The translations under genes were made by a program, and so were the position numbers. The notes beneath the pieces were generated by a model. The model had not been told where the DNA came from. It worked only from the letters and a program-made list of their open reading frames with translations, and did not search any database. From Candidatus Woesebacteria bacterium GW2011_GWB1_33_38 (GTDB lineage Bacteria > Patescibacteriota > Microgenomatia > UBA8517): a stretch of 64,000 nucleotides of DNA. Each line of letters begins with the position of its first letter. Positions within the stretch are counted from its first letter, which is position 1. Location: assembly GCA_000990005.1 (NCBI GenBank), contig LBPF01000001.1, positions 90,315 through 154,314 on the forward strand. Direction: 5' to 3'. Of the stretch, positions 1-64,000 are shown one piece after another.

Positions 1-1236
1 TATTCAGTTTTAACTACTGGTAGAGACGAATGGGGAGAATTTATGCCCTTACATTTTCGTGCATTTGGAGAGTTTAAACTTCCTGTCTATATATACTCAG
101 TTGTTGCTAGCGAATTTATATTTGGTTTAACTCCTTTGGCTGTTCGTTTACCAGCTGTTATGTATGGACTTTTGTCAATAATTGGACTGTATTTAATGGT
201 ATATGAGTTAACTAAAAACAAATTATTATCTCTTCTTTCATCATTCTTATTTAGCATTACTCCTTGGTTTTTTATCTTTTCAAGAACAGGATATGAAGTA
301 ACTGCAGGACTTACATTTTTTATCTGGGCAATTTATTTATTGCTTCGCTCTTTTGAGCGAAGTAAATTCTTATTTATTATTTCAACATTCTTATTTGTCA
401 TATCTGCATATAGTTATAATAGTTTTAGAATACTAACACCAATAGTACTTGGAATTATTTTTATTTACCATTTATATAAACGACAATTTGTGGTTGTTGC
501 TCTGTCTGTATTAATTTTGATAGCAAGCGTCGTACCGTTGTATAAGTTGTATAAAGAAGACTCAGGTTTATCAAGATTACAAACAGTTGGGTCAAAAAGT
601 AATTTAGTTATAAATTACTTCAAAAACTTTTCACCCAAATATTTATTTGTAAGTGGCGATACCAATCTAAGAAGTCAGATTCCACAAACAGGAGAGTTGT
701 ATTATTTAGATGCTTTATTTTTAGTATTAGGAATTTTATACATTTTAAAGTCTAATAATCCGAAGTTATATTTAGTTTTAGGACTTTTATTAATAGCCCC
801 AATTCCAGCTACTATTACTAAAGAAAATCCACATGCCCTACGCGCTATTTTAATGAGCCCTATTTTATCTGTAATTTCAGCATTTGGAGTTTATTATTTT
901 TCTAGCCTTTTTACTAAAAATAAAAATATATTATTAACTATAATTATTGTACTTTACGCTTTGTCTTTTGAAGGTTATATGTATAAATTCGGGACGGAGT
1001 ACAACAATTTGTCCCGTTCGGCATGGCAACATGAGTACAAGCAGATTTTTGAAAAACAAAAAGAAGGCTGTGTTTCGGATGAGTTTGCCCAGCCTTATAT
1101 ATTTGCCCTTTTTTACCAAAAAGTAAATCCAAAGGAATTTATTACAACCCGTGAGTTAAATCCAGTTTCTGATTGGGGATTTTCAACAGTAAAGTCATTT
1201 GGAAATTTTGATTTTCCTAAAATATGCAAAAATTAA
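1..1236 (+). CDS. GT-C superfamily membrane glycosyltransferase (ArnT/PMT-like), 5'-partial. The reading frame is open from nt 1.
   Basis: No stop in frame 1 upstream of the ATG at 43, so the gene is truncated by the window edge. Many TM helices. C-terminal soluble domain (PYIFALFYQKVNPKEF...) is paralogous to the next gene's C-terminus. Confidence 0.6.
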   Translation, partial: YSVLTTGRDEWGEFMPLHFRAFGEFKLPVYIYSVVASEFIFGLTPLAVRLPAVMYGLLSIIGLYLMVYELTKNKLLSLLSSFLFSITPWFFIFSRTGYEVTAGLTFFIWAIYLLLRSFERSKFLFIISTFLFVISAYSYNSFRILTPIVLGIIFIYHLYKRQFVVVALSVLILIASVVPLYKLYKEDSGLSRLQTVGSKSNLVINYFKNFSPKYLFVSGDTNLRSQIPQTGELYYLDALFLVLGILYILKSNNPKLYLVLGLLLIAPIPATITKENPHALRAILMSPILSVISAFGVYYFSSLFTKNKNILLTIIIVLYALSFEGYMYKFGTEYNNLSRSAWQHEYKQIFEKQKEGCVSDEFAQPYIFALFYQKVNPKEFITTRELNPVSDWGFSTVKSFGNFDFPKICKN

Positions 1237-2765
1237 CTTATTTTTTTTTGACATTAATTGTTTTACTTGCAGTGTTTTTAAGATTTTGGAAACTTGATCA
1301 AATACCAGCTTCACTTAATTGGGATGAGGTAGCAGCAGGATATAACGCATATACAATTGCCAATTGGGGAGCAGATGAATATGGAAATAAGTTTCCACTT
1401 GTTTTTAAGTCGTTTGCTGACGACAAACATCCAGTGCATATTTATTTGACCGCTATCGTAGTCAAGCTATTTGGATTATCAGACTTTAATATTCGCGCAA
1501 CAAGTGCAGGCATAGGTGTTTTGACTGTTCTTTTTGTTTTTTTTCTTGCAAAAGAATTGTTCAAGAGTGATTTAGTAGGTTTATTTTCAAGCTTATTTTT
1601 AGCTGTTTCTCCATACCATATTCATTTCTCAAGAGGCCTGTGGGAAAATAACTTTGCTCTTTTCTTTTTAATAGCAGGACTCGTCATGTTTTACACTGGA
1701 ATTAGAAAATCCAATTATTTGATTCCCCTCGCTTTTTCTTTTTTTGGACTTTCGTTTTATTCATATCATTCTGCAAAAATAGTAGTTCCAATGGTTGTAG
1801 TTTTGGTTTGTCTAATTAATATCAAAAAGTTATTGGCAAACAAGACAGTGTTTATGTCATCTGTATTAGTAGTTTTTCTTTTTGGAATACTACTGATCAA
1901 GGATACTAGAATTTTAGGTTTTGCCAGAATTAATCAAACCAAATTAGCAAGCGATGTAAGCATTTTTGATAATTATAAAAAACATTTTACTTATTCATAT
2001 TTGTTTAGAAGTGGTGATCTGGGTCCAAGAGCATCAGTGAAAGTAATTGGTGAGTTTTACAAAATAGATTTGATACTTTCACTTATTGGATTACTCGTCT
2101 TAATAACTAAAAAGAAGTGGCAAGTCCTGTCCGTTATTGTTTTTTGGTTGATATTATCACCAATCCCCAGTGCGGTTTCATCAACAGAACCAAGCGCTAT
2201 AAGAGGAATTTTTATGATAGTTCCTGTGTTACTACTATCGGCTTCTGGAACAGAAGCTCTGATTGTGCTTTTTAAAAATAAATTGGTTCAACTTGTTATT
2301 GTGATGGCTATTTTGATAAGTTTGGGTTTTGAAGTTAAAAATTACCTTAGCTATTATCTAAACATCTATCCAGTTAAAGAAGCAATTGAGTGGCAGTATG
2401 GTATGAAACAAATTGTTGAATATAGTCAGAAAAATAATGATTTTTATAAAATGTACGTTGATAATATTCGTCAACAACCTTATATATACTTTTTGTATTA
2501 TTTAAAAGTTCCACTTCCTGAACTTTTAGCAACTGTAAGATATGATGAAAGTAATTCAAAAAGTTTTAATACAGTACTGTCGTTTGATAGATACCAGTTT
2601 GGTAATTGGAATATTATAGAAAGTTACCCTAATGAAGGAATTTTATACACGGTAACTCCCAGTTATTATACTGGTTTAAGACATTTACAACAATTTGATG
2701 TATTAAAATTAATAAAGTATCCTAATAAGAGTGATGCATTTTATATTGTAGGAGGGCATGAATAA
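1224..2765 (+). CDS. GT-C superfamily glycosyltransferase (PMT/ArnT-like, GT39/GT83-type)
   Basis: First-loop motif NWDEVAAGYNAYTIANWG (the DE motif of PMT/ArnT enzymes). About 11 predicted TM helices followed by a soluble C-terminal domain. Confidence 0.7.
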   Translation: MQKLTYFFLTLIVLLAVFLRFWKLDQIPASLNWDEVAAGYNAYTIANWGADEYGNKFPLVFKSFADDKHPVHIYLTAIVVKLFGLSDFNIRATSAGIGVLTVLFVFFLAKELFKSDLVGLFSSLFLAVSPYHIHFSRGLWENNFALFFLIAGLVMFYTGIRKSNYLIPLAFSFFGLSFYSYHSAKIVVPMVVVLVCLINIKKLLANKTVFMSSVLVVFLFGILLIKDTRILGFARINQTKLASDVSIFDNYKKHFTYSYLFRSGDLGPRASVKVIGEFYKIDLILSLIGLLVLITKKKWQVLSVIVFWLILSPIPSAVSSTEPSAIRGIFMIVPVLLLSASGTEALIVLFKNKLVQLVIVMAILISLGFEVKNYLSYYLNIYPVKEAIEWQYGMKQIVEYSQKNNDFYKMYVDNIRQQPYIYFLYYLKVPLPELLATVRYDESNSKSFNTVLSFDRYQFGNWNIIESYPNEGILYTVTPSYYTGLRHLQQFDVLKLIKYPNKSDAFYIVGGHE

Positions 2766-2782
2766 TAAAACAATTAATCTGT

Positions 2783-2805
2783 GACGAGTTACGGGTTACG
2801 AGTTA
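2783..2805. repeat. 5' arm of an inverted repeat flanking the four-helix-bundle gene (gacgagttacgggttacgagtta)
   Basis: Bases 2793-2805 (gggttacgagtta) are the perfect reverse complement of 3200-3212 (taactcgtaaccc). Heptamer-like internal reiteration (gagttac/gggttac/gagtta). Confidence 0.7.
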
Positions 2806-2813
2806 AACAAAAT

Positions 2814-3176
2814 ATGAATATTGTAAAATTTGAGGATTTAGAAATCTGGAAATCAGCATTGTTGGTTACAAAAGATGTTTACGATATTACATCTCAGGGC
2901 AAGTTTTCAAAAGATTTTGGATTAAGAGATCAGATTAGAAGAGCTGTGGTGTCAATTAGTTCAAATATTGTCGAAGGTTTTGAAAAAAGAAATAATAATG
3001 AATTTAGACGATTTTTAATGATTTCGAAAGGTTCAGCTGGAGAAGTTAGAAACCAACTTTACATTGCTTTATCGATCAATTATATAAACAAATTAGAATT
3101 TGATAAGATAAATAGCCAGTTGCTAGAATTGTCAAAAAGGATGGGTGCGTTCATCAGTTATTTAACAAAAAAATGA
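2814..3176 (+). CDS. four-helix-bundle protein (23S rRNA intervening-sequence protein family)
   Basis: FEDLEIWKSALLVTKDVYDIT...RDQIRRAVVSISSNIVEGF...RFLMISKGSAGEVRNQLYIA is the canonical motif set of this family. The ATG at 2814 is preferred over the GTG at 2781. Confidence 0.8.
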   Translation: MNIVKFEDLEIWKSALLVTKDVYDITSQGKFSKDFGLRDQIRRAVVSISSNIVEGFEKRNNNEFRRFLMISKGSAGEVRNQLYIALSINYINKLEFDKINSQLLELSKRMGAFISYLTKK

Positions 3177-4078
3177 TCAAAAATGTTAACTCGCCACTCG
3201 TAACTCGTAACCCCAAAACTGTGTTACTGTCCGTTATCCTAGCAACAAGAAACGAAGAAGAAAATATTAAACGGTGCCTGGAAAGCGTAAAAGATATTGC
3301 ATCTGAGATTATTATTTTTGATGAATATTCAACTGATTCTACTCGTGAAATTGCAGAAAAACTTGGAGCCAAAGTATATCTTGAAGAACATCATGATATA
3401 TTTCATATTACAAAACAAAAAGCACTCGAAAAAGCTAATGGAGAATGGATATTGCAACTTGATGCGGATGAAGTAGTAACACTAGAATTAGTAACAGATA
3501 TACTCAACGTTGTTAATGGTCAACTCGTCACTCGTAACTCGCAAACCGACAAACTATTTCAACGTCATCAAAAATTAATAGAACAACGTGACGGTCCAAT
3601 TGGTAAATCTACAGGTTATACGGTGGGCTATTTTATTCCCAGAAGGAATATGTTTTTGGGAAAACCTTTAATTCACGCAGGGGTATATCCAGATGGAGTA
3701 ATAAGATTAGTTAAAAACGGTTTTGCCAGATTCCCTCAAAAGTCTGTACATGAACAAATTGAACTTGATGGAAAAGTTGGCTGGTTAAATGGTGATTTAC
3801 TGCATTATGATTCACCAACTTTAAAAAGATATTTATCTCGTTTAAATCGCTACACTGATCTTCACGCGGAAGAGCTAAAAGTAAAGAAACTTCCTAATAA
3901 TATATTGTCTTTTGTTAAGTATGTCTTCCTAATTCCTACTTCCAAATTCTTGACTCTCTATTTTCGTCATCTCGGTTTCCTTGACGGCGTAAACGGCTTT
4001 CTCTGGAGTTTTTTTAGCGCCCTGCACTTCCCAATTGCATATTTTAAATATGTAACAGATAATAAAGATATAAAATAA
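3173..4078 (+). CDS. GT2 family glycosyltransferase (GT-A fold)
   Basis: LLSVILATRNEEENIKRCLESV...IIIFDEYSTDST...LQLDADE (DxD motif). The first 17 codons are encoded by repeat DNA, so the true start may be the GTG at about 3219. Confidence 0.75.
   Translation: MIKNVNSPLVTRNPKTVLLSVILATRNEEENIKRCLESVKDIASEIIIFDEYSTDSTREIAEKLGAKVYLEEHHDIFHITKQKALEKANGEWILQLDADEVVTLELVTDILNVVNGQLVTRNSQTDKLFQRHQKLIEQRDGPIGKSTGYTVGYFIPRRNMFLGKPLIHAGVYPDGVIRLVKNGFARFPQKSVHEQIELDGKVGWLNGDLLHYDSPTLKRYLSRLNRYTDLHAEELKVKKLPNNILSFVKYVFLIPTSKFLTLYFRHLGFLDGVNGFLWSFFSALHFPIAYFKYVTDNKDIK
3186..3213. repeat. 3' arm of the inverted repeat (taactcgccactcgtaactcgtaacccc); tandem heptamer actcg(c/t)(c/a) repeated three times
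   Basis: Pairs with 2783-2805 and begins 10 nt after the four-helix-bundle stop codon. Confidence 0.7.
3513..3533. repeat. third, direct copy of the 21-nt repeat (caactcgtcactcgtaactcg), lying inside the GT2 coding sequence
   Basis: 19/21 identity to 3186-3206. Encodes the peptide QLVTRNS, echoing PLVTRNP encoded by the copy at the gene's 5' end. Confidence 0.6.
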
Positions 4079-4079
4079 G

Positions 4080-4817
4080 ATGGATTTAAAAAATAAAATT
4101 GTGGTCATTACAGGTTCTTCAAGCGGGATAGGTAGAACAACTGCTATAAGATTTGCAAAAGAAGGTGCAAAAGTTGTTGTAAATTTTAATATTAATTCTA
4201 GGGGGGGGCAGGAGACTGTCGATGAAATTAATAAAATCTCCGAGGGATTGTTGGTACAGGCTGATGTTACAAAGCCAAAAGAAATAATTAGGTTGTTTGA
4301 CGAAGTCGTTAAAAAATTTGGGACAGTCGATATATTAATAAATAATGCAGCAATTCCAAATGATAAAGTTCCATATTTTGAAGCAAGTTATGAGGATATT
4401 GTTGAACTTGTAAATACTGATTTGATTGGACCAATGATGTGTTCAAAGGAGGCGTTAAAATATATGCAAAAACAGGGTTATGGAAAAATAATTAATACAA
4501 GTTCGATTAGGGGTGCAGAATATGGTGGTAGATCTGTTGTTTATGCTGCTTCAAAATCTGGAATTAATAGTTTTTCAAAAACCCTGGCTAAAATGGTTTC
4601 CCCAAATATTCAGGTAAATGCAGTAGCACCAGGATTTGTAAAAACTAGAAACTATGATGGGATGACTAAAGAACAAACCGATTTGTTTATTGCTCAAACA
4701 TATTTAAAAAGATGGGTTACAGAAGATGAAATTGCAGATGCATTTATATTTTTAGCAAAAAATGACGCAATGACAGGCCAAGTAATATATGTTGATGCGG
4801 GATTTACACTGAAATAA
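4080..4817 (+). CDS. SDR family oxidoreductase (FabG-like)
   Basis: VVITGSSSGIGRTTA (TGxxxGxG), NNAA, YAASK catalytic motif. Confidence 0.85.
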   Translation: MDLKNKIVVITGSSSGIGRTTAIRFAKEGAKVVVNFNINSRGGQETVDEINKISEGLLVQADVTKPKEIIRLFDEVVKKFGTVDILINNAAIPNDKVPYFEASYEDIVELVNTDLIGPMMCSKEALKYMQKQGYGKIINTSSIRGAEYGGRSVVYAASKSGINSFSKTLAKMVSPNIQVNAVAPGFVKTRNYDGMTKEQTDLFIAQTYLKRWVTEDEIADAFIFLAKNDAMTGQVIYVDAGFTLK

Positions 4818-4818
4818 T

Positions 4819-5037
4819 CTATTTTATAATTTCTTCTCTTGAAATTCCTGCCTCTCGAAGTAACGAAATCAGGGTTCCTTTTGGAATGTCGTTTAAATGC
4901 ATTGCAATAACTGCCCTTTTTCCATTTTTTGAATTAAACATTACAATATGACTCCCCGTTTGGTGATCTTCGATAAATCCTAATTTTTTAAGTTTCTTTA
5001 ATAATTTCTTTGACGTAAAATTTGGAAGTTTAGGCAT
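4819..5037 (-). CDS. hicA: type II toxin HicA (YcfA-like mRNA interferase)
   Basis: KKLGFIEDHQTGSHIVMFN...GKRAVIAMHLNDIPKGTLISLLREAGISREE matches the HicA consensus. Overlaps hicB by 8 nt. Confidence 0.8.
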   Translation of the reverse strand: MPKLPNFTSKKLLKKLKKLGFIEDHQTGSHIVMFNSKNGKRAVIAMHLNDIPKGTLISLLREAGISREEIIK

Positions 5038-5278
5038 ATGAAAACGGTATTGGTGTATCCATATTTATAGTTGAGAAGAATGAATGTTCATCGCTTGGTG
5101 CAACTTCCTCATGTTTTTTCAAACTGGCTAAATATGCGTTAATTGCTTCTTTAGCCATTTTTTTAGCTTCAGTTAAATTTTTACCATAAGTTACGCAACC
5201 AGGAAGCGAAGGAACTGAAACAGTAAACCCTCCTTCTGGTTCTGTCTTAAAAATTAAATTGTAAGTAACTTTTTTCAT
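5030..5278 (-). CDS. hicB: type II antitoxin HicB (UPF0150)
   Basis: YNLIFKTEPEGGFTVSVPSLPGCVTYGKNLTEAKKMAKEAINAYL is the classical HicB N-domain. Confidence 0.8.
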   Translation of the reverse strand: MKKVTYNLIFKTEPEGGFTVSVPSLPGCVTYGKNLTEAKKMAKEAINAYLASLKKHEEVAPSDEHSFFSTINMDTPIPFSYA

Positions 5279-5332
5279 ATAACATATATTTTAGAATAGT
5301 AAGTCAAGTAAAACAAGGTTATAATTCTTCAA

Positions 5333-6877
5333 ATGACTTCAAAGATTGAGATTAATGAAAAGTTTAAGGAGGCAATTGGTGCAGTTAGAGACGCGAAAAA
5401 TGTTTTTATTACAGGAAAGGCAGGAACGGGAAAATCCACACTTCTTAAAGTAATTAGAGATAATTTAGAAAAAAACCATGTAGTTTTAGCTCCAACAGGT
5501 GTTGCCGCTGTTAATATTGGGGGACAAACAATTCATTCTTTTTTTCGCTTTCGCCCTGATATCACAATTGAAAAAGTACAGAAAAAATATAAAACTGTCA
5601 AAAACCCTGAAATTTATAAAAATTTAGAAATTTTAATTATTGATGAAATTTCAATGGTCAGGGCTGATTTATTAGACTGTGTTAATACATTCTTAAAAAT
5701 GCATGGCCCTGACAAGGAAACGGCTTTTGGAGGTGTTCAACTTGTGTTTATCGGAGATTTATATCAGCTTCCTCCTGTTGTAACTTACAAAGAAAAAGAA
5801 ATATTTAGTACTATGTATGAAAGCCCTTACTTTTTTGATTCCAAAGCTTTTAAAGAAACCAAGTTTATTTTGATAGAACTTGAAAAAATTTATAGACAAA
5901 CCGAAGAAGATTTTATTAAAATTTTAAATGCCGTCAGGAATAGATCAATTGACGATAATTTATTAACTCTTCTAAATAAAAATACAAATTTTAATTTTGA
6001 ACTAAAGACTGACGAAGGATTTATAGAATTAGTAACAGTTAATGCCAAAGCTGATGAAATAAATTATAAAAAATTAACAAGTTTAGATGGAAAGATGTAT
6101 ACCTATGAAGGAGAGATTACTGGAGATTTTGATGAAAAAGCCTTTCCTGCACCACACATATTGGACTTAAAAATTGGATCTCAGGTAATGCTGACCAATA
6201 ATGACAAGTTGGGGAGGTGGATAAACGGAACGGTTGGAAAACTAGAAAAAATTAAAAAAGAAAATGATATTGAGAAAATTTGGGTAAGACTTGAAAATGG
6301 AGAATTAGTTGATGTGGCTCCTAATACCTGGGAAATGTATAAATTTTCATATGATTCTAAAAATAATAAAATAACCACAGAAACGACAGGGTCATTTACA
6401 CAGTATCCAATAATATTATCTTGGGCTATAACAATCCATAAATCCCAGGGCAAAACTTTTAACAAAGTAATTGTTGATATGGGTAGAGGATCTTTTGCTC
6501 ATGGTCAAACATATGTTGCATTATCAAGATGTACTACACTTTCAGGACTTGTTCTTCGTGTTCCAATTAAAAAAAGTCATATTCTGCTCGACTGGAAAGT
6601 TGTAAAGTTTTTGACAAGTTTTCAATATCAGTTATCAGATAATAATATTTCACTTGATGTAAAAATAGAATATTTAAAGAAAAAACTTGACGAGCAAGGC
6701 TCGTGTGATATCACTTATTTAAAATCTAATGATGAAAAAACAAAAAGGACAATTTGGCCAAGAGAAATTGGCAAGATGGAGTATCTTGGCAAGGAGTTTA
6801 TAGGTGTAATTGCCGATGATGACCTAAGGGGTGAAGAAAGAGTTTTCAGAGTAGATAGAATTTTGGAAATAAAGTAG
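5333..6877 (+). CDS. Pif1/RecD-family 5'-3' DNA helicase with a C-terminal WYL-like domain
   Basis: Walker A GKAGTGKSTLL; VLAPTGVAAVNIGGQTIHSFF; IIDEISMV; FGGVQLVFIGDLYQLPPV (Pif1 signature). C-terminal tail ...EFIGVIADDDLRGEERVFRVDRILEI resembles a WYL domain. Confidence 0.8.
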   Translation: MTSKIEINEKFKEAIGAVRDAKNVFITGKAGTGKSTLLKVIRDNLEKNHVVLAPTGVAAVNIGGQTIHSFFRFRPDITIEKVQKKYKTVKNPEIYKNLEILIIDEISMVRADLLDCVNTFLKMHGPDKETAFGGVQLVFIGDLYQLPPVVTYKEKEIFSTMYESPYFFDSKAFKETKFILIELEKIYRQTEEDFIKILNAVRNRSIDDNLLTLLNKNTNFNFELKTDEGFIELVTVNAKADEINYKKLTSLDGKMYTYEGEITGDFDEKAFPAPHILDLKIGSQVMLTNNDKLGRWINGTVGKLEKIKKENDIEKIWVRLENGELVDVAPNTWEMYKFSYDSKNNKITTETTGSFTQYPIILSWAITIHKSQGKTFNKVIVDMGRGSFAHGQTYVALSRCTTLSGLVLRVPIKKSHILLDWKVVKFLTSFQYQLSDNNISLDVKIEYLKKKLDEQGSCDITYLKSNDEKTKRTIWPREIGKMEYLGKEFIGVIADDDLRGEERVFRVDRILEIK

Positions 6878-6890
6878 TTATACTATAACC

Positions 6891-7616
6891 ATGAACTTAA
6901 AAGACAAAATTGCAGTTGTAACTGGTGGAAGTAGTGGAATTGGACAAGCAATTTGTATTGCTTTGGCAAAAGAAGGCTGTAAGGTAGTTTTTACTTATAA
7001 TACAAATGAAAAAGGGGCAGATGAAACTCTTAAAAAGTTGAATGATGATAGTTATAAATTCAAAGTTGATTTACAAAACGAAGAAGATATCAAGAATTTG
7101 TTTGATTTTGTAAAAGAAAAATTTGGGAAATTAGATATCTTAGTAAATAATGCCGGATACAGTAAGAGTGGTGACATTTTTGATCTAAAGTTATGGTCTA
7201 GGGCGTTAAATACCAATGTCTTGGGTTATATTACTGTAATAAAATATGCAAAGAATATTATTAATGAAGGTAAAATTTTAAATATTTCATCAGTTTACGC
7301 CGAAGATAAAGTTGCGTGGCCAGGCAAAGCTGCTGATGCAGCATCAAAATCTGCAATCAATAATTTAACACGAACTATAGCTAAAGAATTTGCTCCAAAA
7401 ATTAATGTAAATGCGATAGCGCCAGGTTATGTTGACACACGACTTTGGGATGAGTTTTCACCAGAGATTAAAAATGAAGCAAAAACAGAGCTCTTGATTG
7501 GAAGGTTGATTAAACCTTCAGAAATTGCAGAGATGGCGACGGCCATTATTAAAAACGACGCAATGACGGGTGAGGTGGTGGTGGTTGATGGTGGATTATC
7601 TCTAAAAACAGTATGA
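6891..7616 (+). CDS. SDR family oxidoreductase (paralogue of 4080-4817)
   Basis: VVTGGSSGIGQA, NNAG, the C-terminal NDAMTGEVVVVDGG motif shared with 4080-4817. Confidence 0.85.
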   Translation: MNLKDKIAVVTGGSSGIGQAICIALAKEGCKVVFTYNTNEKGADETLKKLNDDSYKFKVDLQNEEDIKNLFDFVKEKFGKLDILVNNAGYSKSGDIFDLKLWSRALNTNVLGYITVIKYAKNIINEGKILNISSVYAEDKVAWPGKAADAASKSAINNLTRTIAKEFAPKINVNAIAPGYVDTRLWDEFSPEIKNEAKTELLIGRLIKPSEIAEMATAIIKNDAMTGEVVVVDGGLSLKTV

Positions 7617-8071
7617 AATTAACTGAAAAAGACAAAAAGGAAATACTTACATTTTTAGGAAAACACAAGTTAATGTCCTTAGGAACTTATTACAAAGAAC
7701 CTTGGGCTGCTCCAGTTTATTATCTATTTGACGATGATTTGAATTTTTACTTTGTCAGTGGAACTAAAACTATACACGCTCAAAATATTTTGAAAAATCC
7801 AAAAGTTTCAATAACAATAGCTGATAGTAAACAGAACCCTAATGGTAAAAAGGTAGGTTTTCAAGCAAGGGGTAATGCCACTAAAGTAACTTCTGTCTCA
7901 GAAATTAAAGATATAATTATTGTATGGAATAAAAGAGGGTTTGTTCCTGTAACATATAAAATATTTAAAAAAGTATGGAAATCCAGGTTTTATAAGGTAA
8001 AGTTAAATAGGCTACAGATCTTTGACGAAAATCAAACAGGAGTCAAAGAAGTTAGAAATTGGAAAATATGA
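7613..8071 (+). CDS. pyridoxamine-5'-phosphate-oxidase-like FMN-binding split-barrel protein
   Basis: Size and motif pattern (LMSLGTY...PWAAPVYYLFDDDLNFYFVSG...HAQNILKNPKVSITI) are typical of the PNPOx-like / general stress protein 26 family. Confidence 0.6.
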   Translation: MKLTEKDKKEILTFLGKHKLMSLGTYYKEPWAAPVYYLFDDDLNFYFVSGTKTIHAQNILKNPKVSITIADSKQNPNGKKVGFQARGNATKVTSVSEIKDIIIVWNKRGFVPVTYKIFKKVWKSRFYKVKLNRLQIFDENQTGVKEVRNWKI

Positions 8072-8778
8072 ATTTAAAAGGAAAAGTTGTGGTTGTAACA
8101 GGCTCAAGTGATGGCATAGGCAAGCAAGTTGCTTTAAAACTTGCTAATGAAGGAGTTTTGTTGGCCTTAGTAGCTAGAGATGAAGACAGACTCAAAGAGG
8201 TTAAAAATAAATGTTTAGAATTGGGATCATCCAAAGTTGAAAGTTATTCATGCGATGTTTCAGATAAAGATAAAGTAAAGGAAACAATTAATAAGATTTT
8301 GGTGGATTTTAATACTGTTGACATTTTACTTAATATTGCAGGTGTTTGGCAAGAGTTAAACAAATTAGAAGATATATCCGATGAAGAAATTGATAGTGTT
8401 ATAAACATTAACTTGAAGGGTGTGATCTATGTTACTAAACAATTGTTAAAGTACTTCAAAGAAAGAGATGAAGAAGCAATTATCTTAAACGTCTCGTCCC
8501 GATCTGGTGTAACAACTCAAGAAGGCCAATCGATTTATACAGCTTCCAAATGGGGAGTAACAGGATTCACTGAGGTTTTGAAAACAGATCTTAAAAATTC
8601 AAAAATAAGAGTAGCTACGCTTCACCAAGGAGGAACTAACACTAACCTATTTAGTAAAACAGGCGAGCATTTTAATCAAGATAAGTTTATAAAACCTGAA
8701 GATTTGGCTGACGTTATAGTTTTTATGCTCTCACGTCCTCCTCAAATTTGGCTTCATGATGTAAGAGTCGAGTATTAA
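8059..8778 (+). CDS. SDR family oxidoreductase
   Basis: VVVVTGSSDGIGKQVA, NIAG, YTASK. Confidence 0.8.
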   Translation: MENMNLKGKVVVVTGSSDGIGKQVALKLANEGVLLALVARDEDRLKEVKNKCLELGSSKVESYSCDVSDKDKVKETINKILVDFNTVDILLNIAGVWQELNKLEDISDEEIDSVININLKGVIYVTKQLLKYFKERDEEAIILNVSSRSGVTTQEGQSIYTASKWGVTGFTEVLKTDLKNSKIRVATLHQGGTNTNLFSKTGEHFNQDKFIKPEDLADVIVFMLSRPPQIWLHDVRVEY

Positions 8779-10320
8779 TTGTATAATACCTTCATGGGAA
8801 AGGTTTATATTTTTGTTTTTGGAATATTAATACTTTTGGGGTTGGCTGATTCTGTTTTTTTAACTTGGGAACATTACACGCTAACTTCAATTGGGTGTCC
8901 TATTAGTCCTTGGATAAATTGCTTGGCAGTAACATCTTCTAAATATTCTGAAATATTAGGTATTCCATTATCTCTTTTGGGCTCAATTTATTATATTGTT
9001 TTGTTTTTTTTACTCTTGAAGAAAGAAACAATGTTTAAACACTTCTTTTTGCTGACATCAAGTTTTGGTGTTTTGTTTTCATTTTATCTAATCTATATCC
9101 AAGTTTTTGCGATTGGACTCTTTTGTTTATATTGCTTAGCTTCCGCCTTAATTTCCTTTTTAATATTTGGTTTAACATGGATCTTTTTCAAAAAAGAGTG
9201 GAGTACCTTGGTTGTAGACTCTCTTGGGTATGGTTATAAATTTATCTTAAAACCAATGTTATTTATGGTTGATGCTGAAGTCGTTCATGAAACCATGGTT
9301 AAAATGGGAGAGAGTTTGCCCAAACTAATACTTAATTTATTTAAAAGAATATTTGTTAAAAAATATAAAAACCTAGAGCAAAAAATATTAGACATTAAAT
9401 TTTTAAGCCCAATTGGCCTTGCAGCAGGATTTGATTATGAAGCAAGATTAACCCAAACACTTCCATTTATTGGTTTTGGCTTTCAAACAGTTGGAACCAT
9501 AACTAATATGAGTTATGGTGGTAATCCAAAACCAAGACTAGGTAGACTTCCGCAAAGCAAATCATTATTGGTTAATAAAGGTTTTAAAAATCTGGGTATT
9601 GAACAAACTTTAAAAAAATTATCAGAAAAAAAACTTATTTATCCTGTTGGCATTTCGATCGGAAGAACAAATTCACCTAAACTAGATACTATTGATAAAT
9701 CGATAACTGATATTTTGTCTGCATTTAAATATGCCAAAAATTTTAATATAAATAATGCCTATTACGAACTAAACATAAGCTGTCCTAATATTATTCATGA
9801 TGCTGGAATAAATTTTTACAAATATAATAATCTAGAAAAACTACTTCTTGAGATGGATAAAATTAAATTAACAAAGCCTATATTTGTAAAAATGCCGATT
9901 GATCAAACTGACGGTTATACATTAAAAATGTTAAATGTGATTTCAAGGCACAATATTAAGGGAGTTATATTTGGAAACTTGCAAACAAACAAGAAAAATA
10001 AAGTTCTAGTCAGTTCTGAAGTTAATAAATTTAAGATGGGTAAGTACTCAGGCAAACCAACTTTTGAAGATTCAAATAGATTAATTAAACTCACTTATAA
10101 AAATTTTAAAGATAGATTTATAATAATTGGCTGTGGAGGAGTGTTTAATGCAGATGATGCCTGGGTCAAGTTTGCAAACGGTGCAAGTTTAGTCCAACTC
10201 ATAACTGGAATGATTTTTGAGGGACCTCAACTTACTGCTCAAATAAATAGGGATCTTTCAGAAAGACTTCAAAAAGAAGGCTATAAAAACATTAGTCAGA
10301 TAGTTGGAAGTGCTATATAA
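8779..10320 (+). CDS. pyrD: fusion protein: N-terminal VKOR (vitamin K epoxide reductase) membrane domain + class-2-type dihydroorotate dehydrogenase domain
   Basis: VKOR part: loop cysteines GCPISPWINC, the S-x-ILGIPLSLLGSIYY motif, and an intramembrane CLYC (CxxC). DHODH part aligns along its length to E. coli PyrD: SPIGLAAGFDYEA, GFGFQTVGTITNMSYGGNPKPRLGRL, NKGFKNLG, NISCPN, IIGCGGVFNADDAWVKFANGASLVQLITGMIFEGP. Confidence 0.7.
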   Translation: MYNTFMGKVYIFVFGILILLGLADSVFLTWEHYTLTSIGCPISPWINCLAVTSSKYSEILGIPLSLLGSIYYIVLFFLLLKKETMFKHFFLLTSSFGVLFSFYLIYIQVFAIGLFCLYCLASALISFLIFGLTWIFFKKEWSTLVVDSLGYGYKFILKPMLFMVDAEVVHETMVKMGESLPKLILNLFKRIFVKKYKNLEQKILDIKFLSPIGLAAGFDYEARLTQTLPFIGFGFQTVGTITNMSYGGNPKPRLGRLPQSKSLLVNKGFKNLGIEQTLKKLSEKKLIYPVGISIGRTNSPKLDTIDKSITDILSAFKYAKNFNINNAYYELNISCPNIIHDAGINFYKYNNLEKLLLEMDKIKLTKPIFVKMPIDQTDGYTLKMLNVISRHNIKGVIFGNLQTNKKNKVLVSSEVNKFKMGKYSGKPTFEDSNRLIKLTYKNFKDRFIIIGCGGVFNADDAWVKFANGASLVQLITGMIFEGPQLTAQINRDLSERLQKEGYKNISQIVGSAI

Positions 10321-10329
10321 TATCTTCAT

Positions 10330-11307
10330 ATGAAGGTGGCAATGGTTTCGGGGGCAAACAGTGCCTTGGGTGCTATGGGTCTGCATAATAATGAATTGAC
10401 AAAAGCAATTAAGGCTCTAAACAGTAAAAATATTAGGTTTGTAGATAATCCAAAAGATGCTGACTTAACTCATTACGTGGGATTTCATCCGTTTTTTATT
10501 TCACTCCCATTTTTTAAACCTTCAAAAAAAGTTGTTTTAACAATCCATGATTTACATAGATTAATTTATCCAAATCATTTCCCTCCTGGTATAAAAGGAA
10601 GTTTAAAGTTTTTAATAAATAAATTTTTGATATGGAAAAATGTAGACAGGATAATAACAATTTCAGAAACTTCTAAAAAAGACATATCTAGGTTTTTGGG
10701 TGTAAATCCGGATAAAATATTTGTTACTTACTTGGGGATAAAGAAAGCTTTTAAAAAACTTGCAAAAGAAGCTTGGGAGACAGAAATTAGAAAAAGATAT
10801 TCTTTACCAAATGAATATATACTCTTTCAGGGAGATATTTATTATAACAAAAATATTCCTAACCTAGTTAAGGCATGCAAATTGGCAAAGAAGACCTTAG
10901 TGGTTGTAGGAAAACAAGCCAAAGAAATTGAAAATATGGATTTAGATCATCCAGAGTTGGTTCATTTAAAGGGAATCGACTTTTCAAATGTCATAAGACC
11001 AGGATTTGTAGAGGATAATGATTTTAATAAAATATATAATCTAGCATATTGCTATGTACAGCCGTCTTTTTACGAGGGTTTTGGCTTGCCACTTCTTGAA
11101 GCCTACTCCAGCGGCACCCCGCTAGTAGTTTCAAAGGCTCAAACTCTTGTTGAGATTATGGGCCTTGAAATAAAATATATAAATCCAAATAGTCCAGAAG
11201 ATATAGCAATGGGAATTCTTAATCCAAATAAAAATGTAAAATTGCCACGCATATACACGTGGGAAAAGACTGCAAAGGAAACATTAGAAGTGTATGCAAA
11301 AGTCTAG
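10330..11307 (+). CDS. GT4 family glycosyltransferase (GT-B fold)
   Basis: C-terminal YVQPSFYEGFGLPLLEAYSSGTPLVVS (E-x7-E region). Confidence 0.75.
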   Translation: MKVAMVSGANSALGAMGLHNNELTKAIKALNSKNIRFVDNPKDADLTHYVGFHPFFISLPFFKPSKKVVLTIHDLHRLIYPNHFPPGIKGSLKFLINKFLIWKNVDRIITISETSKKDISRFLGVNPDKIFVTYLGIKKAFKKLAKEAWETEIRKRYSLPNEYILFQGDIYYNKNIPNLVKACKLAKKTLVVVGKQAKEIENMDLDHPELVHLKGIDFSNVIRPGFVEDNDFNKIYNLAYCYVQPSFYEGFGLPLLEAYSSGTPLVVSKAQTLVEIMGLEIKYINPNSPEDIAMGILNPNKNVKLPRIYTWEKTAKETLEVYAKV

Positions 11308-12331
11308 TATTTTATTTATACTCAAAAGCTTTTTTGTTTGGAGAGTTACTACTTTATTAATTGCTTATCTAGCAATTCTATTTGTCCCGAGATTAAGTGA
11401 TAACTTTTTGGGGGGGATGATATCTGACTATAACAGTAATCCTTTTCTCTGGTCTTGGGCCAATTTTGACGGAGAACATTATTTGTCAATTGCAGTAAAT
11501 GGTTATAAAGATTTACAGCAAGCCTTTTTTCCGCTTTATCCATTATTGATTCGTTTTTTTGGTGGCTCAATTGTTTCTGCCTTACTAATTTCCAACTTAA
11601 GTCTCCTAATTTCTCTTGTTGGTTTATACAAACTAATTGAGTTAGATTATGATCAAAAGGTTGCAAGATTATCCATAATATTACTTTTAATGTTTCCATC
11701 ATCTTTCTTTTTTGGCGCAGTATACACAGAAAGTTTATTTTTAGCTCTAGTTGTCTGGGGTTTTTACTTTTTCAGGAAAAGGAAATTTTTATTAGGAGTA
11801 GTACTTGGTAGTTTATCTTCATTAACTCGTATTATTGGAATTATTCCGATTGGTGTTTTTGGATACATGGGCTATTCAAAATATAAATGGGGAGATGCTT
11901 TAGCGCTTTTTCATAATCAGATAAACTTTGGAGAACAGAGAAGTGATCATCTAATTATGTTACCTCAAGTTTTTTACCGATATTTTGTCAAAATACTACC
12001 TAGTTTATCGTGGAATTACTTTCCAATTGTGTTTACTACACTTCTTGAAATTGTGGTAGCCATAGCATTTTTATTAGTTATTATTTATTCATTTAAAAAG
12101 ATTAGACTTGAGTATTGGTTATTTTTAACAATTGGTTATTTAATACCAACGCTTACAGGTAGTTTTTCTTCTATGTTAAGATACGTAATTGTTCTGTTTC
12201 CAGCTTTTATATATTTGGCAACAAATATTGTTAAATTTAAGAAACAGGCACAAATATTCATTTTTACTACAATGCTTATCTTGCTTGTAATAACTGAAGC
12301 ATTATTTATGAGGGGGTATTTTGTCTCATGA
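11294..12331 (+). CDS. polytopic membrane glycosyltransferase, PIG-V / GPI-mannosyltransferase-2-like (Mannosyl_trans2 family, GT76-like)
   Basis: FDGEHYLSIAVNGYKDLQQAFFPLYPLLI matches the remembered PIG-V family core. Multi-TM throughout. Confidence 0.5.
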   Translation: MQKSSILFILKSFFVWRVTTLLIAYLAILFVPRLSDNFLGGMISDYNSNPFLWSWANFDGEHYLSIAVNGYKDLQQAFFPLYPLLIRFFGGSIVSALLISNLSLLISLVGLYKLIELDYDQKVARLSIILLLMFPSSFFFGAVYTESLFLALVVWGFYFFRKRKFLLGVVLGSLSSLTRIIGIIPIGVFGYMGYSKYKWGDALALFHNQINFGEQRSDHLIMLPQVFYRYFVKILPSLSWNYFPIVFTTLLEIVVAIAFLLVIIYSFKKIRLEYWLFLTIGYLIPTLTGSFSSMLRYVIVLFPAFIYLATNIVKFKKQAQIFIFTTMLILLVITEALFMRGYFVS

Positions 12332-13545
12332 TTATCGCAATTATTGGTGCTGGGTTTACAGGTTTGACACTTGCATATCGTTTATCTCAAAAAGGACATC
12401 AGATTACTTTAATTGAATCAGAAAATAAAGCAGGTGGTCTTGCAGTTGGGTTTTCAAAAAAAGTGTGGAAATGGACTTTGGAAAAACACTACCATCATTG
12501 GTTTACCAACGATTATTCAATTTTAAATTTGGCCAAAGAGATTGGTCACAAGGTTGTTACAGTTAGGCCAAAAACGTCCACTTTTATTAAAGGTGAGATT
12601 TATCAAATTGATTCACCCTTTGCACTTTTGATTTTTTCTAAATTAAGTATCATTGATAGGCTTAGAACAGGAATTATATTATTTTCTTTAAAAATAAGTC
12701 CATTCCTTAAGCTTTATGAGAAAGTTACATCAGAAAAGTTTATACGTTTTTTTATGGGTGAGAAGTCTTGGAATGTTTTATGGAAACCTCTTTTTACAAA
12801 AAAATTTGGTGTAGATTACAAAAAAATATTGTTGTCTTGGTTTTGGGCAAGAATCAAAAAGAGAACACCATCACTATGTTATCCTGCCGGTGGATTTCAA
12901 AAGTTTGCAGATAGAATCGTGAATAAATTAAAACAAAAAAAAGTAATAATTTACTACAACGAACTATTCCAGAAATTTAAGAAAAAGAGTGGTAAATTTG
13001 TCCTTTTTACAAACAAAAGACAGCTAATAGTAGATAAAATTATAAATACAATTCCTCTTAAAGAAACAGGTATCAAAATGATCGGTGCAATTAATTTAGT
13101 TTTAGAACTCAAAGAACCATTTTTAAAAGACAATACTTATTGGCTTAATATTAATGATGCCAATTCCCCCTTTTTAGCCGTTGTAGAACATACTAATTTT
13201 ATGGATAAAAGGAATTATAACAATCGACATGTTGTTTATGTTGGGAACTATCTTGATAAAAGTTCTAACTTATACAGCAAAAATATTGAGGAAATCTTAG
13301 ATATATATTTACCGTATTTAAATAAAATTAATCCTGATTTTAAAAAGAATGTGATTGTAAATAAATATTTATTCAAGGCTCCTTTTGCACAACCCATTGT
13401 GTCTAATGGATATTCTAAAAAGATTCCACCTTTTGTGTCAGAAATAGCCGGTGTTTATAATGCAAATATACAACAAGTTTATCCTTGGGATAGAGGTACG
13501 AATTATGCAGTAGAAATAGGAAACAAAGTTGCAAAATTAATATGA
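12328..13545 (+). CDS. FAD/NAD(P)-binding oxidoreductase (amine-oxidase / protoporphyrinogen-oxidase-like fold; possibly a sugar-nucleotide-modifying flavoenzyme)
   Basis: N-terminal IIAIIGAGFTGLTLAYRL...IESENKAGGL dinucleotide-binding motif. The HYHHWFTNDY segment is faintly Glf-like. C-terminal segment is amine-oxidase-like. Confidence 0.55.
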   Translation: MIIAIIGAGFTGLTLAYRLSQKGHQITLIESENKAGGLAVGFSKKVWKWTLEKHYHHWFTNDYSILNLAKEIGHKVVTVRPKTSTFIKGEIYQIDSPFALLIFSKLSIIDRLRTGIILFSLKISPFLKLYEKVTSEKFIRFFMGEKSWNVLWKPLFTKKFGVDYKKILLSWFWARIKKRTPSLCYPAGGFQKFADRIVNKLKQKKVIIYYNELFQKFKKKSGKFVLFTNKRQLIVDKIINTIPLKETGIKMIGAINLVLELKEPFLKDNTYWLNINDANSPFLAVVEHTNFMDKRNYNNRHVVYVGNYLDKSSNLYSKNIEEILDIYLPYLNKINPDFKKNVIVNKYLFKAPFAQPIVSNGYSKKIPPFVSEIAGVYNANIQQVYPWDRGTNYAVEIGNKVAKLI

Positions 13546-14960
13546 AGTTTTCAAAAACAATTTTAATAATTTATTTTATAACACTTTTTGTTAGGCTTTG
13601 GAATTTTCCTAATCACCCGATTTATTCAGACGAAATTACTTGGATGACAAGAAGTAAGGAGTTAATTTATGCTTTGTCTAAATGGAATACTGAGTTTTTG
13701 AAAACTGCATGGTGGACTTATCAAGGAGAAACTCCCGCTATTGGTTTACCTCTTTCGATCGTGAGTGGGATCTCTCAAATTGTCTTCGCCGGACAAAGTA
13801 AATACAGTTTAAATATATTTTCAGATATAGTTGCCGCTAGGCTTCCAATTATCTTTCTAACTTCACTAATTTCTGTTTTTGTGTACAAAATTGGTTTATA
13901 TTTGAATAAAAAAATCGCTTTGTTGGCTGGTTTTTTGTACGCTTTAAATCCTGTTTTAATTGGTATTGAAAAATGGGCAATTAATGACGGTTTACTAACG
14001 CTTTTTTCAATCACTGCAATATATTATTTTATTAAGGCAAGTTTAGATAAAAAAATAAATCTAATACCTGCGATATTTTTATCATTAGCCTTTTTAACTA
14101 AACCGCTAGGTCTTTTAGTTATAATTCCTTGGTTTTTTATCGTAAAACCGGGTAAGTTATTTTTTTATAACTTACTTTTCTTTTTTGTAATGATTCAGGT
14201 TTTTTGGCCTCTCTCTTGGTTTTTGCCGTTTATTTCCATTTTTGATTATTTATATAGAGTTTATTTTTTTGTACAAGGAAACTACTTAGAGAACTTTTAT
14301 TTTGGAGTTTCATCCACCAATCCCCATTGGAGTTACTATTTATTCCAAATTTTTGCCAGATTAACAGAAATTACAATTATTGGTTTACTAATTGGACTAT
14401 TTAATCTAAACAAAAAATATCTCCCATTTTTGATATATACTTTAATTTATCTTGCCGTAATAAGTTTCTCATCTCAAAAAATCGATATTCGATACGCATT
14501 ACCAACGATACCTGTTTTAGTAATTATTTCTAGTGAGGGAATAACTAAATTAATCAAAAAATTACCCAATATTAAACTAATTATTTTTGCACTCATAATT
14601 ATTCCGCTAATTTGGTTAAAAAGTACCCATATTTATTTTAATAATTTCGTAGGAGGTGCAAAAGGGGCACAAAAATATGTTTTGGTCGGATGGTGCACCA
14701 GCGAAAGAGAGGCTCTCAACTATTTAAATAGTATTAAAGCAATTGGCAGTGTTTATATTGCTGGATGTCCATCGGTTACTCCATATTATTCCCCGTTACC
14801 ATTAACTTACGATTTTAGAAAATCTGACTATATTATTTTAGAAACCTATTATTTGAATCAACATCCTAAATCTGATCTCTTGACATATTTAAAAGATAAA
14901 AAAGAGATCAAGGCAATAATTGAAAAAGGTGCTACAATTTCACTAATATTTAAGAACTAA
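13542..14960 (+). CDS. GT-C superfamily glycosyltransferase (PMT_2/ArnT-like)
   Basis: First loop SDEITWMTRSKE (DE motif). About 11 TM helices plus a C-terminal soluble domain. Confidence 0.65.
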   Translation: MKFSKTILIIYFITLFVRLWNFPNHPIYSDEITWMTRSKELIYALSKWNTEFLKTAWWTYQGETPAIGLPLSIVSGISQIVFAGQSKYSLNIFSDIVAARLPIIFLTSLISVFVYKIGLYLNKKIALLAGFLYALNPVLIGIEKWAINDGLLTLFSITAIYYFIKASLDKKINLIPAIFLSLAFLTKPLGLLVIIPWFFIVKPGKLFFYNLLFFFVMIQVFWPLSWFLPFISIFDYLYRVYFFVQGNYLENFYFGVSSTNPHWSYYLFQIFARLTEITIIGLLIGLFNLNKKYLPFLIYTLIYLAVISFSSQKIDIRYALPTIPVLVIISSEGITKLIKKLPNIKLIIFALIIIPLIWLKSTHIYFNNFVGGAKGAQKYVLVGWCTSEREALNYLNSIKAIGSVYIAGCPSVTPYYSPLPLTYDFRKSDYIILETYYLNQHPKSDLLTYLKDKKEIKAIIEKGATISLIFKN

Positions 14961-14961
14961 T

Positions 14962-15921
14962 ATGAGAATATTAATAACAGGAGGAGCAGGATTCATTGGA
15001 TCACATTTAGTTAAAAGACTTCTTTTAGAGAACCACAAAATAGTGGTGATTGATAATTTTGACCCTTTTTACTCAATTGAAGATAAAAAGGAAAATATTA
15101 AAGTTTTTAAAAGAGATAAAAACTTCAAGTTATTTAATGTTGATATTACAGACAGAAAAAAGATTGCAAACATATTTTTGAAACATAAATTTGATCAAGT
15201 TATACATTTAGCTGCTAAAGCAGGAGTTAGGCCTTCAATTGAAGATCCTGTGGCTTACTTTAAAACCAATATTGAAGGCACGTTAACACTTTTAGAAGCC
15301 TGCAAAGATATTAAGTTAAAAAACTTTATATTTATTTCTTCCTCATCAGTTTACGGTGAAAGACCGAAAGTTCCGTTTTCCGAAGATGATAAGGCAGAAA
15401 ATCCAATTTCTCCCTATGGGTTAACAAAACTCTCAGGTGAAAAACTTTTAAAAATTTATAGCAACCTCTATTCGATTCCTTCAACCGCTATAAGGTTGTT
15501 TACCGTTTATGGACCAAGACAGAGACCTGATCTTGCAATAAGAAAGTTTATAGATAAAATTTATAACGCTAATGAAATTGAAATGTTTGGGGATGGCTCG
15601 ACTATGAGAGACTACACTTATGTCGACGACATTGTCGATGGCATTGTTAAGTGTGTATATCAGCCGTTTAAGTTTGAAGTAATTAATCTAGGTAATTCAA
15701 GCCCCATAAAACTTAGCGAGTTAATTAAAATAATCGAAAAAAGCTTGAGTAAAAAGGCAATAATTATTAAAAAACCAAATCAAATTGGAGATGTCTCTAG
15801 GACCTACGCAAATATCAGAAAAGCTAAAAAACTTCTTAATTGGAAACCGAATTTTAAGTTTGAAAAAGGTATATCTATGATGATAAAATGGTACCTAATA
15901 AAATATGCAAAAAAAGATTGA
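14962..15921 (+). CDS. NAD-dependent sugar-nucleotide epimerase/dehydratase (UDP-sugar 4-epimerase-like)
   Basis: MRILITGGAGFIGSHL (GxxGxxG); YGLTK (YxxxK) catalytic dyad. Confidence 0.85.
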   Translation: MRILITGGAGFIGSHLVKRLLLENHKIVVIDNFDPFYSIEDKKENIKVFKRDKNFKLFNVDITDRKKIANIFLKHKFDQVIHLAAKAGVRPSIEDPVAYFKTNIEGTLTLLEACKDIKLKNFIFISSSSVYGERPKVPFSEDDKAENPISPYGLTKLSGEKLLKIYSNLYSIPSTAIRLFTVYGPRQRPDLAIRKFIDKIYNANEIEMFGDGSTMRDYTYVDDIVDGIVKCVYQPFKFEVINLGNSSPIKLSELIKIIEKSLSKKAIIIKKPNQIGDVSRTYANIRKAKKLLNWKPNFKFEKGISMMIKWYLIKYAKKD

Positions 15922-16855
15922 CTTGTCTCTAGTTATTCCTGCCTACAATGAGGAGAAGAATCTTTCAATTTTACATCATCAAATTAATGAGGTGGTTTCT
16001 GAACTAAATTTAAGTTATGAAATAATTTTCGTGGATGATTGTTCGATTGACAACACCCTGAACGAATTGAAAAAAATTGCCAACAAAGACCAACGAGTAG
16101 TAATTATTGCTTTAAGACGTAGGTACGGACAAACCACTGCTATGTCAGCTGGTTTTGATAACGCTCGTGGTGAGGTCACTATTCCAATGGATGCAGATTT
16201 ACAGAACGACCCTAGAGATATCTCTAAATTACTTGACAAATTAAATGAGGGTTACGATGTTGTTTCAGGTTGGCGAAAGAATAGAAAAGAACCATTTTTG
16301 ACGAGAAGATTGCCTTCTATGATTGCAAATAAGTTAATATCGGTTATTACTGGAGTTGATTTACACGATACGGGATGTACATTAAAAGCATATAGATCTG
16401 AAATATTAGAAGAGACTAAACTTTATGGTGAGATGCATCGTTTTATTCCTGCCATAGCTCATATTGCAGGTGCAAAAATTGCAGAAGTAATAGTAAGACA
16501 CCATCCAAGAAAGTATGGAAAAGCAAAATATGGTATTAACAGAACGTTAAGGGTAATACTCGATGCTTTAACTGTTAAATTTTTACTTTCTTTTCAAACA
16601 AGACCAATGCATTTTTTTGGAAAACTTGGGGTTTTTGTGGGTGGGGTTGGAGCTTTACTCTTGACTTATCTGGTCTATCAAAGATTTTTTCTTGCACTTC
16701 CACTTTCATCGAGACCATCGTTCTTAGTTGCCATTTTTTGTATGCTTGTTGGGCTACAGCTTGTTATGACAGGACTTCTGGCTGAAATGCTGACGAGAAT
16801 ATACTTCGAGACCCAAAACAAAAAAACCTATATCATTAAAGAGAAAGTAAATTAA
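15905..16855 (+). CDS. polyprenyl-phosphate sugar synthase, GT2 (DPM1/GtrB/ArnC-like) with a C-terminal TM hairpin
   Basis: LSLVIPAYNEEKNL...IIFVDDCSIDNT...DADLQNDP, with two C-terminal TM helices as in GtrB/ArnC. Confidence 0.8.
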   Translation: MQKKIDLSLVIPAYNEEKNLSILHHQINEVVSELNLSYEIIFVDDCSIDNTLNELKKIANKDQRVVIIALRRRYGQTTAMSAGFDNARGEVTIPMDADLQNDPRDISKLLDKLNEGYDVVSGWRKNRKEPFLTRRLPSMIANKLISVITGVDLHDTGCTLKAYRSEILEETKLYGEMHRFIPAIAHIAGAKIAEVIVRHHPRKYGKAKYGINRTLRVILDALTVKFLLSFQTRPMHFFGKLGVFVGGVGALLLTYLVYQRFFLALPLSSRPSFLVAIFCMLVGLQLVMTGLLAEMLTRIYFETQNKKTYIIKEKVN

Positions 16856-16863
16856 ATTCACTT

Positions 16864-18000
16864 ATGAAAATACTTTTTGTTGATTTTGAGTATCCACCAT
16901 TGGGTGGTGGGGGTGGCATTGGCAATAAAGCATTGGTCGATGAATTATCAAAAAAACATCAAATTGATGTATTGACCTCTCACTACAAAGGACTTCCTAT
17001 GTTGGAAAAGAAGGGAAATGTGTGTATCTACAGAGCTCCAATATTATTAAGAAAATCGATTGAAACGTCAACTTTAGTTTCATTATTTACTTATTGTATT
17101 TCAGCGGCCTTTATTGGTTTAAAACAAATCCGTAATAAAAACTATGATGTAATACACTCTTTTTTTGCAGTACCTTCGGGGTTAGTAGGAATTTTGCTGT
17201 CAAAAATATCCAAAGTTCCTCATGTACTGACTATTCTGGGAGGAGATATTCACGATCCTACGAAGATATTGTCACCCAGTAGAAACTTTTTCACAAAAAG
17301 TGCTGTTAAGTACGTTCTTAATAATTCAGATTATGTTGCTGCTATATCGACTGATGTTGCAGAAAGAGCTAGGAAATTTTATAAATTAAATAGAGATTCC
17401 GATATTAAGATAATTTCATTCTCTTTAAAAAAACCCGATTTCGTTTTACCTAAAGTTAGGAAGTATGCTAGTTTTACAATAACGACAATTGCAAGATTGG
17501 TTAGACGAAAAAGAATAGCGGATCTTATTCGAGCTATCAAAAAAATAGATACTGTCAGGTTAAAAATAATTGGGGATGGACCACTTCGTCTCGAATTAGA
17601 AAATTTGGCAAGGGAAAATGGTGTTAGTAATAGGGTGGATTTTGTGGGATTTGTCAACGAGAAGACAAAATATAAAATTCTAAAAGCTTCACATTGTTTT
17701 GCTTTAATTTCTTCCCATGAAGGATTTGGGATTGTATATCTCGAGGCTATGTATTGTAGTCTACCTGTTATCGCTGGGAATATTGGTGGACATAATGATT
17801 TTTTGGTTAATAAAGAAACAGGATTCATCATAAAAGTAGGAGATGTTAACGAAATAGCGAAAAGTATAGAACTTCTGAAAAACCACCAAATTAAACGGAG
17901 CGTTATGGGAGTACACAACAAAAAGATAGTAGGAAAATATTATATAGAAAAAATTGCCAAACAGTACGAAAATGTTTATCAAATTTTTTCTAAAAAATGA
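16864..18000 (+). CDS. GT4 family glycosyltransferase (PimA-like)
   Basis: FEYPPLGGGGGIG N-terminal motif; SSHEGFGIVYLEAMYCSLPVIA. Confidence 0.8.
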   Translation: MKILFVDFEYPPLGGGGGIGNKALVDELSKKHQIDVLTSHYKGLPMLEKKGNVCIYRAPILLRKSIETSTLVSLFTYCISAAFIGLKQIRNKNYDVIHSFFAVPSGLVGILLSKISKVPHVLTILGGDIHDPTKILSPSRNFFTKSAVKYVLNNSDYVAAISTDVAERARKFYKLNRDSDIKIISFSLKKPDFVLPKVRKYASFTITTIARLVRRKRIADLIRAIKKIDTVRLKIIGDGPLRLELENLARENGVSNRVDFVGFVNEKTKYKILKASHCFALISSHEGFGIVYLEAMYCSLPVIAGNIGGHNDFLVNKETGFIIKVGDVNEIAKSIELLKNHQIKRSVMGVHNKKIVGKYYIEKIAKQYENVYQIFSKK

Positions 18001-18722
18001 ATACTTTTTCTGAGAAACAACGTCAATTTTACAACTCTTCGGCCAAAAAATATGATAATAGAAGTTTTGGTGTTTATCAACGTGCCAATAGAAATCACTA
18101 TAAAAAAATTGAAAAAATTCTTTCAATCGTTAAGAAATATATACCAAAAAAAATTTTGGAAGTTGGGACTGGTACAGGAATTCATGCCCAATGGCTACTT
18201 AAAAAAACAAAAGGAAAAATTTCTTATTGGGGGATTGATATATCGGAAGAAATGTTAAAAGCTTCAAAAGAAAGAATAAAAAATATACCAATTTTAACAA
18301 AACCTGTTTTTAAATGTGTCGATGCAAATAAATTACCTTTCAAGAATAATTTTTTTGATATGGTTTTTTGTTCCGGGACTCTCCATCATATGGACCAACC
18401 TAGACAAGTTGTAAAAGAAATGGCTAGGGTCCTCAAAACTGGTGGTAAAATGGTGATTATTGAACCAAATAGAAATTTTCCGCTTAATTTTATTGCGGGA
18501 ATAATTGATCCTATTGAGAGAAACATACTAAAATTTTCCCGAAATAATTTTAAAATCTGGGCAGATGGATTAATTAAAATAAATAAACTGGAAAATTTTA
18601 ATTATACGCCTCCAGCCCCGAAATTATTTTTCAGATTTTATGATTTTATTGATAATTTATTTAAGACTATTCCGTTAATTAAAGATTTTTCAATTATGAT
18701 TTATATGGAGGGCACAAAATGA
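17997..18722 (+). CDS. class I SAM-dependent methyltransferase
   Basis: ILEVGTGTGIHA (motif I); DMVFCSGTLHHM. Confidence 0.8.
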   Translation: MNTFSEKQRQFYNSSAKKYDNRSFGVYQRANRNHYKKIEKILSIVKKYIPKKILEVGTGTGIHAQWLLKKTKGKISYWGIDISEEMLKASKERIKNIPILTKPVFKCVDANKLPFKNNFFDMVFCSGTLHHMDQPRQVVKEMARVLKTGGKMVIIEPNRNFPLNFIAGIIDPIERNILKFSRNNFKIWADGLIKINKLENFNYTPPAPKLFFRFYDFIDNLFKTIPLIKDFSIMIYMEGTK

Positions 18723-19570
18723 AACTGTTTAAGAACCCAAAACTGACTAAATTATCAATTGAATATTATAAAACCTATTATTCTGGAGTTACAAGAAATT
18801 GGAAAAAGCTTTCAAAAGATGTCTTAAACATAGAAAAAGCTAATGAGAAAATTACTCAGATTGAAAAGGCAGTAGGAACGATTAAGGGTAAAAAAATATT
18901 GGAGATTGGCTGTGGGTTCGGATTATTTTTAGGTAATACTTTTCAGAAAGGCGCCGATTGTTATGGTATCGAACCAGACAAGTTTGCGTATGAGGGAGCC
19001 AAAATTGTTCTTAAAAAATATGGAGTCAAGGAAGAAAGAGTTGTCCATGGTATAGGTGAAAAGCTTCCCTTTAAAGATAATTCGTTTGATATTGTGACGT
19101 CTGTAATGGTTTTGGAACATGCCCAAAACCCAGAATTAATTATAAAAGAGGCTGTAAGGGTTACAAGGCCTAAGGGAAAGTTGTATTTTGTAGCTCCTAA
19201 TTATAATTCATTTTGGGAAGGTCATTATGGAGTTTTATGGTTTCCGCTTCTTTCTAAAACTTTAGCAAGAATATATGTAAAATTGCTTGGAAGAGATGTA
19301 GAGTTTCTTGATGAAATTAACTTTACTACACCAAAAAAAGTAATAGCGATGTTTAAAAAAACTCACAAAGTGCGGATTTTTTCTACGGGCGAGGGAGTGT
19401 GGGTTGAAAGAATGAAAAATTTGAATTTTAATGCTTGGGGCCAAACAAATAGTCTTAAGAACAAACTTAGGTTACTTAAAACTTTTAGATTAACATATTT
19501 GGCAATAAGTTTAGGAAAAATGTTTCAATTTTATTATCCTATTATTATAGTTGCAGAAAAGAAAGCATGA
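18719..19570 (+). CDS. class I SAM-dependent methyltransferase
   Basis: ILEIGCGFGLF; FDIVTSVMVLEHA. Confidence 0.8.
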   Translation: MKLFKNPKLTKLSIEYYKTYYSGVTRNWKKLSKDVLNIEKANEKITQIEKAVGTIKGKKILEIGCGFGLFLGNTFQKGADCYGIEPDKFAYEGAKIVLKKYGVKEERVVHGIGEKLPFKDNSFDIVTSVMVLEHAQNPELIIKEAVRVTRPKGKLYFVAPNYNSFWEGHYGVLWFPLLSKTLARIYVKLLGRDVEFLDEINFTTPKKVIAMFKKTHKVRIFSTGEGVWVERMKNLNFNAWGQTNSLKNKLRLLKTFRLTYLAISLGKMFQFYYPIIIVAEKKA

Positions 19571-21105
19571 ATGTAATTGTAAGACAAATATTAACTTTTG
19601 TCCGTAAGAACAAAAGTTTGACAGCAATACTTCTTTTAATGTGGTTTATCCCGAGGATTTTTTCAGCAGGTTCTATTCTTACTGCTGATGAGTCTACATG
19701 GATTGAAAGATCTACAAATTTTATGAGAGCAATTAGTAAACTTGAGTTAAAAAATACTCGTCAATTTAGGATTGCTGAAGCATCTCATCCTGGCGTGACC
19801 TTAATGTGGGCGGGTGGAACTGGCGTTATATTGGAGCGTGCTACATCTTCATTTTTCAATTATTCATCCGAAACTCGACTTTTTTTGATTAAGCTCCCCT
19901 TAATTATTATTGGAGGAATGCTTTTCCTACTCATTTTTTTTGGTTTGACAAAAATAGTCGATAAACGTGTAGCTTTTTTTACCTCTTCCTTTTTGGCTCT
20001 TGACCCGTTTTTTCTCGGTTATTCGAGACTTTTACATTTGGATGCAATGCTCTCGATGTTTATGTTTGCCTCAATTATATTTTTTCTTTTAGCTCTAAAT
20101 CAAAAAGATCACATCAATTATTATCTTAAGATTTCAGCTGTTTTGGGTGGGCTAGCCTTTTTGACAAAAGTACCCGCCTTTGCCATTATACCAATCATTC
20201 CCCTAATTTTAATTTTCATTACCAAGTTCAATAAACAAAGAATTATATATTCTTTCAGGCTATTCTTAAGATGGATTGCTATTTCTGCTGTTACTTTTGT
20301 AATTTTATGGCCAGCTATGTGGGTTACACCGAAAGAAAGTTTGCAATCCCTTTTTGGTGCGGCAAGAATTGGGTTAACAGAAGCTCATAATATTAGTGAA
20401 TATATTCTTGATCCTTATTATTATGTTAACACTTTCAAAAACTTTAGTAGTCCTATTGTTATGTTTCTTGTATTATCTTCAGTTATTTTTTTGAAAAAAA
20501 AGAAACTTTTAGAGACTAAATCATTACTTATTAGTCTATTTTTTATTATTTACTTTATAGTTGGAATGACACTTGGGGCAAAAAAGGGTTTAAGGTATAT
20601 CCTTCCAATATATCCCCACCTCTTTTTTCTTTCAGGGTTAGGGCTTAATGGTATTTTGAATGCTATTAAAAATAAAAGAATAGCCTTGTTGGTAGCTTTA
20701 ATTGCTATGATTATTATAATATTTCAGACGGTGAATATTCATCCTTACTATTTAGCGTATTATAACCCCCTAGTAGAGCCACCTGTTAAAATGGGTTTTG
20801 GTGAAGGAATTGAATTGGCTGCTAAATATTTAGAAACAAAAGAAAAGCCAGAAGATCTTATTGTATCATCATGGTATCCAGATGTTATGGCCACTTACTT
20901 TCCCGGAACGATTTTAGGTCTTGATTCAATAGATAAAGCTGATTATGTGGTTTTGTACCGAGGAATGAAAGGAAGGGCAGAAATTGATCCTGCAACTCGT
21001 ATAATTAATTCATATGAGACAATGATTCCTGATAAAACAATTTATTTGAACAATTTGGAATATGTATGGATATATGAAGGGGGTAGAAATATCAAATCAA
21101 AATGA
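19567..21105 (+). CDS. GT-C superfamily glycosyltransferase (PMT_2/ArnT-like)
   Basis: First loop TADESTWIERS (DE motif). Multi-TM with a C-terminal soluble domain. Confidence 0.65.
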   Translation: MNVIVRQILTFVRKNKSLTAILLLMWFIPRIFSAGSILTADESTWIERSTNFMRAISKLELKNTRQFRIAEASHPGVTLMWAGGTGVILERATSSFFNYSSETRLFLIKLPLIIIGGMLFLLIFFGLTKIVDKRVAFFTSSFLALDPFFLGYSRLLHLDAMLSMFMFASIIFFLLALNQKDHINYYLKISAVLGGLAFLTKVPAFAIIPIIPLILIFITKFNKQRIIYSFRLFLRWIAISAVTFVILWPAMWVTPKESLQSLFGAARIGLTEAHNISEYILDPYYYVNTFKNFSSPIVMFLVLSSVIFLKKKKLLETKSLLISLFFIIYFIVGMTLGAKKGLRYILPIYPHLFFLSGLGLNGILNAIKNKRIALLVALIAMIIIIFQTVNIHPYYLAYYNPLVEPPVKMGFGEGIELAAKYLETKEKPEDLIVSSWYPDVMATYFPGTILGLDSIDKADYVVLYRGMKGRAEIDPATRIINSYETMIPDKTIYLNNLEYVWIYEGGRNIKSK

Positions 21106-22037
21106 CTAGAAAAAAAATAATGAACATTCTTAAATTTGTTGTAAGTATTACCCTTATATATTTTTTAATAAAGAAGGTAGGAGTAGCACAATTTACTGAA
21201 GACCTTAAAAACCTAAATCTTTACTATCTTTTTTGGGCTTTCCTTTTTAATTTTATCAGTACACTTATTCAAGCTGAAAGATTGCGCATTATTGTTAACG
21301 GGCAAAGTATAAAGATGAATTACTTAAAAGCTTATAAATTTAATCTTATTAGTACATTTTTTGGAATCTTTTTACCCACTGTTATTGGTGGAGATGTGGT
21401 CAAAATGGCTCTTTTGTCATCTCATAGTGGTAAAAGAGCTGTATCAATTGGTGTAGTTACAATAGATAGAGTAATCGGGACTTATGCGTTGGTTGTGGTA
21501 GCTTTAATTGGGGGAATTGTTGGTAGAAAATATCTCACCAATAATATTGTTTTATATACAGTAGATGCGTTTATCATTGCATTTCTTACACTTCTCACAC
21601 TTAATATAAAAGGTATATGGGAAAATCTTTGGAAATTTATTGAACCCAAATTTGGTAAAAAGATTTCATCAATTAATACTTTTGTTCATACTTTACAATC
21701 ATATAGTATTTTTAATTCTTACTTTTTAAAAGCATTTATTTGGTCTTTGTTTTTTTATATGGCAATTGTTACGTCAAGCTATTTTGTCTCTCTTTCGCTT
21801 GGTCTAATTATTAACCCACTTGTTTTTTTTGTCTTTGTACCTTTATTGTCTTTAGCATCTATGGCACCGATTTCGATAAGTGGAATAGGCGTAAGAGAAG
21901 GTGTCTCGGTTGTTTTCTTTTCAACAATGGGAATAAGTTCTAGTTTAGGAGTGTTATTGTCTTTTATACCATTTGTTTTGAAAATGATAATGGGTTTTGT
22001 TGGCGGTATAATTTACACAATTACAGAAAAAATATGA
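21102..22037 (+). CDS. flippase-like membrane protein (lysyl-PG-synthase TM-region / UPF0104 family)
   Basis: LIYFLIKKVG...AERLRIIV...FLPTVIGGDVVKMALL...IDRVIG matches the LPG_synthase_TM pattern. 8 TM helices. Confidence 0.6.
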   Translation: MTRKKIMNILKFVVSITLIYFLIKKVGVAQFTEDLKNLNLYYLFWAFLFNFISTLIQAERLRIIVNGQSIKMNYLKAYKFNLISTFFGIFLPTVIGGDVVKMALLSSHSGKRAVSIGVVTIDRVIGTYALVVVALIGGIVGRKYLTNNIVLYTVDAFIIAFLTLLTLNIKGIWENLWKFIEPKFGKKISSINTFVHTLQSYSIFNSYFLKAFIWSLFFYMAIVTSSYFVSLSLGLIINPLVFFVFVPLLSLASMAPISISGIGVREGVSVVFFSTMGISSSLGVLLSFIPFVLKMIMGFVGGIIYTITEKI

Positions 22038-23179
22038 ATTTATTATTAATTAGCAATGAGTATCCACCGATAGGGGGTGGAGGATCAATAGTTGTCAAAT
22101 ATTTGGCTAAGGATCTTGCCAAAAAAGGCCATGTGGTTCATCTTGTTACATCAAGCTATGCAAATTTGTCGCGGGAAGAAGTGTATGATGGCTATATTGT
22201 TCATAGAATACCTGCGATTAGACTTAGTAAAGATTATTGTTCACTTTGGGAGCTAGTTATTTTTTCTATTTCGGCACTCTTCTATTCACTCTTTTTTGCT
22301 AAAAAATACAGAATAGATATTGTGCAGGCGTTTTTTGCAGTGCCTGCGGGAGGTGTTGCATATATTTTAAATATTATATATAAGATACCTTATGTAATAT
22401 TTTTAGGTGGTAGCGATGTACCAAATGCTAATCCTTATAGATACAAAACTATATATCCGATTCTTTCTCCGATTATCAAATTAATTTGGTCAAGAGCCGA
22501 TACTGTAGTCGCCGCAAGCAATGGGTTGAAAAAAATTGCAGAAAAATCTGATCCAAAAAGAAAATTTGTAATGATTCCAAATGGTGTAGATACAAAGTAT
22601 TTTGTTCATAAAAACATAAGGAGTAATATTGTTAATATTTTAGGAGTAGGGAGGTTAATGCCAAGAAAAGGCTATCAATTTGTTATTCAGGCATTGAAAA
22701 ATGTTAAAGCAAAAACAAAAAATAAATTTATTTTTACGATTGTCGGCGGCGGGGATTATCTAACTGAATTAAAAGAACTTGCAAGGAGAAATAATGTAAA
22801 TAAATTAGTTAAGTTTACAGGCCAAATAGACTACTCTGAGATTAAAAAATTATTGTCTACATCAGATATTTTTGTTCATCCCTCTATGGCTGAGGGAATG
22901 CCTTTGTCACTTCTTGAGGCCATATCGTCTGGCCTTCCAAGTATATCTACAAAAATCGCAGGCAACGAGGATTTGGTAAAAAATAATAAAAATGGCTTTT
23001 TATTGGAGGTTGGTGATGTTAACGGTATAACTGATTCGTTAATTAAACTTATTGATGATAAAAAATTAAGGCAAAAAATGGGAATTGAATCTGTTAAAAT
23101 TTCAAAAAATTACGACTGGGAAAAGATATCAAATGCTTACAATAAAATTTATACAAAAATATACAACTTGAAACAATGA
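22034..23179 (+). CDS. GT4 family glycosyltransferase (paralogue of 16864-18000)
   Basis: NEYPPIGGGGSIV; SMAEGMPLSLLEAISSGLPSIST. Confidence 0.8.
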   Translation: MNLLLISNEYPPIGGGGSIVVKYLAKDLAKKGHVVHLVTSSYANLSREEVYDGYIVHRIPAIRLSKDYCSLWELVIFSISALFYSLFFAKKYRIDIVQAFFAVPAGGVAYILNIIYKIPYVIFLGGSDVPNANPYRYKTIYPILSPIIKLIWSRADTVVAASNGLKKIAEKSDPKRKFVMIPNGVDTKYFVHKNIRSNIVNILGVGRLMPRKGYQFVIQALKNVKAKTKNKFIFTIVGGGDYLTELKELARRNNVNKLVKFTGQIDYSEIKKLLSTSDIFVHPSMAEGMPLSLLEAISSGLPSISTKIAGNEDLVKNNKNGFLLEVGDVNGITDSLIKLIDDKKLRQKMGIESVKISKNYDWEKISNAYNKIYTKIYNLKQ

Positions 23180-24138
23180 CAAATAAAAAGATAGTTATAT
23201 TTGGAGGATTGGGATTTATAGGCCGAAATTTAGCAATTAATCTTCTCAAAAAAAATTATAATGTGACACTAGTTGAACATGAATTAAAAGGAAAGAATTT
23301 AAAAGTTGCCAAGAAAATTAAAAATTTAAAAATTATAAAAGGAAACATATTAGACAAAAGATCAATAGCTTCTATTCTAAAGCATAAATATAATATCTTA
23401 TTCAATTTAGCGGCACATTCTGGACCAAAAGCTAGTGTAGATTATCCATTTTTAGATCTGGAGACAAACACTTTAGGATCTTTAAATATTTTAGAAGAGG
23501 CAAAAAAATACAAAGATCTGGTTGTTGTGTTTTTAGGATCCAGACTTGAATATGGAGAAGTAAACGAAATCCCAGTATCAGAAAAGACTGTATCTCAACC
23601 ACAAACGATGTATGGTTTAAGTAAATTCACAGCTTCTAGTTTTCATCTTTTGTACAATAAATTGTACTCAGTTAAGACAATTATTGTAAAAGGAGCAAAT
23701 CCTTACGGTACGCATATTTATAATCCAAATCCTGCTTACAATATAATTAATTATTTTATTGATAAAGCCAATCATGATGAAGATATTGAAATTTTTGAAA
23801 CTGCCAAAAATCAAATCAAAGATTATATTTATATTGATGACTTTTGTGAGGCACTTGTTAAATTGTCACTGAACAAAAATGTTTATGGTCAGGTATATAA
23901 TTTAGGAAGCGGTAAGGGTATTAAATTTATAGATGCAGCAAAAACAATCACTAGAATTTTAAAAAAAGGAAGAGTTGTAGTTATTAAACAAAATTCCTTG
24001 TTAAAGAAAATAGAAGCTGGTGATTATGTGTCTGACATAAGTAAAATCAGTAAACGTATTAATTGGAAACCTAAAATCAGTTTTGTTAAAGGTATTTTGA
24101 TGACGACCAACATAAGACATATTATTTTTGATATTTAA
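23176..24138 (+). CDS. NAD-dependent epimerase/dehydratase family protein
   Basis: IVIFGGLGFIGRNL; YGLSK. Confidence 0.8.
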   Translation: MTNKKIVIFGGLGFIGRNLAINLLKKNYNVTLVEHELKGKNLKVAKKIKNLKIIKGNILDKRSIASILKHKYNILFNLAAHSGPKASVDYPFLDLETNTLGSLNILEEAKKYKDLVVVFLGSRLEYGEVNEIPVSEKTVSQPQTMYGLSKFTASSFHLLYNKLYSVKTIIVKGANPYGTHIYNPNPAYNIINYFIDKANHDEDIEIFETAKNQIKDYIYIDDFCEALVKLSLNKNVYGQVYNLGSGKGIKFIDAAKTITRILKKGRVVVIKQNSLLKKIEAGDYVSDISKISKRINWKPKISFVKGILMTTNIRHIIFDI

Positions 24139-24835
24139 TATGAAAAATATATATCAAAAAGATTATCACAAGAAATATTCACAAGAATTAATCGCTAGAA
24201 AACATTTGTTAGATTTTGTTCAACAAAACATTGAAGTTAAAGAGAAAATAATTTTAGACGCAGGTTGTAATGGTGGTTTCTTAAGCTTTTTTATGGCTAA
24301 AAACGGTGCTAAAAAAGTTTACGGCTTGGATATGTCACCTGGTTTTATTAAGGCAGATATCAAACGGGCAAAACAAGAAAAAATGATTGATAGATTTAAT
24401 TTTAAAGTCGGTAATATTGAACATCTGCCATATAAGGATAATTTTTTTGATTTTATTATTTGTTCTGAGGTAATAGAGCATGTAAGTAGACCTGATTTAG
24501 TAGTCAGTGAATTTAATAGAGTGTTGAAAAAAAATGGACGTGTTTTAATTACTACACCAAATATTTTAAACCCAATGGAAATTGTGCACAATCTGAAACA
24601 CTATTTGATGTGGATAATTAAAAAAGAGCCAATTACACATATTCAACATTTTACTTTTATTAATCTGAAAAAACTATTCTTAGGATTCACCGTTGTTAAA
24701 ATAGTTGGAGTGGGAATAGGAGCCGCTTTTTTACCTTTTTCAAAGTTTGGCTTTATTAAAAAGATTGATTATTTATTAGGTAATTTATTACAGCCAATTT
24801 CATTTGATTTATTTTTGTTAGTCAAAAAGAAATAA
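24128..24835 (+). CDS. class I SAM-dependent methyltransferase
   Basis: ILDAGCNGGFLS; FDFIICSEVIEHV. Confidence 0.75.
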   Translation: MIFNMKNIYQKDYHKKYSQELIARKHLLDFVQQNIEVKEKIILDAGCNGGFLSFFMAKNGAKKVYGLDMSPGFIKADIKRAKQEKMIDRFNFKVGNIEHLPYKDNFFDFIICSEVIEHVSRPDLVVSEFNRVLKKNGRVLITTPNILNPMEIVHNLKHYLMWIIKKEPITHIQHFTFINLKKLFLGFTVVKIVGVGIGAAFLPFSKFGFIKKIDYLLGNLLQPISFDLFLLVKKK

Positions 24836-24837
24836 TT

Positions 24838-25533
24838 ATGGAAGATCCAGTGGGAGAAAAATCACTAGAAGTAATGTCTGAAGCCAAATGGTATAACTTA
24901 CTTATTTACAACCGTTTTGTGAAACCAAATTTAGGTAAAAAAGTTCTTGAAATAGGATCTGGGATTGGTAATTTTACAGAAATACTCCTTAAAGATTCGA
25001 AGTTGTTATTAGCAACAGATATTAGAAAAAGTTATCTCTCCACCCTTAGAAAGATAAAAAACAAAAAGCTTAAAGTTGCATTTGCGGATATTGAAGATAA
25101 TATTTTTAAACCTAAATATACTGGTTTTGATACGATTATATGTTTAAATGTTTTAGAGCATATTAAGAACGATCAAAGGGCGCTTAATAATATGTACAAG
25201 AAATTAAATAAAAATGGGAAGTTGGTGATGTTGGTTCCAGCCCATCAACAGTTTTATTGTTTGTTAGACAAGAATCTAGGTCATTTTAGGAGATATACCA
25301 AAAATTTACTGCGAAATAAAATAAAAAAGGCAGGCTTTAAGATTGTTTCTGAAGATTATCTGAATCCTATTTCAGGTATTGGTTGGTTTATTAATGGAAA
25401 GATATTAAGAAAAGGGGTAATTGATACTAAATTAATTAAAATATTTAATCTTTTATTAAAACCTATCATTAAATTAGAAAAATATTTTAGACCATCGTTT
25501 GGATTATCGGTCGTTATTGTTGCTCAAAAATGA
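24838..25533 (+). CDS. class I SAM-dependent methyltransferase
   Basis: VLEIGSGIGNFT; FDTIICLNVLEHI. Confidence 0.75.
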   Translation: MEDPVGEKSLEVMSEAKWYNLLIYNRFVKPNLGKKVLEIGSGIGNFTEILLKDSKLLLATDIRKSYLSTLRKIKNKKLKVAFADIEDNIFKPKYTGFDTIICLNVLEHIKNDQRALNNMYKKLNKNGKLVMLVPAHQQFYCLLDKNLGHFRRYTKNLLRNKIKKAGFKIVSEDYLNPISGIGWFINGKILRKGVIDTKLIKIFNLLLKPIIKLEKYFRPSFGLSVVIVAQK

Positions 25534-26966
25534 AATCGAATAAAACCATTATATTAACAACAGTTTTCTTGATTTTTATATTTAATTTTTTCCTAAGAAT
25601 CTACTTTGCAAATCAAATAAAAGGTGTTTCTGGTGGGGATGCTTATAACAATTTATTTATTGCAAGACATATTGTCAATGGCAATAATCCCTTCTTGGAA
25701 GCAAGAAGATTGCCTTTTTACCCATTACTTTTGGTTCCAACACAATTTTTTGAGGTTGATCCTATCTTATATTCAAGAATAATTGCAGCTTTAGCTGGGT
25801 CACTATTGTCTGTAGTTATTTTTCTATTTGCGTTGAGTTTTAAATTAAATATTTTTCTATCAATAGTTGTAGCGATGCTAACAGGTATGTCACCGACATT
25901 ATTTTTTGTATCGGTAAGACCTCTTTCCAACAGCACATTTGCTTTTTTAATCGTCACCTCTGTTTACTTGTTTTATCAAAATTACAAAAAGAAGAAATTT
26001 AACAAAAATTATTCTTTATGGTTTATGTTGGGACTGGCTTCGATGACAAGACATGAAGGTTTTGTTATCGCCTTCATATTCTTTATATTTTTGCTACTAA
26101 AAGCAATTAAGAGAAAACAAATTATTAAATTAATTTATTCGTTAATACCATTTGGAATATTAGTATTACCTTTTTTTATTAATAATTATTTAAATTTTGG
26201 CAAACTTTTCTATTCAGATTATTTGGAATATCCAGAAGGTTTATGGATGCCAAAAGGTTGGGACGAATTTATCCGAAATTTTAATATGCTTTCAGAAATA
26301 CCAAAATATATTTGGTTTTCTGGAACTCAATTTTTGTCTTATGGGAAAATACTAAGCTTCATTTTGATCATTGGAGTGTTTGCATGGATAAATGATAAAA
26401 AGAAATTATCTATACCCTTAATATTTATTTTACTGTCTCAAGTTGTTATATCATTTTGGTATCAACCAACAATTAGATATTGGCTTCAAATAATACCCTT
26501 TGCATCCTTTTTAGTGGTTTATTTAGGTTTTTCGTTGTCAAAAAAATACAGTTTAAAAATATTTGTATATCCACTTTTTGTTTTAATACTTTTTTTCCAA
26601 TTCAAATCACTTTATATTTATATGAAAGGAACAGTAAATCAATTAAACCAAGGTACGCGACAAGAGTATCTGTTAAGGAAAGCACTTCTTGATGTTTCGC
26701 AGAATTTTGAAGGAAAAATTGGTCTACCTGCCGATTATCCACAAGCTCTTTATTTTTTGAAGAATAAAGGTGTTTACTATACAACCCGACCTCCCAAGAT
26801 AGATTCAATTGAGATTCAAGAAAAATGGATAAAAGATAATTCTATTAACTATCTGTTAATTCCTAAAGAACACGATTTTCTAGACATCGTAAGAATTAAA
26901 AAATTTCCAATAGTAAAAATATTTAAGGAAGATAATTCGGAAGTCGTAATGTATAAAGTTTTATGA
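25530..26966 (+). CDS. polytopic membrane protein, putative GT-C-like glycosyltransferase (module copy A)
   Basis: SGGDAYNNLFIARHIV...FLEARRLPFYPLLLVP...MTRHEGFVIAF. Paralogous to 29580-31007. Confidence 0.5.
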   Translation: MKSNKTIILTTVFLIFIFNFFLRIYFANQIKGVSGGDAYNNLFIARHIVNGNNPFLEARRLPFYPLLLVPTQFFEVDPILYSRIIAALAGSLLSVVIFLFALSFKLNIFLSIVVAMLTGMSPTLFFVSVRPLSNSTFAFLIVTSVYLFYQNYKKKKFNKNYSLWFMLGLASMTRHEGFVIAFIFFIFLLLKAIKRKQIIKLIYSLIPFGILVLPFFINNYLNFGKLFYSDYLEYPEGLWMPKGWDEFIRNFNMLSEIPKYIWFSGTQFLSYGKILSFILIIGVFAWINDKKKLSIPLIFILLSQVVISFWYQPTIRYWLQIIPFASFLVVYLGFSLSKKYSLKIFVYPLFVLILFFQFKSLYIYMKGTVNQLNQGTRQEYLLRKALLDVSQNFEGKIGLPADYPQALYFLKNKGVYYTTRPPKIDSIEIQEKWIKDNSINYLLIPKEHDFLDIVRIKKFPIVKIFKEDNSEVVMYKVL

Positions 26967-28822
26967 TTAATAAAATAATTGTTTTTATTACGTTTTTAGT
27001 CCTGCTCTTTTTCTTAAAAGAAAGTCTTTTGCTTATTGATCCATTTGAAAGACCAGGTGCTTTTTTGGAACATATGAATGAGATTCCATTATTAATATCA
27101 GTTTTGATCGGGATTGCTGGAGTTTTTGCAGTATTTAGTTATTTATTTATTAACAAATTAAACAAAAAATATTGGATTTATGCTTTATTAATTGTGCTGT
27201 TTTTATCTCTTTCAGCAAAGTTTCTTTACACACTGGTTTTACCAGTTACGAACGATGAGGGGGCTTATCTTTATGATTCTCTCTTGATTAGCCAAGGTTC
27301 ATCTCCTTTTCATTTTTCCTTTGCTAGATCTCCAGCCTTTGTTTATCCGTTAGCACTATTTATTAAAACTTTTGGATCTAGCTTATTTATTGGGAGAAGT
27401 TTTTCAATAGTTGTATCTATTGGTATAAGTTTTATTTTATTCTTAATAGGTAAATTTATAAAAAATGAAAGGTTGGGATTTTTAAGTTCTTCTTTTTTTC
27501 TTGTATTTTCTCCGATGGTTTATGACACTATTTATGTTCATACACAGACTATAACTATATTTTATGTACTTGTTTCTTTTTATTTCTTACTTAGATCAAT
27601 TAAAGATGGTAAAAATTTAAATATACTGATTTCTTACTTTTTTATTTCATTAGGTATTTTGACTAGAGAAATGGTCATATTCTATTTACCCCTATGGGCT
27701 GTGCTCACTTTTTTCCCGATTAGTAAAAAGAATTTTGCTCATAAACTAATTAAAACGGTTTTAGGATGCTCAATGTTTACTCTCACTTATTTGGGTTTAT
27801 GGTCTTTAATTGGTCTAAGTATTGGATTCGAAAAAGTTTTTTATAATCTTATGGCGCTTGCCACTGCTAGGCAAGGTCACACTAGCTATATTGTATCTAT
27901 CGTGTCTAAACTTGAGCTTGTTAGATTTAATTTGGTTTACGCCTTTGGAATATTATCTCTTTTTACTACTTCTGCATTCAGTTTTATTTTAGGTAAATTA
28001 ATAAAACATAAAAATATTCTGTTGGGTTTTGTTTCTATTGTACTGATCCTTTTCGTTAAAAGTGTTCCCAATACGCTTGTATCAATAGGTATGGATAATT
28101 ATTATCTTTTTTTTGTTGTGATGGCTGTTTTGTTTAGTTGCTCTTTGATCTTATACTTATCCAAGAATTCCATAAAAGACACGCAAAAAAGCACTTCATT
28201 GATATATTTAATCGGTTTGTTCGCTGTCCCATTCTCTTTTTACCTTTTCTATTATCCGAATTTTCAAACAGAGTATTGGATAGAATTTCTAGTACCGCTT
28301 ATCATGGTGATTTCATTCATGTTTAATCATCAAATTATAAAATTTGATTACAAACGTAATATTTGGTTGCTTTTAACACTATTGATTGTGGTCTCTGTAA
28401 ACACATTCTTATCTTTTTGGGTTACTCTTAAACCACAAAGAGGAACATACTCAATAACAAATTTGATAGAGATCAGAGACCATCTTATAAAAAATTACCC
28501 CAAGAGAGAGATCTTTACTGGTGCGTCGATTATACCTTTTGTTTCTGGAAATAGCCTAGCTTTAAACATTACTCATCCTGCTATATATTCTTACCAAGAT
28601 ATTGATAGTAGAATAATTGATAAACTTTTTCCCTCAGAGAAAGAGATTGTTGATTATTTGGCTGTTAATAAAATACAAATTGTAGTAATTGAAAAATTTA
28701 CAACAGACTCTTATTTTAGTAAAAGTGATATGATAAAAAATTATATATATGCAAATTATTCAGAAGAAAAGATAATTGGTTCTGAAAACCCCTTAATATT
28801 ATTAACCAAGAACGAAAAATGA
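26963..28822 (+). CDS. GT-C superfamily glycosyltransferase (module copy B)
   Basis: First-loop VTNDEGAYLYDSLLISQG. About 13 TM helices. Paralogous to 30982-32727. Confidence 0.6.
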   Translation: MINKIIVFITFLVLLFFLKESLLLIDPFERPGAFLEHMNEIPLLISVLIGIAGVFAVFSYLFINKLNKKYWIYALLIVLFLSLSAKFLYTLVLPVTNDEGAYLYDSLLISQGSSPFHFSFARSPAFVYPLALFIKTFGSSLFIGRSFSIVVSIGISFILFLIGKFIKNERLGFLSSSFFLVFSPMVYDTIYVHTQTITIFYVLVSFYFLLRSIKDGKNLNILISYFFISLGILTREMVIFYLPLWAVLTFFPISKKNFAHKLIKTVLGCSMFTLTYLGLWSLIGLSIGFEKVFYNLMALATARQGHTSYIVSIVSKLELVRFNLVYAFGILSLFTTSAFSFILGKLIKHKNILLGFVSIVLILFVKSVPNTLVSIGMDNYYLFFVVMAVLFSCSLILYLSKNSIKDTQKSTSLIYLIGLFAVPFSFYLFYYPNFQTEYWIEFLVPLIMVISFMFNHQIIKFDYKRNIWLLLTLLIVVSVNTFLSFWVTLKPQRGTYSITNLIEIRDHLIKNYPKREIFTGASIIPFVSGNSLALNITHPAIYSYQDIDSRIIDKLFPSEKEIVDYLAVNKIQIVVIEKFTTDSYFSKSDMIKNYIYANYSEEKIIGSENPLILLTKNEK

Positions 28823-29580
28823 AAATATCTAAATTAAAATTACAGGAAGTAAAACTACACAAAAAACTAGCAAAATCCTACTATTGGGTGCGTGAAAAAA
28901 ATTCTCATTATAAGTATTTTAATAATTTGTGGATAGAACAAATACAAACCATGCTTCCAAAAAAGAAGTATCAAAATACATTGGATTTAGGTTGTGGCAC
29001 CGTTGAATTTTATGAATTAATTAAGGATAAACTCAATTCAAATTATTTAGGGGTTGATTTGTCTCCAGACATGCTTAATATTGGTAGGAAAAAATACAAA
29101 AACATACGTTTGCTAGAAGCCGACGCGGAAAATTTACAAATAAAAGATAGTACCTTTGATTTAATAATCGGACGAGGTATTATCCATCACTTACCTGAAC
29201 CTGTAAAAGGGTGTGAAGAAGCTTATCGAGTGCTCAAAAAGGGCGGATATTTTATTGTTTCCGAACCTTATAGTAATATTTTTCTCAAATTGATTCGTAA
29301 GATTTATTATAGATTATCAAATCATTTTTCAGATACTCATAAATCGTTTTCTGGAGATGAACTTTCAAATTTATTAATTAAATCTGGATTCGTAATTAAA
29401 GAGATCGGTTTTTGGGGAGTTCTATCTTTTCCATTTGCTTTCCCCGACATCTTGCCTACTTATAAGTTTGTTCCACTTCCCATATTTAAGCTCTTAGTCC
29501 AGCTAGATAAGATAATTGTCAAAATACCATTTATCAAAAAAATGGCTTGGCACATAATAATTCTTTGTAAAAAAAGGTAA
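28819..29580 (+). CDS. class I SAM-dependent methyltransferase
   Basis: LDLGCGTVEF; FDLIIGRGIIHHL. Confidence 0.8.
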   Translation: MKISKLKLQEVKLHKKLAKSYYWVREKNSHYKYFNNLWIEQIQTMLPKKKYQNTLDLGCGTVEFYELIKDKLNSNYLGVDLSPDMLNIGRKKYKNIRLLEADAENLQIKDSTFDLIIGRGIIHHLPEPVKGCEEAYRVLKKGGYFIVSEPYSNIFLKLIRKIYYRLSNHFSDTHKSFSGDELSNLLIKSGFVIKEIGFWGVLSFPFAFPDILPTYKFVPLPIFKLLVQLDKIIVKIPFIKKMAWHIIILCKKR

Positions 29581-31007
29581 TGAAAAAATACATATGGCTT
29601 ATTGTGATTATTTTTATAGCAATTTTGTTAAGGTTGTTATTAATTACCAGTATCCAAGGAACAAGTGGGGGAGATGCTTTTGAGTTTTTGTTGATTGCAA
29701 AAAGAATCATTTCATTTGAGAATCCGTTTTTGGATGTTAAAAGACTTCCATTTTTCCCGATAACATTAATCCCTTCATATTTTTTAAATATTGATGGAAT
29801 AATGTGGGGGAGAATTGTAAATACAATATTTGCAGGTCTATCCCTGTATTATATGTATTTAATCGGGGATAAGTTTAAGATTTCAAAATTTTTGAATTAT
29901 TTATCTTTAATTCTTTTTACATTTTCTTCTGTTTATCTCTTTTATTCACTTAGACCTCTTTCTTCTTCTCTTTTTACACTTCTGTTTCTATCGTCAATTT
30001 ACTATACATTAGAGAGCAAAAAAACATCTATTTTATTTGCGTTTACGTCTCTTGGTCTTTTGTCTATGACAAGGCATGAAGGATTTCTGATTTCGCTAAT
30101 AATATTTTTATATTATTTTTGGTCAACTAAAAGAAAAGATTTAATTGTCAAATTTTCAAAACCTTGCTTAATCTATTTAATTTTAGTTCTTCCATTTTTT
30201 TTAAACAACTATATTTATCATAAAAACTTTCTATATTTAGGTTACTTAGACGATGGAGGAGGGTTATATATACCCAAAAATTATGAAAACCTTGCCTCTA
30301 ATTTGAAAATAATGTCATTCGCAATTTATTCCACCTGGGGGAATATAAGAATTTTTAAAACTAACATTAATTTACTCAACATTTTATTTAGCTCAACTGT
30401 TATTTTTATTGCCTTAGGATTAATTGATTATCTTAAAAAAATAAACAAACAAAAAATGCTTGCTTTGATTCTTTTAATCTCACAATTAATAATTGCTTTA
30501 TGGTTTCAACCTAGTGGTAGATATATTCAACATCTAACACCATTTTTGTCGACCCTTTTGTTATTAGGTATAAGTAAATTTTCAAAAGTTATTCTCCCGA
30601 TACTTATAACAGGTGCTTTAGTTACAACTTCGTTGTATACAGTCAAGCTTAAAATAGATGAATTTAATTTTGATACAAAAGGCCAAAAAGAATTTACTGA
30701 TTCTATTAAATATTTAAAAGTCAGATCAGGTATAGTGGCCATTGAGCCTGATAGGGATTATACTCAAAGTTACATTGCAAAATATTATTTGGGAGACAGT
30801 CGAATCAAATTTATAGGGGGTGATTTTCTTGGTCGTGGTTTGATCGACAGTAATCCTAGATCCCAAATTAATTGGCTTCAAAGTGAAAATGTCAAATATA
30901 TTGTTGACTCACCTAAATTTGATGATTTTACGTTTTTAGGCGACAATAGATATCAAGGTCAGTTTATAATAAAAACAAATTATGTATATGAAGTTATTAA
31001 AAAATAA
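29580..31007 (+). CDS. polytopic membrane protein, putative GT-C-like (module copy A')
   Basis: SGGDAFEFLLIAKRII...FLDVKRLPFFPITLIP...MTRHEGFLISL. Confidence 0.5.
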   Translation: MKKYIWLIVIIFIAILLRLLLITSIQGTSGGDAFEFLLIAKRIISFENPFLDVKRLPFFPITLIPSYFLNIDGIMWGRIVNTIFAGLSLYYMYLIGDKFKISKFLNYLSLILFTFSSVYLFYSLRPLSSSLFTLLFLSSIYYTLESKKTSILFAFTSLGLLSMTRHEGFLISLIIFLYYFWSTKRKDLIVKFSKPCLIYLILVLPFFLNNYIYHKNFLYLGYLDDGGGLYIPKNYENLASNLKIMSFAIYSTWGNIRIFKTNINLLNILFSSTVIFIALGLIDYLKKINKQKMLALILLISQLIIALWFQPSGRYIQHLTPFLSTLLLLGISKFSKVILPILITGALVTTSLYTVKLKIDEFNFDTKGQKEFTDSIKYLKVRSGIVAIEPDRDYTQSYIAKYYLGDSRIKFIGGDFLGRGLIDSNPRSQINWLQSENVKYIVDSPKFDDFTFLGDNRYQGQFIIKTNYVYEVIKK

Positions 31008-32727
31008 AAAAGTTTTACTTGTTGGTTTTATTGTCTTATTGGGTTTGTTTATACATTTGTATTACGCAAACAATTTACCATTAACAAACGATGAAAGCTC
31101 GTATCTTTATGATACCTTAAACATCAGGAATGGATTAATACCTCTTAAAGATTTTCTAACCAAGTCATTACCATTTATTTATTTATTAACTTTATCTCAA
31201 AGTATTTTTGGCAACTCAATTTTCGTGGGTAGATTGTTAATGATTGTTATTTCCCTTTTTACATCACTATTACTTTATTTTTTTGCTAGGGATATGTTGG
31301 GTAAGAAAATTGCAATTATTTCAGGTCTAATTTATTGGGCGTTTCCATTAATTGCTGCATATACTACACAGATACATACAGAACCGCTTCAAGTGTTGTG
31401 TGTTATCCTGTCATATTTATTTTTATTTAGATTTAGAGTTTCAAAAAAATTACATCATTTACTCTTCTCCGCGATAGCCATGACAATTGCCTTTTTTGTT
31501 AGACAATCAAGCATAGTACTAATACTACTACCGGCACTTTTTGAAATGTTTAGTAAAATTTTATTTAAAAGTAAATTTTTAAAATTACCTATCTATTTTT
31601 TTGCAATTACCTCTGTATTAATATCACTAGTCACAATATTTGCTTACAATTATTTTGGAGGTGGCAGAACACTTGAACTTGTTGGTGGTGGGGCGGCTAA
31701 TTTGGCAATTCAAGAAAAAGGATCATTGGGTATAAAAGAAATTATAACCTATCCTTTTAAATTTGGTCTCGAGGCGATTGTTGAAGCAAATAATCTATTT
31801 AGAGATGGTTTAATTTTATTGTCTTTTGCACTGCTTACATTATTCTATTATTTCTTAGCCAAAAGAAATAAAATTGAAGATAAATTTAAGACTTATGGTT
31901 TTGCCTCTATATTTTTGATATTTATTTTTTCAATGTACCAATTTCGTTATCATCTCTTTTCCGGATTGTGGAAAGTAGACATGATTCCACAAGTAAATTT
32001 ACTATTCTTGACTATTGTTTTAACGTTGTTAACTTTTTCTCACGTGACGCATCGGAATTCACTTAGCCCTAAATATTTTAAGATTTTTAATTCCCAATTT
32101 TATAAATTTTTAATTTTATGGATAATTATACTTTTGGGAATATATTTATTGTGGATTAAATTCCGATCACCATATTTGATTGAGTTCTTTCCTCCTCTCC
32201 TTATTCTTTTTTCAATTGGCATAACATCTTTTATTGAAGACATAAATTTAATTACAAATAAAGTTTATAAAAAAAGCATCAGATTAATATTAATTTTATT
32301 CACAATAGTTTCATTTACAACTTCTTTTTATATGAATAAGAATATATACTTCACAGGTTTGTTTTTACCAGCAGAAGTTGAAGAAATAACAAATTATATT
32401 AAGTCTGAATCGCCCAGTAAAGATACTATCCTGACAGCTTTAGCAATACTCCCATATTTATCGGACGATGAGGTAATTTATAACATTTCTCATCCAGCTT
32501 GGTATGGATATACTAATATCAGGCGAGATGTATTTTTATTATATTTTCCTCCTGTTGAAAAATTATTAGAGTTACTTAAAAATAGAAGGGTTAAATTCAT
32601 TATTAGAGAACCATTTACAGATGCATCTTATTTTAGATATAAAGATATACGAGAACAGATGGAGGTAAATTATTCACTTGTAAAAACTGTTGGAAGGGCC
32701 ACTATATATAAGATTAAAGATGAATAA
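30982..32727 (+). CDS. GT-C superfamily glycosyltransferase (module copy B')
   Basis: LTNDESSYLYDTLNIRNG first-loop motif. Multi-TM. Confidence 0.6.
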   Translation: MYMKLLKNKKVLLVGFIVLLGLFIHLYYANNLPLTNDESSYLYDTLNIRNGLIPLKDFLTKSLPFIYLLTLSQSIFGNSIFVGRLLMIVISLFTSLLLYFFARDMLGKKIAIISGLIYWAFPLIAAYTTQIHTEPLQVLCVILSYLFLFRFRVSKKLHHLLFSAIAMTIAFFVRQSSIVLILLPALFEMFSKILFKSKFLKLPIYFFAITSVLISLVTIFAYNYFGGGRTLELVGGGAANLAIQEKGSLGIKEIITYPFKFGLEAIVEANNLFRDGLILLSFALLTLFYYFLAKRNKIEDKFKTYGFASIFLIFIFSMYQFRYHLFSGLWKVDMIPQVNLLFLTIVLTLLTFSHVTHRNSLSPKYFKIFNSQFYKFLILWIIILLGIYLLWIKFRSPYLIEFFPPLLILFSIGITSFIEDINLITNKVYKKSIRLILILFTIVSFTTSFYMNKNIYFTGLFLPAEVEEITNYIKSESPSKDTILTALAILPYLSDDEVIYNISHPAWYGYTNIRRDVFLLYFPPVEKLLELLKNRRVKFIIREPFTDASYFRYKDIREQMEVNYSLVKTVGRATIYKIKDE

Positions 32728-33631
32728 TATGTTTTGGAATAACAAAAAAGTTTTTTTAACTGGTGGGAATGGTTTTGTTGGTAGTAAATTATCCCAAGCC
32801 CTTAAAAAGAAAAAAGCTGAAGTATTTTTATATGATGGCGATATTAGAAATTATCAGGATTTATTTGATCAGTTTGTAAAGTCTAAAACTACAATTATTT
32901 ACCATCTTGCGGCCCAGTCACTAATTGAAGTGGGAAAAATAAGTCCGATTGAGACTTTTGAGATAAATATAAAAGGGACTTGGAATATTCTTGAAGTAGC
33001 GAGAAAGGCGGGAGTTGAAAAAATTGTTATAGCTTCAACCACTCATGTTTACGGTGATAATCCACACCTACCATACAAAGAGGAATATTACCCACAACCT
33101 TCAAGACCTTATGAAACATCAAAAGCTTCGGCTGATTTAGTTTCACAATGTTACGCAGATACTTATAATTTACCTGTTGAAATATCTAGAATGGTAAATT
33201 TATACGGACCAGGTGATCTAAATACATCAAGATTGTTTCCAAAAATAATTAGTCAATTACTTAACAATATAAACCCTGTAATTTTTGATATAGGCGCTGT
33301 ACGAGATTTTTTATATATTGATGACGCAATTGAAGGATATTTAAGGCTAGGGCAGGTAAAACTTCCAAATGTAAAAAGAGCCCGTGTTATCAATTTTGGT
33401 TCGGGTAAGCCAATTGATATAACTACACTTGTTGACAAAATAATTAAATTATATGGAAACAAAAAGTTACATTTGTTAACCAAAGCTGTTCCTGACGAAA
33501 GAGAAAAAGAAATTAAAAAACAATATGTATCTATTGCTAAAGCAAAGAAACTTCTTGATTGGACTCCAAAGGTCAGTTTAGATCAGGGAATAAAAAAAAC
33601 TATAGCTTTTTATGTGAAACAAAAAAGTTAA
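32720..33631 (+). CDS. NAD-dependent epimerase/dehydratase family protein
   Basis: VFLTGGNGFVGSKL; YETSK. The ATG at 32720/32729 is preferred over the long ORF start at 32690. Confidence 0.8.
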   Translation: MNNMFWNNKKVFLTGGNGFVGSKLSQALKKKKAEVFLYDGDIRNYQDLFDQFVKSKTTIIYHLAAQSLIEVGKISPIETFEINIKGTWNILEVARKAGVEKIVIASTTHVYGDNPHLPYKEEYYPQPSRPYETSKASADLVSQCYADTYNLPVEISRMVNLYGPGDLNTSRLFPKIISQLLNNINPVIFDIGAVRDFLYIDDAIEGYLRLGQVKLPNVKRARVINFGSGKPIDITTLVDKIIKLYGNKKLHLLTKAVPDEREKEIKKQYVSIAKAKKLLDWTPKVSLDQGIKKTIAFYVKQKS

Positions 33632-35994
33632 AACTTTTTATACACATCAAAAGTTGGTGTGATATATGTTTCTGGTTTCTCGTGTCCTAAAACACTAGGC
33701 CTTTTCCCAAAGGTTGCAATTAACTTATAATTTCTTCCAAGAATACTTGGAATAATTTTACCGTACGGATTTTCTGCTATTTCTCCCAAGAAATTAAACG
33801 ATCCCCATCTGCCCTTATGATTGATGGTTCTATATATGACAATATAATCGGGAAATATTTTACCTTGTTCAACAGATTTCATCTGATCATAGTTATAAAC
33901 AAGTTTCTTGTCACGGTTTAAAAATATTCTATCTCTACTACTTGGTAAAAGTATAAAAACGGATTCATTAGATTTTGAAGTTTTGTTCAAGAACGTGGCC
34001 ACCTCAGTTCTTGGATCAGAAATCGCGTATGGATAAAAATAAGCTAAAGAGAATAAAAACATATACCCCACAACCAACATTATTACTGTGTTTGTTAAAA
34101 TTTTAATTTTTGGTATATTTTTATCTATATAGTAAAAAACAGCACCTGTGAATATAGCTACGAATGGTGCAAAGGGAACAATGTAGCGATCTTCATTAAC
34201 ATCACCATATTGATTGAGAGACAAAAAGAAAAATACATAAGTAATGAGAAGTGCAAGAATCAGATTTGAATCCTGTTTGTTTTTAATTCTGTGAATTATA
34301 ACAAACAACAAAATTACAATTCCAATCAAATGCAAATATGTTGCCGGTTCGGAAAATGCGAGTGTAAAAAAAGGGTAATCTTTACTTTGATATCTACTCC
34401 AAATGTATTTAATGCTCGTAGGACTTATGTCATATCTTTTAATGGAAGTTCGTTGGAAAGCATTACGTGGATCGGCCAAGGCTACTTTGTAGTTCTTTAA
34501 GCAGCAAAATGGATATGGGTAAAATGTTTTAAAAATAAAAAAAGCAAAAACTATTAGTGCTGAAAAATAAAAAATTGCTATTCCTAATTTTTTTCTGTTG
34601 TTATACAGTGTAACTAGACATAAGAATCCAAATGCAGGTAGAGCTACCAAAAAGGTGGCTTTTGTAGACATAGCTAATCCAAGGATAATCCCCGTAATTA
34701 CAAACAATATTAATTTGCTTGATTTTGTCAACAAATAAGCTAAATATAATATTAAGGGAATAAATAAAGTTACTACAGCCTCGCCTTTAGCTAACTGTGA
34801 CATAAACCAATGTCCAGGGAAAAGTGTATAGATAGACATTACAAAAAGAGCTGTTTTCTCGTTAAACATTTTATTGGCGATTATGAAGACAATTAAAATT
34901 GAAGATATTCCAAAAAAAGCAGTTAATACTCTCATAATCCCATAAACTTTATATGCGCTTATGAATTCCTTTGGAGATATCTTAAGTCTATCTAATAAAT
35001 TTGAGCTGTTGTCGTAAAAAACTTTATATAAATATACTGGTTTGGCAATTTCATATTCTCCAAAGTTTTTAAAGAAGTCTTTATCTAATACATAGTTATA
35101 CATATGTCCTTCATCATGATATGGTGAGCCATGTTTTATCCCATTAGTGTTTAGCCCCCAAAAGATTCCAGCAGTTCTCAAAAAAATTCCAAGAAGCAAA
35201 ATACAAATAAAAATAAATTTGTTTCTAATTGGTATTTTTGAAATTAATTTAGTCAACCAATCAAATTTTATGGGTTGTAAATTGTATTTTAAAATTTCCC
35301 AAATATTTTTCGCTCCGTCTCGCCAGCCAATTTTTTTACCCTCTTCATATGATCTGCCTGTGTAAGAGATTCCAACTTCATAAATTTTTACATTTTTTAA
35401 TTTGGCAAGTTTTGCCGTTAACTCAGCTTCAATTCCAAATCTTTGAGATTCAAGTTTTGGTGCAATTTGATCAATTATGTGTTTTTTAAAAACTTTATAG
35501 CCAGTCTCCATGTCAGTAAAATTTAGATTGGTTAAGATATTTGAGAGTGTGGTTAACATTTTATTGGCTACATAGTGCCAATAATAAAGAACCCTATGGG
35601 GTTTATTGGTTACAAATCTAGATCCGTAGACAACATCTGCTTGATGTTCAAAAAAAGGTTGGAGCATGGTAGGGTAATCATCAGGGCTATACTCCAAATC
35701 GGCATCCTGAATCATTACCAGGTCGCCAGTTGTCTTTAAAAACCCTTTTTTACATGTTGCTCCTTTACCAAGATTTAATCTATTTTTAAGAAGAGTAATT
35801 TTTAAAAGCTTTGATTTGTACTTTTTAACAAAACGATTAACCTCGAGAATAGTATTATCTCTTGATCCATCGTCAACAACTACGATTTCTTTTTTTAACT
35901 TAAGCGTATCTGATTTTGCAACTTTTTGAAGCGTTTGAAAGATGAACTTCCCTTCGTTATAAACTGGTATTACAATAGAGATAGATTTGATCAT
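33628..35994 (-). CDS. fusion: N-terminal GT2 polyprenyl-phosphate sugar synthase (DPM1-like) + C-terminal about 550-aa GT-C-like polytopic domain
   Basis: N-terminus ISIVIPVYNEGKFI...VVVDDGSRDNT...DADLEYSPDDY, followed by more than 10 TM helices with a loop motif YHDEGHMYNY. The ATG at 35994 is preferred over the upstream TTG at 36000. Confidence 0.7.
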   Translation of the reverse strand: MIKSISIVIPVYNEGKFIFQTLQKVAKSDTLKLKKEIVVVDDGSRDNTILEVNRFVKKYKSKLLKITLLKNRLNLGKGATCKKGFLKTTGDLVMIQDADLEYSPDDYPTMLQPFFEHQADVVYGSRFVTNKPHRVLYYWHYVANKMLTTLSNILTNLNFTDMETGYKVFKKHIIDQIAPKLESQRFGIEAELTAKLAKLKNVKIYEVGISYTGRSYEEGKKIGWRDGAKNIWEILKYNLQPIKFDWLTKLISKIPIRNKFIFICILLLGIFLRTAGIFWGLNTNGIKHGSPYHDEGHMYNYVLDKDFFKNFGEYEIAKPVYLYKVFYDNSSNLLDRLKISPKEFISAYKVYGIMRVLTAFFGISSILIVFIIANKMFNEKTALFVMSIYTLFPGHWFMSQLAKGEAVVTLFIPLILYLAYLLTKSSKLILFVITGIILGLAMSTKATFLVALPAFGFLCLVTLYNNRKKLGIAIFYFSALIVFAFFIFKTFYPYPFCCLKNYKVALADPRNAFQRTSIKRYDISPTSIKYIWSRYQSKDYPFFTLAFSEPATYLHLIGIVILLFVIIHRIKNKQDSNLILALLITYVFFFLSLNQYGDVNEDRYIVPFAPFVAIFTGAVFYYIDKNIPKIKILTNTVIMLVVGYMFLFSLAYFYPYAISDPRTEVATFLNKTSKSNESVFILLPSSRDRIFLNRDKKLVYNYDQMKSVEQGKIFPDYIVIYRTINHKGRWGSFNFLGEIAENPYGKIIPSILGRNYKLIATFGKRPSVLGHEKPETYITPTFDVYKKF

Positions 35995-37561
35995 GTTCAA
36001 AAAGATTTTGTTACTGGGAATTATAGGACTTCTTTCTCTATTTTTCTATTGGAAATTTTCTATGCCTAAGTATTTAACTTTTTCCGATGGGGCTAAGGTT
36101 GCCGATATTGCAAAAAATATTGCACAAGGTAACGGCTATGGGTCCACTTTTTCATCATTTGGAGCAGATAAGGAAATCCTAAATCATTTAAGTTTAAATG
36201 TTTTCCCTGCATGGGGTAGGCACCCTCTAATGCCTTTTTCTGTGGCTATCTTTTACAAGTTGTTCGGAGTAGGTGATTTGGGATTGATTTTAACTTCTAC
36301 TTTTTTTTATTTGTTATCGATAATAGGAATCTACTTGTTGGCCAAAAATATTTTTAATGAGAATATTGGTTTTATTTCTGCACTTTCCTTTATTTTTATA
36401 CCTATCTTTTGGGAATATGCTCTAACTGGAGCCTCTGAGTCTTTGTTTATTTTAGAGATAGTTTTAACTTTTCTATTTTTAACGTTAAAAAATAAACGAC
36501 TTCACATTCTTGGTTTAGTTGTTGCAGGTCTATCATACTTTACTAGACCTCAAGGGTTTATTTTAATTGTTGGAGCATTAACATATTATTTTTTGATATC
36601 TAGTAAGAGTATAAAGTTAGTTTTTTTTAAGTTAATTCTAGCTGTGGTTATCGGAATAGCTATTGACTTAACTTTGTTTACAAAACTAACAGGTAAAACA
36701 TTTTTCTATTCAATATTGTCAAAAGGTGTTGATGTTTCAGTTCTTTATACCCCAAGTTTGTCTGGTACGACTGGTTTAAGGACACAGGTTGATGCAAAAG
36801 ACCTGTTAATTTCAAACAGTTTAGAAGTAGGCAAAAAAGTATTTTACAATTTCTACAATTTATATAAGTTAATGCCCGATATCATGCCTTCATCTATTTT
36901 TGTACTTTTTATGTTATCTCTGTTTATTAAGGAGGAAGAAAAAAAGATAAATTATATAAAATATACTTTCCTTTTTATGTTTTTGTTAACTATCTTGTCA
37001 ACCTCAGTTTCAATTCCATTTTTTAGATATTTACATCCATTTGTTCCCCTACTTCTTATCTTTGCAATCTCTACGCTTTCAAAAATTGTAAAAATTAAAT
37101 TTGTATACCTCCTTGTATTTATTTATCTGATTGCAAATAGCCTAGGTATCTTATTTTTGGATTCAAGGTTTATATCAAATACTAAAAACACTAGTAAACC
37201 TCCAGTTTATGTTTTAATGTCACAGATCTTAAAAGACAATACATCAAGTAACGATGTTGTGGTTACAAACCTTGATACCTGGGGAAGTTGGTATGGTGAA
37301 AGAAAAACTGTCTGGTTTCCTGTAGATCCAAAAGTAATTGCAGAAAGTGATTTTGACGCAATTTATTTGACAAGTTATAAAATGGATGACGAAAATTATT
37401 ATATGGGTGATGATTGGAGAAAGATATTTAACAATTCCGAAAATCAAACAGTATTATCTCAATATAAATTAGAAAAAGAATTTATGATTAATGCTGAAGA
37501 TACATATGAAAACGAACCAGCTAACGCAGTTCTGTTGGTAAAAAAAGTTTCTTCAAACTAA
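35993..37561 (+). CDS. GT-C superfamily glycosyltransferase (ArnT-like)
   Basis: Multi-TM; the loop FSDGAKVADIAKNIAQGNGYG resembles the ArnT first-loop region. The ATG at 35993 overlaps the divergent gene's ATG in a CATG palindrome. Confidence 0.5.
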   Translation: MFKKILLLGIIGLLSLFFYWKFSMPKYLTFSDGAKVADIAKNIAQGNGYGSTFSSFGADKEILNHLSLNVFPAWGRHPLMPFSVAIFYKLFGVGDLGLILTSTFFYLLSIIGIYLLAKNIFNENIGFISALSFIFIPIFWEYALTGASESLFILEIVLTFLFLTLKNKRLHILGLVVAGLSYFTRPQGFILIVGALTYYFLISSKSIKLVFFKLILAVVIGIAIDLTLFTKLTGKTFFYSILSKGVDVSVLYTPSLSGTTGLRTQVDAKDLLISNSLEVGKKVFYNFYNLYKLMPDIMPSSIFVLFMLSLFIKEEEKKINYIKYTFLFMFLLTILSTSVSIPFFRYLHPFVPLLLIFAISTLSKIVKIKFVYLLVFIYLIANSLGILFLDSRFISNTKNTSKPPVYVLMSQILKDNTSSNDVVVTNLDTWGSWYGERKTVWFPVDPKVIAESDFDAIYLTSYKMDDENYYMGDDWRKIFNNSENQTVLSQYKLEKEFMINAEDTYENEPANAVLLVKKVSSN

Positions 37562-38501
37562 ATTTCCAAACGGCTATCAGCATAATTTTAAAAAGTAACA
37601 AGCCATGGTGAAATCTTTTTATATTTGTCATGCCATATATTCTTTCTTTGTATCTAATCGGGATTTCGATAACCTTTAAATTATTTTGAATAGCACCAAA
37701 AATTAATTCAAAATCACCAAATGGGTCGTCTTTGAAATATTTGAAAGTATTATAATCTTTTTTAAATAAAGCCTTGGTTCCACACAAAGTATCTTTAAAT
37801 ATTTGACCAAAAACTTTTGTAAAAAATAAGCCGAATATTTTATTTGCAATTTTATTTAACATTTGCATCGCGTCCTTTTCCATTGGATAAACAAGTCTGC
37901 TACCATTTGCAAACTCTGCCTCCCCTGAGACAAGTATGTTGTAGAACTTTATAATATCTTTGGGGTCAACTGTTCTGTCTGCATCATATATTATTAAGAT
38001 ATCAGCTGTTGATTTCCTGAACCCAAGTCTAACAGCATTGGCTTTTCCTAAATCTGGTTGCTTTAATGCAATAACTTTTCTGGCTTTAATCTTATTTGTT
38101 TTTATTTCAGCTTGAATTTTAAGCCAAGTGTCATCTTTTGACCCCCCTTCAACAAATATGATTTCTTGAGATTTACCAAAATAGGGTATTGATTTTATTA
38201 TTCCAGGGATATTTCTGGCCTCATTTCTTGCAGGAATTACAATTGAAACCGATAGTTTATTTAAACCAACAGTCTTAATTCTAGCTATAATCCAATCTTT
38301 TTTGATAGCTATAAATTGATAACCAGAAAGGGTCAAAAGGTTTTTAATGTCATTTTTATCTAGCCAATTACTTTCTTTAAAAAGATTGTTTTGATATTCT
38401 ATAAAAAATCTTTTATTTAGATTTTTCTTAGTATTTAATTTCTCAAGGTAGGATTGAATGTCTGTAATTTTGTCTAGGTTTTTAATAATTATATTTTTCA
38501 T
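37521..38501 (-). CDS. GT2 family glycosyltransferase (DPM1-like)
   Basis: VSIVIPARNEARNIP...IIFVEGGSKDDT...IIYDADRTVDP. Confidence 0.75.
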   Translation of the reverse strand: MKNIIIKNLDKITDIQSYLEKLNTKKNLNKRFFIEYQNNLFKESNWLDKNDIKNLLTLSGYQFIAIKKDWIIARIKTVGLNKLSVSIVIPARNEARNIPGIIKSIPYFGKSQEIIFVEGGSKDDTWLKIQAEIKTNKIKARKVIALKQPDLGKANAVRLGFRKSTADILIIYDADRTVDPKDIIKFYNILVSGEAEFANGSRLVYPMEKDAMQMLNKIANKIFGLFFTKVFGQIFKDTLCGTKALFKKDYNTFKYFKDDPFGDFELIFGAIQNNLKVIEIPIRYKERIYGMTNIKRFHHGLLLFKIMLIAVWKFSLKKLFLPTELR

Positions 38502-38529
38502 TAGAGGTATTATACGCTAGAATATAACA

Positions 38530-39810
38530 GTGAAGAAATATTTTCTAAAAGCTAAATCGTTAGTTTTATCTTCAACCGCAAAAGATACATATATCTTATT
38601 TTCTGGAAATATATTCTCGGCTTTCCTGGGTTTTGTTTTTACTCTAGTAGTCGCTCGTAGCTTGTCAGTTTCAGATTTTGGAATATTCTCTGCTGCTGTT
38701 AATTTGGTTGTTATCTTAAGTTCAATTACTGATTTAGGAATATCAACAGGAGCAGTTAATTTTGTAGCAGAGAATGAAGCGAAGGGTGATAAAGATTTAG
38801 TAAATAAATACATAAAAGCCTCTACCGTTTTACGATTTGAAGCTACACTAATAGCATCTTTATTGGTAATCTTTTTTGCAAAATATGTAGCTAACACATT
38901 TTTAATTACTGACAAGGTAAATGTTGCTATTTTGACATCATTAGTTTCCCTATCTCTTGCTTTACCTATGATATTTCCTTTTATTCTTCAAGCAAAGAAA
39001 AAATTTGTTTCCTCAATAATTTCTGATAATTCATTGTATTTAACAAGGCTGGTCTTTACTTTTGGATTTATGTTTTTGGCTAAAGTCACAATTGAAAATT
39101 CATTGCTAGCATTTATTATAGGTGGAGTTGTGGGAACTATTGTCAGTGTGTTTTTAATAAAGCCAGATTTCTTAAAATCTAAACCTGAAAAAGAAGTTTA
39201 TACTAAAATCATTAAATTTTCAGGCTGGATTGGTGTTAATAGAATTATCTCTTCAATTTCAGGTAGGTTAGATATCCAAATGCTTGCAGTTCTAGCTGGT
39301 GCTACTGCAACTGGACTTTATTCAATCCCATCAAGACTTGCAGGTTTTGTTGTAGTGTTAACATCCAGTCTCTCGGGTGTGTTTGCCTCAAGGCTTGCAA
39401 GTTTTGGAAATAAAGAAGAAGAAAAAAAATACATTGTAAAAGCAACACTTTCACTTCTGCCAATAGTAGCCGGGCTTATACTTTGGATAATTGTTGCTAA
39501 ACCTTTTATCTTAGTCCTTTTTGGAGAGAATTATTTTGATTCAATACCTGTATTTAAGGCTTTAGTTGCCGCAATGATTCCGTTTATTTTTACTGCACCT
39601 TCAGTTTCGGCCATTATATATGGCATGAAGAAAAACGTTTACATAGGTGCTTTTAGTTTTTTTCAATTAGCTGCTATATTTTTACTTAATCTTGTCTTTA
39701 TTCCTAAATATGGTGCCATCGGCCCGACAATTACTTTTGGTATAACTAACACAATTTTAGCAATTTATACTTGGATTATTGTAATCAACAATTATTGGAT
39801 TAAAAAATGA
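38530..39810 (+). CDS. oligosaccharide flippase (Wzx-type, MOP superfamily)
   Basis: 12-TM protein with a Wzx-like N-terminus (LVLSSTAKDTYILFSGNIFSAFLGFVFTLVVARSLSVSDFGIFSAAVNL). Appears to start with GTG. Confidence 0.7.
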   Translation: MKKYFLKAKSLVLSSTAKDTYILFSGNIFSAFLGFVFTLVVARSLSVSDFGIFSAAVNLVVILSSITDLGISTGAVNFVAENEAKGDKDLVNKYIKASTVLRFEATLIASLLVIFFAKYVANTFLITDKVNVAILTSLVSLSLALPMIFPFILQAKKKFVSSIISDNSLYLTRLVFTFGFMFLAKVTIENSLLAFIIGGVVGTIVSVFLIKPDFLKSKPEKEVYTKIIKFSGWIGVNRIISSISGRLDIQMLAVLAGATATGLYSIPSRLAGFVVVLTSSLSGVFASRLASFGNKEEEKKYIVKATLSLLPIVAGLILWIIVAKPFILVLFGENYFDSIPVFKALVAAMIPFIFTAPSVSAIIYGMKKNVYIGAFSFFQLAAIFLLNLVFIPKYGAIGPTITFGITNTILAIYTWIIVINNYWIKK

Positions 39811-40646
39811 CAATATATGCACATACACTTTTCAAAAATGAAGAACGCTTTCTTTGGTATTCTGTTAATTCTGTTATAAATTATGTTGATAAACTATTTC
39901 TTTGGGATACAGGTTCAACTGATAGATCTTGGGACATCGCCTCTCTTTTAAAGAAAAAATATAAAGATAAAATAGATTTAAGACAATATGGTGAAGTAAC
40001 AACTGAAACTTTTCCTATAGCCAGGCAAGAAATGTTAAATGAAACAGATGCTGATTGGTTCATTGTATTAGATGCAGACGAGATATATTGGCAGGATTCG
40101 ATACAAAAAGTAGTTAAATGTATAACAAGTAATACAAGTATTACAGGTTTTGAAACGATTATTGTTCCTACAATTAATTTAGTGGGGGACATTTATCATT
40201 ATCAGGAAAAAGAAGCTGGTAAATATCAATTTGGTGAACTTAAAGGCCATTATAATTTGAGGGCAATTAAAAGAAACATTAATGGTTTACATTCTAAAGG
40301 TGTACATGGTGTATGGGGATGGGCAGATCAAGAAGGAAAACAGATTCAAGAAAGAAATACTTATAAATTTGTTGATGCACCCTATTTACATGCAACCCAT
40401 TTACCTAGGGGGGAAGGTAGAGTAGACGATAAAAAAGTTCCCAAAAGATCTAAAAAATTAAAATATGAAATAGGCGAAAGATTTCCGTTAGATTTTTACT
40501 ATCCAGAAGTTTTTTTTGAAGATAAACCTGATTTTATAATTTCTCCGTGGATGCCTATGACTATTGACTATAAGCTGATGGCATTTGTACAAACGCCATT
40601 TAGAAAAATAAAAAGGAGGTTTATCAAAAATGGAGTGGGGTATTAA
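39807..40646 (+). CDS. putative GT-A fold glycosyltransferase (GT2-like)
   Basis: TLFKNEERFL...WDTGSTDRS...FIVLDADE (DxD motif). Confidence 0.5.
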   Translation: MTIYAHTLFKNEERFLWYSVNSVINYVDKLFLWDTGSTDRSWDIASLLKKKYKDKIDLRQYGEVTTETFPIARQEMLNETDADWFIVLDADEIYWQDSIQKVVKCITSNTSITGFETIIVPTINLVGDIYHYQEKEAGKYQFGELKGHYNLRAIKRNINGLHSKGVHGVWGWADQEGKQIQERNTYKFVDAPYLHATHLPRGEGRVDDKKVPKRSKKLKYEIGERFPLDFYYPEVFFEDKPDFIISPWMPMTIDYKLMAFVQTPFRKIKRRFIKNGVGY

Positions 40647-41847
40647 TTTTACTGCCTGGCCTGAAATGATAGCCTGGCCGTATCTAATATTACAGGGATG
40701 GCTTCCGTATCGAGATATTGCTATAGCTCATAATCCACTACTACTGTTAGATCTAGTAGTCTTTTTTAAACTTTTTGGAGTTGGAATACTTCAACTAAAG
40801 ATTTATACCTGGGTTTTAATTTCCATTAATATTTATATAACCTATTTTGTTGCAAATAAATTTTGGAGTAAGAATGTCGCTTTTGCGTCTGCCGCTATCT
40901 ACTTACTTTTAACTGTTGTATATGAAGGCAATGGTCTCTGGTTTGATCTTGCTTTAGTTCCATTTGTTTTATTACTTTATTTGTTTATTCGCCAGAAAAA
41001 ATATTTATTTGCTGGAATTATTTTTGCATTAGGATTTTTAACGAAACAGACATTTATTTATTTTTTGATACCTGTTCTTTTATCTAACATAAATATCAAA
41101 AAGTTTTTGCTTGGAGTAACTTCTATCTTTGGAATTTTTACTTTATATCTTTTTACTAATAACTTAATACTTTATTATTACGATTGGGCTATTAAATTTG
41201 GAATTTTTTATCTCCCCAATGCTGTAGGTCAGGTACAATTACCGACTCTTAGGCAATTTTTATTTTCCGTGTTTCCATTTTTAATTTTTACTTTAAATTT
41301 TGATTTTTTACTTTTAACTTTTGCATTTGTAGGAGTTTTGGGAGTATACCCTAGGTGGGAACTGTTTCATTTTCAACCGGCTCTGCCATTTATTGCAATT
41401 GCTGTTGCTATTTTTTTATTTTCTAAAAGTAGAAATATAGTTAAGATCGTTTTTCTGATTTTTATATTTTGCTTTGCCTTTGTTGGTTTAAAAAGACAAA
41501 TTGGAAATAACACACGTTTTTATGAACCTGAAGTAATAAAAATAACTGAAGAGATAATAAAGTTAAGAACTGAAGAAATATATATTATTAATTACTGGGA
41601 CAATATCTATGCATTTACAAATACAATTCCTTCAACTAAACCTTTAATTCCATATATACCTTGGTATTTATCATATGATAACAGTAAGGATTTAATTTTA
41701 AACGACTTAAAATCAGAAATGTCAGAAGCGATAATGGTTAATGAAAAAGATAAACTTGAATTTTTGGAATTAAAAGATTTTATTGATATGTTTTATTCAT
41801 GTGAGAATAAATTTAAACAAGTTGAATTGTGTATAAAAAACAAATGA
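40630..41847 (+). CDS. polytopic membrane protein (possible GT-C/polymerase-like); function unknown
   Basis: About 10 TM helices and no recognisable soluble catalytic domain. Confidence 0.4.
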   Translation: MEWGINFTAWPEMIAWPYLILQGWLPYRDIAIAHNPLLLLDLVVFFKLFGVGILQLKIYTWVLISINIYITYFVANKFWSKNVAFASAAIYLLLTVVYEGNGLWFDLALVPFVLLLYLFIRQKKYLFAGIIFALGFLTKQTFIYFLIPVLLSNINIKKFLLGVTSIFGIFTLYLFTNNLILYYYDWAIKFGIFYLPNAVGQVQLPTLRQFLFSVFPFLIFTLNFDFLLLTFAFVGVLGVYPRWELFHFQPALPFIAIAVAIFLFSKSRNIVKIVFLIFIFCFAFVGLKRQIGNNTRFYEPEVIKITEEIIKLRTEEIYIINYWDNIYAFTNTIPSTKPLIPYIPWYLSYDNSKDLILNDLKSEMSEAIMVNEKDKLEFLELKDFIDMFYSCENKFKQVELCIKNK

Positions 41848-42926
41848 AAAAGATTGGTATTCTATCATTTTATGGAGGTATCATTAACCGTGGAGTCGAA
41901 ATTTTAGTACATAGACTATCTAATGAGATTGTTGATCACGGGTACGACGTAACTGTTTATCAAATTGGACCAAGATTAATAGATGCTAAATATAAAACAG
42001 TATCACTGTTTTCAAACGTGGATTGGAACCAAAAGAGTTCAAATGTTGCTTTTTTAAATCATTACAGTCTCAAAATAATGGAGTTTACCTTACAGGTATT
42101 GAAAATCATTGATAAAAAGACAGATATTGTTTTTCCAACCAATGGCCAGTGGCAAAGTGTGCTGTGTAGTATTTGGGCAAAAATTAAAAGAAAGAAAGTA
42201 ATCATATCTGGTTTTTCAGGTATCGGCTTTGATGATAGAGTCAATCTCTATACCTTTCCTGATCGGTTCATACCAATGTCAACAAAAGCATTGGAAAAAT
42301 CAAGAAAGATCAACCCGTTTGTTAAGTTGGTAAAAATTCCTGGAGGGGTTGATTTAAATAAATTTAAAAAAGCTTTAAATAATAAAAATGATATTCAAAA
42401 GACGGTTCTTTCAGTGGGTGCATTTACTGATCAGAAAAGACATGATTTAGTCATAAATGCTGTTTCAAAACTCAATAATGTTAATTTAATAATTGCGGGG
42501 GGTGGAGGAAATAAAAAGAAAGAAATTAAAGAACTTGGTGAAAGACTATTAGATAATAGGTTTAAAGTTGTTGAGATAGCACATGATAAGATGCCTGACA
42601 TTTACAACCTAGCTGATGTTTTCACCTTGGCCTCTGAGCCCTCTGAGGCCTTTGGTATGGTATTAATTGAAGCAATGGCTTGTGGATTGCCAGTTGTAGC
42701 TACAGATGATCCAATTCGACGCGAAATAGTAGGCAATGCGGGATTGTTTGTAGATCCGACAAATATTGATTTATACGCAGAAAAGATCAAGGAAGCTTTA
42801 AATATTGATTGGGGAGATAAGCAAAGCTTGGCCAAGCTAGGGCTTGGTAAACCAAGAAAACAGGCTGAAAAGTTTAGTTGGGATATAATAGCGTCAGAAT
42901 ATGAAAAATTATTTAAAACTTTATGA
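41829..42926 (+). CDS. GT4 family glycosyltransferase
   Basis: SEPSEAFGMVLIEAMACGLPVVATD. Confidence 0.8.
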   Translation: MYKKQMKKIGILSFYGGIINRGVEILVHRLSNEIVDHGYDVTVYQIGPRLIDAKYKTVSLFSNVDWNQKSSNVAFLNHYSLKIMEFTLQVLKIIDKKTDIVFPTNGQWQSVLCSIWAKIKRKKVIISGFSGIGFDDRVNLYTFPDRFIPMSTKALEKSRKINPFVKLVKIPGGVDLNKFKKALNNKNDIQKTVLSVGAFTDQKRHDLVINAVSKLNNVNLIIAGGGGNKKKEIKELGERLLDNRFKVVEIAHDKMPDIYNLADVFTLASEPSEAFGMVLIEAMACGLPVVATDDPIRREIVGNAGLFVDPTNIDLYAEKIKEALNIDWGDKQSLAKLGLGKPRKQAEKFSWDIIASEYEKLFKTL

Positions 42927-43765
42927 TTAGCGTAATTATCCCCACATACAATGAAGAAGATGTAATTAGTGATTGTTTATTATCACTATCTAAACAGTCA
43001 TTTAAAGACTTTGAAGTAATTGTTGTTGATGACGGAAGTGTTGATAATTCAAAAATAAAAATTCAAAACTCAAAAATACAATTTAAAAATCTAAAATTAA
43101 TCCTTTTAGGACAAGACCATAAAGGAGCGGGAAACGCTAGGAATTTGGGGGCAAAACATGCAAATGGAGATATTTTGGTTTTTGTTGATGCTGACATGAC
43201 TTTTGACAAAAACTTTATAAAAATGCTTGCTAAGCCAATAATTACGGGCAAATTAAAAGGTGTGTTTTCCAAAGAAGAGCACGTTAGTAACTGGAGCAAT
43301 GTTTGGTCAAGGTGCTGGAATATAAACGAAGGTTGGGAGGATAAAAAAAGACACCCTAAAAAATATCCAGATTACCAACCTGTTTTTAGAGCAATATTAA
43401 AGTCAGAATTTAATAAAGTCGGTGGTTTTACTCCTGGAGGATATGATGATGATTGGAGTTTATCTAAAAAATTAGGCTACGAAGCATTTTTTTCGCCGAA
43501 GGCGGTGTTTTTTCATAAAAATCCTGAAGGCTTAAAAGAAATATTTAATCATGCCAAATGGGTGGGGAAAAGGCAGTATAAGTTAGGACTATTGGGTTAC
43601 TTGATAGGTTTAATTAGGAGTTCTTTCCCGGTCTCACTATTTATTGGCTTCGTTAAATCTGTATTAAGTTTTAATTTTTATTTTTTAATTTTCAAATTGG
43701 TGTATGACTTTGGAATTTTTGTGGGAATAATTAATTTTATGTTTACCAAAAAAGGTGCAAAATGA
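42923..43765 (+). CDS. GT2 family glycosyltransferase
   Basis: ISVIIPTYNEEDVISDCLLSL...VIVVDDGSVDNS...VFVDADM. Confidence 0.8.
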   Translation: MISVIIPTYNEEDVISDCLLSLSKQSFKDFEVIVVDDGSVDNSKIKIQNSKIQFKNLKLILLGQDHKGAGNARNLGAKHANGDILVFVDADMTFDKNFIKMLAKPIITGKLKGVFSKEEHVSNWSNVWSRCWNINEGWEDKKRHPKKYPDYQPVFRAILKSEFNKVGGFTPGGYDDDWSLSKKLGYEAFFSPKAVFFHKNPEGLKEIFNHAKWVGKRQYKLGLLGYLIGLIRSSFPVSLFIGFVKSVLSFNFYFLIFKLVYDFGIFVGIINFMFTKKGAK

Positions 43766-45057
43766 TATTCTCTGTTTTATTTTTTGGAACCATAGTTAGA
43801 CTGATATCTATCAACCAGTCGTTGTGGTTAGATGAAGCTACAACTGCTATAGCGTCACAATTAAGCTTGTCTGATTTTTTTACACATTTTATGTCAGGGG
43901 ATTTTCATCCACCTCTTTATTATTTAGTAATTCATTATTGGACTTTAGTTTTTGGATATTCTGAAATTGCATTAAGGTTTCCATCTGTAATTTTTGGATT
44001 ATTAACTATCTACTTGGTTTATTTAATTGCCAGAGAGATCAAAGTTAAATGGCCAATTATCGCCCCTCTATTTTTAGCAACATCTGGACTTCACATTTAC
44101 TATTCCCAAGAAGCTAGGATGTATTCAATGGCTACATTTTTAGTTACCTTAACAGTTTATTTGTTTTTGAAACAAAAATGGTTATTATTTGCCTTAACTT
44201 TACCGTTGATCTTTTTGACAGACTATTTGTCAATTTTAATTCTCCCAGCCCTAATTACTTATTCGTATTTTTATGATAAAAGAATATTAAAAAATATGTT
44301 TTTTTCTACAACACCTCTTTTAATTACTTTTATAATTTGGTTTCCAACATTTTTTAAACAACTGACACATGGAATGTTGGTCAAAGAAAATGCAAATAAT
44401 TGGTGGAATATATTAGGTCCTGTTACTTTTAAAAACGTTGCATTAATTCCTACAAAATTTATGATTGGTAGGGTAAGTATTGAGAGTCAAACAATCTACT
44501 TAAGTGTAATCATTACGCTTGGCTTTATTTTTGCCCTAGCTTTATCAAAAGCAAAAAACAAACTAGTTTGGTCATGGTTTCTTGTAAGTTTAATTGTTGG
44601 TGTTTTAATATCATTTTTTATTCCGACCTTAACTTATTTTAGATACTTATTTATTCTGCCCGCCTTTTACTTGCTTCTGTCTGAAACAGCAGGCAAGATT
44701 TTAATTGCATTGATAATAGCAATAAATCTGTTAACTTCTAGTTTCTATCTTCTAAATTCTAAATTTCATCGTGAAGATTGGAGAAGTGTAGCCAAAGAAA
44801 TTGGTGATCAAAAAATTGTTTTTCCTAACGATTCACAAAAAGAAGCACTAATATACTATGGAAAAGAAGAAAATATTATTTCTGTCCAAGAGCTAAAGAC
44901 AATTAGCAATGAGCCTGTCTGGCTATCTCGCTATGTTTGGGAAATATTTGACCCCACAGATTCTACCCGTCTTCGATTAATTGATAGGGGATATAATATG
45001 ATCGAGGAAAAAAGATATAATGGAGTAGTGATTCAAAAATATGAAAGTCGCAATTGA
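43762..45057 (+). CDS. GT-C superfamily glycosyltransferase (ArnT/PMT_2-like)
   Basis: First loop LWLDEATTAIASQLS (DE motif). Multi-TM. Confidence 0.7.
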   Translation: MIFSVLFFGTIVRLISINQSLWLDEATTAIASQLSLSDFFTHFMSGDFHPPLYYLVIHYWTLVFGYSEIALRFPSVIFGLLTIYLVYLIAREIKVKWPIIAPLFLATSGLHIYYSQEARMYSMATFLVTLTVYLFLKQKWLLFALTLPLIFLTDYLSILILPALITYSYFYDKRILKNMFFSTTPLLITFIIWFPTFFKQLTHGMLVKENANNWWNILGPVTFKNVALIPTKFMIGRVSIESQTIYLSVIITLGFIFALALSKAKNKLVWSWFLVSLIVGVLISFFIPTLTYFRYLFILPAFYLLLSETAGKILIALIIAINLLTSSFYLLNSKFHREDWRSVAKEIGDQKIVFPNDSQKEALIYYGKEENIISVQELKTISNEPVWLSRYVWEIFDPTDSTRLRLIDRGYNMIEEKRYNGVVIQKYESRN

Positions 45058-46111
45058 TTTGTCACCAATAATATATGGAACAGGAGTTTCCCATTACAGG
45101 GAAAATCTGGTTCGTAATTTACTAAAGATTGATTCTAAAAACGATTATTTGCTATATGGTGGATCGTTTAGAAGATACAAGGAATTAGGGGTTAAAATTC
45201 AGGAATTAGGTAAGTCAGAAAACAAGATTTTTCCGATACCGCCGACACTTGCTGATATTCTATGGAATAAATTACACATTCTTCCTATTGAAAAATTGAT
45301 TGGTAAGGTGGATTTAATTCACACCTCTGATTGGGCTGAACCACCTTCCATTTTTCCTAAAGTAACCACAATTCATGATTTGACGCCGATAAAATTTCCT
45401 AAAATCACCCCCAAAATTATAGTGGAGACTCACAAGGAAAGGTTAAAATGGGTTAACAAAGAGTCCAAACGAATAATTGTACCAAGCAACACCACAAAAC
45501 AAGACCTTGTTGAATTGGGATTTGATGAAAATCTAATAACAGTTATATATGAAGCACCTAATTTTTCTAAAGCTTTAGACTCCGAAGTCGAAAGGGTAAG
45601 GGTTAAATTTGATATTCATAGCGATTATATTATTACGATTGGTACTAATCCTAGAAAAAATATAGAAAGACTTATAAATGGATATCATCTTTCAAAGGCT
45701 GGGAAAAATATAAAACTATTAATCGTAGGAGAAAGAAAAGGTGTTAAACATGAGGATCAAAGAGGTGTCAGATTTCTAGGATTTATTCCAGATAGCGATT
45801 TAGAACCACTTTTAACTGGATCAAGGCTTTTAGTTTTCCCATCAATTTATGAAGGATTAGGTGTTCCAATTTTAGACGGCTTTAACTGCGAAGTGCCTGT
45901 TGTTACTTCAAATTTAGGGAGTATGAAAGAGGTTTCAGGCGATGCTTCAGTTTTAGTTGATCCATATGATGTCAACTCAATATCGGAGGGTATTACAAAG
46001 GCTCTAGAGACACCAAAGACATTAATTGCCAAGGGTCTAAGACGTGTTGCCGATTTCTCCTGGACCAAATGTGCAGAAGAAACTTTAGAAGTTTATAATG
46101 AATTTAAATGA
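45041..46111 (+). CDS. GT4 family glycosyltransferase
   Basis: PSIYEGLGVPILDGFNCEVPVVTS. Confidence 0.8.
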   Translation: MKVAIDLSPIIYGTGVSHYRENLVRNLLKIDSKNDYLLYGGSFRRYKELGVKIQELGKSENKIFPIPPTLADILWNKLHILPIEKLIGKVDLIHTSDWAEPPSIFPKVTTIHDLTPIKFPKITPKIIVETHKERLKWVNKESKRIIVPSNTTKQDLVELGFDENLITVIYEAPNFSKALDSEVERVRVKFDIHSDYIITIGTNPRKNIERLINGYHLSKAGKNIKLLIVGERKGVKHEDQRGVRFLGFIPDSDLEPLLTGSRLLVFPSIYEGLGVPILDGFNCEVPVVTSNLGSMKEVSGDASVLVDPYDVNSISEGITKALETPKTLIAKGLRRVADFSWTKCAEETLEVYNEFK

Positions 46112-46566
46112 ATAATATAATAATAAAAAAAGCCGCAATTGATGATATGAATAAAATTTGGGAATTAGGTTCAAATGTAAATGAATTCCAGGTTAGTGAT
46201 GAAGTAGCGACTTTTTGGCCAAAGGAAATTTTAGAGAAATGTATTACAGATGGATCAATATTTGTGGCAAAAGACGAAGGTGTAATTGTTGGTTTTGTAA
46301 TTTCAAATTATAACCCGATCTTTAAAAAGGCGATCATTGAAAATATATTTGTTGACCCTGGATTTAGAGGGAAAGGTGTTGCTAAAAAATTATTAGCTAG
46401 TTTGTTGTCTAATTTAAGAACTAAAGGATGTGGATATGCTTGCGCACTAATTGAAAAGACAGATATCTCTGGAATTAATTTTTATATTAAGAACAGTTTT
46501 AATAAGGGTATAAATTGTGTGTGGATGGACCAAATTTTAAAAAGTAATTTTAAGAAAAACACTTAG
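46108..46566 (+). CDS. GNAT family N-acetyltransferase
   Basis: Motif A FVDPGFRGKGVAKKLL. Confidence 0.8.
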   Translation: MNNIIIKKAAIDDMNKIWELGSNVNEFQVSDEVATFWPKEILEKCITDGSIFVAKDEGVIVGFVISNYNPIFKKAIIENIFVDPGFRGKGVAKKLLASLLSNLRTKGCGYACALIEKTDISGINFYIKNSFNKGINCVWMDQILKSNFKKNT

Positions 46567-46698
46567 GCGAAGGCGGGGGACTGTCGAATTTGATCAATAA
46601 CTTTTCCATGACTATCAGACCTTAGTTGCTGTGCCTCAATTCTTCGATCAATCGTGTCAAGTTGCTTTTGAATATCGCCCACGTTTTCCTGACTTTCT
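46563..46698 (-). pseudogene. 3' fragment of a small coiled-coil gene split by IS insertion
   Basis: The minus-strand frame continues from the 39-bp repeat to encode ...ENVGDIQKQLDTIDRRIEAQQLRSDSHGKVIDQIRQSPAFA*. The same peptide prefix is encoded upstream of the IS at 48277-48461. Confidence 0.6.
46660..46698. repeat. 39-bp direct repeat (target-site duplication), copy 1: aatcgtgtcaagttgcttttgaatatcgcccacgttttc
   Basis: Identical 39-mer at 48277-48315. The two copies immediately flank the IS. Confidence 0.8.
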
Positions 46699-48276
46699 CC
46701 TTTTAGTACGCAATTAGTATTTGAGTTTTGTTATTAATTCTTCAGTTTCTTTATTTTTTTGCCTTTTGGTGGTTATTTCACCTGTTATTGTATTTAAAAG
46801 TCTAACATCAGGAACAGACATAATTATGTCTTTAATTTCTCTTATGGACTTCTTATTTTTAAGTTCAATTGATTTAATGAGGCAAAGACTTAGAAAAACT
46901 ATTAAGATATGAGCTTTTATGCTTTCTTTTTTGTAGTGAAATACTGGTCTTGCTAAAAGATCTGATTTTGCAATTCTAAATGCTTTTTCAACATGCCAGA
47001 GGTCTTTATATCTTGAAATAATTAAGCTTGGTTCTTGATTTTTGAGGTTTGTATAATATCCTTTGATTCCTTCTAAAAGTTCATCTTTAAAAATGAGTTC
47101 TTGATTTAAAACTGGTTTTAATTTTGAAGTTTCTTTTACAAATCTTGATCTTTTTGAATATTTGCTATTTGAATTAATTTGATTTAATGCTTTTTGTATT
47201 TGTTTTTTCCTATCTGATCTATTTTTGTTTGCTCTTTTAACTGAATAGTCACAAAGGAGTATTCCTTTGTCTGTTTCTACTTGAAAAAAGATTCCCTCTG
47301 TTTTGTTTAAGGTATTTGAAAGCTCCTTAGTTAGTTTTAAAGGTAGGCTTGATATTCTTGCACCAACTATGTATTTTATGTCTTTTTGTACTAATTTTTG
47401 GATGTTATCAAATGAAAGCATCCCAGCATCTGCAACAATTGTTAAATTTTCTATTCCATGTTTTTTCTTGAAATTTTCAATTGTAGGTATCATTGTATGA
47501 CCCTCAAACGTATTACCACTAAAAACATCCATGGCTATTGGGTAACCCTCTTTTGTAACAATCAAAGAAACTAAAACTTGAGGCTGATTTGGTTTATTAT
47601 CTTTTGAAAATCCAATTCTCCTAAATTCCTCTTTATCTTCTTTAAAAGTTTCAAAATATAGTGTAGTTATGTCAAAAAAAACAAGTGAAAAGTCAAAAGA
47701 GAGATATTTTTTGGCATATTCAAAAGCCAACTTTTCAGCATCATCCTTTAGCCTGTTAAATCTTAACAGTCTTTTATACAAGGTATTTTTGGTGTAATTA
47801 ATTTCAAAATATTTCTTCAAAATACCTATACTTCTTAATTTAGAGCATGGATCAATTACTCTTACAATACTTAAGTCTTTTAAAAGTGAGTCCAATAATC
47901 CTTCAAAACCATTGAGTTTGTAATACTTTTCTAAAAACTGATATGCAAAAGAATAATTTAAACCAACAAAATCCAGACTATCTAAAGAGACAATATGATT
48001 TTTCTCAAACTCAGAAAAAAGTGAACCAGTCCTCTCATATTTTCTTACAAAATCATGTGCTAAACATATCAAACCTTGGAGTTTCCCAAAATCTTTAGTA
48101 CTTCCAATGTGTTTAATCACTTTATAATCATGTCCACCAGACACAACTTGAACAGAAACACCACCAGAAGCCAACTTCACTTTTCTAACCCTCATCTACC
48201 AATTCTAAACTAGTACGCAAATTAACAACAATTTGAAGCTAAAAGATATTAATTATTGGCTATGGAGAAAGTCAGG
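46699..48276 (-). mobile_element. IS1634-family (IS4 superfamily) insertion sequence, about 1.58 kb
   Basis: Single transposase ORF. 12-13 bp perfect terminal inverted repeats CTGACTTTCTCC (46699-46710, and reverse complement of 48264-48276). Flanked by a 39-bp direct duplication. Confidence 0.75.
46714..48195 (-). CDS. IS1634-family DDE transposase
   Basis: N-terminus MRVRKVKLASGG...YKVIKHIGS is of IS1634 type. C-terminal signature YKDLWHVEKAFRIAKSDLLARP (the IS4/IS1634 Y-R-E-K region). Confidence 0.75.
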   Translation of the reverse strand: MRVRKVKLASGGVSVQVVSGGHDYKVIKHIGSTKDFGKLQGLICLAHDFVRKYERTGSLFSEFEKNHIVSLDSLDFVGLNYSFAYQFLEKYYKLNGFEGLLDSLLKDLSIVRVIDPCSKLRSIGILKKYFEINYTKNTLYKRLLRFNRLKDDAEKLAFEYAKKYLSFDFSLVFFDITTLYFETFKEDKEEFRRIGFSKDNKPNQPQVLVSLIVTKEGYPIAMDVFSGNTFEGHTMIPTIENFKKKHGIENLTIVADAGMLSFDNIQKLVQKDIKYIVGARISSLPLKLTKELSNTLNKTEGIFFQVETDKGILLCDYSVKRANKNRSDRKKQIQKALNQINSNSKYSKRSRFVKETSKLKPVLNQELIFKDELLEGIKGYYTNLKNQEPSLIISRYKDLWHVEKAFRIAKSDLLARPVFHYKKESIKAHILIVFLSLCLIKSIELKNKKSIREIKDIIMSVPDVRLLNTITGEITTKRQKNKETEELITKLKY

Positions 48277-48315
48277 AATCGTGTCAAGTTGCTTTTGAAT
48301 ATCGCCCACGTTTTC
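48277..48315. repeat. 39-bp direct repeat (target-site duplication), copy 2
   Basis: See 46660-46698. Confidence 0.8.
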
Positions 48316-48461
48316 TTTAACTTCTCCAATTTCAAGTCTAAGTTCTTGGATATCATCTTTGGTGGCCATCTTTTCATTCATGTCATCGAGCACTGGTAAA
48401 ACCAATTCGGTTATGCCCTGATTAAATAAGTCCACTATTTCTTTTTTATCTTTCTTTGTCA
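48277..48461 (-). pseudogene. 5' fragment of the IS-split small coiled-coil gene. The ORF reads through into the IS end (48253-48543 in the ORF track).
   Basis: MTKKDKKEIVDLFNQGITELVLPVLDDMNEKMATKDDIQELRLEIGEVKENVGDIQKQLDTI, then IS-derived PDFLHSQ*. A plausible sigma70-like promoter (TTGACG-17-TATTAT) lies just upstream on the minus strand. Confidence 0.55.
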
Positions 48462-48512
48462 TATCTTTATAATAATACTGACTTAAGCTGTCGTCAATGA
48501 TACAATCTAGAT

Positions 48513-49643
48513 ATGAATATTGGTATTGATGGAAATGAGGCAAATATTAAAGATAGAGTAGGAGTTAATAAATACGCATACGAGATGCTTTGGGGCCTGT
48601 ATAAATTAAACATAAAAAAAGAAAACCCGAATAATCTTATAGTTTATCTTAAAGATGAGCCTCTTCCTGACCTGCCAAAGGAAACAAATAACTTTAAGTA
48701 TAAAGTTCTTGCAGGTGGAGGACTTTGGATATTGTCAAAACTTACTCCGTATCTTTTTAAAAATCCAGAAAAGATCGAAGTTTTGTTTTCTCCGAGTCAT
48801 TACACACCTCCGATTTTACCAATTAAACGTGTTTGCTCAATAATGGACCTCGGTTATCTCAATAATTCGGAACATTTTGAAAAAAAGGTGTTTTGGCAGT
48901 TAAAATACTGGAGTGCTATTTCGATTTTTGTCTCCAAAAGGATACTAACTATATCAGACTCTAGCAAACAAGACATTGTACGACATTACCCAAGCACAGC
49001 TAAAAAAATCTTTGTTACACATTTAGGTTATGATAAAGATAGATTTAATCTTGATGTAGATAAAGATCTTGTACGACGAGTCAAAAATAAGTACTCTATA
49101 GTTGATGACTATATTCTCTTTGTAAGTACACTTAAACCATCAAAAAACATTGAAGGACTTGTTGAGGCGTTTTCGCAAATAATTTTTAAGTATCCAAACC
49201 TGTCGCTAGTTGTTGCTGGTAAAAAAGGTTGGATGTTTGAAAAGATAAACGAAAAAGTTAAAAGTTTAGGTTTAGAGAAAAAAGTTATTTTTACAGATTA
49301 TTTCCCAGAAGAAGAAAGACCTGCCTTGATGGCGGGTTGTAAATTTTATATACTCCCTTCTTTTTGGGAAGGTTTTGGTATTGAAATACTCTCAGCATTT
49401 GGTTGTGGCAAGTCAGTAGTGGTTTCAAACATTGGATCAATTCCTGAAGTTGCTGGTAAGGCTGGCATTTATGTTAATCCAAATAATGTTGGTAGTATTA
49501 CCAAAGGAATAGAAAAAGTTTTAAATATGAACGAGAAAGAATATAATAGTATTGTGAATCTGGGCTTTGAACAAGCTAAAAAATTTAGTTGGGAAGAATG
49601 TAGTAGAAAAATACTAGAAGTAATAGAAAAAATAAATGATTAA
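48513..49643 (+). CDS. GT4 family glycosyltransferase
   Basis: PSFWEGFGIEILSAFGCGKSVVVSNIG. Confidence 0.8.
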   Translation: MNIGIDGNEANIKDRVGVNKYAYEMLWGLYKLNIKKENPNNLIVYLKDEPLPDLPKETNNFKYKVLAGGGLWILSKLTPYLFKNPEKIEVLFSPSHYTPPILPIKRVCSIMDLGYLNNSEHFEKKVFWQLKYWSAISIFVSKRILTISDSSKQDIVRHYPSTAKKIFVTHLGYDKDRFNLDVDKDLVRRVKNKYSIVDDYILFVSTLKPSKNIEGLVEAFSQIIFKYPNLSLVVAGKKGWMFEKINEKVKSLGLEKKVIFTDYFPEEERPALMAGCKFYILPSFWEGFGIEILSAFGCGKSVVVSNIGSIPEVAGKAGIYVNPNNVGSITKGIEKVLNMNEKEYNSIVNLGFEQAKKFSWEECSRKILEVIEKIND

Positions 49644-50232
49644 AGACAAAAACGGCAACGCCCTATCAATAAGTGATGTGTTTAAAAAAGTTCTAAACAG
49701 AATATCTAATTACTTTTTAGATTTTGAACTAATGCTCTTAAGATGGGTTGGACATGTTCCATCTCATACTATTAGAAATTTAAAATATAAGTTCTTTGGT
49801 ATAAAAATCGGTAAAGGTTCAACACTTCATATGTGGGCTAACTTTTTTAACCCCAGAAACATTCAAATTGGTGAAGATTCCATAATAGGAGATCATGCAT
49901 TTCTTGATGGTAGAGATAAGATCGTGATTGGTAATCATGTAGATATTGCATCATCTGTAATGATCTATAACTCAGAACATGATTTGGAAAGTGAAGATTT
50001 CAAGGCCAGGACTGAGCCTGTAGAAATTGGAGACTATGTGTTTATAGGTCCTAGGGTAATAATTATGCCTGGGGTCAAGATAGGGAAGGGCGCGGTTGTT
50101 GCTGGTGGAGCTGTAGTTACAAAAGATGTAGAACCTTTTACAATTGTAGGTGGTGTACCTGCAAAACCAATATGTGAGAGAAAGAATAAAAATCCAAATT
50201 ACAAACTAGGTAGAGCTAGACTATTCCAGTAA
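49636..50232 (+). CDS. hexapeptide-repeat (left-handed beta-helix) sugar O-acetyltransferase
   Basis: IGKGAVVAGGAVVTKDVEPFTIVGGVPAKPI, plus several imperfect [LIV]GxxxxI hexads. Confidence 0.8.
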   Translation: MIKDKNGNALSISDVFKKVLNRISNYFLDFELMLLRWVGHVPSHTIRNLKYKFFGIKIGKGSTLHMWANFFNPRNIQIGEDSIIGDHAFLDGRDKIVIGNHVDIASSVMIYNSEHDLESEDFKARTEPVEIGDYVFIGPRVIIMPGVKIGKGAVVAGGAVVTKDVEPFTIVGGVPAKPICERKNKNPNYKLGRARLFQ

Positions 50233-50748
50233 ATGAAAAAAATTTTAAAAATATTGTTTTTTATAGCTTCTTTATTTCTTTTGTTTTATGTTTTACCTCA
50301 AAGCCCAGAATTTCCAAAACCACTACCTGCTTCAGTGCAATCTTTTGAACCTGCTGACGTGGAAACACCATTAAGACGAGGATATTATACAAATCTTACT
50401 CGTCAGGAAATAATTGAGCATTACCAAAAAGAATTTAATGAGGGTTTCATTTATACTCCCAGACTTAATTATCCTCCTGAGGAAGCTCCAGCTTTAATTA
50501 GAGATCAAACAAAGAGTACATTTTTAGAAGAATTAGTACACCCATTAAGAGAATCTCTTTTCATAAACGGTTTCGAATCTAAAAAGACAATATATCAACT
50601 GGTGATTGATGGGGTGACTTGGGATCAAAAAGTTATTGTTCGATATGTTCCAAGTGCAATTTGGCTTAGAGTCTTAATTGTGTTTCTAACTATTGTCAGC
50701 ACGATTGTTTTGATGAGAGAATATCAAATATGGCAAAAGAAAGATTAG
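50233..50748 (+). CDS. hypothetical bitopic membrane protein
   Basis: N-terminal and C-terminal TM helices with a roughly 110-aa middle domain. No recognisable family. Confidence 0.35.
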   Translation: MKKILKILFFIASLFLLFYVLPQSPEFPKPLPASVQSFEPADVETPLRRGYYTNLTRQEIIEHYQKEFNEGFIYTPRLNYPPEEAPALIRDQTKSTFLEELVHPLRESLFINGFESKKTIYQLVIDGVTWDQKVIVRYVPSAIWLRVLIVFLTIVSTIVLMREYQIWQKKD

Positions 50749-51659
50749 ATTTATCAATTGTAATCATATCCTCAAAGTTAGACTATTTAAACGACTGTCT
50801 AGAAACTTTATATTCTTCACTTAGGGGAGTAAAAAATGAAGTTATTTTAATCGATAATGTTTCAGTAGATAAAATTGGAGAAAAAATCAAATTAAAATAT
50901 CCAGCAGTTAAGGTTATTAGACGCGATGTGAATGGAGGATTTGGTGAAAATAACAACATGGGGATGAGGATTGCCAAGGGTCGTTATGTACTTCTCTTAA
51001 ACGATGATACAAAAATGATTGATAAGGAGATTTTCAAAGAAATGATTAATTGGATGGATAGTCATCCAAGGGTAGGTTTAGCCTCCTGTGCACTTTTGAA
51101 TCCTGACCTTAAAAACTATCAAGGTTCAGGTGGTTATTTTCCAACACTTCCAAGAGTTATAACTTGGATGTTGTTTATTGATGATATTCCATATCTTGAT
51201 AAATTAATTAAACCATATCACCCTATGCATGGATATTCATTTTTTCATACTAACGAAGAGTATTTTAAGGTAAGTCACAAACAAGATTGGGTTACAGGAG
51301 CCTTTTTTCTTATGCGAAAGACGGCTATGGACCAATCTGGTATATTTGATGAAGACTTCTTTTTGTATGTTGAAGAAGTTGAGCTTGCCTACAGAGTAGC
51401 CAAAAAAGGTTGGGAAACTTGGTATCTTCCAAAATGGAAAATAGTGCATTATGGAATGGCCACAAATGGGAGTGAGAAAGCAACTATTATGGAAATGCAA
51501 AACTTAAGACTTTTCTATAAAAAACATAAGCCCTCCTGGCAACTTCCAGTTCTTACCTTTTTCTTGAGATTTGGTGCCTTTTTACGCCTTTTTGTATATT
51601 TAATATTGGGTCGAATAAATATTGCTAAAATATATGCAAAAGCTATTGTCGCCGTATAA
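50730..51659 (+). CDS. GT2 family glycosyltransferase
   Basis: LSIVIISSKLDYLNDCLETL...ILIDNVSVD...LLLNDDTKM. Confidence 0.75.
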   Translation: MAKERLDLSIVIISSKLDYLNDCLETLYSSLRGVKNEVILIDNVSVDKIGEKIKLKYPAVKVIRRDVNGGFGENNNMGMRIAKGRYVLLLNDDTKMIDKEIFKEMINWMDSHPRVGLASCALLNPDLKNYQGSGGYFPTLPRVITWMLFIDDIPYLDKLIKPYHPMHGYSFFHTNEEYFKVSHKQDWVTGAFFLMRKTAMDQSGIFDEDFFLYVEEVELAYRVAKKGWETWYLPKWKIVHYGMATNGSEKATIMEMQNLRLFYKKHKPSWQLPVLTFFLRFGAFLRLFVYLILGRINIAKIYAKAIVAV

Positions 51660-52965
51660 GAGAATCTTGGCCAATTTCATTGGTAAATCGAATTTTTACA
51701 AATTCTTACTGACTTTTCTGCTTATTTTTATTCCTCTATTTCCAAAATTTCCAGCCCTTCGTATTATGGGTATATATGTTTCGGTACGTTTGGAAGATTT
51801 TTTAATTCTTTTTACATTTTTGGCATTCTTAATTCCAATATTTACAAATTTTAAGTCTTTAATTAAATTAAAAATTACACGATCAATTTTGATATTTTTA
51901 TTTATAGGACTTGTATCTACAATATCTGCTATTTATTTAACCCAAACAGTTTCGTCAAAAATTGTTTTACTTCATCTTTTTAGAAGAGTTGAATACTTGT
52001 CTTTATTCTTTATTGGCTTTGCTTATGTGAAATATGTTAATACTGACAAAAAAATCTTTGAATATATTATCAAAGTCTTACTTTTAGTTAATTTATTTAT
52101 ATTTTTGTATGGTTTAGGCCAACGTTATCTAGACTTTCCAGTAGTAACCACACAAAATGAAGAATATTCCAAGGGTATAGCACTTCGCTGGGTTCCTGGT
52201 TCACATATCAATTCAACATTTGCAGGCCATTATGATCTTGCTTCCTATCTTATTTTAACTATGCCAATTTTTGCAGCTTCATTTTTTGTATTTAAGGAAA
52301 AAATAAATAAGGTGATCTTTGGCTCATCTGTTTTGATCGGATTTTGGCTTCTTTCATCAGCTGTTTCAAGGATATCAGTTGTTGCTTTTTTGATCGCCTG
52401 TTCTATTACACTACTACTTACAAAAAAATATAAAGAGATAATTATTTTTGGCTTGATAAGTTTAATAGCTTTTGGATTCTCCCCTGATTTAAGAGCTAGA
52501 TATGGCAGAATTATTGATGTCGTAAAAAATAAAATGTCTTTAGTTTATACAGTGTATGCTGCAGATGAAGGACCTGTAGTATTTGAAGACAGATCAACCT
52601 CAATTAGATTAAATGTTGAGTGGCCCAGAGCAATTAGGGCATTTACTAAAAATCCATTAGTAGGTACTGGTTATTCTTCAATTACTTTAGCAACAGACAA
52701 TGACTATTTGAGGGCAATAGGTGAAACGGGTATTTTAGGATTATTGGCCTTTATTTTAATATTTTTTAATCTTAGTAAGATTTATAAAAATATTAAATTT
52801 ACAACTGATTTTGATTCTATATTTAAAGTTGGAATGATAGGGTCTACAATAGCAATTCTTTTAACTGCTGTGTTTATTGACATCTTTGAAGCATCAAAGT
52901 TTGCAACGATGTTCTGGTTGTTTACTGGGCTTTCAGTTGGAAGTATAAATAAGATTTATGAATAA
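51622..52965 (+). CDS. O-antigen ligase / polymerase-like membrane protein (Wzy_C domain family)
   Basis: About 12 TM helices with a large extracytoplasmic loop (ALRWVPGSHINSTFAGHYDLASYL) carrying the conserved Arg/His typical of the Wzy_C region. Confidence 0.55.
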   Translation: MLKYMQKLLSPYKRILANFIGKSNFYKFLLTFLLIFIPLFPKFPALRIMGIYVSVRLEDFLILFTFLAFLIPIFTNFKSLIKLKITRSILIFLFIGLVSTISAIYLTQTVSSKIVLLHLFRRVEYLSLFFIGFAYVKYVNTDKKIFEYIIKVLLLVNLFIFLYGLGQRYLDFPVVTTQNEEYSKGIALRWVPGSHINSTFAGHYDLASYLILTMPIFAASFFVFKEKINKVIFGSSVLIGFWLLSSAVSRISVVAFLIACSITLLLTKKYKEIIIFGLISLIAFGFSPDLRARYGRIIDVVKNKMSLVYTVYAADEGPVVFEDRSTSIRLNVEWPRAIRAFTKNPLVGTGYSSITLATDNDYLRAIGETGILGLLAFILIFFNLSKIYKNIKFTTDFDSIFKVGMIGSTIAILLTAVFIDIFEASKFATMFWLFTGLSVGSINKIYE

Positions 52966-54367
52966 TTTAATTACTCTCATGAAAAGGATTGTGAAAAATG
53001 AGTATTTTGTACTTTCAATAATACTCGTTTTGGGCCTTGTTGTGCGTTTTTATAAAATCAATAATCCAGTTGCTGATTGGCATTCTTGGCGCCAAGCAGA
53101 TACTGCTTCAGTTAGTAGAAATTATGTTAAAGGCGGAATAAATATTTTGACTCCCCATTTTGATGATATTAGTGGTATTCAAAGTGGAAAAGACAATCCA
53201 ACTGGAATTAGAATGGTGGAATTTCCAATTTATAATGTTTTGCACGCTACACTTTTTAGTACTTTTGGAACGTTTAGTTTAGAACTCTGGGGAAGATTAT
53301 TAACTATACTGATTTCACTTGCAACAGCCATATTTTTGTTTTTGCTGGTTAGAAAACATTATTCAGCAAAAACTGGATTAATTGCTGCCTTTTTCTTTAC
53401 TTTTATTCCATTTAATATTTATTTCTCAAGAGTAATTTTACCTGATCCTTTAGGTGTTTTATTTGCTGTAGCTGGACTTTATTTTTTTGGTATTAACATA
53501 GTAGTTTCGGGGCTATTATTTGCGCTGGCACTTTTACAAAAACCATTTTTTGGAGTATATTTGTTTCCATTAATACCTGAGTTAATTAAAAAAGAAAATT
53601 TGAAAAAGAGTTTAGCTTTTTTGTCAATTACAATGGCCCCATTTATGGTTTGGAGATATTGGGAAAGCTTACATCCGGAAGGAATATCTTTTTACAAGTG
53701 GGCTTTTAATGGAGATAGAATAAGATTTCATCCAGCATGGTTTAGATGGTTATTTGGAGAAAGGATTGGGATTTTGATATTAGGTGGATGGGGATTAATT
53801 CCATTTGTAATGGGATTAATTAAAAAACAAAAAAACAAATTTAATTTACTTTTAAATTTGGGAATGCTTACATATTTAATTGCAGTAGCAACAGCAAACG
53901 TTAGACATGATTATTACCAAATCTTAATAATTCCTGCAATTTCTATTTCACTTGCACTTGGCTCTGTGTGGTTATGGAAAAGAAACATGGTTTCGAAATT
54001 AGTTTTAATACTTTCTATTTTAGTTATGTTTTTGGTAGGTTGGGACAGAATAAAACCTTTTTATCAAGTTAATCACCCAGAACTCATGGAAGTTGGTAAT
54101 GTTGTTGATGAAACATTGCCAAAAGATGCAAAAGTAATAGCTCCTTATAATGGTGATACTGCCTTTTTATATCAAATGAATCGCAAGGGTTGGCCTGCAG
54201 TTGATGATTCAATTGATGGATTAATTGAAAGAGGTGCCACACACTATGTTTCTCTTGATCTGGGAAGCCCTGACACAGTTAACTTTTCCAAACGTTTTGT
54301 AACCTTGCAAAAAACAGACAAGTTTATAATCTTAGATTTGCAAAAAGAAATAACCAAATATGATTAA
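52958..54367 (+). CDS. GT-C superfamily glycosyltransferase (PMT_2-like)
   Basis: Multi-TM with first loop WHSWRQADTASVSRNYVKGG, and a C-terminal soluble domain. Confidence 0.55.
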   Translation: MNNLITLMKRIVKNEYFVLSIILVLGLVVRFYKINNPVADWHSWRQADTASVSRNYVKGGINILTPHFDDISGIQSGKDNPTGIRMVEFPIYNVLHATLFSTFGTFSLELWGRLLTILISLATAIFLFLLVRKHYSAKTGLIAAFFFTFIPFNIYFSRVILPDPLGVLFAVAGLYFFGINIVVSGLLFALALLQKPFFGVYLFPLIPELIKKENLKKSLAFLSITMAPFMVWRYWESLHPEGISFYKWAFNGDRIRFHPAWFRWLFGERIGILILGGWGLIPFVMGLIKKQKNKFNLLLNLGMLTYLIAVATANVRHDYYQILIIPAISISLALGSVWLWKRNMVSKLVLILSILVMFLVGWDRIKPFYQVNHPELMEVGNVVDETLPKDAKVIAPYNGDTAFLYQMNRKGWPAVDDSIDGLIERGATHYVSLDLGSPDTVNFSKRFVTLQKTDKFIILDLQKEITKYD

Positions 54368-54836
54368 AATTAGAAAAGGTAATATTGATAACATTCCACA
54401 AATTAAGAAATGTTTAATTGTTTCATGGGTTGACCATGCAAAAAATGTGTCAGAACTCCTTGACGAAGAAAGGATGAGAAAATCAGATATTGAAGGATAT
54501 TACAAAAAAGCGTTTGATAATGTAAAAGAAGCATTTATTTTGATTGTTGAGGTTGATGGAAAATTTGCAGGATTTTTGAGAGCTGATATTCAAAAAATTC
54601 CAGATTTCTTTAAATTTAACAATATTTTATATTTAGATGATTGCTATGTTTTGCCAGAATTTAGGAGAATGGGGATTGCCACCTTTTTGATTAAAGAAGC
54701 TGAAAAAATTGCAAGAAAAAATAAAATAAAAAGACTTCAGGGACGAGTGTATTCGTACAACAAATCAATTCAAAAACTTCTGGTCAAATTAGGTTATACA
54801 TCTCCACATTCAACTTGGGATAAGGTGTTAATATAA
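54360..54836 (+). CDS. GNAT family N-acetyltransferase
   Basis: VLPEFRRMGIATFLIKEAEKIARK (motif A). Confidence 0.75.
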   Translation: MIKIRKGNIDNIPQIKKCLIVSWVDHAKNVSELLDEERMRKSDIEGYYKKAFDNVKEAFILIVEVDGKFAGFLRADIQKIPDFFKFNNILYLDDCYVLPEFRRMGIATFLIKEAEKIARKNKIKRLQGRVYSYNKSIQKLLVKLGYTSPHSTWDKVLI

Positions 54837-54840
54837 AAAT

Positions 54841-56046
54841 ATGAAGGTTCTTATGCTTGTGCCATTTTTACCAATTGATCAAATGTCTGGTGGGCAGACA
54901 AGATGGTATCACTTAATTAAACATTTAAGTGAAAAACATGAGATTACTTTAATGTCTTTAATTAAGGATGAAGAAGAAAGGGAATATTTACCACAAATTG
55001 AAAAGTATTGTAAAAAAGTATATGTTTTTAAACGCCCAAAATCTCCTTGGACATTTAGAAATCTTTTTTTAACTTTAATTAGTTTTAATCCACTGGTTGT
55101 AATCCGCAATTTATCTCTTGAGGAAAGAGCCGTAATTAAACATGAACTTGCAAGCCATAAATATGATCTTATTCATGCAGAAACTTTTTATGTCATGCCA
55201 CATATTCCAAAGACTAAGATCCCCATTATTTTAGTTGAACCAACTATAGAATACTCAGTTTATCAACATTATGTAGATAATGAAGTTAATGCGCTTTTAA
55301 GACCTATTTATATGTTTGATGTAATAAAGCTTAAATTCTGGGAAAAGTTTTATTGGAAACGTGCTGAAAGACTTTTTGCCGTTTCTGAAGATGACAAAAT
55401 GGTCATGCAGGGTGAAATTCCTGATATTGACGTTGGAGTTATCTCAAACGGTGTGGATCTCGATTTTTTTGAAAGTAAAAAAGTAGTTAAAAAAAGTCCT
55501 CCTCGAATTTTATATCACGGTAACTTTAAATGGATGCAAAACGTAGAAGCTGTTAACTTACTAGTTCATGAAATCTGGCCAAAAGTAAAATCAGAAATTA
55601 AGGAAGTTAAACTTTGGATTTCAGGCCGTAACATTCCACCGGAAATTGTTGAATACTCAAAGAAAGATAAAGATATTGAGGTTACAGAAAGTATTGAGGA
55701 TAACCGTGATGCTTATAAAGGGTCAACTCTTTTGGTTACACCAATTAGGGGACCAGGTGGAACAAGACTTAAAGTATTAGAAGCTATGGCCTCAGGTCTT
55801 CCTGTTGTTTCAACTCCTGTAGGTGTTGCAGGCCTTGGAATCGTGGAAGGAAAGGAAGCTTTGGTTTCTTCTAATATGGATGATTTGGCAAATATGGTAA
55901 TTGACCTCTTGAAAAACAAAGCCAAAGCTGAAAGAATAGGGAAAGCAGGTAAAGAATTTGTCAAAATAAATTTTGATTGGAAAGGCATTGTTGCTAAACT
56001 AAATAATGTATATGACGAAACCAAAGCTATCCGTAATAATTCTTAA
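54841..56046 (+). CDS. GT4 family glycosyltransferase
   Basis: GGTRLKVLEAMASGLPVVSTPVG. Confidence 0.8.
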   Translation: MKVLMLVPFLPIDQMSGGQTRWYHLIKHLSEKHEITLMSLIKDEEEREYLPQIEKYCKKVYVFKRPKSPWTFRNLFLTLISFNPLVVIRNLSLEERAVIKHELASHKYDLIHAETFYVMPHIPKTKIPIILVEPTIEYSVYQHYVDNEVNALLRPIYMFDVIKLKFWEKFYWKRAERLFAVSEDDKMVMQGEIPDIDVGVISNGVDLDFFESKKVVKKSPPRILYHGNFKWMQNVEAVNLLVHEIWPKVKSEIKEVKLWISGRNIPPEIVEYSKKDKDIEVTESIEDNRDAYKGSTLLVTPIRGPGGTRLKVLEAMASGLPVVSTPVGVAGLGIVEGKEALVSSNMDDLANMVIDLLKNKAKAERIGKAGKEFVKINFDWKGIVAKLNNVYDETKAIRNNS

Positions 56047-56893
56047 TTATAATACAAAAGAACTTCTTTCGGATTGTTTAAAATCTGTTAAGGAGTATAT
56101 GAATGAAGTTCCTATGGAGGTTATAGTTTCAGATAACTCCAGTAATGACGGTAGCCAAGAAATGATAAAGAAGAATTTTCCTTGGGTTAAATTTATTGAG
56201 GGCCCAAATGAGGGTTTTTCAAAAGGAAACAATAGAGCAAAATCTCTTGTAGAAGGTGAGATGGTTCTATTCTTAAATCCTGATACAATAGTACATAAAG
56301 ATGTCTTTGTAAAAACAGTCAGATATTTGGATGAACATCCAAAGGTGGGAGCAGTTACTTGTAAATTGGTTCTTCCAAATGGAGATATGGATAAAGATGT
56401 GAGACGTAGGTTTCCTGTTCCATGGGTTTCTTTCCAGAAGTTGGTTTTAGGTAAAAGTAAATATTATTACTATGAAGATATCCCAGATAATGCAACACAT
56501 GAAGTTGAGGCAATACAGGGAGCATTTTTCTTAACCTACAAAAAACTTTTGGACAAAGTTGGTTGGTTTGATGAGAGATATTTCTTTGATGGTGAAGATG
56601 TTGACTTATGTTTCCAGATTAATAAAGCAGGCTATAGCCTTGTTTATTATCCTGATGTCTACATAACCCACCTTAAAGGAGTAACTAAGGGAAAGGTTAA
56701 GAAATGGAGACATAAATTAACTGATCAACAGAGAAAAAGAATAAGAATGGCAGGGGTTGCCTCCATGGAGCTTTTTTATCGGAAAAATCTTTGGAAAAAA
56801 TATCCAGTTTGGTTTAGTTATTTTGTTCTTCTCGGGATAAATCTTTATAAGGTCATAAGATTTGTAAGGGTAGTTTTGTTGTCTTCATACTAA
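56006..56893 (+). CDS. GT2 family glycosyltransferase
   Basis: LSVIILNYNTKELLSDCLKSV...DNSSNDGS...LFLNPDT. Confidence 0.75.
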   Translation: MYMTKPKLSVIILNYNTKELLSDCLKSVKEYMNEVPMEVIVSDNSSNDGSQEMIKKNFPWVKFIEGPNEGFSKGNNRAKSLVEGEMVLFLNPDTIVHKDVFVKTVRYLDEHPKVGAVTCKLVLPNGDMDKDVRRRFPVPWVSFQKLVLGKSKYYYYEDIPDNATHEVEAIQGAFFLTYKKLLDKVGWFDERYFFDGEDVDLCFQINKAGYSLVYYPDVYITHLKGVTKGKVKKWRHKLTDQQRKRIRMAGVASMELFYRKNLWKKYPVWFSYFVLLGINLYKVIRFVRVVLLSSY

Positions 56894-57414
56894 TGCGAAT
56901 ATTAATTGACGCTAGACTTTATGGTCCAAAAAATACTGGAAATGGTAGATATACCAAAGAGTTAGTTGAAAACCTAGCAAAGATAGATTCTAGAAATGAT
57001 TACATAATTTTACTGAGAAAAAATAATTTTAATGAAGTTAAATTACCTGATAACTTCAAAAAAGTTTTGGCAGATTTTAAACATTATTCTTTTGAAGAAC
57101 AGTTTAAACTACCATTTCTAATCAATAAATTTAAGCCTAATTTAGTTCATTTTCCTCATTTTAATGTACCCATTTTATATTTTGGGAAATTTGTGGTTAC
57201 TATACACGATCTCATAATGCATAAATTTACTGGTGGGGAAGCAACAACAAGAAAATTTCCAGTTTATCAAGTTTGGAGATTAGGTTATTACGTTACATTT
57301 ATCAAGTCTGTTTTTGGTTCAATTAAAATTATTGTTCCAAGTAAGACAGTGAAAAATGAAATAGTTGATTATTATGATATCGATCCTAAAAAAATTGAAG
57401 TAACTTATGAATAA
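56893..57414 (+). CDS. GT4 glycosyltransferase, N-terminal (acceptor-binding) Rossmann half only
   Basis: MRILIDARLYGPKNTGNGRYTKELVENLAKIDSRNDY parallels the N-termini of the intact GT4s at 45041 and 48513. Ends IEVTYE*. Confidence 0.6.
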   Translation: MRILIDARLYGPKNTGNGRYTKELVENLAKIDSRNDYIILLRKNNFNEVKLPDNFKKVLADFKHYSFEEQFKLPFLINKFKPNLVHFPHFNVPILYFGKFVVTIHDLIMHKFTGGEATTRKFPVYQVWRLGYYVTFIKSVFGSIKIIVPSKTVKNEIVDYYDIDPKKIEVTYE

Positions 57415-57937
57415 GCAAAAATATTTTATTTATACTGGTAATGCATATCCTCATAAAAACTTAGGGAGACTTATTGATGCTACAACTTCATTAAAAGTAA
57501 AATTAAAAATAGTCTCTGGTCGAAATATTTTCATTTCAAGATTAGAAAAAATAATTAAAAATAAGAAAGCGCAAAATTATGTTGATATATTAGGTTTTGT
57601 AAATGATAAATATTTAGAAAAATTATATAAAAATTCTATTGCTTTTGTCTTTCCTACTCTTACAGAAGGTTTTGGTTTGCCTCCGATGGAAGCAATTAAC
57701 GCTGGAACACTTGCAGTAGTCTCTGATATTCCAGTGCTTAAGGAAGTTTATGCTGAAAGTGTTTTTTATTTTGATCCATTGAATGTAAATTCAATCAAAG
57801 TAGCTTTAGAAAATGTTTTAAAAATGAATGATAATGAAAGAAAATTAATAATAGAGAAATCTCAAGAATTCCTAAAAAGATACTCATGGCTTAAAATGGC
57901 CAAAGAAACATTAAAAATCTACGAGTCGGTGGTATAA
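57407..57937 (+). CDS. GT4 glycosyltransferase, C-terminal (donor-binding) half only
   Basis: FVFPTLTEGFGLPPMEAINAGTLAVVSDIPVLKEV (E-x7-E). Start overlaps the upstream stop (TATGAATAA). Confidence 0.65.
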   Translation: MNKQKYFIYTGNAYPHKNLGRLIDATTSLKVKLKIVSGRNIFISRLEKIIKNKKAQNYVDILGFVNDKYLEKLYKNSIAFVFPTLTEGFGLPPMEAINAGTLAVVSDIPVLKEVYAESVFYFDPLNVNSIKVALENVLKMNDNERKLIIEKSQEFLKRYSWLKMAKETLKIYESVV

Positions 57938-57945
57938 TCAGAACT

Positions 57946-58101
57946 ATGGGATTTGAAGACAATATAGAAAAAGGAAAAACAAGTAGTAAACCAACTGTTG
58001 CATCAAAAATGACGTTTTGGGAAGCTATGAAAAATATTGAAAGACAACTTCATCAAATTGAAGAAGACCGCGAAAAACTCTTTGTGGAATATTCAAAATA
58101 A
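57946..58101 (+). CDS. small hypothetical ORF (51 aa, predicted helical), stop overlapping the next ATG (TAATG)
   Basis: Read by eye: MGFEDNIEKGKTSSKPTVASKMTFWEAMKNIERQLHQIEEDREKLFVEYSK*. Below the length cutoff of the ORF track. Confidence 0.3.
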   Translation: MGFEDNIEKGKTSSKPTVASKMTFWEAMKNIERQLHQIEEDREKLFVEYSK

Positions 58102-58370
58102 TGTATATTTTTATTGATGAATCAGGTACTGGGTCAAAAATTGGACACGCAACTATTGCAGTTGTATATCTTGAGATAATAAACCAAGCTAAGTTTGACA
58201 AAAGCTATAATAAAATATTAAACGAGTTAAGGCTTGATAATTTTCACTGGGCCGAACATGGATGGAAAGTTCGACAAAGATTTATTAATAAAATTTTGAG
58301 TTTAGATTTTATATATAAAGTTGCTTTGTTTGAAAACCCCGCATTGAAGCGGGGTCAACTTTCCAAGTAG
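58101..58370 (+). pseudogene. truncated DUF3800-family gene (N-terminal 89 aa only)
   Basis: MYIFIDESGTG is the DUF3800 N-terminal signature. Full-length members are more than 200 aa. Confidence 0.5.
58336..58353. terminator. GC-rich hairpin ccccgc-attgaa-gcgggg, with a T-run only on the minus-strand side
   Basis: Perfect 6-bp stem in an AT-rich context. Lies within the 3' end of the DUF3800 fragment. Confidence 0.25.
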
Positions 58371-58445
58371 CTTTTTAAAGCTCGGCCAACACGGGCCTTT
58401 GTCCTTGGGAGCTTGTTAATACTTGTATTGTAACATTTTTGTCAA

Positions 58446-59597
58446 ATGAATGGAATAAATCTAGATAATTTAAAAATTGCACTTGTTTATGATAGGGTAA
58501 ACAAATTTGGTGGGGCGGAGAGAGTGTTATTGTCCCTTCATGAGATGTTTCCAAATGCCCCACTTTATACATCAGTCTATAACGAGCTTTCAGCGAGTTG
58601 GGCTCATGATTTCCCAAAAATTTACACAACTTTCCTACAAAAGATACCTTTTTTAAAAAATAATCATGAATTAATTGGTTGGTTAATGCCACTGGCTTTT
58701 GAAACATTTGATTTTTCTAATTATGATTTAGTAATTTCAGTTACTTCTGAGGCTGCGAAAGGAATTATCACGGGTACTAATACATTACATGTTTGTTATT
58801 GTCTTACTCCAACGAGATATCTTTGGAGCGCTAGGGACTTTTATTTTAATAATCCTCCAAAAAAGTTTAATATTTTTCCATTTTTTAAAATTTTTGCAAA
58901 ACCGTTTGTAGGTTATCTTGAAAAGTGGGATTCTATTGCAAGTACAAGGCCGGACAAAATGATAGCAATATCAACTGAAGTTAAAAGTAGAATTAAAAAA
59001 TATTACAAAAGAAATTCTGAAATAATTTATCCCCCATGCGATTTGCCAAGAAAAGTAATGGGGAGTTCGAAGGGTAAATATTATTTTATTCATGGAAGAT
59101 TTGAACCTTACAAACGACTCGATTTGGTAATTGACGTATTTAATGATTTAGAACTTCGCCTTGTGGTTTCAGGTTCCGGATCAGAATTCTTGAGATTACA
59201 ACGAAAGGCTAACCAAAACATTAAGTTTGTATATAAACCTAGTGATAATCAGCTACCCGATTTGTATAAAAATGCCATGGCGTTTCTGATGCCTCAAGAA
59301 GAAGATTTTGGTATCACCTCCGTTGAGGCTCAAAGTTTTGGAGTGCCTGTGATTGCTTATAATAAAGGTGGGGCAATAGATACTGTCATACCAGACAAGA
59401 CTGGAGTTCTTTTTAACAGTCAAACAAAAGAAATTTTGAAGCAGGCAATTGCAAAATTTGATACAATGAGATTTAATAATATAGACTTAATAAATAATGC
59501 TAAAATTTTTTCAAAGGAAAGATTCAAAAGGGAATTACAAAGATCACTTGTACGCTCTTATCTTAGCTGGAGGTGGGGGGACAAGACTCTGGCCTAA
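58446..59597 (+). CDS. GT4 family glycosyltransferase
   Basis: KFGGAERVLLSL; QEEDFGITSVEAQSFGVPVIAYNKGG. Confidence 0.8.
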   Translation: MNGINLDNLKIALVYDRVNKFGGAERVLLSLHEMFPNAPLYTSVYNELSASWAHDFPKIYTTFLQKIPFLKNNHELIGWLMPLAFETFDFSNYDLVISVTSEAAKGIITGTNTLHVCYCLTPTRYLWSARDFYFNNPPKKFNIFPFFKIFAKPFVGYLEKWDSIASTRPDKMIAISTEVKSRIKKYYKRNSEIIYPPCDLPRKVMGSSKGKYYFIHGRFEPYKRLDLVIDVFNDLELRLVVSGSGSEFLRLQRKANQNIKFVYKPSDNQLPDLYKNAMAFLMPQEEDFGITSVEAQSFGVPVIAYNKGGAIDTVIPDKTGVLFNSQTKEILKQAIAKFDTMRFNNIDLINNAKIFSKERFKRELQRSLVRSYLSWRWGDKTLA

Positions 59598-60639
59598 ATC
59601 TTTAGAAAAAACTCCAAAGCAGTTTTTAAAGTTGTTTAATCATAAAACCTTAGTTGAAATTACTGGGGAAAGATTAAACAAGTTTCTACCATGGGAAAAA
59701 ATTTTTGTGGTTACAACAACTAAAGAATATGGGGATACAATTAAGGAATTACTTCCAAAAGTTCCTGAAGAAAATATTCTAGTCGAACCTGAGAGAAGAG
59801 ATAGTGCAGCCGCACATGCTTTAGGCGCAACCTATATTTTAAGTAAAGATTCAGAAGCGGTTATTGTTAACGCTGCTTCTGATCATTTTGTGAGTCCACA
59901 GTTAAATTATGAAAGAACTATGTTTGCTGCTAGCAAGTATGCATTTGAAAACGGTGGTTTAGTCTCAATTGGTATCAAACCTTTATATCCTCATACTGGA
60001 ATGGGTCATTTGAAAAAGGGAAAACATGTAGATACTTCAGAAGGTAGATATGTTTTTAAATTAGATAAGTTTGTTGAGAAACCCCCACTTGAAACGGCAC
60101 AGAAATATACAGAATCAGGAGACTACTTTTGGAATGCTAATCATTATGTATGGAGAGCAGACAAATTTTTAAGTGAAGTCAAAAGTTATGCCAAAACGTT
60201 AAGTATTGGAATGGAAGAAATTGCAAAGAATTTGGGCACAGTAGACGAGAAAAAAACAGTAGAGAAAGAATACAAAAAGTTTGAAAAGATTTCAGTAGAT
60301 TATGCAATCTCTGAAAAATCAAAAGATTTTTATATGATAATTGCTGATTATAGTTGGACAGATATAGGAGACTGGAATGAGGTATGGAAGAATTTGCCTC
60401 AAGATGTAAATGGCAATGTCATAATTACGGGAGATGAAAAAGGCGGGGAGGTAATAAATATTGATACGACTGACGCTCTAATTCACTCTGACGGCCGTCT
60501 CATTGCTGCGATTGATGTAGATAATTTAATTATTGTAGATACAGAAGAAGCTTTACTTGTTTGTTCCAAAAGCCATGCCCAGTCAGTTAAAAAGATTGTG
60601 GAACTACTAAAAGCAAAAAATAGAATAGATCTTCTTTAA
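59497..60639 (+). CDS. manC: mannose-1-phosphate guanylyltransferase (ManC/CpsB-type sugar nucleotidyltransferase, no PMI domain)
   Basis: ALILAGGGGTRLWP signature. The start is uncertain: the ATG at 59497 overlaps the upstream GT4 by about 100 nt; an in-frame TTG at about 59546 gives MYALILAGGGG. Confidence 0.8.
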   Translation: MLKFFQRKDSKGNYKDHLYALILAGGGGTRLWPKSLEKTPKQFLKLFNHKTLVEITGERLNKFLPWEKIFVVTTTKEYGDTIKELLPKVPEENILVEPERRDSAAAHALGATYILSKDSEAVIVNAASDHFVSPQLNYERTMFAASKYAFENGGLVSIGIKPLYPHTGMGHLKKGKHVDTSEGRYVFKLDKFVEKPPLETAQKYTESGDYFWNANHYVWRADKFLSEVKSYAKTLSIGMEEIAKNLGTVDEKKTVEKEYKKFEKISVDYAISEKSKDFYMIIADYSWTDIGDWNEVWKNLPQDVNGNVIITGDEKGGEVINIDTTDALIHSDGRLIAAIDVDNLIIVDTEEALLVCSKSHAQSVKKIVELLKAKNRIDLL

Positions 60640-60643
60640 AAAA

Positions 60644-61297
60644 ATGTTTTTTGAAATTACTAAAAGAATAATAGACATTATTGCCGCTTCAGTACTTATT
60701 ATTGTTTTTGCACCAGTTACGGTGGTTGTCTCAATTGCTATTAAATTGACTTCCCCTGGACCTATTTTGGTTGAAAAAGAAAATTCTCACATGAAACGTT
60801 TAGGAAAAAATGGGAAGGTCTTTAGACTTTTTAAATTTAGGTCAATGCCAGTAGGTGGTGATATCTTAGAAAAAACCGATCCAAAATACAAAATTGCCTA
60901 TATCCAAAAACACAATAGCGGGAGCTATAAACCCAAAAAAGACCCCAGAGTTACCAAGGTCGGTAAGTTTATTAGAAAATATTCAATAGATGAAACACCA
61001 CAATTTTTCAACATTTTATTAGGGGATATGAGTTTGGTTGGGCCACGACCATATTTAAGAGAAGAACTCGAAGAGCAACAGGGAAAATATCCTGGAACAG
61101 AAAAGTATGTTAAAGAGATGCATAAAGTAAAGCCGGGAATCACTGGATATTGGCAGGTGTCAGGTAGAAGCGATGTCAATTTTGATAAAAGAATTGAAAT
61201 GGATGCCTATTATGCTAGGAAAAAATCACTTTTCTTTGATCTTTTAATAATATTAAAAACGCCCTGGGCTATGATTAGTGGCAAGGGTGCTGTATAA
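60644..61297 (+). CDS. polyprenyl-phosphate hexose-1-phosphate transferase (small monotopic PGT, Bac_transf / PglC-WbaP C-domain type)
   Basis: RIIDIIAASVLIIVFAPV (re-entrant helix); KFRSM; DETPQFFNILLGDMSLVGPRP. Confidence 0.85.
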   Translation: MFFEITKRIIDIIAASVLIIVFAPVTVVVSIAIKLTSPGPILVEKENSHMKRLGKNGKVFRLFKFRSMPVGGDILEKTDPKYKIAYIQKHNSGSYKPKKDPRVTKVGKFIRKYSIDETPQFFNILLGDMSLVGPRPYLREELEEQQGKYPGTEKYVKEMHKVKPGITGYWQVSGRSDVNFDKRIEMDAYYARKKSLFFDLLIILKTPWAMISGKGAV

Positions 61298-63248
61298 TTT
61301 TGATATGGAACCTACCATTTTAATTCCAAAAATAGAACCAAACAAGATTGAGGTTATTCAAAAATCAAAATTTAATTTAAAATCTAAATTTGTAATTGTC
61401 CCTGTAGTTATTTTAGCAATTATCATACTTTTGACTGCCCCAGTTTTAGTATTTGTCGCCAAAGCCAATAAGGCATATAAACAAATTCTGCCAATTGTTG
61501 AAAATTTAAACATTAAAGATACTAATAAAATTAAAAATGATTTGACTTTAGTTAAGACTACAGTTTCTGAACTTCAGACATCTTACAAATTATTTTCTTG
61601 GATGAAAATCTTCCCAGGGCTAGGAAAGTATATTGACGATTTAGGCCATTCCATAAAAGCTGGAATATATGTCATTGACGCTACTGAAATTACATTAACA
61701 ACAGTTGAACCATATTTATCAGTTCTGGGATTTTCCGACAGCGGAAAGGATAACACTCAGACATCACAGGAAAGAATAGATTTTGTAATTAATTCTATTC
61801 CAGAAATATTACCTAAAGCTGGAGAGATTTCAGAAAAGTTTAAAAAAGCTGAAGAGGAAATGTCAAATATTAATCCAAGCGATTATCCTGAAAAATTTAA
61901 AGGGATTGCCCTTCGAGAAAAATTAAAAAAGGGCCTTGATCTTTTCAATGAAATCTCAGGTTATATTTCGGAGAGTAAACCACTTTTAGAAGCAACACCC
62001 TATCTTTTGGGTGTAGATAGTGACAGGACATATTTGGTTCTTTTTCAAAATGACAAAGAACTTCGTGCAACTGGCGGTTTTTTAACTGCTTACTCAATAA
62101 TGAAAGTATCAAAAGCCAAGTTTGAACCTGTTTCATCTGATGATATTTACAATTTAGATGCAAAATATAAACCCTCACTTCCTGCGCCTCAGGCTGTTGT
62201 TGATTTAATCAAGGGTCCTTATGTTCTTTCTCAAAATATTAGGCTTCGGGATATGAATTATTCACCTGATTTTAAAGTTGCTATGGATCTTTTTTCTGAA
62301 GAAGCAAATGACGTTGGTTTAAAAAATGTAGATGGAATAATTGCTGTAGATACTGGCCTTTTGGTAAATTTACTTGATGCTTTGGGTGAAATTGGTGTTC
62401 CTGGATTTGGAAATTTTTCAACCAAGATAGAACCTAAGTGTAATTGCCCACAGGTTATTTACGAACTTGAAAGTTTTGCCGATGTCGAAGGTCCTATTAT
62501 TTGGGATCCATTAACAGGCAAAATTATATTAAGGCCTAAAAACTCTGATAATAGGAAAAAAATAATTGGACCTTTAATGAATTCTATTTTAGCAAATGCT
62601 TTTGGTTCAACTAAAGATAAACTCTCAAAGCTTATTAATGCAGTTTTTAAGTCTGTTACTGAAAAACATGTTCTTTTCTACTTACATGACCTAGATGCCC
62701 AAAAAGCAGTCGAAGGATTTGGTATTGCTGGGAGAATGGAAACGGGCACTTCAGACTATTTGCATATAAATGATTCAAATTTAGGAGGTAGAAAATCAAA
62801 CCTATATGTTAAACAGGAAGTTGAACAAGAAATTGAAGTTACTAAAGATGGGTCAATTGAGAAAACTGTTACTATAACTTATAAAAACCCAGAAAAACAT
62901 GATGGTTGGCTTAATTCAGTTCTTCCTAATTGGGTAAGAATATATGTTCCAGAAGGTAGTAAACTTGTTGAAATAGAAGGTTTGGAGAAACAATATGAAA
63001 CAACAACAGAACTAGGTAAAACTGTTTTTTCAGGCTACTTTAAGTTAAGGCCAGAAGGGGTTTCCAAAGTAATTTTTAAATATTCCCTACCCTTTAAAAA
63101 GAGTAGCCTGCCTGCGCAGGCAGGTGATTACAAAATGCTTATTCAAAAACAAGCAGGAACTGATGCACCACTTCATAGAATTATTAGTAACAAGTTTGAG
63201 GAAGAATTTTTGCTAAATGTGGACAAAGAAATTAGAATCAAGTTGTGA
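61278..63248 (+). CDS. N-terminally anchored extracytoplasmic protein of unknown function (DUF4012-like)
   Basis: Single N-terminal TM helix, then about 600 aa of soluble sequence (LVLFQNDKELRATGGFLTAYSIMKV...). DUF4012 assignment is from memory and not verified. Confidence 0.4.
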   Translation: MARVLYNFDMEPTILIPKIEPNKIEVIQKSKFNLKSKFVIVPVVILAIIILLTAPVLVFVAKANKAYKQILPIVENLNIKDTNKIKNDLTLVKTTVSELQTSYKLFSWMKIFPGLGKYIDDLGHSIKAGIYVIDATEITLTTVEPYLSVLGFSDSGKDNTQTSQERIDFVINSIPEILPKAGEISEKFKKAEEEMSNINPSDYPEKFKGIALREKLKKGLDLFNEISGYISESKPLLEATPYLLGVDSDRTYLVLFQNDKELRATGGFLTAYSIMKVSKAKFEPVSSDDIYNLDAKYKPSLPAPQAVVDLIKGPYVLSQNIRLRDMNYSPDFKVAMDLFSEEANDVGLKNVDGIIAVDTGLLVNLLDALGEIGVPGFGNFSTKIEPKCNCPQVIYELESFADVEGPIIWDPLTGKIILRPKNSDNRKKIIGPLMNSILANAFGSTKDKLSKLINAVFKSVTEKHVLFYLHDLDAQKAVEGFGIAGRMETGTSDYLHINDSNLGGRKSNLYVKQEVEQEIEVTKDGSIEKTVTITYKNPEKHDGWLNSVLPNWVRIYVPEGSKLVEIEGLEKQYETTTELGKTVFSGYFKLRPEGVSKVIFKYSLPFKKSSLPAQAGDYKMLIQKQAGTDAPLHRIISNKFEEEFLLNVDKEIRIKL

Positions 63249-63790
63249 AACTTAGAACTTACTCTTCAGAGGGCATAATACTGGCAAGAAAAAATTATGG
63301 AGAAGCTGATCGGATAATTACAGTTTTTTCAAAATATTTTGGTAAAATCACCCTTTTGGCAAAAGGTGTAAGAAAATTAACTTCAAGAAAAAGAGGTCAT
63401 TTAGAAATATTTAGCCAAATCAAATTTTCAGCTAACTCTGGTAAAGGATTTGATTTGATCACTGAAGCAGAGACTATAAATACATTTTCAAAATTTAGGT
63501 TAAATTTAAATAAAGTAACACTTGCCTATTACTTTTGTGAGGTTGTAAATAAAATTACTAGAGAGGGAGAAAAACAGTCAAAAGTTTATAATTTATTGAC
63601 TACAGCTCTTGAACAGTTAGAGACTGCAAAAAATTTAAAAATACTTCGTAAAAAATTTATAGAAGATTTACTGGTAGACCTTGGCTACTGGCCAAATGAT
63701 AAAAAAATGACAGACCATGATATTAAGCTGGAAGAAGTATTAGAAAGAAAGATAAACTCAGTCAGAGTGGGTAGAAAAGTGCTATCATGA
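63245..63790 (+). CDS. recO: DNA repair protein RecO (short form)
   Basis: N-terminal OB-fold region EGIILARKNYGEADRIITVFSKYFGKITLLAKGVRK. GTG start. Confidence 0.7.
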   Translation: MKLRTYSSEGIILARKNYGEADRIITVFSKYFGKITLLAKGVRKLTSRKRGHLEIFSQIKFSANSGKGFDLITEAETINTFSKFRLNLNKVTLAYYFCEVVNKITREGEKQSKVYNLLTTALEQLETAKNLKILRKKFIEDLLVDLGYWPNDKKMTDHDIKLEEVLERKINSVRVGRKVLS

Positions 63791-63820
63791 AATGTCAACG
63801 CGAAGTGCTACAATGATATT

Positions 63821-64000
63821 ATGAAAGGCTATAAAGCAAATATTGAAAAACTTACTTTGGAGAATAATTTATTTAGACAAGTTCGTTATACTTCGAAGAA
63901 TTTTCAATTAGTTTTAATGTCGCTTAAACCTAAAGAAGAAATTGGTTTTGAAGTGCATGAGGAAAATGATCAGTTTTTTAGGTTCGAGAATGGAACAGGC
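63821..64000 (+). CDS. cupin-domain protein, 3'-truncated by the window end
   Basis: MKGYKANIEKLTLENNLFRQVRYTSKNFQLVLMSLKPKEEIGFEVHEENDQFFRFENGTG is a typical cupin_2 N-terminus. Confidence 0.65.
   Translation, partial: MKGYKANIEKLTLENNLFRQVRYTSKNFQLVLMSLKPKEEIGFEVHEENDQFFRFENGTG

Follow-up and report, generated by a model that had tools for sequence, protein, structure and literature searches.

A four-helix-bundle gene framed by inverted heptamer arrays in a glycosyltransferase operon of a Candidatus Woesebacteria genome: a probable cassette of the rRNA intervening-sequence type outside rRNA

Results

A four-helix-bundle gene lies between two inverted heptamer arrays

We analysed a 64-kb stretch of the genome of Candidatus Woesebacteria bacterium GW2011_GWB1_33_38 (contig LBPF01000001.1, positions 90,315 to 154,314), referred to here as the window, in which a small gene stands between two glycosyltransferase genes (Table 1). 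A sequence-only reading of this DNA had assigned the small gene to the four-helix-bundle (4HB) family usually encoded in 23S rRNA intervening sequences (IVSs), and its neighbours to the GT-C and GT2 glycosyltransferases. Profile searches agree on all three: the small protein matches PF05635 at 117 bits (cut-off 33.8) and TIGR02436 at 106.7 bits (cut-off 24), and Pfam identifies a PMT_2 gene upstream and a GT2 gene downstream. PF05635 proteins are a very common family. Residues 7-106 also match 2GSC, the pentameric 4HB protein Xcc0516 (E = 8.8e-14), a match that speaks to homology only; 2GSC and Avd, the relatives with solved structures, are homopentamers (PMC10053308). Candidatus Woesebacteria GW2011_GWA1_33_30 encodes a protein 100% identical to the one in the window. 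When the gene is compared with those at two related loci, L081 and L082, dN is 0.06-0.11 and synonymous sites are saturated; as judged from these alignments, strong purifying selection acts on the 4HB gene. Other neighbours within ~4 kb include ORFs that resemble SDR, HicA/HicB-like and helicase genes; the Pfam assignments cover GT-C, the 4HB gene and GT2.

Table 1. Features of the 4HB locus, in window coordinates.
Feature	Position	Strand	Basis or remark
GT-C (PMT_2) glycosyltransferase gene, left border of the insertion site	1224-2765	+	Pfam PF13231/PF02366
5' arm, heptamers GTGACGA GTTACGG GTTACGA GTTAA (core 2781-2806) with an AT-rich outer part	2766-2806	+	Inverted repeats, TRF
4HB protein gene, cassette cargo, 120 aa	2814-3176	+	PF05635 / TIGR02436
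GT2 glycosyltransferase gene	3173-4078	+	Pfam; ATG overlaps the 4HB stop codon (ATGA)
3' arm, heptamers TTAACTCG CCACTCG TAACTCG TAACCCC	3186-3226	+	Inverted repeats, TRF
Third array, CAACTCG TCACTCG TAACTCG CAAACCG, in 3'-arm orientation	3517-3547	+	Direct/inverted repeats, TRF

The gene is enclosed by tandem heptamers that read (ACGAGTT)n on the 5' side and (TAACTCG)n on the 3' side (3186-3214). The 3' arm is the reverse complement of the 5' arm, and is located within the 5' end of the GT2 ORF. The 13-bp perfect inverted repeat that had been claimed is indeed present (GGGTTACGAGTTA at 2793-2805 and TAACTCGTAACCC at 3201-3213), nested in a 41-nt pair that comprises both full arms and is 73% complementary. 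It had also been said to bracket the ORF within 10 nt on each side, and we measured 8 nt from the end of the 5' arm to the ATG and 10 nt from the 4HB stop codon to the start of the 3' arm. TRF reports period-7 arrays at 2784-2805 (3.1 copies), 3187-3211 and 3522-3541, the last of which lies in the GT2 coding sequence. A search of the 64 kb for further copies, allowing up to two mismatches, yielded five occurrences of the heptamer motif (0.83 expected), every one of them in these three arrays. Other heptamer tracts in the window, such as that at 43046-43098, proved to be unrelated AT-rich low-complexity coding sequence.

The arms had further been proposed to form an RNase III-type stem that loops out the whole ORF, a claim that stands in part. 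An RNA construct reduced to the 5' and 3' arms has a predicted folding energy of -29.4 kcal/mol (z = -6.5), a stability that none of 200 shuffles reaches, and the same stem appears in the MFE fold of the locus; the fold of the full 471-nt region, on the other hand, is not unusually stable (z = -1.2). The predicted duplex of ~24 bp is interrupted, an internal loop separating its main helices (13 and 8 bp), and so provides the enclosing stem of at least ~20 bp, built from terminal inverted repeats, that is typical of an IVS. For the arms of the window the antisense duplex is more stable than the sense duplex, which argues against a stem in the sense RNA. Rfam at gathering thresholds gave no match at the locus, and a scan of the cassette detected promoter matches at background level and no terminator.

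The hairpin-array layout is found across the family

Inverted tandem arrays of 7- or 8-mers were found around the PF05635 ORF in 58-67 of 73 homologous loci. Across the 73 loci, median flank complementarity was 34 in the native sequences, compared to 16 in shuffles and 18 in the direct orientation, and in 58 loci the complementarity of the 5' and 3' flanks exceeded the maximum of 219 shuffles. The array period was 8 in 18 loci and 7 in six, and was matched between the two arms. The units differ by lineage, yet the arms remain complementary: units include GTTAACGR, GTTACGR, ATTACGM, TTCAAAG, GTCCAAA and AAGGTTK, as well as TTGGCTAG, GTGAACT, GGGAAAA, GTCAGGA, GGAGATA and GGGAGTA. Cyanobacterial and Riemerella plasmid copies are built alike, with inverted arrays around the 4HB gene. 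Two copies each are carried by UBA12141 and a Roizmanbacteria MAG, and one by the 64-kb window; two copies from a single genome (L005 and L011) are similar up to the outer limits of the inverted repeat and no further. In 64 of 70 loci the gene downstream runs in the same direction as the cargo, compared to a baseline of 73% (p = 1e-4).

We rejected the idea that the arrays are exclusive to the surroundings of 4HB genes: an exact 16-mer metagenome scan for TAACTCG arrays returned 120 loci, only six of which have a PF05635 ORF nearby, and gene-less hairpins occur in many of the metagenomic contigs. Gene-less hairpins of like arrays also adjoin full cassettes, as is consistent with a cassette family. 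A role of the arms as a stop-codon insulator, with TAA in all frames of both arms, was also rejected as a general rule: TAA does occur in every frame of arrays of TTA(A)CG units, but not in those of TTTGGAC, TTTTCCC, TACTCCC or AGTTCAC, nor in those of IVS units.

None of the 86 loci that we examined before the plasmid search (L001-L086) has an rRNA context. A locus on Azospirillum lipoferum AZO_p2 (L100), in contrast, is a true IVS, located inside LSU rRNA. Its stem consists of 32 bp of heptamers (-64 kcal/mol), is continuous by way of G:U pairs, and resembles the build of the window cassette in its tandem heptamers and purine-rich 5' side. The earlier description of a self-contained cassette with IVS architecture is therefore borne out both by the majority of the 73 loci and by the Azospirillum 23S rRNA IVS.

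Cassettes come and go at the junction of the glycosyltransferase genes

Relatives with the same GT-C/GT2 junction differ in what it contains, in agreement with the earlier view that the cassette was inserted into the operon. The junction is empty, and the GT2 gene has its own ATG, in L085, L086 and L227; a lone 3' arm is present in L084 and L225; and a different cassette occupies the site in L083, L223 and L224. The 4HB proteins of the two cassette types are only 33-37% identical, compared to 77% for the flanking GT-C (L083 orthologue). Aligned in this way, the loci show the cassette as a discrete unit that has sharp ends at the inverted repeat and that orthologous sites have acquired, lost or exchanged for another, a picture also suggested by the hairpin-array layout being common to nearly all relatives in many phyla. 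The same comparison supports the insertion at GT-C/GT2 as the derived state. No target-site duplication is visible when occupied and empty junctions are compared, the insertion being old, and in the 64 kb no transposase or recombinase was found in or associated with the cassette.

The GT2 protein of the window has an N-terminal extension of ~16 codons (3173-3220) that the 3' arm encodes and most homologues lack. The cassette replaced the original GT2 start, and GT2 now appears to begin at the ATG overlapping the 4HB stop codon. The sole 3'-arm unit whose TAA falls in the GT2 frame reads CCA in the window, TTA in L081 and TCA in L082. By these codon alignments, each of the three genomes has a different substitution that keeps the GT2 frame open through the 3' arm, and the arm is absorbed into the GT2 reading frame.

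The third array keeps the GT2 reading frame and occupies a hypervariable loop of the protein in which indels abound; it encodes the peptide QLVTRNSQT. The sequence-only reading had described it as a copy of the 3' arm, with an identity (19 of 21 nt) that we reproduce and a position 7 nt off: 3520-3540 is the segment that matches 3186-3206, while 3513-3533, one unit out of register, matches at only 15 of 21. Predicted pairing of the third array with the 5' arm is about as good as that of the 3' arm (-28.2 to -30.6 kcal/mol; z = -4.2 at -28.2), and in L223 the GT2-loop array and the 5' arm are complementary over 25 of 27 nt (-40.2 kcal/mol). That this array is a footprint left by the cassette is doubtful and was not upheld, because the two are dissociated: L227 has the loop array without a cassette, and L224 a cassette without the loop array.

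Discussion

We consider it probable that the locus belongs to a widespread family of hairpin cassettes of the IVS type, as a resident copy that lies outside rRNA. The family unit that we envisage would be a ~120-codon PF05635 gene in the loop of a foldback structure, with stems formed by inverted arrays in which a unit of 7 or 8 nt is repeated 3-5 times in tandem. Once the operon is transcribed, pairing of the arms would loop out the 4HB ORF. Such a duplex is the structure that RNase III cuts in rRNA IVSs, and by analogy it may be cleaved here as well. Pairing of this kind could make an insertion tolerable in rRNA, and in an operon could modulate or process the mRNA; as foldback DNA, the inverted arrays are probably also behind the spread of the element.

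The cassette has in common with 23S rRNA IVSs (S23p/PF05635 ORFs; Leptospira, Coxiella, Azospirillum) both the protein family and the enclosing inverted repeats. IVSs are known to be cut out by RNase III, and their sporadic distribution is consistent with horizontal transfer (PMC4990558); rRNA insertions in CPR genomes contain PF05635 ORFs (PMC11270868). Unlike an rRNA IVS, the window cassette sits in an mRNA operon, and its 3' arm is translated within the next gene. The window contains no rRNA and the flanks are the PMT_2 and GT2 genes, so the location is not that of an IVS. Two further observations speak against a stem that acts in RNA: cleavage within it would fall in GT2 codons 5-14, and the GT2 genes of L082 and L083 have no alternative start codon.

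The arms could instead act only in DNA, as the ends of a mobile element of the foldback or MITE type: these terminal inverted repeats would either be recognised in trans or fold up when the DNA is single-stranded, and RNA pairing would be incidental. We regard this as possible but the less probable account. It draws on the base pairing in the CPR set, in which aligned arms contain 61 G:U and 63 A:C mismatches, that is, no excess of G:U, and in which the sense duplex is the more stable in 36 loci and the antisense duplex in 22 (p = 0.21), that is, no strand bias. The set therefore carries no signal of selection for a sense-RNA stem. Sharp element ends, gene-less hairpin derivatives and lone arms, and the turnover of two cassette types at one junction would all fit a DNA element, as would the fact that the units change in concert in both arms and faster than the protein. 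Like foldback elements and MITEs (bacterial miniature inverted-repeat elements), the 4HB cassette has terminal inverted repeats, gene-less hairpin derivatives, and presence or absence at orthologous sites. The terminal repeats of eukaryotic FB transposons likewise consist of short tandem subrepeats. However, the 4HB cassette differs from these elements in its cargo, a 4HB protein, and in having, within the 64 kb, no linked transposase or recombinase and no visible target-site duplication. A symmetric DNA site would also need neither the strong orientation bias relative to the downstream gene nor a 5' arm that is G-rich on the sense strand, as it is in 51 of 58 loci, and the stem of the rRNA IVS is continuous through G:U pairs.

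A quite unlikely alternative is that the units are binding sites of the pentameric 4HB protein, one per subunit, serving autoregulation or the assembly of an RNA or DNA particle. The pentamers formed by 2GSC and Avd relatives, the fixed period of arrays of ~3-5 units, and the 5' array that often lies directly at the ATG are consistent with it, as is a preprint in which the Avd of diversity-generating retroelements (DGRs) partners an RNA whose flanks pair around the template (bioRxiv 10.1101/2023.10.23.563531). What weakens sequence-specific recognition of the units is that 4HB proteins 70-75% identical to one another have units with 2-4 differences in 7 positions or with another period altogether (L073/L077, L090/L096, L002/L028 and the window/L002); in addition, most TAACTCG arrays have no 4HB gene nearby. 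DGR Avd is homologous in family and in its pentameric 4HB fold (PMC10053308), whereas the 4HB gene of the window has no adjacent reverse transcriptase or template/variable repeat pair; no long direct repeat was found beside the cargo gene.

We think it very unlikely that the arrays form a phase-variation switch of GT2, by inversion of the DNA that separates the 5' arm from the GT2 array or by a frameshift through heptamer slippage. Two arrays do lie in the GT2 frame, seven is not a multiple of three, the GT2-loop array can pair with the 5' arm in the window and in L223, and the loop is hypervariable; yet all nine related loci have one orientation and an open frame, no invertase is encoded nearby, and the arrays, at 2.9-3.6 imperfect units each, are poor slippage substrates rather than the long near-perfect tracts of contingency loci. 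Finally, that an inverted repeat should lie by chance next to an unremarkable small gene, with the third copy as ordinary coding sequence, is hardly credible: perfect 13-nt inverted repeats with arms 50-600 nt apart are common in the AT-rich window (11 pairs, where a first-order Markov model predicts 4.7) and the whole-region fold is unexceptional, but the significance of this repeat rests on its composition, its tandem periodicity, how exactly it brackets the ORF and its conservation among relatives rather than on the 13-mer alone, and the matched arrays across the family, the enriched motif, the stable arm stem and the presence/absence polymorphism all contradict chance.

Returning to the IVS-type cassette reading, two further systems bear comparison. 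Cyanobacteria have STRR heptamers, and TAACTGA intergenic direct repeats are known from Beggiatoaceae, Cyanobacteria and Bacteroidetes (PMC4679880). They too are intergenic tandem heptamers, usually end 0-1 nt before a start codon and are patchy across phyla; however, they are described as direct arrays with no link to PF05635, whereas the cassette arrays are inverted pairs around one gene family. Genes annotated 23S_rRNA_IVP occur in CRISPR-cas loci, an association that has been read as functional (PMC3936711; PMC10910872). These belong to the same family and lie between co-oriented operon genes, with examples here between cas10 and cmr3 and between cas6 and cas4. Of the three cas-locus copies in our set, L090 and L102 have inverted hairpin arrays and L092 direct ones; because two of the three have the hairpin layout, we suggest that they are passenger cassettes, and the reported association with CRISPR would then have a simple alternative explanation. 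A search for the architecture, exact repeat strings included, found no relevant report in the literature consulted.

A bolder proposal, which we rate as unlikely, is that 4HB genes with inverted arrays make up a large, unrecognised foldback class across many phyla, that the pentamer acts on the arms, and that the GT2-loop array is a working second partner. If this were true, rRNA IVSs, the 23S_rRNA_IVP genes of cas operons and gene-less heptamer hairpins would be one class, and the 4HB protein would be a free-living relative of DGR Avd. The pentamer, with one unit per subunit, would act on RNA or single-stranded DNA to process the element or to mobilise it, and the GT2-loop array, given its match to the 5' arm in L223, would tie the cassette to glycosyltransferase expression. 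The arms and the 4HB protein are, in any case, concrete substrates for biochemistry.

The origin and mobility of rRNA IVSs have been debated since the early 1990s. The occurrence of IVS-type tandem-array stems in operons, cas loci and rRNA, together with site turnover, supports the old idea that IVSs are mobile elements. The locus in the window also offers an example of the absorption of such a cassette by a host gene, since the N-terminal extension of its GT2 is translated from the 3' arm.

An array-flanked gene between two glycosyltransferases

The four-helix-bundle (4HB) gene between the GT-C and GT2 genes encodes a protein that is 100% identical to one from a Candidatus Woesebacteria GW2011_GWA1_33_30 MAG (named at NCBI 'S23 ribosomal protein, nonfunctional') and is related to the pentameric Xcc0516 structure, 2GSC. 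The gene is under strong purifying selection (dN 0.06-0.11, synonymous sites saturated). The sequence-only reading had placed a perfect 13-nt inverted repeat around it and proposed that a stem could loop out the ORF; the repeat is real, and the minimum-energy RNA fold of 2760-3230 contains the long-range stem. A 13-nt inverted repeat by itself is not rare in the AT-rich DNA of the window, where 11 pairs were observed vs 4.7 expected. This one is nested in a longer imperfect pair, and period-7 tandem arrays, whose motif is absent elsewhere in the 64-kb window, make up the 5' arm, the 3' arm and a third site. The RNA fold of the arms only has an energy of -29.4 kcal/mol (z = -6.5).

A search of the flanks for terminators found none and a promoter scan gave no signal above background; the cassette is most likely transcribed together with the operon. 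Within the 3' end of the 4HB gene, some 45 nt ahead of the GT2 ATG, is the best promoter-like match of the region; it could be an internal GT2 promoter, but matches of this kind are near background here. Elsewhere in the window, two small overlapping ORFs, by their look a putative HicA/HicB toxin-antitoxin pair, are squeezed in between SDR and helicase genes; in syntenic relatives the place is taken by HicB_lk_antitox, AbiEii or DUF6922 genes, so that it resembles a hot spot where small accessory genes collect. The sole Rfam family in the window is DUF3800-II RNA.

Positions and array units of the cassette, its neighbours and related loci
Feature	Position	Strand	Remarks
Window: PMT_2-type GT-C gene	1224-2765		left of 4HB
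Window: 5' arm	2781-2806		outer pair 2766-2806
Window: 4HB ORF	2814-3176		PF05635 / TIGR02436 profiles
Window: 3' arm	3186-3214		outer pair 3186-3226
Window: perfect 13-nt inverted repeat	2793-2805 / 3201-3213
Window: GT2 gene	3173-4078		right of 4HB
Window: third array	3517-3547		within GT2
Window: promoter-like match	3100-3129	+	TTGATA, 18 nt, TAGAAT plus upstream TG; 10/12
Window: putative HicA/HicB pair	4819-5278	-	72 and 82 aa
Window: second GT2 gene	42923-43765
Window: period-7 tract in second GT2	43046-43098		AATTCAA x 7.6
Window: DUF3800-II RNA (RF02961)	58353-58419	-	61 bits, gathering score 43.2
L225: Y1_Tnp transposase gene	4169-4849	-	IS200/IS605-type
L143: GTTACGA / TCGTAAC hairpin	~1100-1200		gene-less
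L090: 4HB gene	1486-1842		cyanobacterial plasmid, between cas10/cmr3 or cas6/cas4
L092: 4HB gene	1492-1851		as L090
L102: 4HB gene	601-969		as L090
L092: direct arrays	~1380-1490; ~1852-1960		~15x AAAGCTA upstream; ~10x AAAAGCC downstream
GGGAAAA unit			Nostoc and Geminocystis plasmids
GTCAGGA unit			Nostoc and Aulosira plasmids
GGAGATA unit			Picosynechococcus plasmid, between cas10 and cmr3
GGGAGTA unit			Nostoc edaphicum plasmid
CAGGTGA unit			Anabaena 90 plasmid, between cas6 and cas4
AAGGTTY unit			Riemerella plasmid

Inverted arrays across the gene family

We compared 80 loci encoding proteins 47-73% identical, mainly from CPR MAGs whose taxonomic labels are unreliable. Nearly all have, by eye, tandem repeats just 5' of the ATG and the reverse complement just past the stop. 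Local alignment of the 5' flank with the reverse-complemented 3' flank gave a median score of 34, vs 16 (maximum 27) for shuffled controls and 18 for the direct orientation, and flank complementarity was above every shuffle in 58 of the 73 usable loci and above the 95th percentile in 67. The array period, 8 (GTTAACGR commonest) or 7, is equal in both arms, with about three clean copies, and the 5' array often reaches to the nucleotide right before the ATG (position -1). Units vary by lineage while the arms remain complementary (e.g. TTCAAAG, GTCCAAA, AAGGTTK, AAAAGATT, TTGGCTAG). Annotated plasmids of cultured organisms have the same inverted-array build with unrelated units: about 10 of 16 plasmid loci have inverted arrays by eye, and a few (L092, L093, L094, L098, L099, L101) have direct or unclear ones, the Pseudanabaena galeata copy (L092) being an exception with direct arrays. 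The downstream neighbour is co-oriented with the cassette in 64/70 loci vs a 73% baseline (p = 1e-4); for the upstream neighbour co-orientation (55/70) is not significant. The intergenic gaps next to the cassette gene, about 50 nt on the upstream side and 40 nt on the downstream side, are roughly of arm length.

Homologues L062, L070, L072, L074, L075 and L079, on contigs of Peribacteria and Absconditabacterales, contain TGA codons in frame (table 11), which fits the TGA = Gly recoding of these groups; they retain the cassette build, with units AAAAGATT or AAGGTTK.

Array arms in a true rRNA IVS

PF05635 ORFs are known from CPR 16S and 23S insertions (PMC11270868), and RNase III excision of 23S rRNA intervening sequence (IVS) stems is documented in Coxiella and other species (PMC4990558). 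On a plasmid-designated replicon of Azospirillum lipoferum, an unannotated 4HB match (L100) lies within an LSU rRNA gene and is a bona fide IVS that holds a PF05635 ORF. Tandem heptamers, (CRGAGGA)n on one side and (TCYGTCN)n on the other, make up the arms, and its stem is continuous over 32 bp including G:U pairs (-64.3 kcal/mol, z = -9.8). Since a true IVS has heptamer-array arms too, stand-alone 4HB genes carry the IVS stem along.

Gain, loss and swapping of the cassette

In one MAG, the two copies L005 and L011 resemble each other between the inverted-repeat ends ATTATTTATTATTTAG... and ...CTAAATAATAAT, and outside these ends they are unrelated. At the GT-C|GT2 junction, a TAACTCG-type cassette is common to the window and the related loci L081 and L082. 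A second type, with arms GTGAACT / AGTTCAC, sits there in L083, L223 and L224; its 4HB protein is merely 33-37% identical to the window's, with the flanking GT-C at 77% and GT2 at 72-82%. In L084 and L225 the 4HB gene is missing and of the arms only the 3' one persists, read as the N-terminus of GT2 (MKKHGSQFTVD...); in L085, L086 and L227 the junction is empty, with at most 15 nt between the GT-C stop and ATG-KLSVV. Since most of the best 120 GT2 homologues (most 278-290 aa) lack the N-terminal extension, the empty junction is ancestral. Judged from these loci, the cassette appears to be a discrete unit that is gained and lost. About 0.8 kb past GT2 in L225 there is a Y1_Tnp transposase gene.

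Where the junction is occupied, GT2's own ATG is lost; the start is now an ATG that shares bases with the 4HB stop (ATGA), and the reading frame continues across the 3' arm. TAA-bearing heptamer units would put stops into all three frames; the sole unit whose TAA position is in phase with GT2 has CCA there (window), TTA (L081) or TCA (L082), and out-of-frame units retain TAA. As neither L082 nor L083 offers another in-frame GT2 start codon, the extension encoded by the arm is apparently translated, with probable coupling to translation of 4HB.

The third copy in the GT2 loop

The 19/21 match that the sequence-only reading described inside GT2 exists, at 3520-3540 rather than 3513-3533. It sits in a loop of the GT2 family that is hypervariable and rich in indels, and its in-frame units have CAA in place of TAA. 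Its predicted pairing with the 5' arm is of similar strength to that of the 3' arm (-28.2 vs -29.4 kcal/mol in hairpin constructs; -30.6 vs -32.0 as duplexes). For L081 the loop is the better partner (-35.4 kcal/mol, 3' arm -31.1). In L223, 25/27 nt agree between the loop array and the 5' arm units (GTGATTA), and the pairing (-40.2 kcal/mol) is far better than with its own 3' arm (-20.9). L083 and L224 have no loop/5'-arm pairing. The third copy thus truly belongs to the repeat family, and in some loci it is the better partner. The view that it is just a footprint left by the neighbouring cassette does not hold: L224 has a cassette and a GT2 loop entirely without the array, and a type-B array (peptide STVHGSPPTVHN) occurs in the GT2 loop of L227 and several empty-junction GT2 proteins. 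Further arm-like copies 130-1330 nt downstream exceeded shuffled controls in 5/54 loci, of which L020 looked spurious on inspection; the other extra copies are intergenic.

The window's second GT2 gene has an AT-rich period-7 tract (peptide DNSKIKIQNSKIQFKNLKL) just past its DDGS motif. Its sequence has no relation to the arms of the cassette; the tract is a further case of a glycosyltransferase loop with an insertion encoded by repeats.

Gene-less hairpins

Hairpins without a gene (5' array, about 10 nt, 3' array) adjoin full cassettes in L012, L013 and L035. A metagenome scan for exact matches to ACTCGTAACTCGTAAC gave 120 loci (GC 30-72%), only 6 of which have a PF05635 ORF within 150 nt; in 45 of the others the array lies <500 nt from a contig end, where PF05635 is not assessable. 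About 30 have a second, inverted array no more than 1.5 kb away, mostly at about 30-130 nt, and are small heptamer hairpins in intergenic DNA. For TAACTCG arrays, a span of contigs from 30 to 72% GC is odd for one unit sequence. The hairpin in L143 adjoins an apparent tRNA gene on a contig of 39% GC.

RNA stem, DNA repeat or protein site

In layout the arms fit an RNase III-type stem with the ORF looped out, and such a stem would be their most likely consequence at the RNA level. In the window its cleavage would also sever GT2. Watson-Crick pairs account for 1617 of 1859 aligned arm positions, and two tests for selection on a sense-RNA stem were negative: mismatches showed no wobble bias (61 G:U vs 63 A:C), and the sense duplex was the stabler one in 36 loci, the antisense duplex in 22 (p = 0.21). 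It is conceivable, if less likely, that the arms act purely at the DNA level, as foldback terminal repeats, which agrees with site turnover, gene-less derivatives and the absence of wobble bias, but no enzyme is associated. Binding of array units by the pentameric 4HB protein, attractive geometrically, is weakened by proteins 70-75% identical that have different units or periods. The sense-strand 5' arm is G-rich in 51/58 loci, and in 9 of 10 independent unit types with unequal G and C counts; the cyanobacterial 5' arm resembles a Shine-Dalgarno sequence. This strand asymmetry fits a 5' arm that would serve as translation-initiation region.

Relation to published observations

The PF05635-rRNA IVS link, Avd homology and the family's presence in cas loci are already known (PMC3936711, PMC10910872, PMC10053308). 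Our literature search, of incomplete coverage so that an earlier description is possible, found no account of stand-alone PF05635 genes within inverted tandem 7-8-mer arrays or of turnover of such cassettes. An 'association' of 23S_rRNA_IVP with CRISPR modules has been published (PMC3936711, PMC10910872). Inverted heptamer arrays flank the 4HB gene in the cas-locus copies L090 and L102, and the published association may reflect cassette insertion, not CRISPR function.

What the first reader, a model, noticed from the sequence alone, without database searches (positions are those of the whole stretch)
6891..33631. About 27 co-directional, translationally coupled genes form a GT-C-centred glycan-assembly super-operon
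From 6891 to 33631 every gene is on the + strand. Junctions are mostly 4-nt ATGA overlaps or spacers of 10 nt or less. Across the full 64 kb there are about 13 polytopic GT-C-type transferases (ArnT/PMT-like, with DE first-loop motifs) next to their lipid-linked donor synthases (GT2 DPM1/GtrB-like at 15905, 33628, 37521). There are also 9 GT4s, 5 methyltransferases, 3 epimerases, flippases (Wzx at 38530 and a UPF0104 protein at 21102), ManC, and a PGT initiator. GT-C enzymes act on the extracytoplasmic face using polyprenyl-P-sugars. The density suggests a multi-step periplasmic or surface glycosylation machine (protein O-glycosylation or a lipoglycan) that combines a Wzx/Wzy-style lipid-linked oligosaccharide route with sequential GT-C decoration. 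More than ten GT-C paralogues in one locus is highly unusual. The array and the motifs are seen directly in the sequence; the pathway logic is inference.
Basis: partly seen in the sequence, partly recalled or inferred. Interest (0 to 1): 0.7.

Follow-up and report, generated by a model that had tools for sequence, protein, structure and literature searches.

The report
Giant GT-C glycosylation island in Woesebacteria
An ultra-small groundwater bacterium (Candidatus Woesebacteria) carries a conserved gene island of more than 64 kb with 14 membrane sugar-transferases of the outward-acting (GT-C) type in this window and 4 more just upstream; each part is a known kind, but the number packed together is unusual.

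Summary
Twelve of the 24 junctions are exact ATGA overlaps.

The window holds 14 GT-C-type transferases:
- 12 pass Pfam cut-offs for PMT or PMT_2.
- 11294 is sub-threshold.
- 29580 has no Pfam hit, but it is a 30%-identical paralogue of 25530 and its AlphaFold model matches GT-C structures in its top 45 hits.

Four more GT-Cs lie within 10 kb upstream of the window.

The source is Candidatus Woesebacteria GW2011_GWA1_33_30/GWA2_33_28 from Rifle groundwater.

The core gene order is kept in three diverged relatives, whose fusion and 29580 orthologues are 48-66% identical. Eleven loci from other CPR bacteria hold only 1-3 polytopic candidates per roughly 20 kb.

The parts match known systems: polyprenyl-phosphate-sugar synthase plus flippase plus GT-C, beside a Wzx/Wzy-type module.

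The "single super-operon" reading is only partly supported:
- Co-direction is window-wide (56 of 59 ORFs).
- The stated boundaries are arbitrary.
- Unrelated genes are embedded in the array.
- The acceptor is unknown.

Verdict: a real feature, a new variant of a known kind, of moderate interest.

The parts
43..1236 (+). GT-C (PMT_2). This is the C-terminal 397 aa of a 458-aa gene that starts about 140 nt before the window.
   Evidence: Pfam PMT_2 26.8 bits. 29% identical over 407 aa to ORF 1224. Full gene seen in L005 8637-10013.
1224..2765 (+). GT-C (PMT/PMT_2), 513 aa, DE after TM1 (..LNWDEVAAG..)
   Evidence: PMT_2 54.1 bits, PMT 35 bits. Motif seen.
3173..4078 (+). GT2 glycosyltransferase with no TM segment at the stricter hydropathy threshold
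   Evidence: Glycos_transf_2 67.8 bits
10330..11307 (+). GT4 glycosyltransferase
   Evidence: Glycos_transf_1 66.5 bits
11294..12331 (+). Probable small GT-C (345 aa, about 9 TM, FDGEHY motif in loop 1)
   Evidence: PMT_2 23.0 bits, below the 26.1 cut-off. 31% identical over 123 aa to ORF 35987, E 3.5e-5.
12328..13545 (+). FAD-dependent oxidoreductase of NCBIfam family PRK07233 (Pfam Amino_oxidase hit); role in the pathway unknown
   Evidence: NF005560 361 bits, above the 252 cut-off
13542..14960 (+). GT-C, 472 aa, DE motif (..PIYSDEITW..)
   Evidence: PMT_2 30.6 bits, PMT 22.9 bits. Motif seen.
14962..15921 (+). Extended-SDR nucleotide-sugar epimerase/dehydratase (GalE/RmlB-like)
   Evidence: Epimerase 214 bits. 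GalE and RmlB models each score 204.6 bits, below their equivalog cut-offs.
15905..16855 (+). Polyprenyl-phosphate glycosyltransferase of the GtrB/ArnC/PgfS type, with 2 C-terminal TM segments
   Evidence: Full-length match to ArnC (9hwj, E 3.3e-50) and GtrB (5ekp, E 2.7e-41). ArnC and PgfS NCBIfam models score 207 and 167 bits, below cut-offs. TM segments seen.
16864..18000 (+). GT4 glycosyltransferase (paralogue of 22034)
   Evidence: 32% identical over 392 aa to 22034.
17997..19570 (+). Two SAM-dependent methyltransferases (17997-18722 and 18719-19570)
   Evidence: Methyltransf_11 91.9 and 75.5 bits
19567..21105 (+). GT-C, 512 aa, DE motif (..LTADESTW..)
   Evidence: PMT_2 43.2 bits. Motif seen.
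21102..22037 (+). UPF0104 / LPG_synthase_TM membrane protein; candidate flippase for lipid-linked sugar
   Evidence: PF03706 119 bits. The flippase role was predicted for this family by Makarova et al. 2015, PMC5898192.
22034..23179 (+). GT4 glycosyltransferase
   Evidence: Glycos_transf_1 138.7 bits
23176..24138 (+). Extended-SDR epimerase/dehydratase
   Evidence: Epimerase 147 bits
24128..25533 (+). Two SAM-dependent methyltransferases (24128-24835 and 24838-25533)
25530..26966 (+). GT-C, 478 aa, SGGD loop-1 motif; paralogue of 29580
   Evidence: PMT 25.8 bits, above the 22.7 cut-off. 30% identical over 447 aa to 29580.
26963..28822 (+). GT-C, 619 aa, TNDE motif; paralogue of 30982
   Evidence: PMT_2 37.2 bits. 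N36, D37 and E38 are invariant in the orthologue alignment A3.
28819..29580 (+). SAM-dependent methyltransferase
   Evidence: Methyltransf_11 81.5 bits
29580..31007 (+). GT-C of a subfamily that no Pfam model matched in this scan, 475 aa, SGGD motif
   Evidence: No Pfam hit. AF2 model pLDDT 84, pTM 0.85. The top 45 Foldseek PDB hits are all GT-C enzymes: AglB, STT3, PglB, ArnT, ALG12 and others.
30982..32727 (+). GT-C, 581 aa, TNDE motif
   Evidence: PMT_2 58.9 bits
32690..33631 (+). Extended-SDR epimerase/dehydratase
   Evidence: Epimerase 147.6 bits
33628..36000 (-). Fusion protein, 790 aa. The N-terminal GT2 domain is a polyprenyl-phosphate glycosyltransferase. The C-terminal part is a GT-C with an HDE motif after the first TM.
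   Evidence: Glycos_transf_2 101.5 bits plus PMT 35.9 and PMT_2 35.3 bits. AF2 pLDDT 83. The N-terminal domain matches ArnC, GtrB and DPMS (E 5e-11); the C-terminal domain matches ALG12, ALG9 and STT3.
35987..37561 (+). GT-C, 524 aa
   Evidence: PMT_2 56.6 bits
37521..38501 (-). GT2 of the DPM1/AglJ type with one C-terminal TM; candidate polyprenyl-phosphate-hexose synthase. Absent at the corresponding position in L003, L004 and L018.
   Evidence: Glycos_transf_2 71 bits. AglJ model E 6e-29. TM seen. Absence seen.
38530..39810 (+). Wzx-type (MOP superfamily) flippase
   Evidence: Polysacc_synt 89.7 bits
39807..40646 (+). GT2 glycosyltransferase, soluble
40630..41847 (+). GT-C, 405 aa (PYRD motif near the N-terminus)
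   Evidence: PMT_2 31.7 bits
41829..42926 (+). GT4 glycosyltransferase
42923..43765 (+). GT2 with a C-terminal hydrophobic stretch read as about 2 TM, ending in an ATGA overlap with the next GT-C; a possible fourth lipid-sugar synthase
   Evidence: Glycos_transf_2 111.5 bits. TM segments seen.
43762..45057 (+). GT-C, 431 aa, DE motif (..LWLDEATT..)
   Evidence: PMT_2 35.9 bits. Motif seen.
45041..46566 (+). GT4 (45041-46111) and GNAT acetyltransferase (46108-46566)
48513..50232 (+). GT4 (48513-49643) and WcaF-like hexapeptide O-acetyltransferase (49636-50232)
50730..51659 (+). GT2 glycosyltransferase
51622..52965 (+). Wzy_C-domain polytopic protein: a polymerase, ligase or O-oligosaccharyltransferase
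   Evidence: Wzy_C 46.9 bits, above the 31.7 cut-off
52958..54367 (+). GT-C, 469 aa
   Evidence: PMT_2 27.0 bits, PMT 22.9 bits, both just above their cut-offs
54360..57937 (+). GNAT (54360-54836), GT4 (54841-56046), GT2 (56006-56893), and a GT4 split into two ORFs (56893-57414 and 57407-57937)
58446..61297 (+). GT4 (58446-59597), ManC mannose-1-phosphate guanylyltransferase (59497-60639), and a small monotopic phosphoglycosyltransferase initiator (60644-61297)
   Evidence: The PGT matches EPS_sugtrans at E 4e-76.
61278..63248 (+). DUF4012 protein with one N-terminal TM and a large extracytoplasmic domain; function unknown. It is the last gene of the island, just before RecO.
   Evidence: DUF4012 69.6 bits. 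TM seen.
6891..10320 (+). Embedded genes with no evident glycan role: FabG-like SDR (6891), PNPOx-like protein (7613), SDR (8059), VKOR-PyrD fusion (8779)

Best explanation
The window is most of a conserved cell-envelope glycan island of a Candidatus Woesebacteria genome. I propose that the island works in two linked parts.

(1) A cytoplasmic-face, lipid-pyrophosphate-linked route, mostly at 38.5-61.3 kb. A small phosphoglycosyltransferase (60644) starts an oligosaccharide on polyprenyl phosphate. Soluble GT4 and GT2 enzymes extend it, and acetyltransferases (and possibly the methyltransferases) modify it. Wzx (38530) flips it. The Wzy_C protein (51622) polymerises it or transfers it to its final acceptor.

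(2) An unusually large extracytoplasmic route. Three or four GT2 enzymes load single sugars onto polyprenyl monophosphate: 15905, the N-terminal domain of the 33628 fusion, 37521, and possibly 42923. A flippase, probably the UPF0104 protein 21102 and/or Wzx, moves these donors outward. Then 14 highly divergent GT-C enzymes (18 counting the four just upstream) each add one sugar or linkage to the growing glycan outside the membrane.

Shown: the gene families, two predicted folds, the conserved order, and the acidic residue in the first loop.
Inferred: that the two parts feed one product, which protein is the flippase, which sugars are used, and what the acceptor is. I favour a surface heteroglycan or glycoprotein glycan of this bacterium, which I assume has a single membrane.

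The array probably grew by old duplications of a 'GT-C + epimerase + GT4 + two methyltransferases' module and of a GT-C pair.
For: - Pfam assigns 12 ORFs to PMT or PMT_2 above threshold. Two more are linked by paralogy.
- The model of 29580 (pLDDT 84) matches only GT-C structures in its top 45 hits.
- The fusion model (pLDDT 83) matches ArnC/GtrB/DPMS in its N-terminal part and ALG12/ALG9/STT3 in its C-terminal part.
- ORF 15905 aligns over its full length with ArnC and GtrB at E 3e-50 and 3e-41.
- ORF 37521 and the fusion's GT2 domain score best against AglJ, ArnC and PpgS, which are lipid-phosphate-sugar synthases.
- All 13 GT-Cs whose N-terminus lies in the window have an Asp, or Asp-Glu, in the first hydrophilic stretch near the N-terminus (after TM1 where one is predicted). 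It is invariant in the orthologue alignments: D32 in A2, and N36-D37-E38 in A3.
- N-termini are short, lack acidic residues and mostly carry Lys/Arg. In the fusion, a single TM separates the cytoplasmic GT2 domain from the HDE loop. Both place the loop outside.
- The PGT, Wzx, Wzy_C and ManC are present.
- Gene order from 18719 to 45057 is kept in L003, L004 and L018, with orthologues 34-66% identical.
- Reciprocal best paralogue pairs show module duplication.
- The logic matches published three-component systems (PMC11127046) and the predicted UPF0104 flippase role (PMC5898192).
Against: - There is no biochemical, glycan or transcript evidence.
- No GtrA-type flippase (PF04138) is present, and flippase roles for UPF0104 and Wzx are only predictions.
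- Sugar identities could not be inferred; every epimerase scores below the equivalog cut-offs.
- Nothing ties the Wzx/Wzy module and the GT-C block to one product.
- Several GT-C Pfam scores are marginal: 43, 52958 and 25530 are within a few bits of the cut-off, and 11294 is below it.
- Mobile or unrelated genes break up the island (HicAB, Pif1, an IS element, VKOR-PyrD). This fits a patchwork as well as it fits a single machine.
- The rarity estimate rests on 11 comparison loci plus one more, not on a census.
Confidence: 0.6

Rival explanations
1. Direct protein O-glycosylation. Most of the GT-Cs are PMT-like or Pgf-like protein glycosyltransferases. They would put single sugars or short chains from polyprenyl-phosphate-sugars onto Ser/Thr-rich regions of secreted proteins, S-layer proteins or pilins, rather than decorating a polysaccharide.
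For: - Pfam PMT (protein O-mannosyltransferase) hits in 1224, 13542, 19567, 25530, the fusion and 52958.
- ORF 15905 scores E 5e-49 against the PgfS model.
- The order GT-C, epimerase, GT2 at 13542-16855 recalls the streptococcal pgf operon, which encodes PgfS, PgfE, PgfM1 and PgfM2 (PMC12041528).
- The Wzy_C protein could be an O-oligosaccharyltransferase.
Against: - PMT scores are weak and are equalled or beaten by PMT_2, a catch-all family.
- PgfM1 and PgfM2 are YfhO-type GT-Cs, and no YfhO hit was found in the window.
- No candidate Ser/Thr-rich acceptor gene lies in the island.
- Fourteen to eighteen distinct protein glycosyltransferases would be without precedent.
Confidence: 0.2
2. A patchwork of several independent loci. 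The window would be a chromosomal hot-spot where separate glycan systems have accumulated (for example a wall polymer, a capsule or EPS, and protein glycosylation). They would look like one operon only because this compact genome puts nearly all genes on one strand with overlapping ends.
For: - 56 of 59 ORFs are on + and GC skew is positive throughout.
- 4-nt overlaps also occur outside the region.
- The island is interrupted by HicAB plus Pif1, an IS element with 15-nt inverted repeats, a DUF3800 remnant, a VKOR-PyrD gene and a 23S-IVS protein gene.
- Two genes point the other way, at 33628 and 37521.
- ORF 37521 is missing in the relatives.
Against: - The core order from 18719 to 45057, including the inverted fusion gene, is conserved across four lineages with orthologues about 34-66% identical. 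This argues for selection on the block as a unit.
- There is only one PGT, one Wzx and one Wzy_C for the whole window.
- Three or four donor synthases serve 14-18 GT-Cs, so donors must be shared.
Confidence: 0.15
3. A lipoglycan built almost wholly outside the cell, like mycobacterial lipomannan/lipoarabinomannan or arabinogalactan. The GT-Cs would act in sequence as polymerising and branching enzymes on a lipid-anchored or wall-anchored primer.
For: - GT87-family and MptA_B-family GT-Cs lie just upstream of the window.
- ManC plus DPM1-like synthases are present.
- Many GT-Cs draw on few donor synthases.
- GT4 enzymes could make the cytoplasmic primer, as PimA and PimB do (this comparison is from my own knowledge).
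Against: - None of the ORFs scanned hit a UbiA-type phosphoribosyltransferase or a DprE1-type (FAD_binding_4) family.
- No PIM-type acyltransferase or inositol genes were seen.
- The upstream GT87 and MptA_B hits are partly sub-threshold.
- Nothing identifies a lipid anchor.
Confidence: 0.05

Closest known systems
Three-component extracytoplasmic glycosylation systems (GtrA/GtrB/Gtr* of Shigella and Salmonella; the pentofuranose systems of Kelly et al. 2024, PMC11127046)
   Same: A GT2 enzyme charges polyprenyl phosphate with one sugar. A flippase exports the donor. A GT-C adds the sugar to a glycan outside the membrane. These systems act on top of a Wzx/Wzy-built or ABC-built polymer. ORF 15905 is a full-length GtrB/ArnC homologue.
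   Different: Known systems have one GT-C, and occasionally a few in what Kelly et al. call 'more elaborate systems'. Here there are 14 in 64 kb and 18 in about 75 kb. There is no GtrA or SMR-type flippase. One synthase is fused to its GT-C. Five methyltransferases are interleaved. The host is a CPR bacterium.
Streptococcal Pgf and GtrB/PgtC2 protein O-glycosylation (PMC12041528)
   Same: A GtrB-type GT2 (PgfS), an epimerase (PgfE) and GT-C enzymes are encoded together and glycosylate extracytoplasmic Ser/Thr-rich regions in a Gram-positive bacterium. ORF 15905 matches the PgfS model at E 5e-49. An epimerase and a GT-C adjoin it.
   Different: PgfM1, PgfM2 and PgtC2 are YfhO-family GT-Cs, whereas the GT-Cs here are PMT_2-type or match no Pfam model. 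The score against PgfS is far below the equivalog cut-off (167 vs 500 bits). No acceptor adhesin genes lie in the locus.
Mycobacterial cell-envelope GT-C network (EmbA/B/C, AftA-D, MptA/B, PimE, Pmt, with Ppm1 and PpgS as donor synthases). Named from my own knowledge, apart from the PDB and NCBIfam matches cited.
   Same: Many divergent GT-Cs use polyprenyl-phosphate sugars to build and branch a large envelope glycan outside the membrane. Some are clustered. The 29580 model matches AftD, AftA, AftB and EmbA/EmbB/EmbC structures. The fusion's GT2 domain matches PpgS at E 3e-15.
   Different: None of the ORFs scanned hit UbiA-type or DprE1-type families, so the decaprenyl-phospho-arabinose pathway is not evident. 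The GT-Cs lack Emb-size C-terminal domains. From memory, the M. tuberculosis cluster holds about six GT-Cs in about 35 kb, which is a lower density.
Wzx/Wzy-dependent O-antigen, capsule and S-layer-glycan loci
   Same: A Bac_transf initiator, GT4 and GT2 enzymes, acetyltransferases, a Wzx (Polysacc_synt) flippase, a Wzy_C protein and a nucleotide-sugar gene (ManC) are all present.
   Different: No Wzz or PCP chain-length regulator was detected; a DUF4012 protein sits next to the initiator. GT-C genes are interleaved with the module at 40630, 43762 and 52958.
Archaeal neighbourhood of AglD-like GT2, UPF0104 and a PMT/STT3-like enzyme (Makarova et al. 2015, PMC5898192)
   Same: A UPF0104 membrane protein sits next to a PMT/STT3-like GT-C and a GT2, and the authors predict it to be the flippase of a glycosylation pathway. 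Here the order is 19567 (GT-C), 21102 (UPF0104), 22034 (GT4).
   Different: That case is archaeal and N-glycosylation-linked, and UPF0104 is often fused to the GT2. Here the host is bacterial, UPF0104 stands alone, and there are many GT-Cs.
ER-lumenal ALG3/9/12/6/8/10 steps of eukaryotic N-glycan assembly
   Same: A series of GT-C enzymes, each adding one sugar from a dolichyl-phosphate sugar to a lipid-linked oligosaccharide after it has been flipped. ALG12 and ALG9 are among the best structural matches.
   Different: Those enzymes are eukaryotic and dispersed in the genome, and their product is transferred by OST. No STT3, PglB or AglB family member was identified in the window.

Membership tests
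GT-C fold glycosyltransferase superfamily | Polytopic membrane protein (about 8-13 TM) | tested here: met
   A hydropathy scan gives 6-14 TM segments for all 14 candidates.
GT-C fold glycosyltransferase superfamily | Sequence membership in a GT-C Pfam family | tested here: met
   12 of 14 pass the PMT or PMT_2 gathering score. ORF 11294 is below it (23.0 vs 26.1 bits). ORF 29580 has no hit.
GT-C fold glycosyltransferase superfamily | GT-C three-dimensional fold | tested here: met
   Tested for two proteins only. For the 29580 model, the top 45 PDB matches are all GT-C. The C-terminal domain of the fusion matches ALG12, ALG9 and STT3.
GT-C fold glycosyltransferase superfamily | Conserved acidic residue in the first extracytoplasmic loop, facing outside | tested here: inconclusive
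   An Asp or Asp-Glu is present near the N-terminus, after TM1 where one is predicted, in all 13 assessable proteins, and it is invariant in orthologues. Orientation rests on short acid-free N-termini and on the fusion architecture, not on a topology predictor or experiment.
GT-C fold glycosyltransferase superfamily | Use of a polyprenyl-phosphate-linked donor | not testable with these tools
   The only support is the co-location of three or four candidate donor synthases.
Gtr-type three-component system | GtrB-like GT2 polyprenyl-phosphate glycosyltransferase with C-terminal TM segments | tested here: met
   ORF 15905 matches GtrB (5ekp) at E 2.7e-41 and ArnC at E 3.3e-50 over its full length, and has 2 C-terminal TM segments.
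Gtr-type three-component system | GtrA-family small flippase (PF04138) | tested here: not met
   No PF04138 hit in any ORF of at least 100 aa, and there is no free intergenic space for a missed gene. UPF0104 and Wzx are the only candidates.
Gtr-type three-component system | A serotype-specific GT-C transferase | tested here: met
   There are 14 GT-Cs (see the rows above).
Wzx/Wzy-dependent glycan pathway | Initiating phosphoglycosyltransferase | tested here: met
   ORF 60644: Bac_transf 198 bits; EPS_sugtrans E 4e-76.
Wzx/Wzy-dependent glycan pathway | Wzx flippase and Wzy polymerase | tested here: met
   ORF 38530: Polysacc_synt 89.7 bits. ORF 51622: Wzy_C 46.9 bits. Whether 51622 is a polymerase, a ligase or an O-oligosaccharyltransferase cannot be told from sequence.
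Wzx/Wzy-dependent glycan pathway | Chain-length regulator (Wzz/PCP) | tested here: not met
   No Wzz-family hit appears in any Pfam scan. A DUF4012 protein sits beside the PGT.
Arn (L-Ara4N lipid A modification) pathway | ArnA, ArnB, ArnD and ArnE/F together with ArnC and ArnT | tested here: not met
   ORF 15905 scores 207 bits against ArnC, whose equivalog cut-off is 529. No ArnA, ArnB, ArnD or ArnE/F was found. ORF 1224 matches ArnT in the PDB only at E 0.087.
PMT (GT39) protein O-mannosyltransferases | PMT domain with the loop-1 DE motif, plus MIR and PMT_4TMC domains | tested here: inconclusive
   Six proteins pass the PF02366 cut-off with low scores (22.9-35.9 bits). No MIR or PMT_4TMC domains were found. 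From my own knowledge, bacterial Pmt also lacks MIR domains.
Single operon (transcription unit) 6891-33631 | One promoter, no internal terminators, one transcript | tested here: inconclusive
   Consensus scans give promoter-like and terminator-like sites at chance frequency. No expression data are available.

The most novel reading that the evidence does not exclude
Woesebacteria of this lineage build most of a complex, methylated surface glycan outside the cell. A bacterial 'assembly line' of 14-18 sequentially acting GT-C enzymes would draw on three or four polyprenyl-phosphate-sugar donors. Some of those donors would be methylated on the lipid carrier before being flipped, and one would be made and consumed by a single fused synthase-transferase. 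This would be a prokaryotic counterpart of the ER-lumenal ALG series or of mycobacterial arabinomannan synthesis. It would have arisen independently by module duplication in an ultra-small CPR bacterium, and it would probably define the cell surface that meets hosts and phages.
Probability: 0.25. Interest if true: 0.75.

Novelty: new variant of a known kind. Interest (0 to 1): 0.5.

Why it matters
Almost nothing is known experimentally about the cell surface of CPR/Patescibacteria. A recent pili study that I read calls glycosylation in Saccharibacteria 'unexplored' (PMC11623550).

A conserved island of more than 64 kb devoted to glycan synthesis is a large investment for a bacterium of a group known for small genomes. 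It points to a surface glycoconjugate that is central to the organism's biology, for example in attachment, phage evasion or envelope integrity.

The island also offers material for enzymology:
- 14-18 very divergent GT-Cs in one genome, including a subfamily that no Pfam model matched.
- A natural fusion of a donor synthase to a GT-C.

It extends the known 'three-component' logic from single side-chain additions to what may be a multi-step extracytoplasmic pathway.

Tried and rejected
- An exact look-up of the fusion protein with its longest-ORF TTG start found nothing. The true start is probably downstream. ORF 22034 located the source contigs instead.
- Promoter and terminator scans were uninformative, with counts equal to shuffled sequence.
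- A PDB sequence search with GT-C 1224 gave only ArnT at E 0.087. Fold comparison was needed.
- I tried to infer the sugars from NCBIfam. All three epimerase/dehydratases, the SDRs and the GT2s score below every equivalog cut-off, so no sugar can be assigned.
- I guessed that the 720-830-aa relatives of the 29580 subfamily were GT2-GT-C fusions. I rejected this. Three of them have no Pfam hit at all, and a profile comparison with the Bacteroidales fusion P0103 was insignificant.
- Arn-pathway membership is rejected, because ArnA, ArnB, ArnD and ArnE/F are absent.
- Literature searches for GT-C arrays or glycosylation loci in CPR, Woesebacteria or Patescibacteria found nothing relevant. This is absence in the searched library only.
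- The genome-contig scan returned only 11 loci, and none from this lineage. The rarity estimate is therefore a small sample.

Full report
**Source and layout**

Exact protein look-ups place the window on contigs of up to 225,879 bp. These contigs come from Candidatus Woesebacteria bacterium GW2011_GWA1_33_30 / GWA2_33_28, in Rifle groundwater metagenomes (PRJNA268031). A related source record for one protein is named 'Microgenomates group'.

G+C is about 0.31, and GC skew is positive in every 2-kb bin. Of 59 ORFs of at least 100 aa, 56 lie on the + strand. The three exceptions are 33628-36000, 37521-38501 and a transposase at 46714-48195.

**Checking the observation**

From 6891 to 33631 there are 25 + strand genes, not about 27.

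The 24 junctions break down as follows:

| Junction type | Number |
|---|---|
| Exact ATGA 4-nt overlap | 12 |
| Spacer or overlap of -1 to 9 nt | 6 |
| Longer overlap (11-38 nt), dependent on the longest-ORF start | 6 |

Elsewhere in the window, 6 of about 27 same-strand junctions are 4-nt overlaps. Tight packing and one-strand bias are therefore properties of the whole window. Given 95% + strand genes, a run of 25 is not improbable in itself (about 0.3). The stated limits are also not natural boundaries, as shown below.

**Gene content**

GT-C candidates:
- Twelve ORFs pass the PMT or PMT_2 gathering score: 43, 1224, 13542, 19567, 25530, 26963, 30982, 33628(-), 35987, 40630, 43762 and 52958.
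- ORF 11294 scores 23.0 bits, below the 26.1 cut-off. It is 31% identical to 35987 over 123 aa.
- ORF 29580 has no Pfam hit. It is 30% identical to 25530 over 447 aa.

An AlphaFold model of 29580 was built from six sequences (pLDDT 84, pTM 0.85). In the PDB its top 45 hits are all GT-C enzymes, including AglB, STT3, PglB, ArnT (TM-score 0.64), ALG12, AftD and DPY19. The window therefore holds 14 GT-Cs.

All paralogue pairs are at most about 30% identical over long alignments, so none is a recent duplicate.

ORF 43 is the tail of a 458-aa gene that begins before the window. The 10 kb upstream hold four more GT-C-type genes, of GT87, MptA_B/GT87-like, PMT_2 and PMT/PMT_2 type. Two of these are sub-threshold in my own scan. 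There is also a 608-aa polytopic protein with no Pfam hit. That makes 18 GT-Cs in about 75 kb.

The other counts are also confirmed:
- eight intact GT4 genes plus one split GT4
- five SAM-dependent methyltransferases
- three extended-SDR epimerase/dehydratases
- Wzx at 38530 and UPF0104 at 21102
- a Wzy_C protein at 51622
- ManC and a small Bac_transf initiator
- three acetyltransferases and a DUF4012 protein

**First-loop motif and topology**

A literal Asp-Glu follows TM1 in seven proteins: 1224, 13542, 19567, 26963, 30982, 43762 and the fusion.

The other six whose N-terminus lies in the window carry a single Asp in other motifs:
- SGGD in 25530 and 29580
- SD in 35987
- FDGEHY in 11294
- PYRD in 40630
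- an Asp-containing stretch (..PVADWHSWRQAD..) in 52958

These residues are invariant in the orthologue alignments: D32 in A2, and N36-D37-E38 in A3.

N-termini are short, lack acidic residues and mostly carry Lys/Arg. In the fusion, a single membrane helix separates the cytoplasmic GT2 domain from the HDE loop. Both features place the loop outside the membrane. This remains inference, since no dedicated topology predictor was available.

**Donor synthases**

- ORF 15905 aligns end to end with ArnC (E 3.3e-50) and GtrB (E 2.7e-41). It has the two C-terminal membrane helices of that type.
- ORF 33628(-) is a 790-aa fusion. Its model has pLDDT 83. The N-terminal domain matches ArnC, GtrB and dolichyl-phosphate-mannose synthase (E about 5e-11). 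The rest matches ALG12, ALG9 and STT3.
- ORF 37521(-) is a DPM1/AglJ-like GT2 with one C-terminal helix. It is missing in the relatives.
- ORF 42923 is a GT2 with a C-terminal hydrophobic stretch read as about two helices. It overlaps the next GT-C by ATGA and is a possible fourth synthase.

No GtrA-family flippase is present. The candidates are the UPF0104 protein and Wzx. A flippase role for the UPF0104 family was predicted from its archaeal neighbourhoods with PMT/STT3-like and AglD-like genes (PMC5898192).

**Conservation and rarity**

Three contigs from other samples repeat the core order. They are L003, L004 and L018; their fusion and 29580 orthologues are 48-66% identical to the window's, and other GT-C orthologues are as low as 34%. 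The shared order is:

methyltransferase, GT-C, UPF0104, GT4, epimerase, two methyltransferases, GT-C, GT-C, methyltransferase, GT-C, GT-C, epimerase, inverted fusion, GT-C, Wzx, GT2, GT-C, GT4, GT2, GT-C.

The block is therefore under selection as a unit.

A scan of species-representative genomes with a profile of the 30982/26963 subfamily found 11 loci. Nine are titled Saccharibacteria or Andersenbacteria, and two only 'bacterium' or 'uncultured bacterium'. Comparison of polytopic candidates per locus:

| Loci | Size | Detectable GT-Cs | Polytopic proteins (at least 300 aa, at least 6 TM) |
|---|---|---|---|
| 11 genome-contig loci (mostly other CPR) | 8-21 kb | 1-2 | 1-3 |
| This lineage (L001-L006) | 15-22 kb | 4-8 | 6-7 |

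A locus around another GT2-PMT_2 fusion has three or four GT-Cs plus a GtrA.

The density is therefore unusual in this small sample, but I could not run a census. Literature searches found no description of such arrays in CPR bacteria.

**How the array arose**

Reciprocal best paralogue pairs point to old segmental duplications:
- 25530 with 29580, and 26963 with 30982 (a GT-C pair, duplicated)
- 13542 with 19567 (GT-C)
- 14962 with 23176 (epimerase)
- 16864 with 22034 (GT4)
- 17997 with 24128 and 28819 (methyltransferase)

This pattern suggests that a GT-C pair, and a 'GT-C + epimerase + GT4 + two methyltransferases' module, were each duplicated long ago.

**What it most likely does**

The parts fit two known schemes placed side by side.

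The first is a Wzx/Wzy-type route: initiator, GT4 and GT2 enzymes, acetyltransferases, Wzx and a Wzy_C protein.

The second is the 'three-component' extracytoplasmic route. In it a GT2 makes a polyprenyl-phosphate sugar, a flippase exports it, and a GT-C adds it to a glycan outside the membrane (PMC11127046). In Gram-positive bacteria the same logic glycosylates proteins (PMC12041528).

Here the second route is expanded to 14-18 GT-Cs fed by three or four synthases.

I consider it most likely (about 0.6) that the island makes a complex surface heteroglycan or glycoprotein glycan, and that much of its elaboration happens outside the membrane. The rivals are:
- direct protein O-glycosylation by most of the GT-Cs (0.2)
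- a patchwork of independent loci (0.15)
- a lipomannan-like lipoglycan (0.05)

Sequence alone cannot settle the acceptor or the sugars. Every epimerase and GT2 scores below the NCBIfam equivalog cut-offs.

**Limits of the 'super-operon' reading**

The run from 6891 to 33631 contains two FabG-like SDRs, a PNPOx-like protein, a VKOR-PyrD fusion and a PRK07233-type FAD oxidoreductase, none with an evident glycan role.

Elsewhere, mobile or unrelated genes punctuate the island:
- HicAB and a Pif1 helicase
- an IS element with perfect 15-nt inverted repeats
- a DUF3800 remnant with its Rfam RNA motif
- a 23S-IVS protein gene

Promoter and terminator scans are at chance level. A single transcription unit is therefore unproven.

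**Verdict**

The components belong to known kinds. The scale, the synthase-GT-C fusion, the interleaved methyltransferases and the CPR host make it a new variant of a known kind. Interest is moderate at 0.5. It would rise if a census confirms that the density is exceptional, or if a multi-step extracytoplasmic assembly line is demonstrated.

Noticed in passing
window 8779-10320 (+): A fusion of a VKOR domain (residues 14-134, 4 TM) to a class-2, quinone-dependent dihydroorotate dehydrogenase (residues about 153-512; pyrD_sub2 219 bits, above the 200 cut-off). The VKOR domain sits in front of the PyrD core, where class-2 enzymes normally have a membrane-association segment (my own knowledge). 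This is an odd redox coupling for a CPR bacterium, a group that lacks a respiratory chain (PMC11665869).
   Followed up: partly
window 33628-36000 (-) and the hits: The fusion's GT2 domain is about 50% identical to GT2 domains from many phyla. Among the top 120 hits, 49 are fused to a SAM methyltransferase domain, 23 carry a PMT_2 GT-C domain (one of them a fragment without the GT2 part), and 4 of the 49 also carry GtrA. This hints that the polyprenyl-phosphate sugar made by this GT2 subfamily is methylated, which would explain the five methyltransferases interleaved with the GT-Cs here.
   Followed up: partly
window 46686-48278: An insertion sequence: a DDE_Tnp_1 transposase (46714-48195, minus strand) flanked by perfect 15-nt inverted repeats at 46686-46700 and 48264-48278. 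It is inserted between a GNAT gene and a GT4 gene of the island.
   Followed up: yes
window 4819-6877: A HicA toxin (4819-5037, -) and HicB antitoxin (5030-5278, -), followed by a Pif1-family helicase (5333-6877, +). The same arrangement is present in other assemblies of this population (L005, L006).
   Followed up: partly
window 58101-58419: An Rfam DUF3800-II RNA motif (58353-58419, minus strand, 61 bits vs a gathering score of 43.2). It lies beside an 89-aa ORF (58101-58370, +) that begins MYIFIDESGTG, which resembles a truncated DUF3800 protein. Both sit in the 508-nt gap between two GT4 genes.
   Followed up: partly
window 56893-57937: A GT4 gene split into two ORFs that overlap by 8 nt. 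The N-terminal Glyco_transf_4 half is at 56893-57414 and the C-terminal Glycos_transf_1 half is at 57407-57937. This could be a frameshift, a pseudogene or an assembly error.
   Followed up: no
window 25530-26966 and 29580-31007; These two GT-Cs belong to a subfamily with conserved SGGD, RPLS, SMTRHEGF and QPxxRY motifs. Pfam barely detects 25530 and does not detect 29580. A profile search finds 1482 cluster representatives at E<=1e-3. Many are 720-830 aa with an unexplained N-terminal extension of about 210-250 aa, which had no Pfam hit in the three that I scanned.
   Followed up: partly
window 2781-3176 (+): A 23S rRNA intervening-sequence protein (PF05635, 116.6 bits) is encoded between a GT-C and a GT2, with no rRNA gene nearby.
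   Followed up: no
L005 3111-4937 (-), upstream of the window: A 608-aa polytopic membrane protein with a C-terminal soluble domain and no Pfam hit. It lies among the four upstream GT-C genes, next to a RhuM-family gene and a Peptidase_S51 gene. It may be a further, unrecognised GT-C.
   Followed up: partly
window 12328-13545 (+): An FAD-dependent oxidoreductase of NCBIfam family PRK07233 (named 'hypothetical protein'; Pfam Amino_oxidase hit). It scores 361 bits against a cut-off of 252 and overlaps GT-C genes on both sides, by 4 nt each. Its substrate is unknown; it could act on the polyprenol carrier or on a lipid-linked sugar.
   Followed up: no

Follow-up and report, generated by a model that had tools for sequence, protein, structure and literature searches.

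A VKOR domain fused to a class-2-type dihydroorotate dehydrogenase-like enzyme with a cysteine base in Woesebacteria and related CPR bacteria

An open reading frame of Candidatus Woesebacteria bacterium GW2011_GWB1_33_38, located within a 64,000-nucleotide (64-kb) stretch of DNA that was analysed as a whole (the window), joins VKOR, a membrane enzyme of disulfide formation, to a cytoplasmic, class-2-type version of the pyrimidine enzyme dihydroorotate dehydrogenase (DHODH), and raises the question of how two quinone-dependent reactions can proceed in bacteria that have no respiratory chain. The fusion had been proposed from the sequence alone, and was found to be real. The ORF (8779-10320, on the plus strand, as are all features described here) is a single uninterrupted frame of 513 amino acids from a TTG at 8779 to a stop codon at 10318-10320, as established by frame reading, codon checks and a database match; an alternative start, the ATG at 8794, gives a 508 amino acid product that is the same as database entry P0001. 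All of the motifs listed in the original prediction were recovered, namely GCPISPWINC (residues 39-48), ILGIPLSLLGSIYY (59-72) and CLYC (116-119) in the VKOR half, and SPIGLAAGFD, GNPKPRLGRL, NKGFKNLG, IIGCGGV, GASLVQLITGMIFEGP and NISCPN (332-337) in the DHODH half.

The same architecture was then found in other genomes. Among the 120 best database clusters, 119 encode VKOR and DHO_dh in one protein, N[IV]SCPN is present in all 120 and CxxC in 119. These clusters share 48-100% identity, originate from independent NCBI, JGI, ENA and Logan assemblies, and belong to Woesebacteria, Roizmanbacteria and Microgenomates; P0001 by itself occurs on 23 contigs. The likelihood that an assembly error or frameshift has artificially joined two separate genes is thus negligible, given the recurrence of the fusion in 119 independent clusters, the continuous frame and the unbroken junction that AF2 predicts between TM4 and the following helix; nor does an overlooked frameshift divide the ORF into two genes. 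Architecture, residue conservation, folds, topology and distribution were all addressed computationally. No description of a VKOR-DHODH fusion, or of a PyrD-like gene in CPR/DPANN, was found in the full-text literature, and the architecture is undescribed but widespread.

The VKOR domain (residues 14-134; 8818-9180) matched Pfam PF07884 at 88.6 bits against a cut-off of 27.5 (E=5e-25), covering model positions 3-134 of 134. Its AF2 model (pLDDT 82.7) contains transmembrane helices at approximately residues 2-34, 64-80, 84-112 and 117-136, together with a short loop helix at 48-52, and the top 14 Foldseek matches in the PDB were all VKORs (TMq 0.66-0.77, probability 1.00). The outer-face loop (8896-8940) carries Cys40 (8896-8898) and Cys48 (8920-8922), the VKOR shuttle cysteine pair, which lie eight residues apart, and, six residues further on, the hallmark Ser54 (8938-8940); this spacing is presumably equal to that of Cys43, Cys51 and Ser57 in human VKORC1. 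The redox-active CXXC, Cys116-x-x-Cys119 of the CLYC motif (9124-9135), is placed at the outer end of TM4. Each of the four cysteines is more than 99% conserved across 120 fusion proteins, and these cysteines and Ser54 were invariant on comparison with 28 free CPR VKORs. The VKOR half is 34-41% identical to the free proteins and possesses all of their invariant residues, including GLADS, Tyr118 and Ser122-Ala123. The N-terminal hallmarks named in the original prediction are therefore borne out by motif, profile and fold, with neither a failure of the VKOR profile nor a missing Cys pair, and this half looks to be an ordinary, catalytically intact CPR-type VKOR. That it has lost catalysis and serves solely as an inert membrane anchor is highly improbable: unrelated membrane segments do occupy the same position in relatives, but the five hallmark residues plus GLADS, Tyr118 and Ser122-Ala123 have been conserved across proteins of 48-100% identity.

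The distribution of charge in 119 members followed the positive-inside rule, with net charges of +0.8 at the N-terminus, +2.1 in the TM2-3 loop and +0.9 after TM4, and of +0.15 and +0.24 in the Cys-bearing loops, from which the N-terminus and the DHODH domain are predicted to lie inside and the Cys loops outside. In its 4-TM fold, Cys pair, Ser, CXXC spacing and topology, this half resembles the Synechococcus VKOR-Trx (3kp9/4nv5), the Actinomyces oris VKOR that works with MdbA, and the free CPR VKORs. Known VKOR fusions, however, carry a Trx-like partner on the outer side via a fifth TM, whereas here a cytoplasmic flavoenzyme directly follows TM4 and, unlike in Synechococcus, no Trx-like partner is fused or adjacent. 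A thioredoxin-fold partner (Trx/DsbA/MdbA-like) was found neither fused, nor in the window, nor within 10 kb of nine annotated fused loci, and the redox partner may be encoded elsewhere. The MdbA-like/VKOR disulfide system is widespread in CPR, in which MdbA-like genes are common (PMC6744442).

The remainder of the protein, from approximately residue 150 to the end, aligns with E. coli PyrD as had been predicted. The FMN-binding DHO_dh TIM barrel (residues 199-497; 9373-10269) matched Pfam PF01180 at 167.1 bits against a cut-off of 27 (E=6.4e-49). The protein passed the NCBIfam class-2 model TIGR01036 (218.7 bits, cut-off 200) and fell under the cut-offs of the nine PRK05286-derived equivalogs among the ten NCBIfam class-2 models (NF003652, 257 versus 267; NF003651, 275 versus 448), whilst class-1 models were far under cut-off (TIGR01037, 73.8 versus 270; NF002702, 62.7 versus 301). 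PDB matches ranked similarly, with E values of 1e-38 for class 2 and approximately 1e-11 to 1e-12 for class 1.

It had further been proposed that the quinone-site helices of class 2 are replaced by the VKOR domain; this was not upheld. The class-2 alignment begins at position 3 of both TIGR01036 and E. coli PyrD (query residues 153/156), AF2 places helices at 138-161, 166-178 and 182-192 ahead of the barrel, and the DHODH part superposes on full-length M. tuberculosis DHODH (8ofw) with a TMt of 0.94 (Foldseek, AF2 model). Alignment, model and superposition thus rule out replacement, and the N-terminal membrane-docking, quinone-tunnel helical domain (residues 138-198; 9190-9372) is retained, complete with His170 (9286-9288; E. 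coli His19) and the quinone-site Arg256 (9544-9546; E. coli Arg102), both of which are invariant in 120/120. The whole-chain AF2 model (pTM 0.86) suggests a defined inter-domain arrangement, and both domains look genuine and catalytically intact. The fold, including the N-terminal quinone domain, is that of the class-2 enzymes of E. coli (1f76), M. tuberculosis (8ofw) and H. pylori (6b8s), from which the fusion differs in its covalently joined 4-TM VKOR and in hosts reported to be without quinone synthesis and respiration. Human DHODH, a eukaryotic class-2 enzyme, has an N-terminal TM anchor consisting of a single non-catalytic helix; there, as here, a TM segment directly precedes the alpha1-alpha2 quinone domain, but the anchor of the fusion is a four-helix redox enzyme instead.

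The NISCPN motif (9772-9789) places Cys335 (9781-9783) opposite E. coli Ser175, the class-2 catalytic Ser, and Cys occupies this position in 120/120 family members, as the original prediction held for this one protein. A second departure concerns the active-site Lys, which in E. coli is Lys66: the equivalent position here is Tyr220 (9436-9438; Tyr in 120/120), and a Lys is instead found in the substrate loop V265-N266-K267-G-F-K270 (9571-9588; E. coli N111-R-M-G-F-N116), where Lys267 sits at the Met113 position. Exactly one Lys, at 220 or at 267 and never at both, was present in 306/306 sequences, which argues for a conserved, functional active site. The database label 'nonfunctional' might have been explained by loss of this Lys, a possibility that was ruled out in favour of relocation. 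The E. coli residues Lys66, Asn111, Asn172, Asn177, Lys217, Asn246 and Thr247 are taken by us, from the E. coli and human structures, to form the orotate/FMN ligand set. Of this set Asn172, Asn177, Lys217 and Asn246 are matched by invariant residues (Asn332, Asn337, Lys371 and Asn400, respectively), as are the FMN Gly motifs, whilst Thr247 has become Leu clade-wide within Asn400-Leu401 (9976-9981). The further changes relative to E. coli are Asn111 to Val, Asn139 to Ser, Thr178 to Leu/Ile and Tyr318 to Ile, with Lys267 and Lys270 as new invariant residues; Asn266 may stand in for Asn111 if the loop is one residue shorter. These differences from class 2, at many positions beyond the base, had been overlooked at the outset.

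As judged from the alignments, the pyrimidine pocket is remodelled clade-wide and the active-site Lys has moved, both of which are new here, and the Cys base, the Lys shift from 220 to 267 and the Asn-to-Val and Thr-to-Leu changes are CPR/DPANN-wide clade traits, independent of the fusion. An implied tie between the Cys base and the fusion was consequently rejected, in that the base is also Cys in unfused CPR/DPANN homologues, in some canonical-pocket class-2 enzymes and in fungal class-II DHODs. The usual rule assigns Ser to class II and Cys to class I (PMC8520639). The fusion shares N-x-S-C-P-N and the Cys base with the fumarate-dependent class-1A enzymes (Lactococcus lactis PyrDa, Trypanosoma cruzi DHOD), though, unlike these, it lies far below class-1 cut-offs and possesses an N-terminal membrane domain. 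Closer in scaffold are the class-II DHODs of anaerobic fungi (ArUra9, SjUra9 and DbUra9; Bouwknegt et al. 2021, PMC8520639), which likewise carry Cys as the base on a class-II scaffold, are proven DHODs that function without respiration, and come from anoxic habitats, the Cys being linked, though not universally, to anaerobic function. These are not fused to VKOR. The fusion retains its N-terminal quinone domain, which has disappeared from the Neocallimastigomycete enzymes; the latter work with free flavins. By analogy, the Cys base and pocket traits may mark operation without a respiratory chain.

The clade of class-2-like enzymes with a Cys base spans CPR/DPANN and includes fused and unfused members. 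These DHODH-like enzymes are fused to VKOR far more often than to any other partner, and the fusion occurs on two pocket grades; a neighbour-joining tree of the DHODH domain, constructed without support values, suggests that it has been gained or lost repeatedly. A tree of the VKOR domains, inspected for a single or multiple origin of the fusion, favoured neither, its branches being long. No separate VKOR gene was found beside unfused homologues at their loci. In relatives the N-terminal place of VKOR is taken by other membrane modules, including PAP2 in protein P0148 and single TM helices, which supports an anchoring role and is consistent with the earlier suggestion that the VKOR domain could be a membrane anchor or an additional quinone site, or both. 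A pure anchor role would nonetheless leave the predominance of VKOR as fusion partner unexplained.

The genes around the fusion form a 64-kb glycan island that includes polyprenyl-linked glycan machinery. Directly upstream are a PNPOx-like FMN-binding protein (7613-8071; Pfam PNPOx_N) and a short-chain dehydrogenase, or SDR (8059-8778; Pfam adh_short), which was generic on PDB comparison and whose stop abuts the fusion start; their membership in a system with the fusion is uncertain. Within one to four genes of the fusion, PNPOx-like genes were present at 5/9 and SDR genes at 6/9 annotated fused loci, in varying order, a pattern confined to related Microgenomates and absent from other CPR/DPANN loci. 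No conserved partner gene was found across 26 CPR/DPANN loci, at which the neighbours were inconsistent (a P-type ATPase at six, and an SDR, PNPOx or NUDIX at a few). An analogy with DprE1/DprE2-like polyprenyl-sugar epimerases, where flavoenzyme, SDR and GT-C genes occur together, was considered and set aside, having a low prior: alcohol oxidation is a poor fit to the chemistry of the DHODH family, and the Lys and the Asn triad of pyrimidine type are kept.

Searches with tblastn using E. coli PyrB, PyrE, PyrF and PyrI revealed no pyrB, pyrE or pyrF in the window (approximately 6% of a genome) or within 10 kb of the 26 CPR/DPANN homologues, a PyrB-like match at one locus (L008) being an ornithine carbamoyltransferase in an arg cluster. 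Such genes are rarely adjacent even to canonical PyrDs, with 4 loci among roughly 50-60 canonical class-2 loci. Nucleotide synthesis is, as a rule, said to be absent from CPR (PMC4742961), though the literature on their pyrimidine synthesis is mixed.

On balance we favour, tentatively and with slightly less than even confidence, the interpretation that the fusion constitutes two intact quinone-dependent redox modules on opposite membrane faces, the VKOR also anchoring the DHODH. In the VKOR module (residues approximately 8-136), Cys40 and Cys48 would oxidise an outer-face dithiol partner of MdbA/DsbA type, encoded elsewhere, and pass the electrons to Cys116 and Cys119 and thence to a lipid quinone. 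TM4 would continue straight into the class-2 helices (138-198) and the cytoplasmic FMN barrel (199-513), where the DHODH module most likely still oxidises dihydroorotate, with Cys335 taking the C5 proton and the hydride passing to FMN, which would be re-oxidised via the tunnel lined by His170 and Arg256. A normally peripheral DHODH would thereby acquire a permanent four-helix anchor, with both quinone sites held around the same, probably scavenged, quinone. In this scheme we infer the substrates, which way the electrons flow, what the quinone is and where it comes from, and the route of quinol re-oxidation. Weighing against the dihydroorotate role are the absence of pyrB, pyrE and pyrF nearby, the nine of ten class-2 equivalogs under cut-off, and the Val and Leu equivalents of E. 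coli Asn111 and Thr247, which we take to be pyrimidine contacts. Weighing against the two-site reading itself, published accounts find in CPR neither quinone biosynthesis nor respiratory complexes that oxidise quinol (PMC5113843; PMC8407418), so that two quinone reducers in one protein would have no known means of quinol recycling; nor was a Trx/DsbA-like gene found near any of the annotated fused genes.

How the two halves might be coupled separates the alternatives. The original prediction suggested that, if the host lacks quinones, as many CPR do, the VKOR cysteines could relay dihydroorotate-derived electrons into a thiol-disulfide system. With Cys40/48 and Cys116/119 predicted outside, FMN inside and one 20-residue TM helix away, and no conserved Cys chain between them, a direct relay from the flavin appears implausible, and any coupling of the halves would have to run through a lipid quinone. 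The broader form of that idea, in which a VKOR working in reverse would deliver dihydroorotate electrons, via quinol or the cysteines, to thiols and disulfides outside the cytoplasm, we consider very unlikely. It would let an anaerobe that has no respiratory chain dispose of its DHODH electrons, the two modules share one polypeptide, and transfer from dihydroorotate (approximately -250 mV) to protein disulfides is downhill overall. We know of no precedent, however, for a quinol reducing a disulfide through VKOR, a step that would be uphill with menaquinone, and the VKOR residues match exactly those of the free CPR proteins, presumed to be oxidases. A DHODH-like domain acting on a substrate other than dihydroorotate, in company with the PNPOx-like protein, the SDR and possibly the polyprenyl-linked glycan machinery, is an unlikely solution as well. 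The clade-wide replacement of E. coli Asn111, Thr178, Thr247 and Tyr318 equivalents, the invariant Lys267 and Lys270, the neighbours at 5/9 and 6/9 fused loci, the relative fused to PAP2, a lipid-phosphate phosphatase domain, and the location within a glycan island would all accord with it. Set against this are the strict retention of three of the four Asn residues, of the FMN Lys371 and of one active-site Lys, the pass under TIGR01036, the restriction of the neighbour pattern to related Microgenomates and the fact that, to our knowledge, the DHODH family acts solely on C-C bonds activated by a carbonyl.

A further possibility, which we regard as doubtful, is a self-contained transmembrane redox loop. 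One scavenged, captive quinone would carry electrons back and forth between VKOR on the outer face and the flavoenzyme tunnel on the inner, such that flavin-dependent reduction of a cytoplasmic acceptor would pay for the disulfides of exported proteins or, conversely, extracellular disulfide reduction would pay for dihydroorotate oxidation. With the flavoenzyme as the sink, a version to which we attach similarly limited belief, VKOR would oxidise exported thiols, the captive quinol would be re-oxidised at the DHODH-like tunnel, and electrons would pass from FMN to an enoate in the cytoplasm, for instance fumarate, which Cys335 would protonate in the manner of class-1A DHODH. The hosts are without respiratory chains or quinol oxidases, yet VKOR/MdbA is widely kept, and, apart from VKOR, the DHODH-like clade, widespread in CPR/DPANN, was the sole enzyme predicted here to have a quinone site; the apparent repeated gain or loss of the fusion, and its occurrence on two pocket grades, resemble a Rosetta-stone type signal, the Cys base is shared with fumarate-reducing class-1A enzymes, the pocket is remodelled and pyr genes are lacking nearby. 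Precedents exist in E. coli, where electrons pass from DsbB via menaquinone to fumarate reductase, and in yeast, where they reportedly travel from Erv1 via Osm1 to fumarate. These are functional analogies for this reading only, in that each couples a thiol oxidase to a flavin-dependent enoate reductase without oxygen respiration. In those systems the components are separate proteins and a high-potential flavin serves a dedicated fumarate reductase, whereas the fusion is known from sequence. The chief difficulty is energetic. Menaquinol has a potential of approximately -74 mV. Against this, DHOD-bound FMN lies at -242 to -330 mV (PMC8520639), and quinol-to-FMN transfer would hence be strongly uphill unless the flavin potential is raised. 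In addition, Asn332, Asn337, Asn400 and the Lys have been kept as if to bind orotate, there are no fumarate-related genes nearby, and unfused homologues lack linkage to VKOR genes.

If the DHODH half is an ordinary PyrD with an anchor, the fusion amounts to a modest architectural curiosity. Elsewhere, VKOR-driven disulfide formation needs a quinone pool recycled by respiration; for the electron acceptor in CPR, the recurrent VKOR-DHODH fusion offers a testable lead, that the two enzymes share a scavenged quinone or recycle it mutually. The clade with a Cys base, moved Lys and partly hydrophobic pocket widens the range of Cys-type, respiration-independent class-II DHODs, recently recognised in a few fungi, to include a large radiation of prokaryotes, and bears on whether the reduced genomes of CPR are truly without pyrimidine synthesis. 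Should the flavoenzyme indeed act as a sink, the fusion would be a self-contained terminal oxidase system for disulfide formation that is independent of respiration. A captive-quinone loop, if true, would mean that oxidative protein folding in CPR bacteria can proceed independently of a respiratory chain, and that the free VKORs and free Cys-type DHODH-like enzymes of other CPR/DPANN would act likewise in trans.

The ORF at 8779..10320 (+) forms one open frame of 513 codons, whose TTG start adjoins the stop codon of the upstream short-chain dehydrogenase (SDR) gene; starting instead at the in-frame ATG (8794) yields the 508-aa version seen in databases, and residue numbers here follow the TTG form. 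GC content was ~30% throughout the window. The translation contained all the VKOR and DHODH motifs quoted in the original prediction, and both Pfam models were matched, VKOR at residues 14-134 (88.6 bits against a cut-off of 27.5, E=5e-25) and DHO_dh at residues 199-497 (167.1 bits, E=6.4e-49). In a search of a 5.8-billion-protein database, 119 of the best 120 clusters carried PF07884 and PF01180 within a single protein (~500-580 aa), in independent NCBI, JGI, ENA and Logan assemblies, which rules out an artefact, including a frameshift between two separate genes. N[IV]SCPN was present in all 120 clusters and CxxC in 119. An identical protein from a Candidatus Woesebacteria genome is labelled ‘dihydroorotate dehydrogenase 2, nonfunctional’. 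Full-text literature searches gave no description of a VKOR-DHODH fusion, nor is it mentioned in a VKOR phylogeny paper; we regard the architecture and the subfamily signature as new, whereas both domain families and the fungal Cys-type class-II precedent are known.

The flavoenzyme half matched the NCBIfam class-2 model TIGR01036 with 218.7 bits (cut-off 200; residues 156-512 covering model positions 3-354), whilst the class-1 model TIGR01037 reached only 73.8 bits against 270. The best PDB sequence matches were quinone DHODHs, those of H. pylori (6b8s, 2e-38), M. tuberculosis (8ofw) and E. coli (1f76, residues 3-332 aligning with query residues 153-489), with class-1A enzymes at ~1e-11 to 1e-12. 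The proposal that VKOR had replaced the quinone-site helices was not upheld, as both the class-2 model and the E. coli PyrD alignments start at position 3. In the whole-chain AlphaFold2 model (mean pLDDT 92.1, pTM 0.86), TM4 (117-136) is nearly continuous with a helix at 138-161, followed by helices at 166-178 and 182-192 and then the barrel, and the model superposed on full-length M. tuberculosis DHODH with a target-normalised TM of 0.94 (rmsd 1.7 Å, 360 columns). His170 and Arg256, counterparts of E. coli His19 and Arg102, were invariant in all 120 clusters; these, with human His56 and Arg136, we take to be quinone/inhibitor-site residues. Alignment and model together indicate that the class-2 N-terminal helical domain, with its predicted quinone site, is kept in the fusion. 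In class-2 DHODHs, quinone is reduced by dihydroorotate at the inner leaflet.

In the VKOR half, Cys40, Cys48, Cys116 and Cys119 were more than 99% conserved across the fusion family. Every position invariant in 28 free CPR VKORs (147-197 aa, 34-41% identity; those named from Minisyncoccota and Yanofskybacteria) was kept by the fused domain, namely GLADS, Cys40, Cys48, Val51, Ser54, Tyr56-Ser57, Cys116, Tyr118, Cys119 and Ser122-Ala123. The top PDB structural matches of a domain-only AlphaFold2 model (pLDDT 82.7) were exclusively VKORs (Synechococcus 4nv5/3kp9, human and Takifugu 6wv entries; TMq 0.66-0.77, probability 1.00), with E-values above 1 thereafter. Since positive charge is concentrated at the N-terminus, in the loop joining TM2 to TM3 and in the stretch that follows TM4, the positive-inside rule predicts an inward N-terminus, outward placement of both Cys-bearing loops and a cytoplasmic C-terminal flavoenzyme, in agreement with the established VKOR topology. 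Neither a fifth TM helix nor a Trx-like domain was found in the fusion protein. At the outer leaflet, members of the VKOR family use electrons from exported thiols to reduce quinone. CPR are enriched in an MdbA-like oxidoreductase family whose genes often adjoin VKOR (PMC6744442).

A HMMER search with residues 150-513 over 1.84 billion representatives retrieved 622 proteins at E<=1e-30, and the top 150 of these, along with 47 genome loci, were typed by the residues at 220, 265-267, 335, 401 and 475. Grade A (Tyr, Val-Asn-Lys, Cys, Leu, Ile) comprised fused and genuinely unfused members from Woesebacteria, Roizmanbacteria, Microgenomates, Patescibacteria, Paceibacterota and Pacearchaeota; no VKOR was found in the available sequence (up to 10 kb) around three unfused examples (L009, L012, L013), though only ~550 bp of upstream sequence was available for L012. 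Grade B (Lys, Val-x-(Tyr/Ala/Phe), Cys, Leu, mostly Ile or Val) was mostly unfused, in Parcubacteria, Andersenbacteria, Berkelbacteria, Saccharibacteria-labelled MAGs, Woesearchaeota, Nanoarchaeota and Pacearchaeota. Grade C had the canonical class-2 pocket (Lys, Asn-Arg-Met, Ser or Cys, Thr, Tyr), with Ser in most (Bacteroidota, Cyanobacteria, Pelagibacter, Bacilli). A minority of these canonical PyrDs had Cys instead (L031, L035, L029 and L042), including those of Fodinibius sp. SL11 (L031), a cultured Balneolales isolate, Flavobacteriaceae MAGs and Obscuribacteraceae. The full-text literature searches gave no description of the CPR/DPANN DHODH-like clade either. Several GTDB-representative MAGs with CPR/DPANN-type genes (L010, L011, L018, L029) bear Pseudomonadales, Methanosarcinales or Kordia titles, labels that are probably mis-binned or mis-assigned.

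The NISCPN of the query aligned over N-[IL]-S-S-P-N of class-2 enzymes, with Cys335 in place of E. coli Ser175. The predicted Cys at the catalytic-base position therefore stands, but as it occurs in grades A, B and part of C, it is exclusive neither to fused enzymes nor to CPR members. The same Cys is found in the class-II DHODs of anaerobic fungi, which support respiration-independent pyrimidine synthesis; in SjUra9 it is needed under anaerobic conditions, and free flavins serve ArUra9 as acceptor (Bouwknegt et al. 2021, PMC8520639). The Cys-bearing canonical PyrDs suggest that the Ser-to-Cys switch took place repeatedly in bacteria as well as fungi.

Tyr220 (codon 9436-9438, +) occupied the position of E. 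coli Lys66 in all 120 family members, and may lie behind the ‘nonfunctional’ label. Each of 306 collected class-2-like DHODH sequences had exactly one Lys at either 220 or 267 (codon 9577-9579, +), at 220 in 141 and at 267 in 165, with none having both or neither. Grades B (Lys220/Tyr267) and A (Tyr220/Lys267) show a reciprocal swap, the human enzyme presumably having Lys/Tyr as in grade B. We take this to mean that an indispensable active-site Lys was relocated rather than lost, which is evidence of continued catalysis. Asn332, Asn337, Lys371, Asn400, the Ser424-Gly425 pair and the Gly453-Gly454 motif were invariant across the fusion family. In grades A and B, Val and Leu took the places of E. 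coli Asn111 and Thr247, Ser that of Asn139 (invariant in A, the majority in B) and mostly Ile or Val that of Tyr318; the Thr178 equivalent was Leu/Ile in the query's own family and widely variable across the remainder. Asn111 and Thr247 are presumed, from E. coli, human and L. lactis structures, to bind the N1/O2 edge of orotate, so their replacement would make that side of the pocket partly hydrophobic. The simplest candidate substrate is still dihydroorotate, with altered specificity possible.

A neighbour-joining tree of the DHODH domain, built without support values, gave the nested order C-Ser, C-Cys, B, A, and within grade A the VKOR-fused members were interspersed among unfused ones, although some ‘free’ database entries are possibly truncated gene calls. 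Pfam also placed a VKOR on a grade-B enzyme (P0162); together with the scatter in the tree, this suggests that the fusion was gained or lost more than once. Other relatives had an N-terminal PAP2 (lipid-phosphate phosphatase) domain (P0148), a C-terminal cytidylyltransferase-like domain (P0142) or, on a canonical-pocket Cys enzyme, a 300-aa N-terminal segment of five TM helices that includes an intramembrane CxxC but matches no Pfam family (P0245), whilst further ones had single N-terminal TM helices. N-terminal membrane modules are thus a recurrent theme, VKOR being the commonest.

The whole window (1-64000) is a surface-glycan island of mostly co-directional genes, encoding 16 PMT/PMT_2 (GT-C) membrane glycosyltransferases, ~10 GT2 and ~10 GT4 enzymes, several epimerases/dehydratases, many SAM methyltransferases, GNAT and hexapeptide acyltransferases, a Wzx-like flippase (38530-39810), Wzy_C (51622-52965), a sugar-nucleotidyltransferase-like ORF (59497-60639) and a Bac_transf initiating transferase (60644-61297), which for a genome of ~1 Mb is an unusually heavy investment. 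It contains no pyr, Trx/DsbA or quinone-biosynthesis genes. An SDR gene (here 8059..8778, +) lay one to four genes from the fusion in six of nine annotated fused loci and a PNPOx-like FMN protein (here 7613..8071, +) in five, in varying order (window 7613-8778, L006, L092, L093, L094, L095, L004), frequently accompanied by NUDIX, Cupin, Ser_hydrolase and glycan genes; three PNPOx-like and three SDR genes surround the fusion in L094. This pattern was confined to Microgenomates-type loci, and no partner gene was consistent across 26 CPR/DPANN loci. The PNPOx-like protein has no sequence relative in the PDB; by analogy with the fungal Cys-type DHOD that uses free flavins (PMC8520639), it is conceivable as an electron acceptor for the DHODH. 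With E. coli probes (tblastn), no PyrB, PyrE or PyrF was found in the CPR/DPANN loci, the lone PyrB-like match being an OTCase within an arg cluster. As pyr genes adjoin only 4 of the ~50-60 canonical class-2 loci listed by the same scan, this absence says little.

Several other features were observed. In 6 of 26 CPR/DPANN loci, from both domains of life (L002, L019, L021, L024, L025, L027), a P-type cation ATPase (~760-810 aa) was encoded no more than 10 kb from the DHODH-like gene, which may reflect chance or a shared transferred block. An Rfam DUF3800-II RNA motif (58353-58419, -; 61 bits against a gathering score of 43.2, E=4e-10) overlaps a small unannotated ORF (58101-58370, +) at the latter's 3' end, and the related locus L004 has a DUF3800 protein gene. 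A HicA toxin/HicB-like antitoxin pair (4819-5278, -) is inserted into the glycan cluster in the reverse orientation, and AbiEii and PIN/MazE toxin-antitoxin genes adjoin the fusion in L004, L092 and L095. A ‘23S rRNA intervening sequence protein’ gene (2781-3176, +; PF05635, E=8e-34) sits between glycosyltransferase genes, far from rRNA. A GT4 glycosyltransferase (56893-57937, +) appears divided into Glyco_transf_4 (56893-57414, +) and Glycos_transf_1 (57407-57937, +) ORFs, which overlap by 8 bases in different frames and could reflect a frameshift, pseudogenisation or a true gene split. A DDE transposase (46714-48195, -) and a PIF1-like helicase (5333-6877, +) break up the island, a hint of mobile elements at work in the cluster.

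Published accounts differ: CPR are described as having no electron-transport chain, no quinones and mostly no nucleotide synthesis (PMC5113843; PMC4742961; PMC8407418), yet some Woesearchaeota have near-complete pyrimidine pathways (PMC8421398). Our conservative reading, to which we give slightly less than even credence, takes the fusion for an enzyme with two quinone sites: VKOR would also permanently anchor the DHODH, both sites would draw on one scarce, probably host-derived quinone, and the Cys base and pocket changes would be the clade's adaptation to life without respiration. Its weak point is that nothing known in CPR re-oxidises quinol. That step is supplied if the halves act consecutively, VKOR-derived quinol being re-oxidised at the flavoenzyme tunnel and the electrons passed to a cytoplasmic enoate (e.g. 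fumarate) with Cys335 as the acid, as in class 1A; this we consider unlikely, though the main rival, and it requires a flavin potential far above the -242 to -330 mV reported for DHODs (PMC8520639).

A changed DHODH substrate tied to the SDR and PNPOx neighbours is less probable again. The original prediction raised the possibility that the VKOR cysteines relay dihydroorotate-derived electrons into a thiol-disulfide system. A direct relay is unworkable because the cysteines and flavin lie on opposite faces in the predicted topology, with an entire 20-residue transmembrane helix separating them and no chain of conserved Cys to bridge the gap; a version mediated by quinol, with VKOR in reverse, is to our knowledge unprecedented and we regard it as improbable. 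Least credible is an inert VKOR anchor, which is contradicted by the full conservation of its catalytic residues. The fusion provides a concrete handle on quinone-dependent disulfide formation in respiration-less bacteria.
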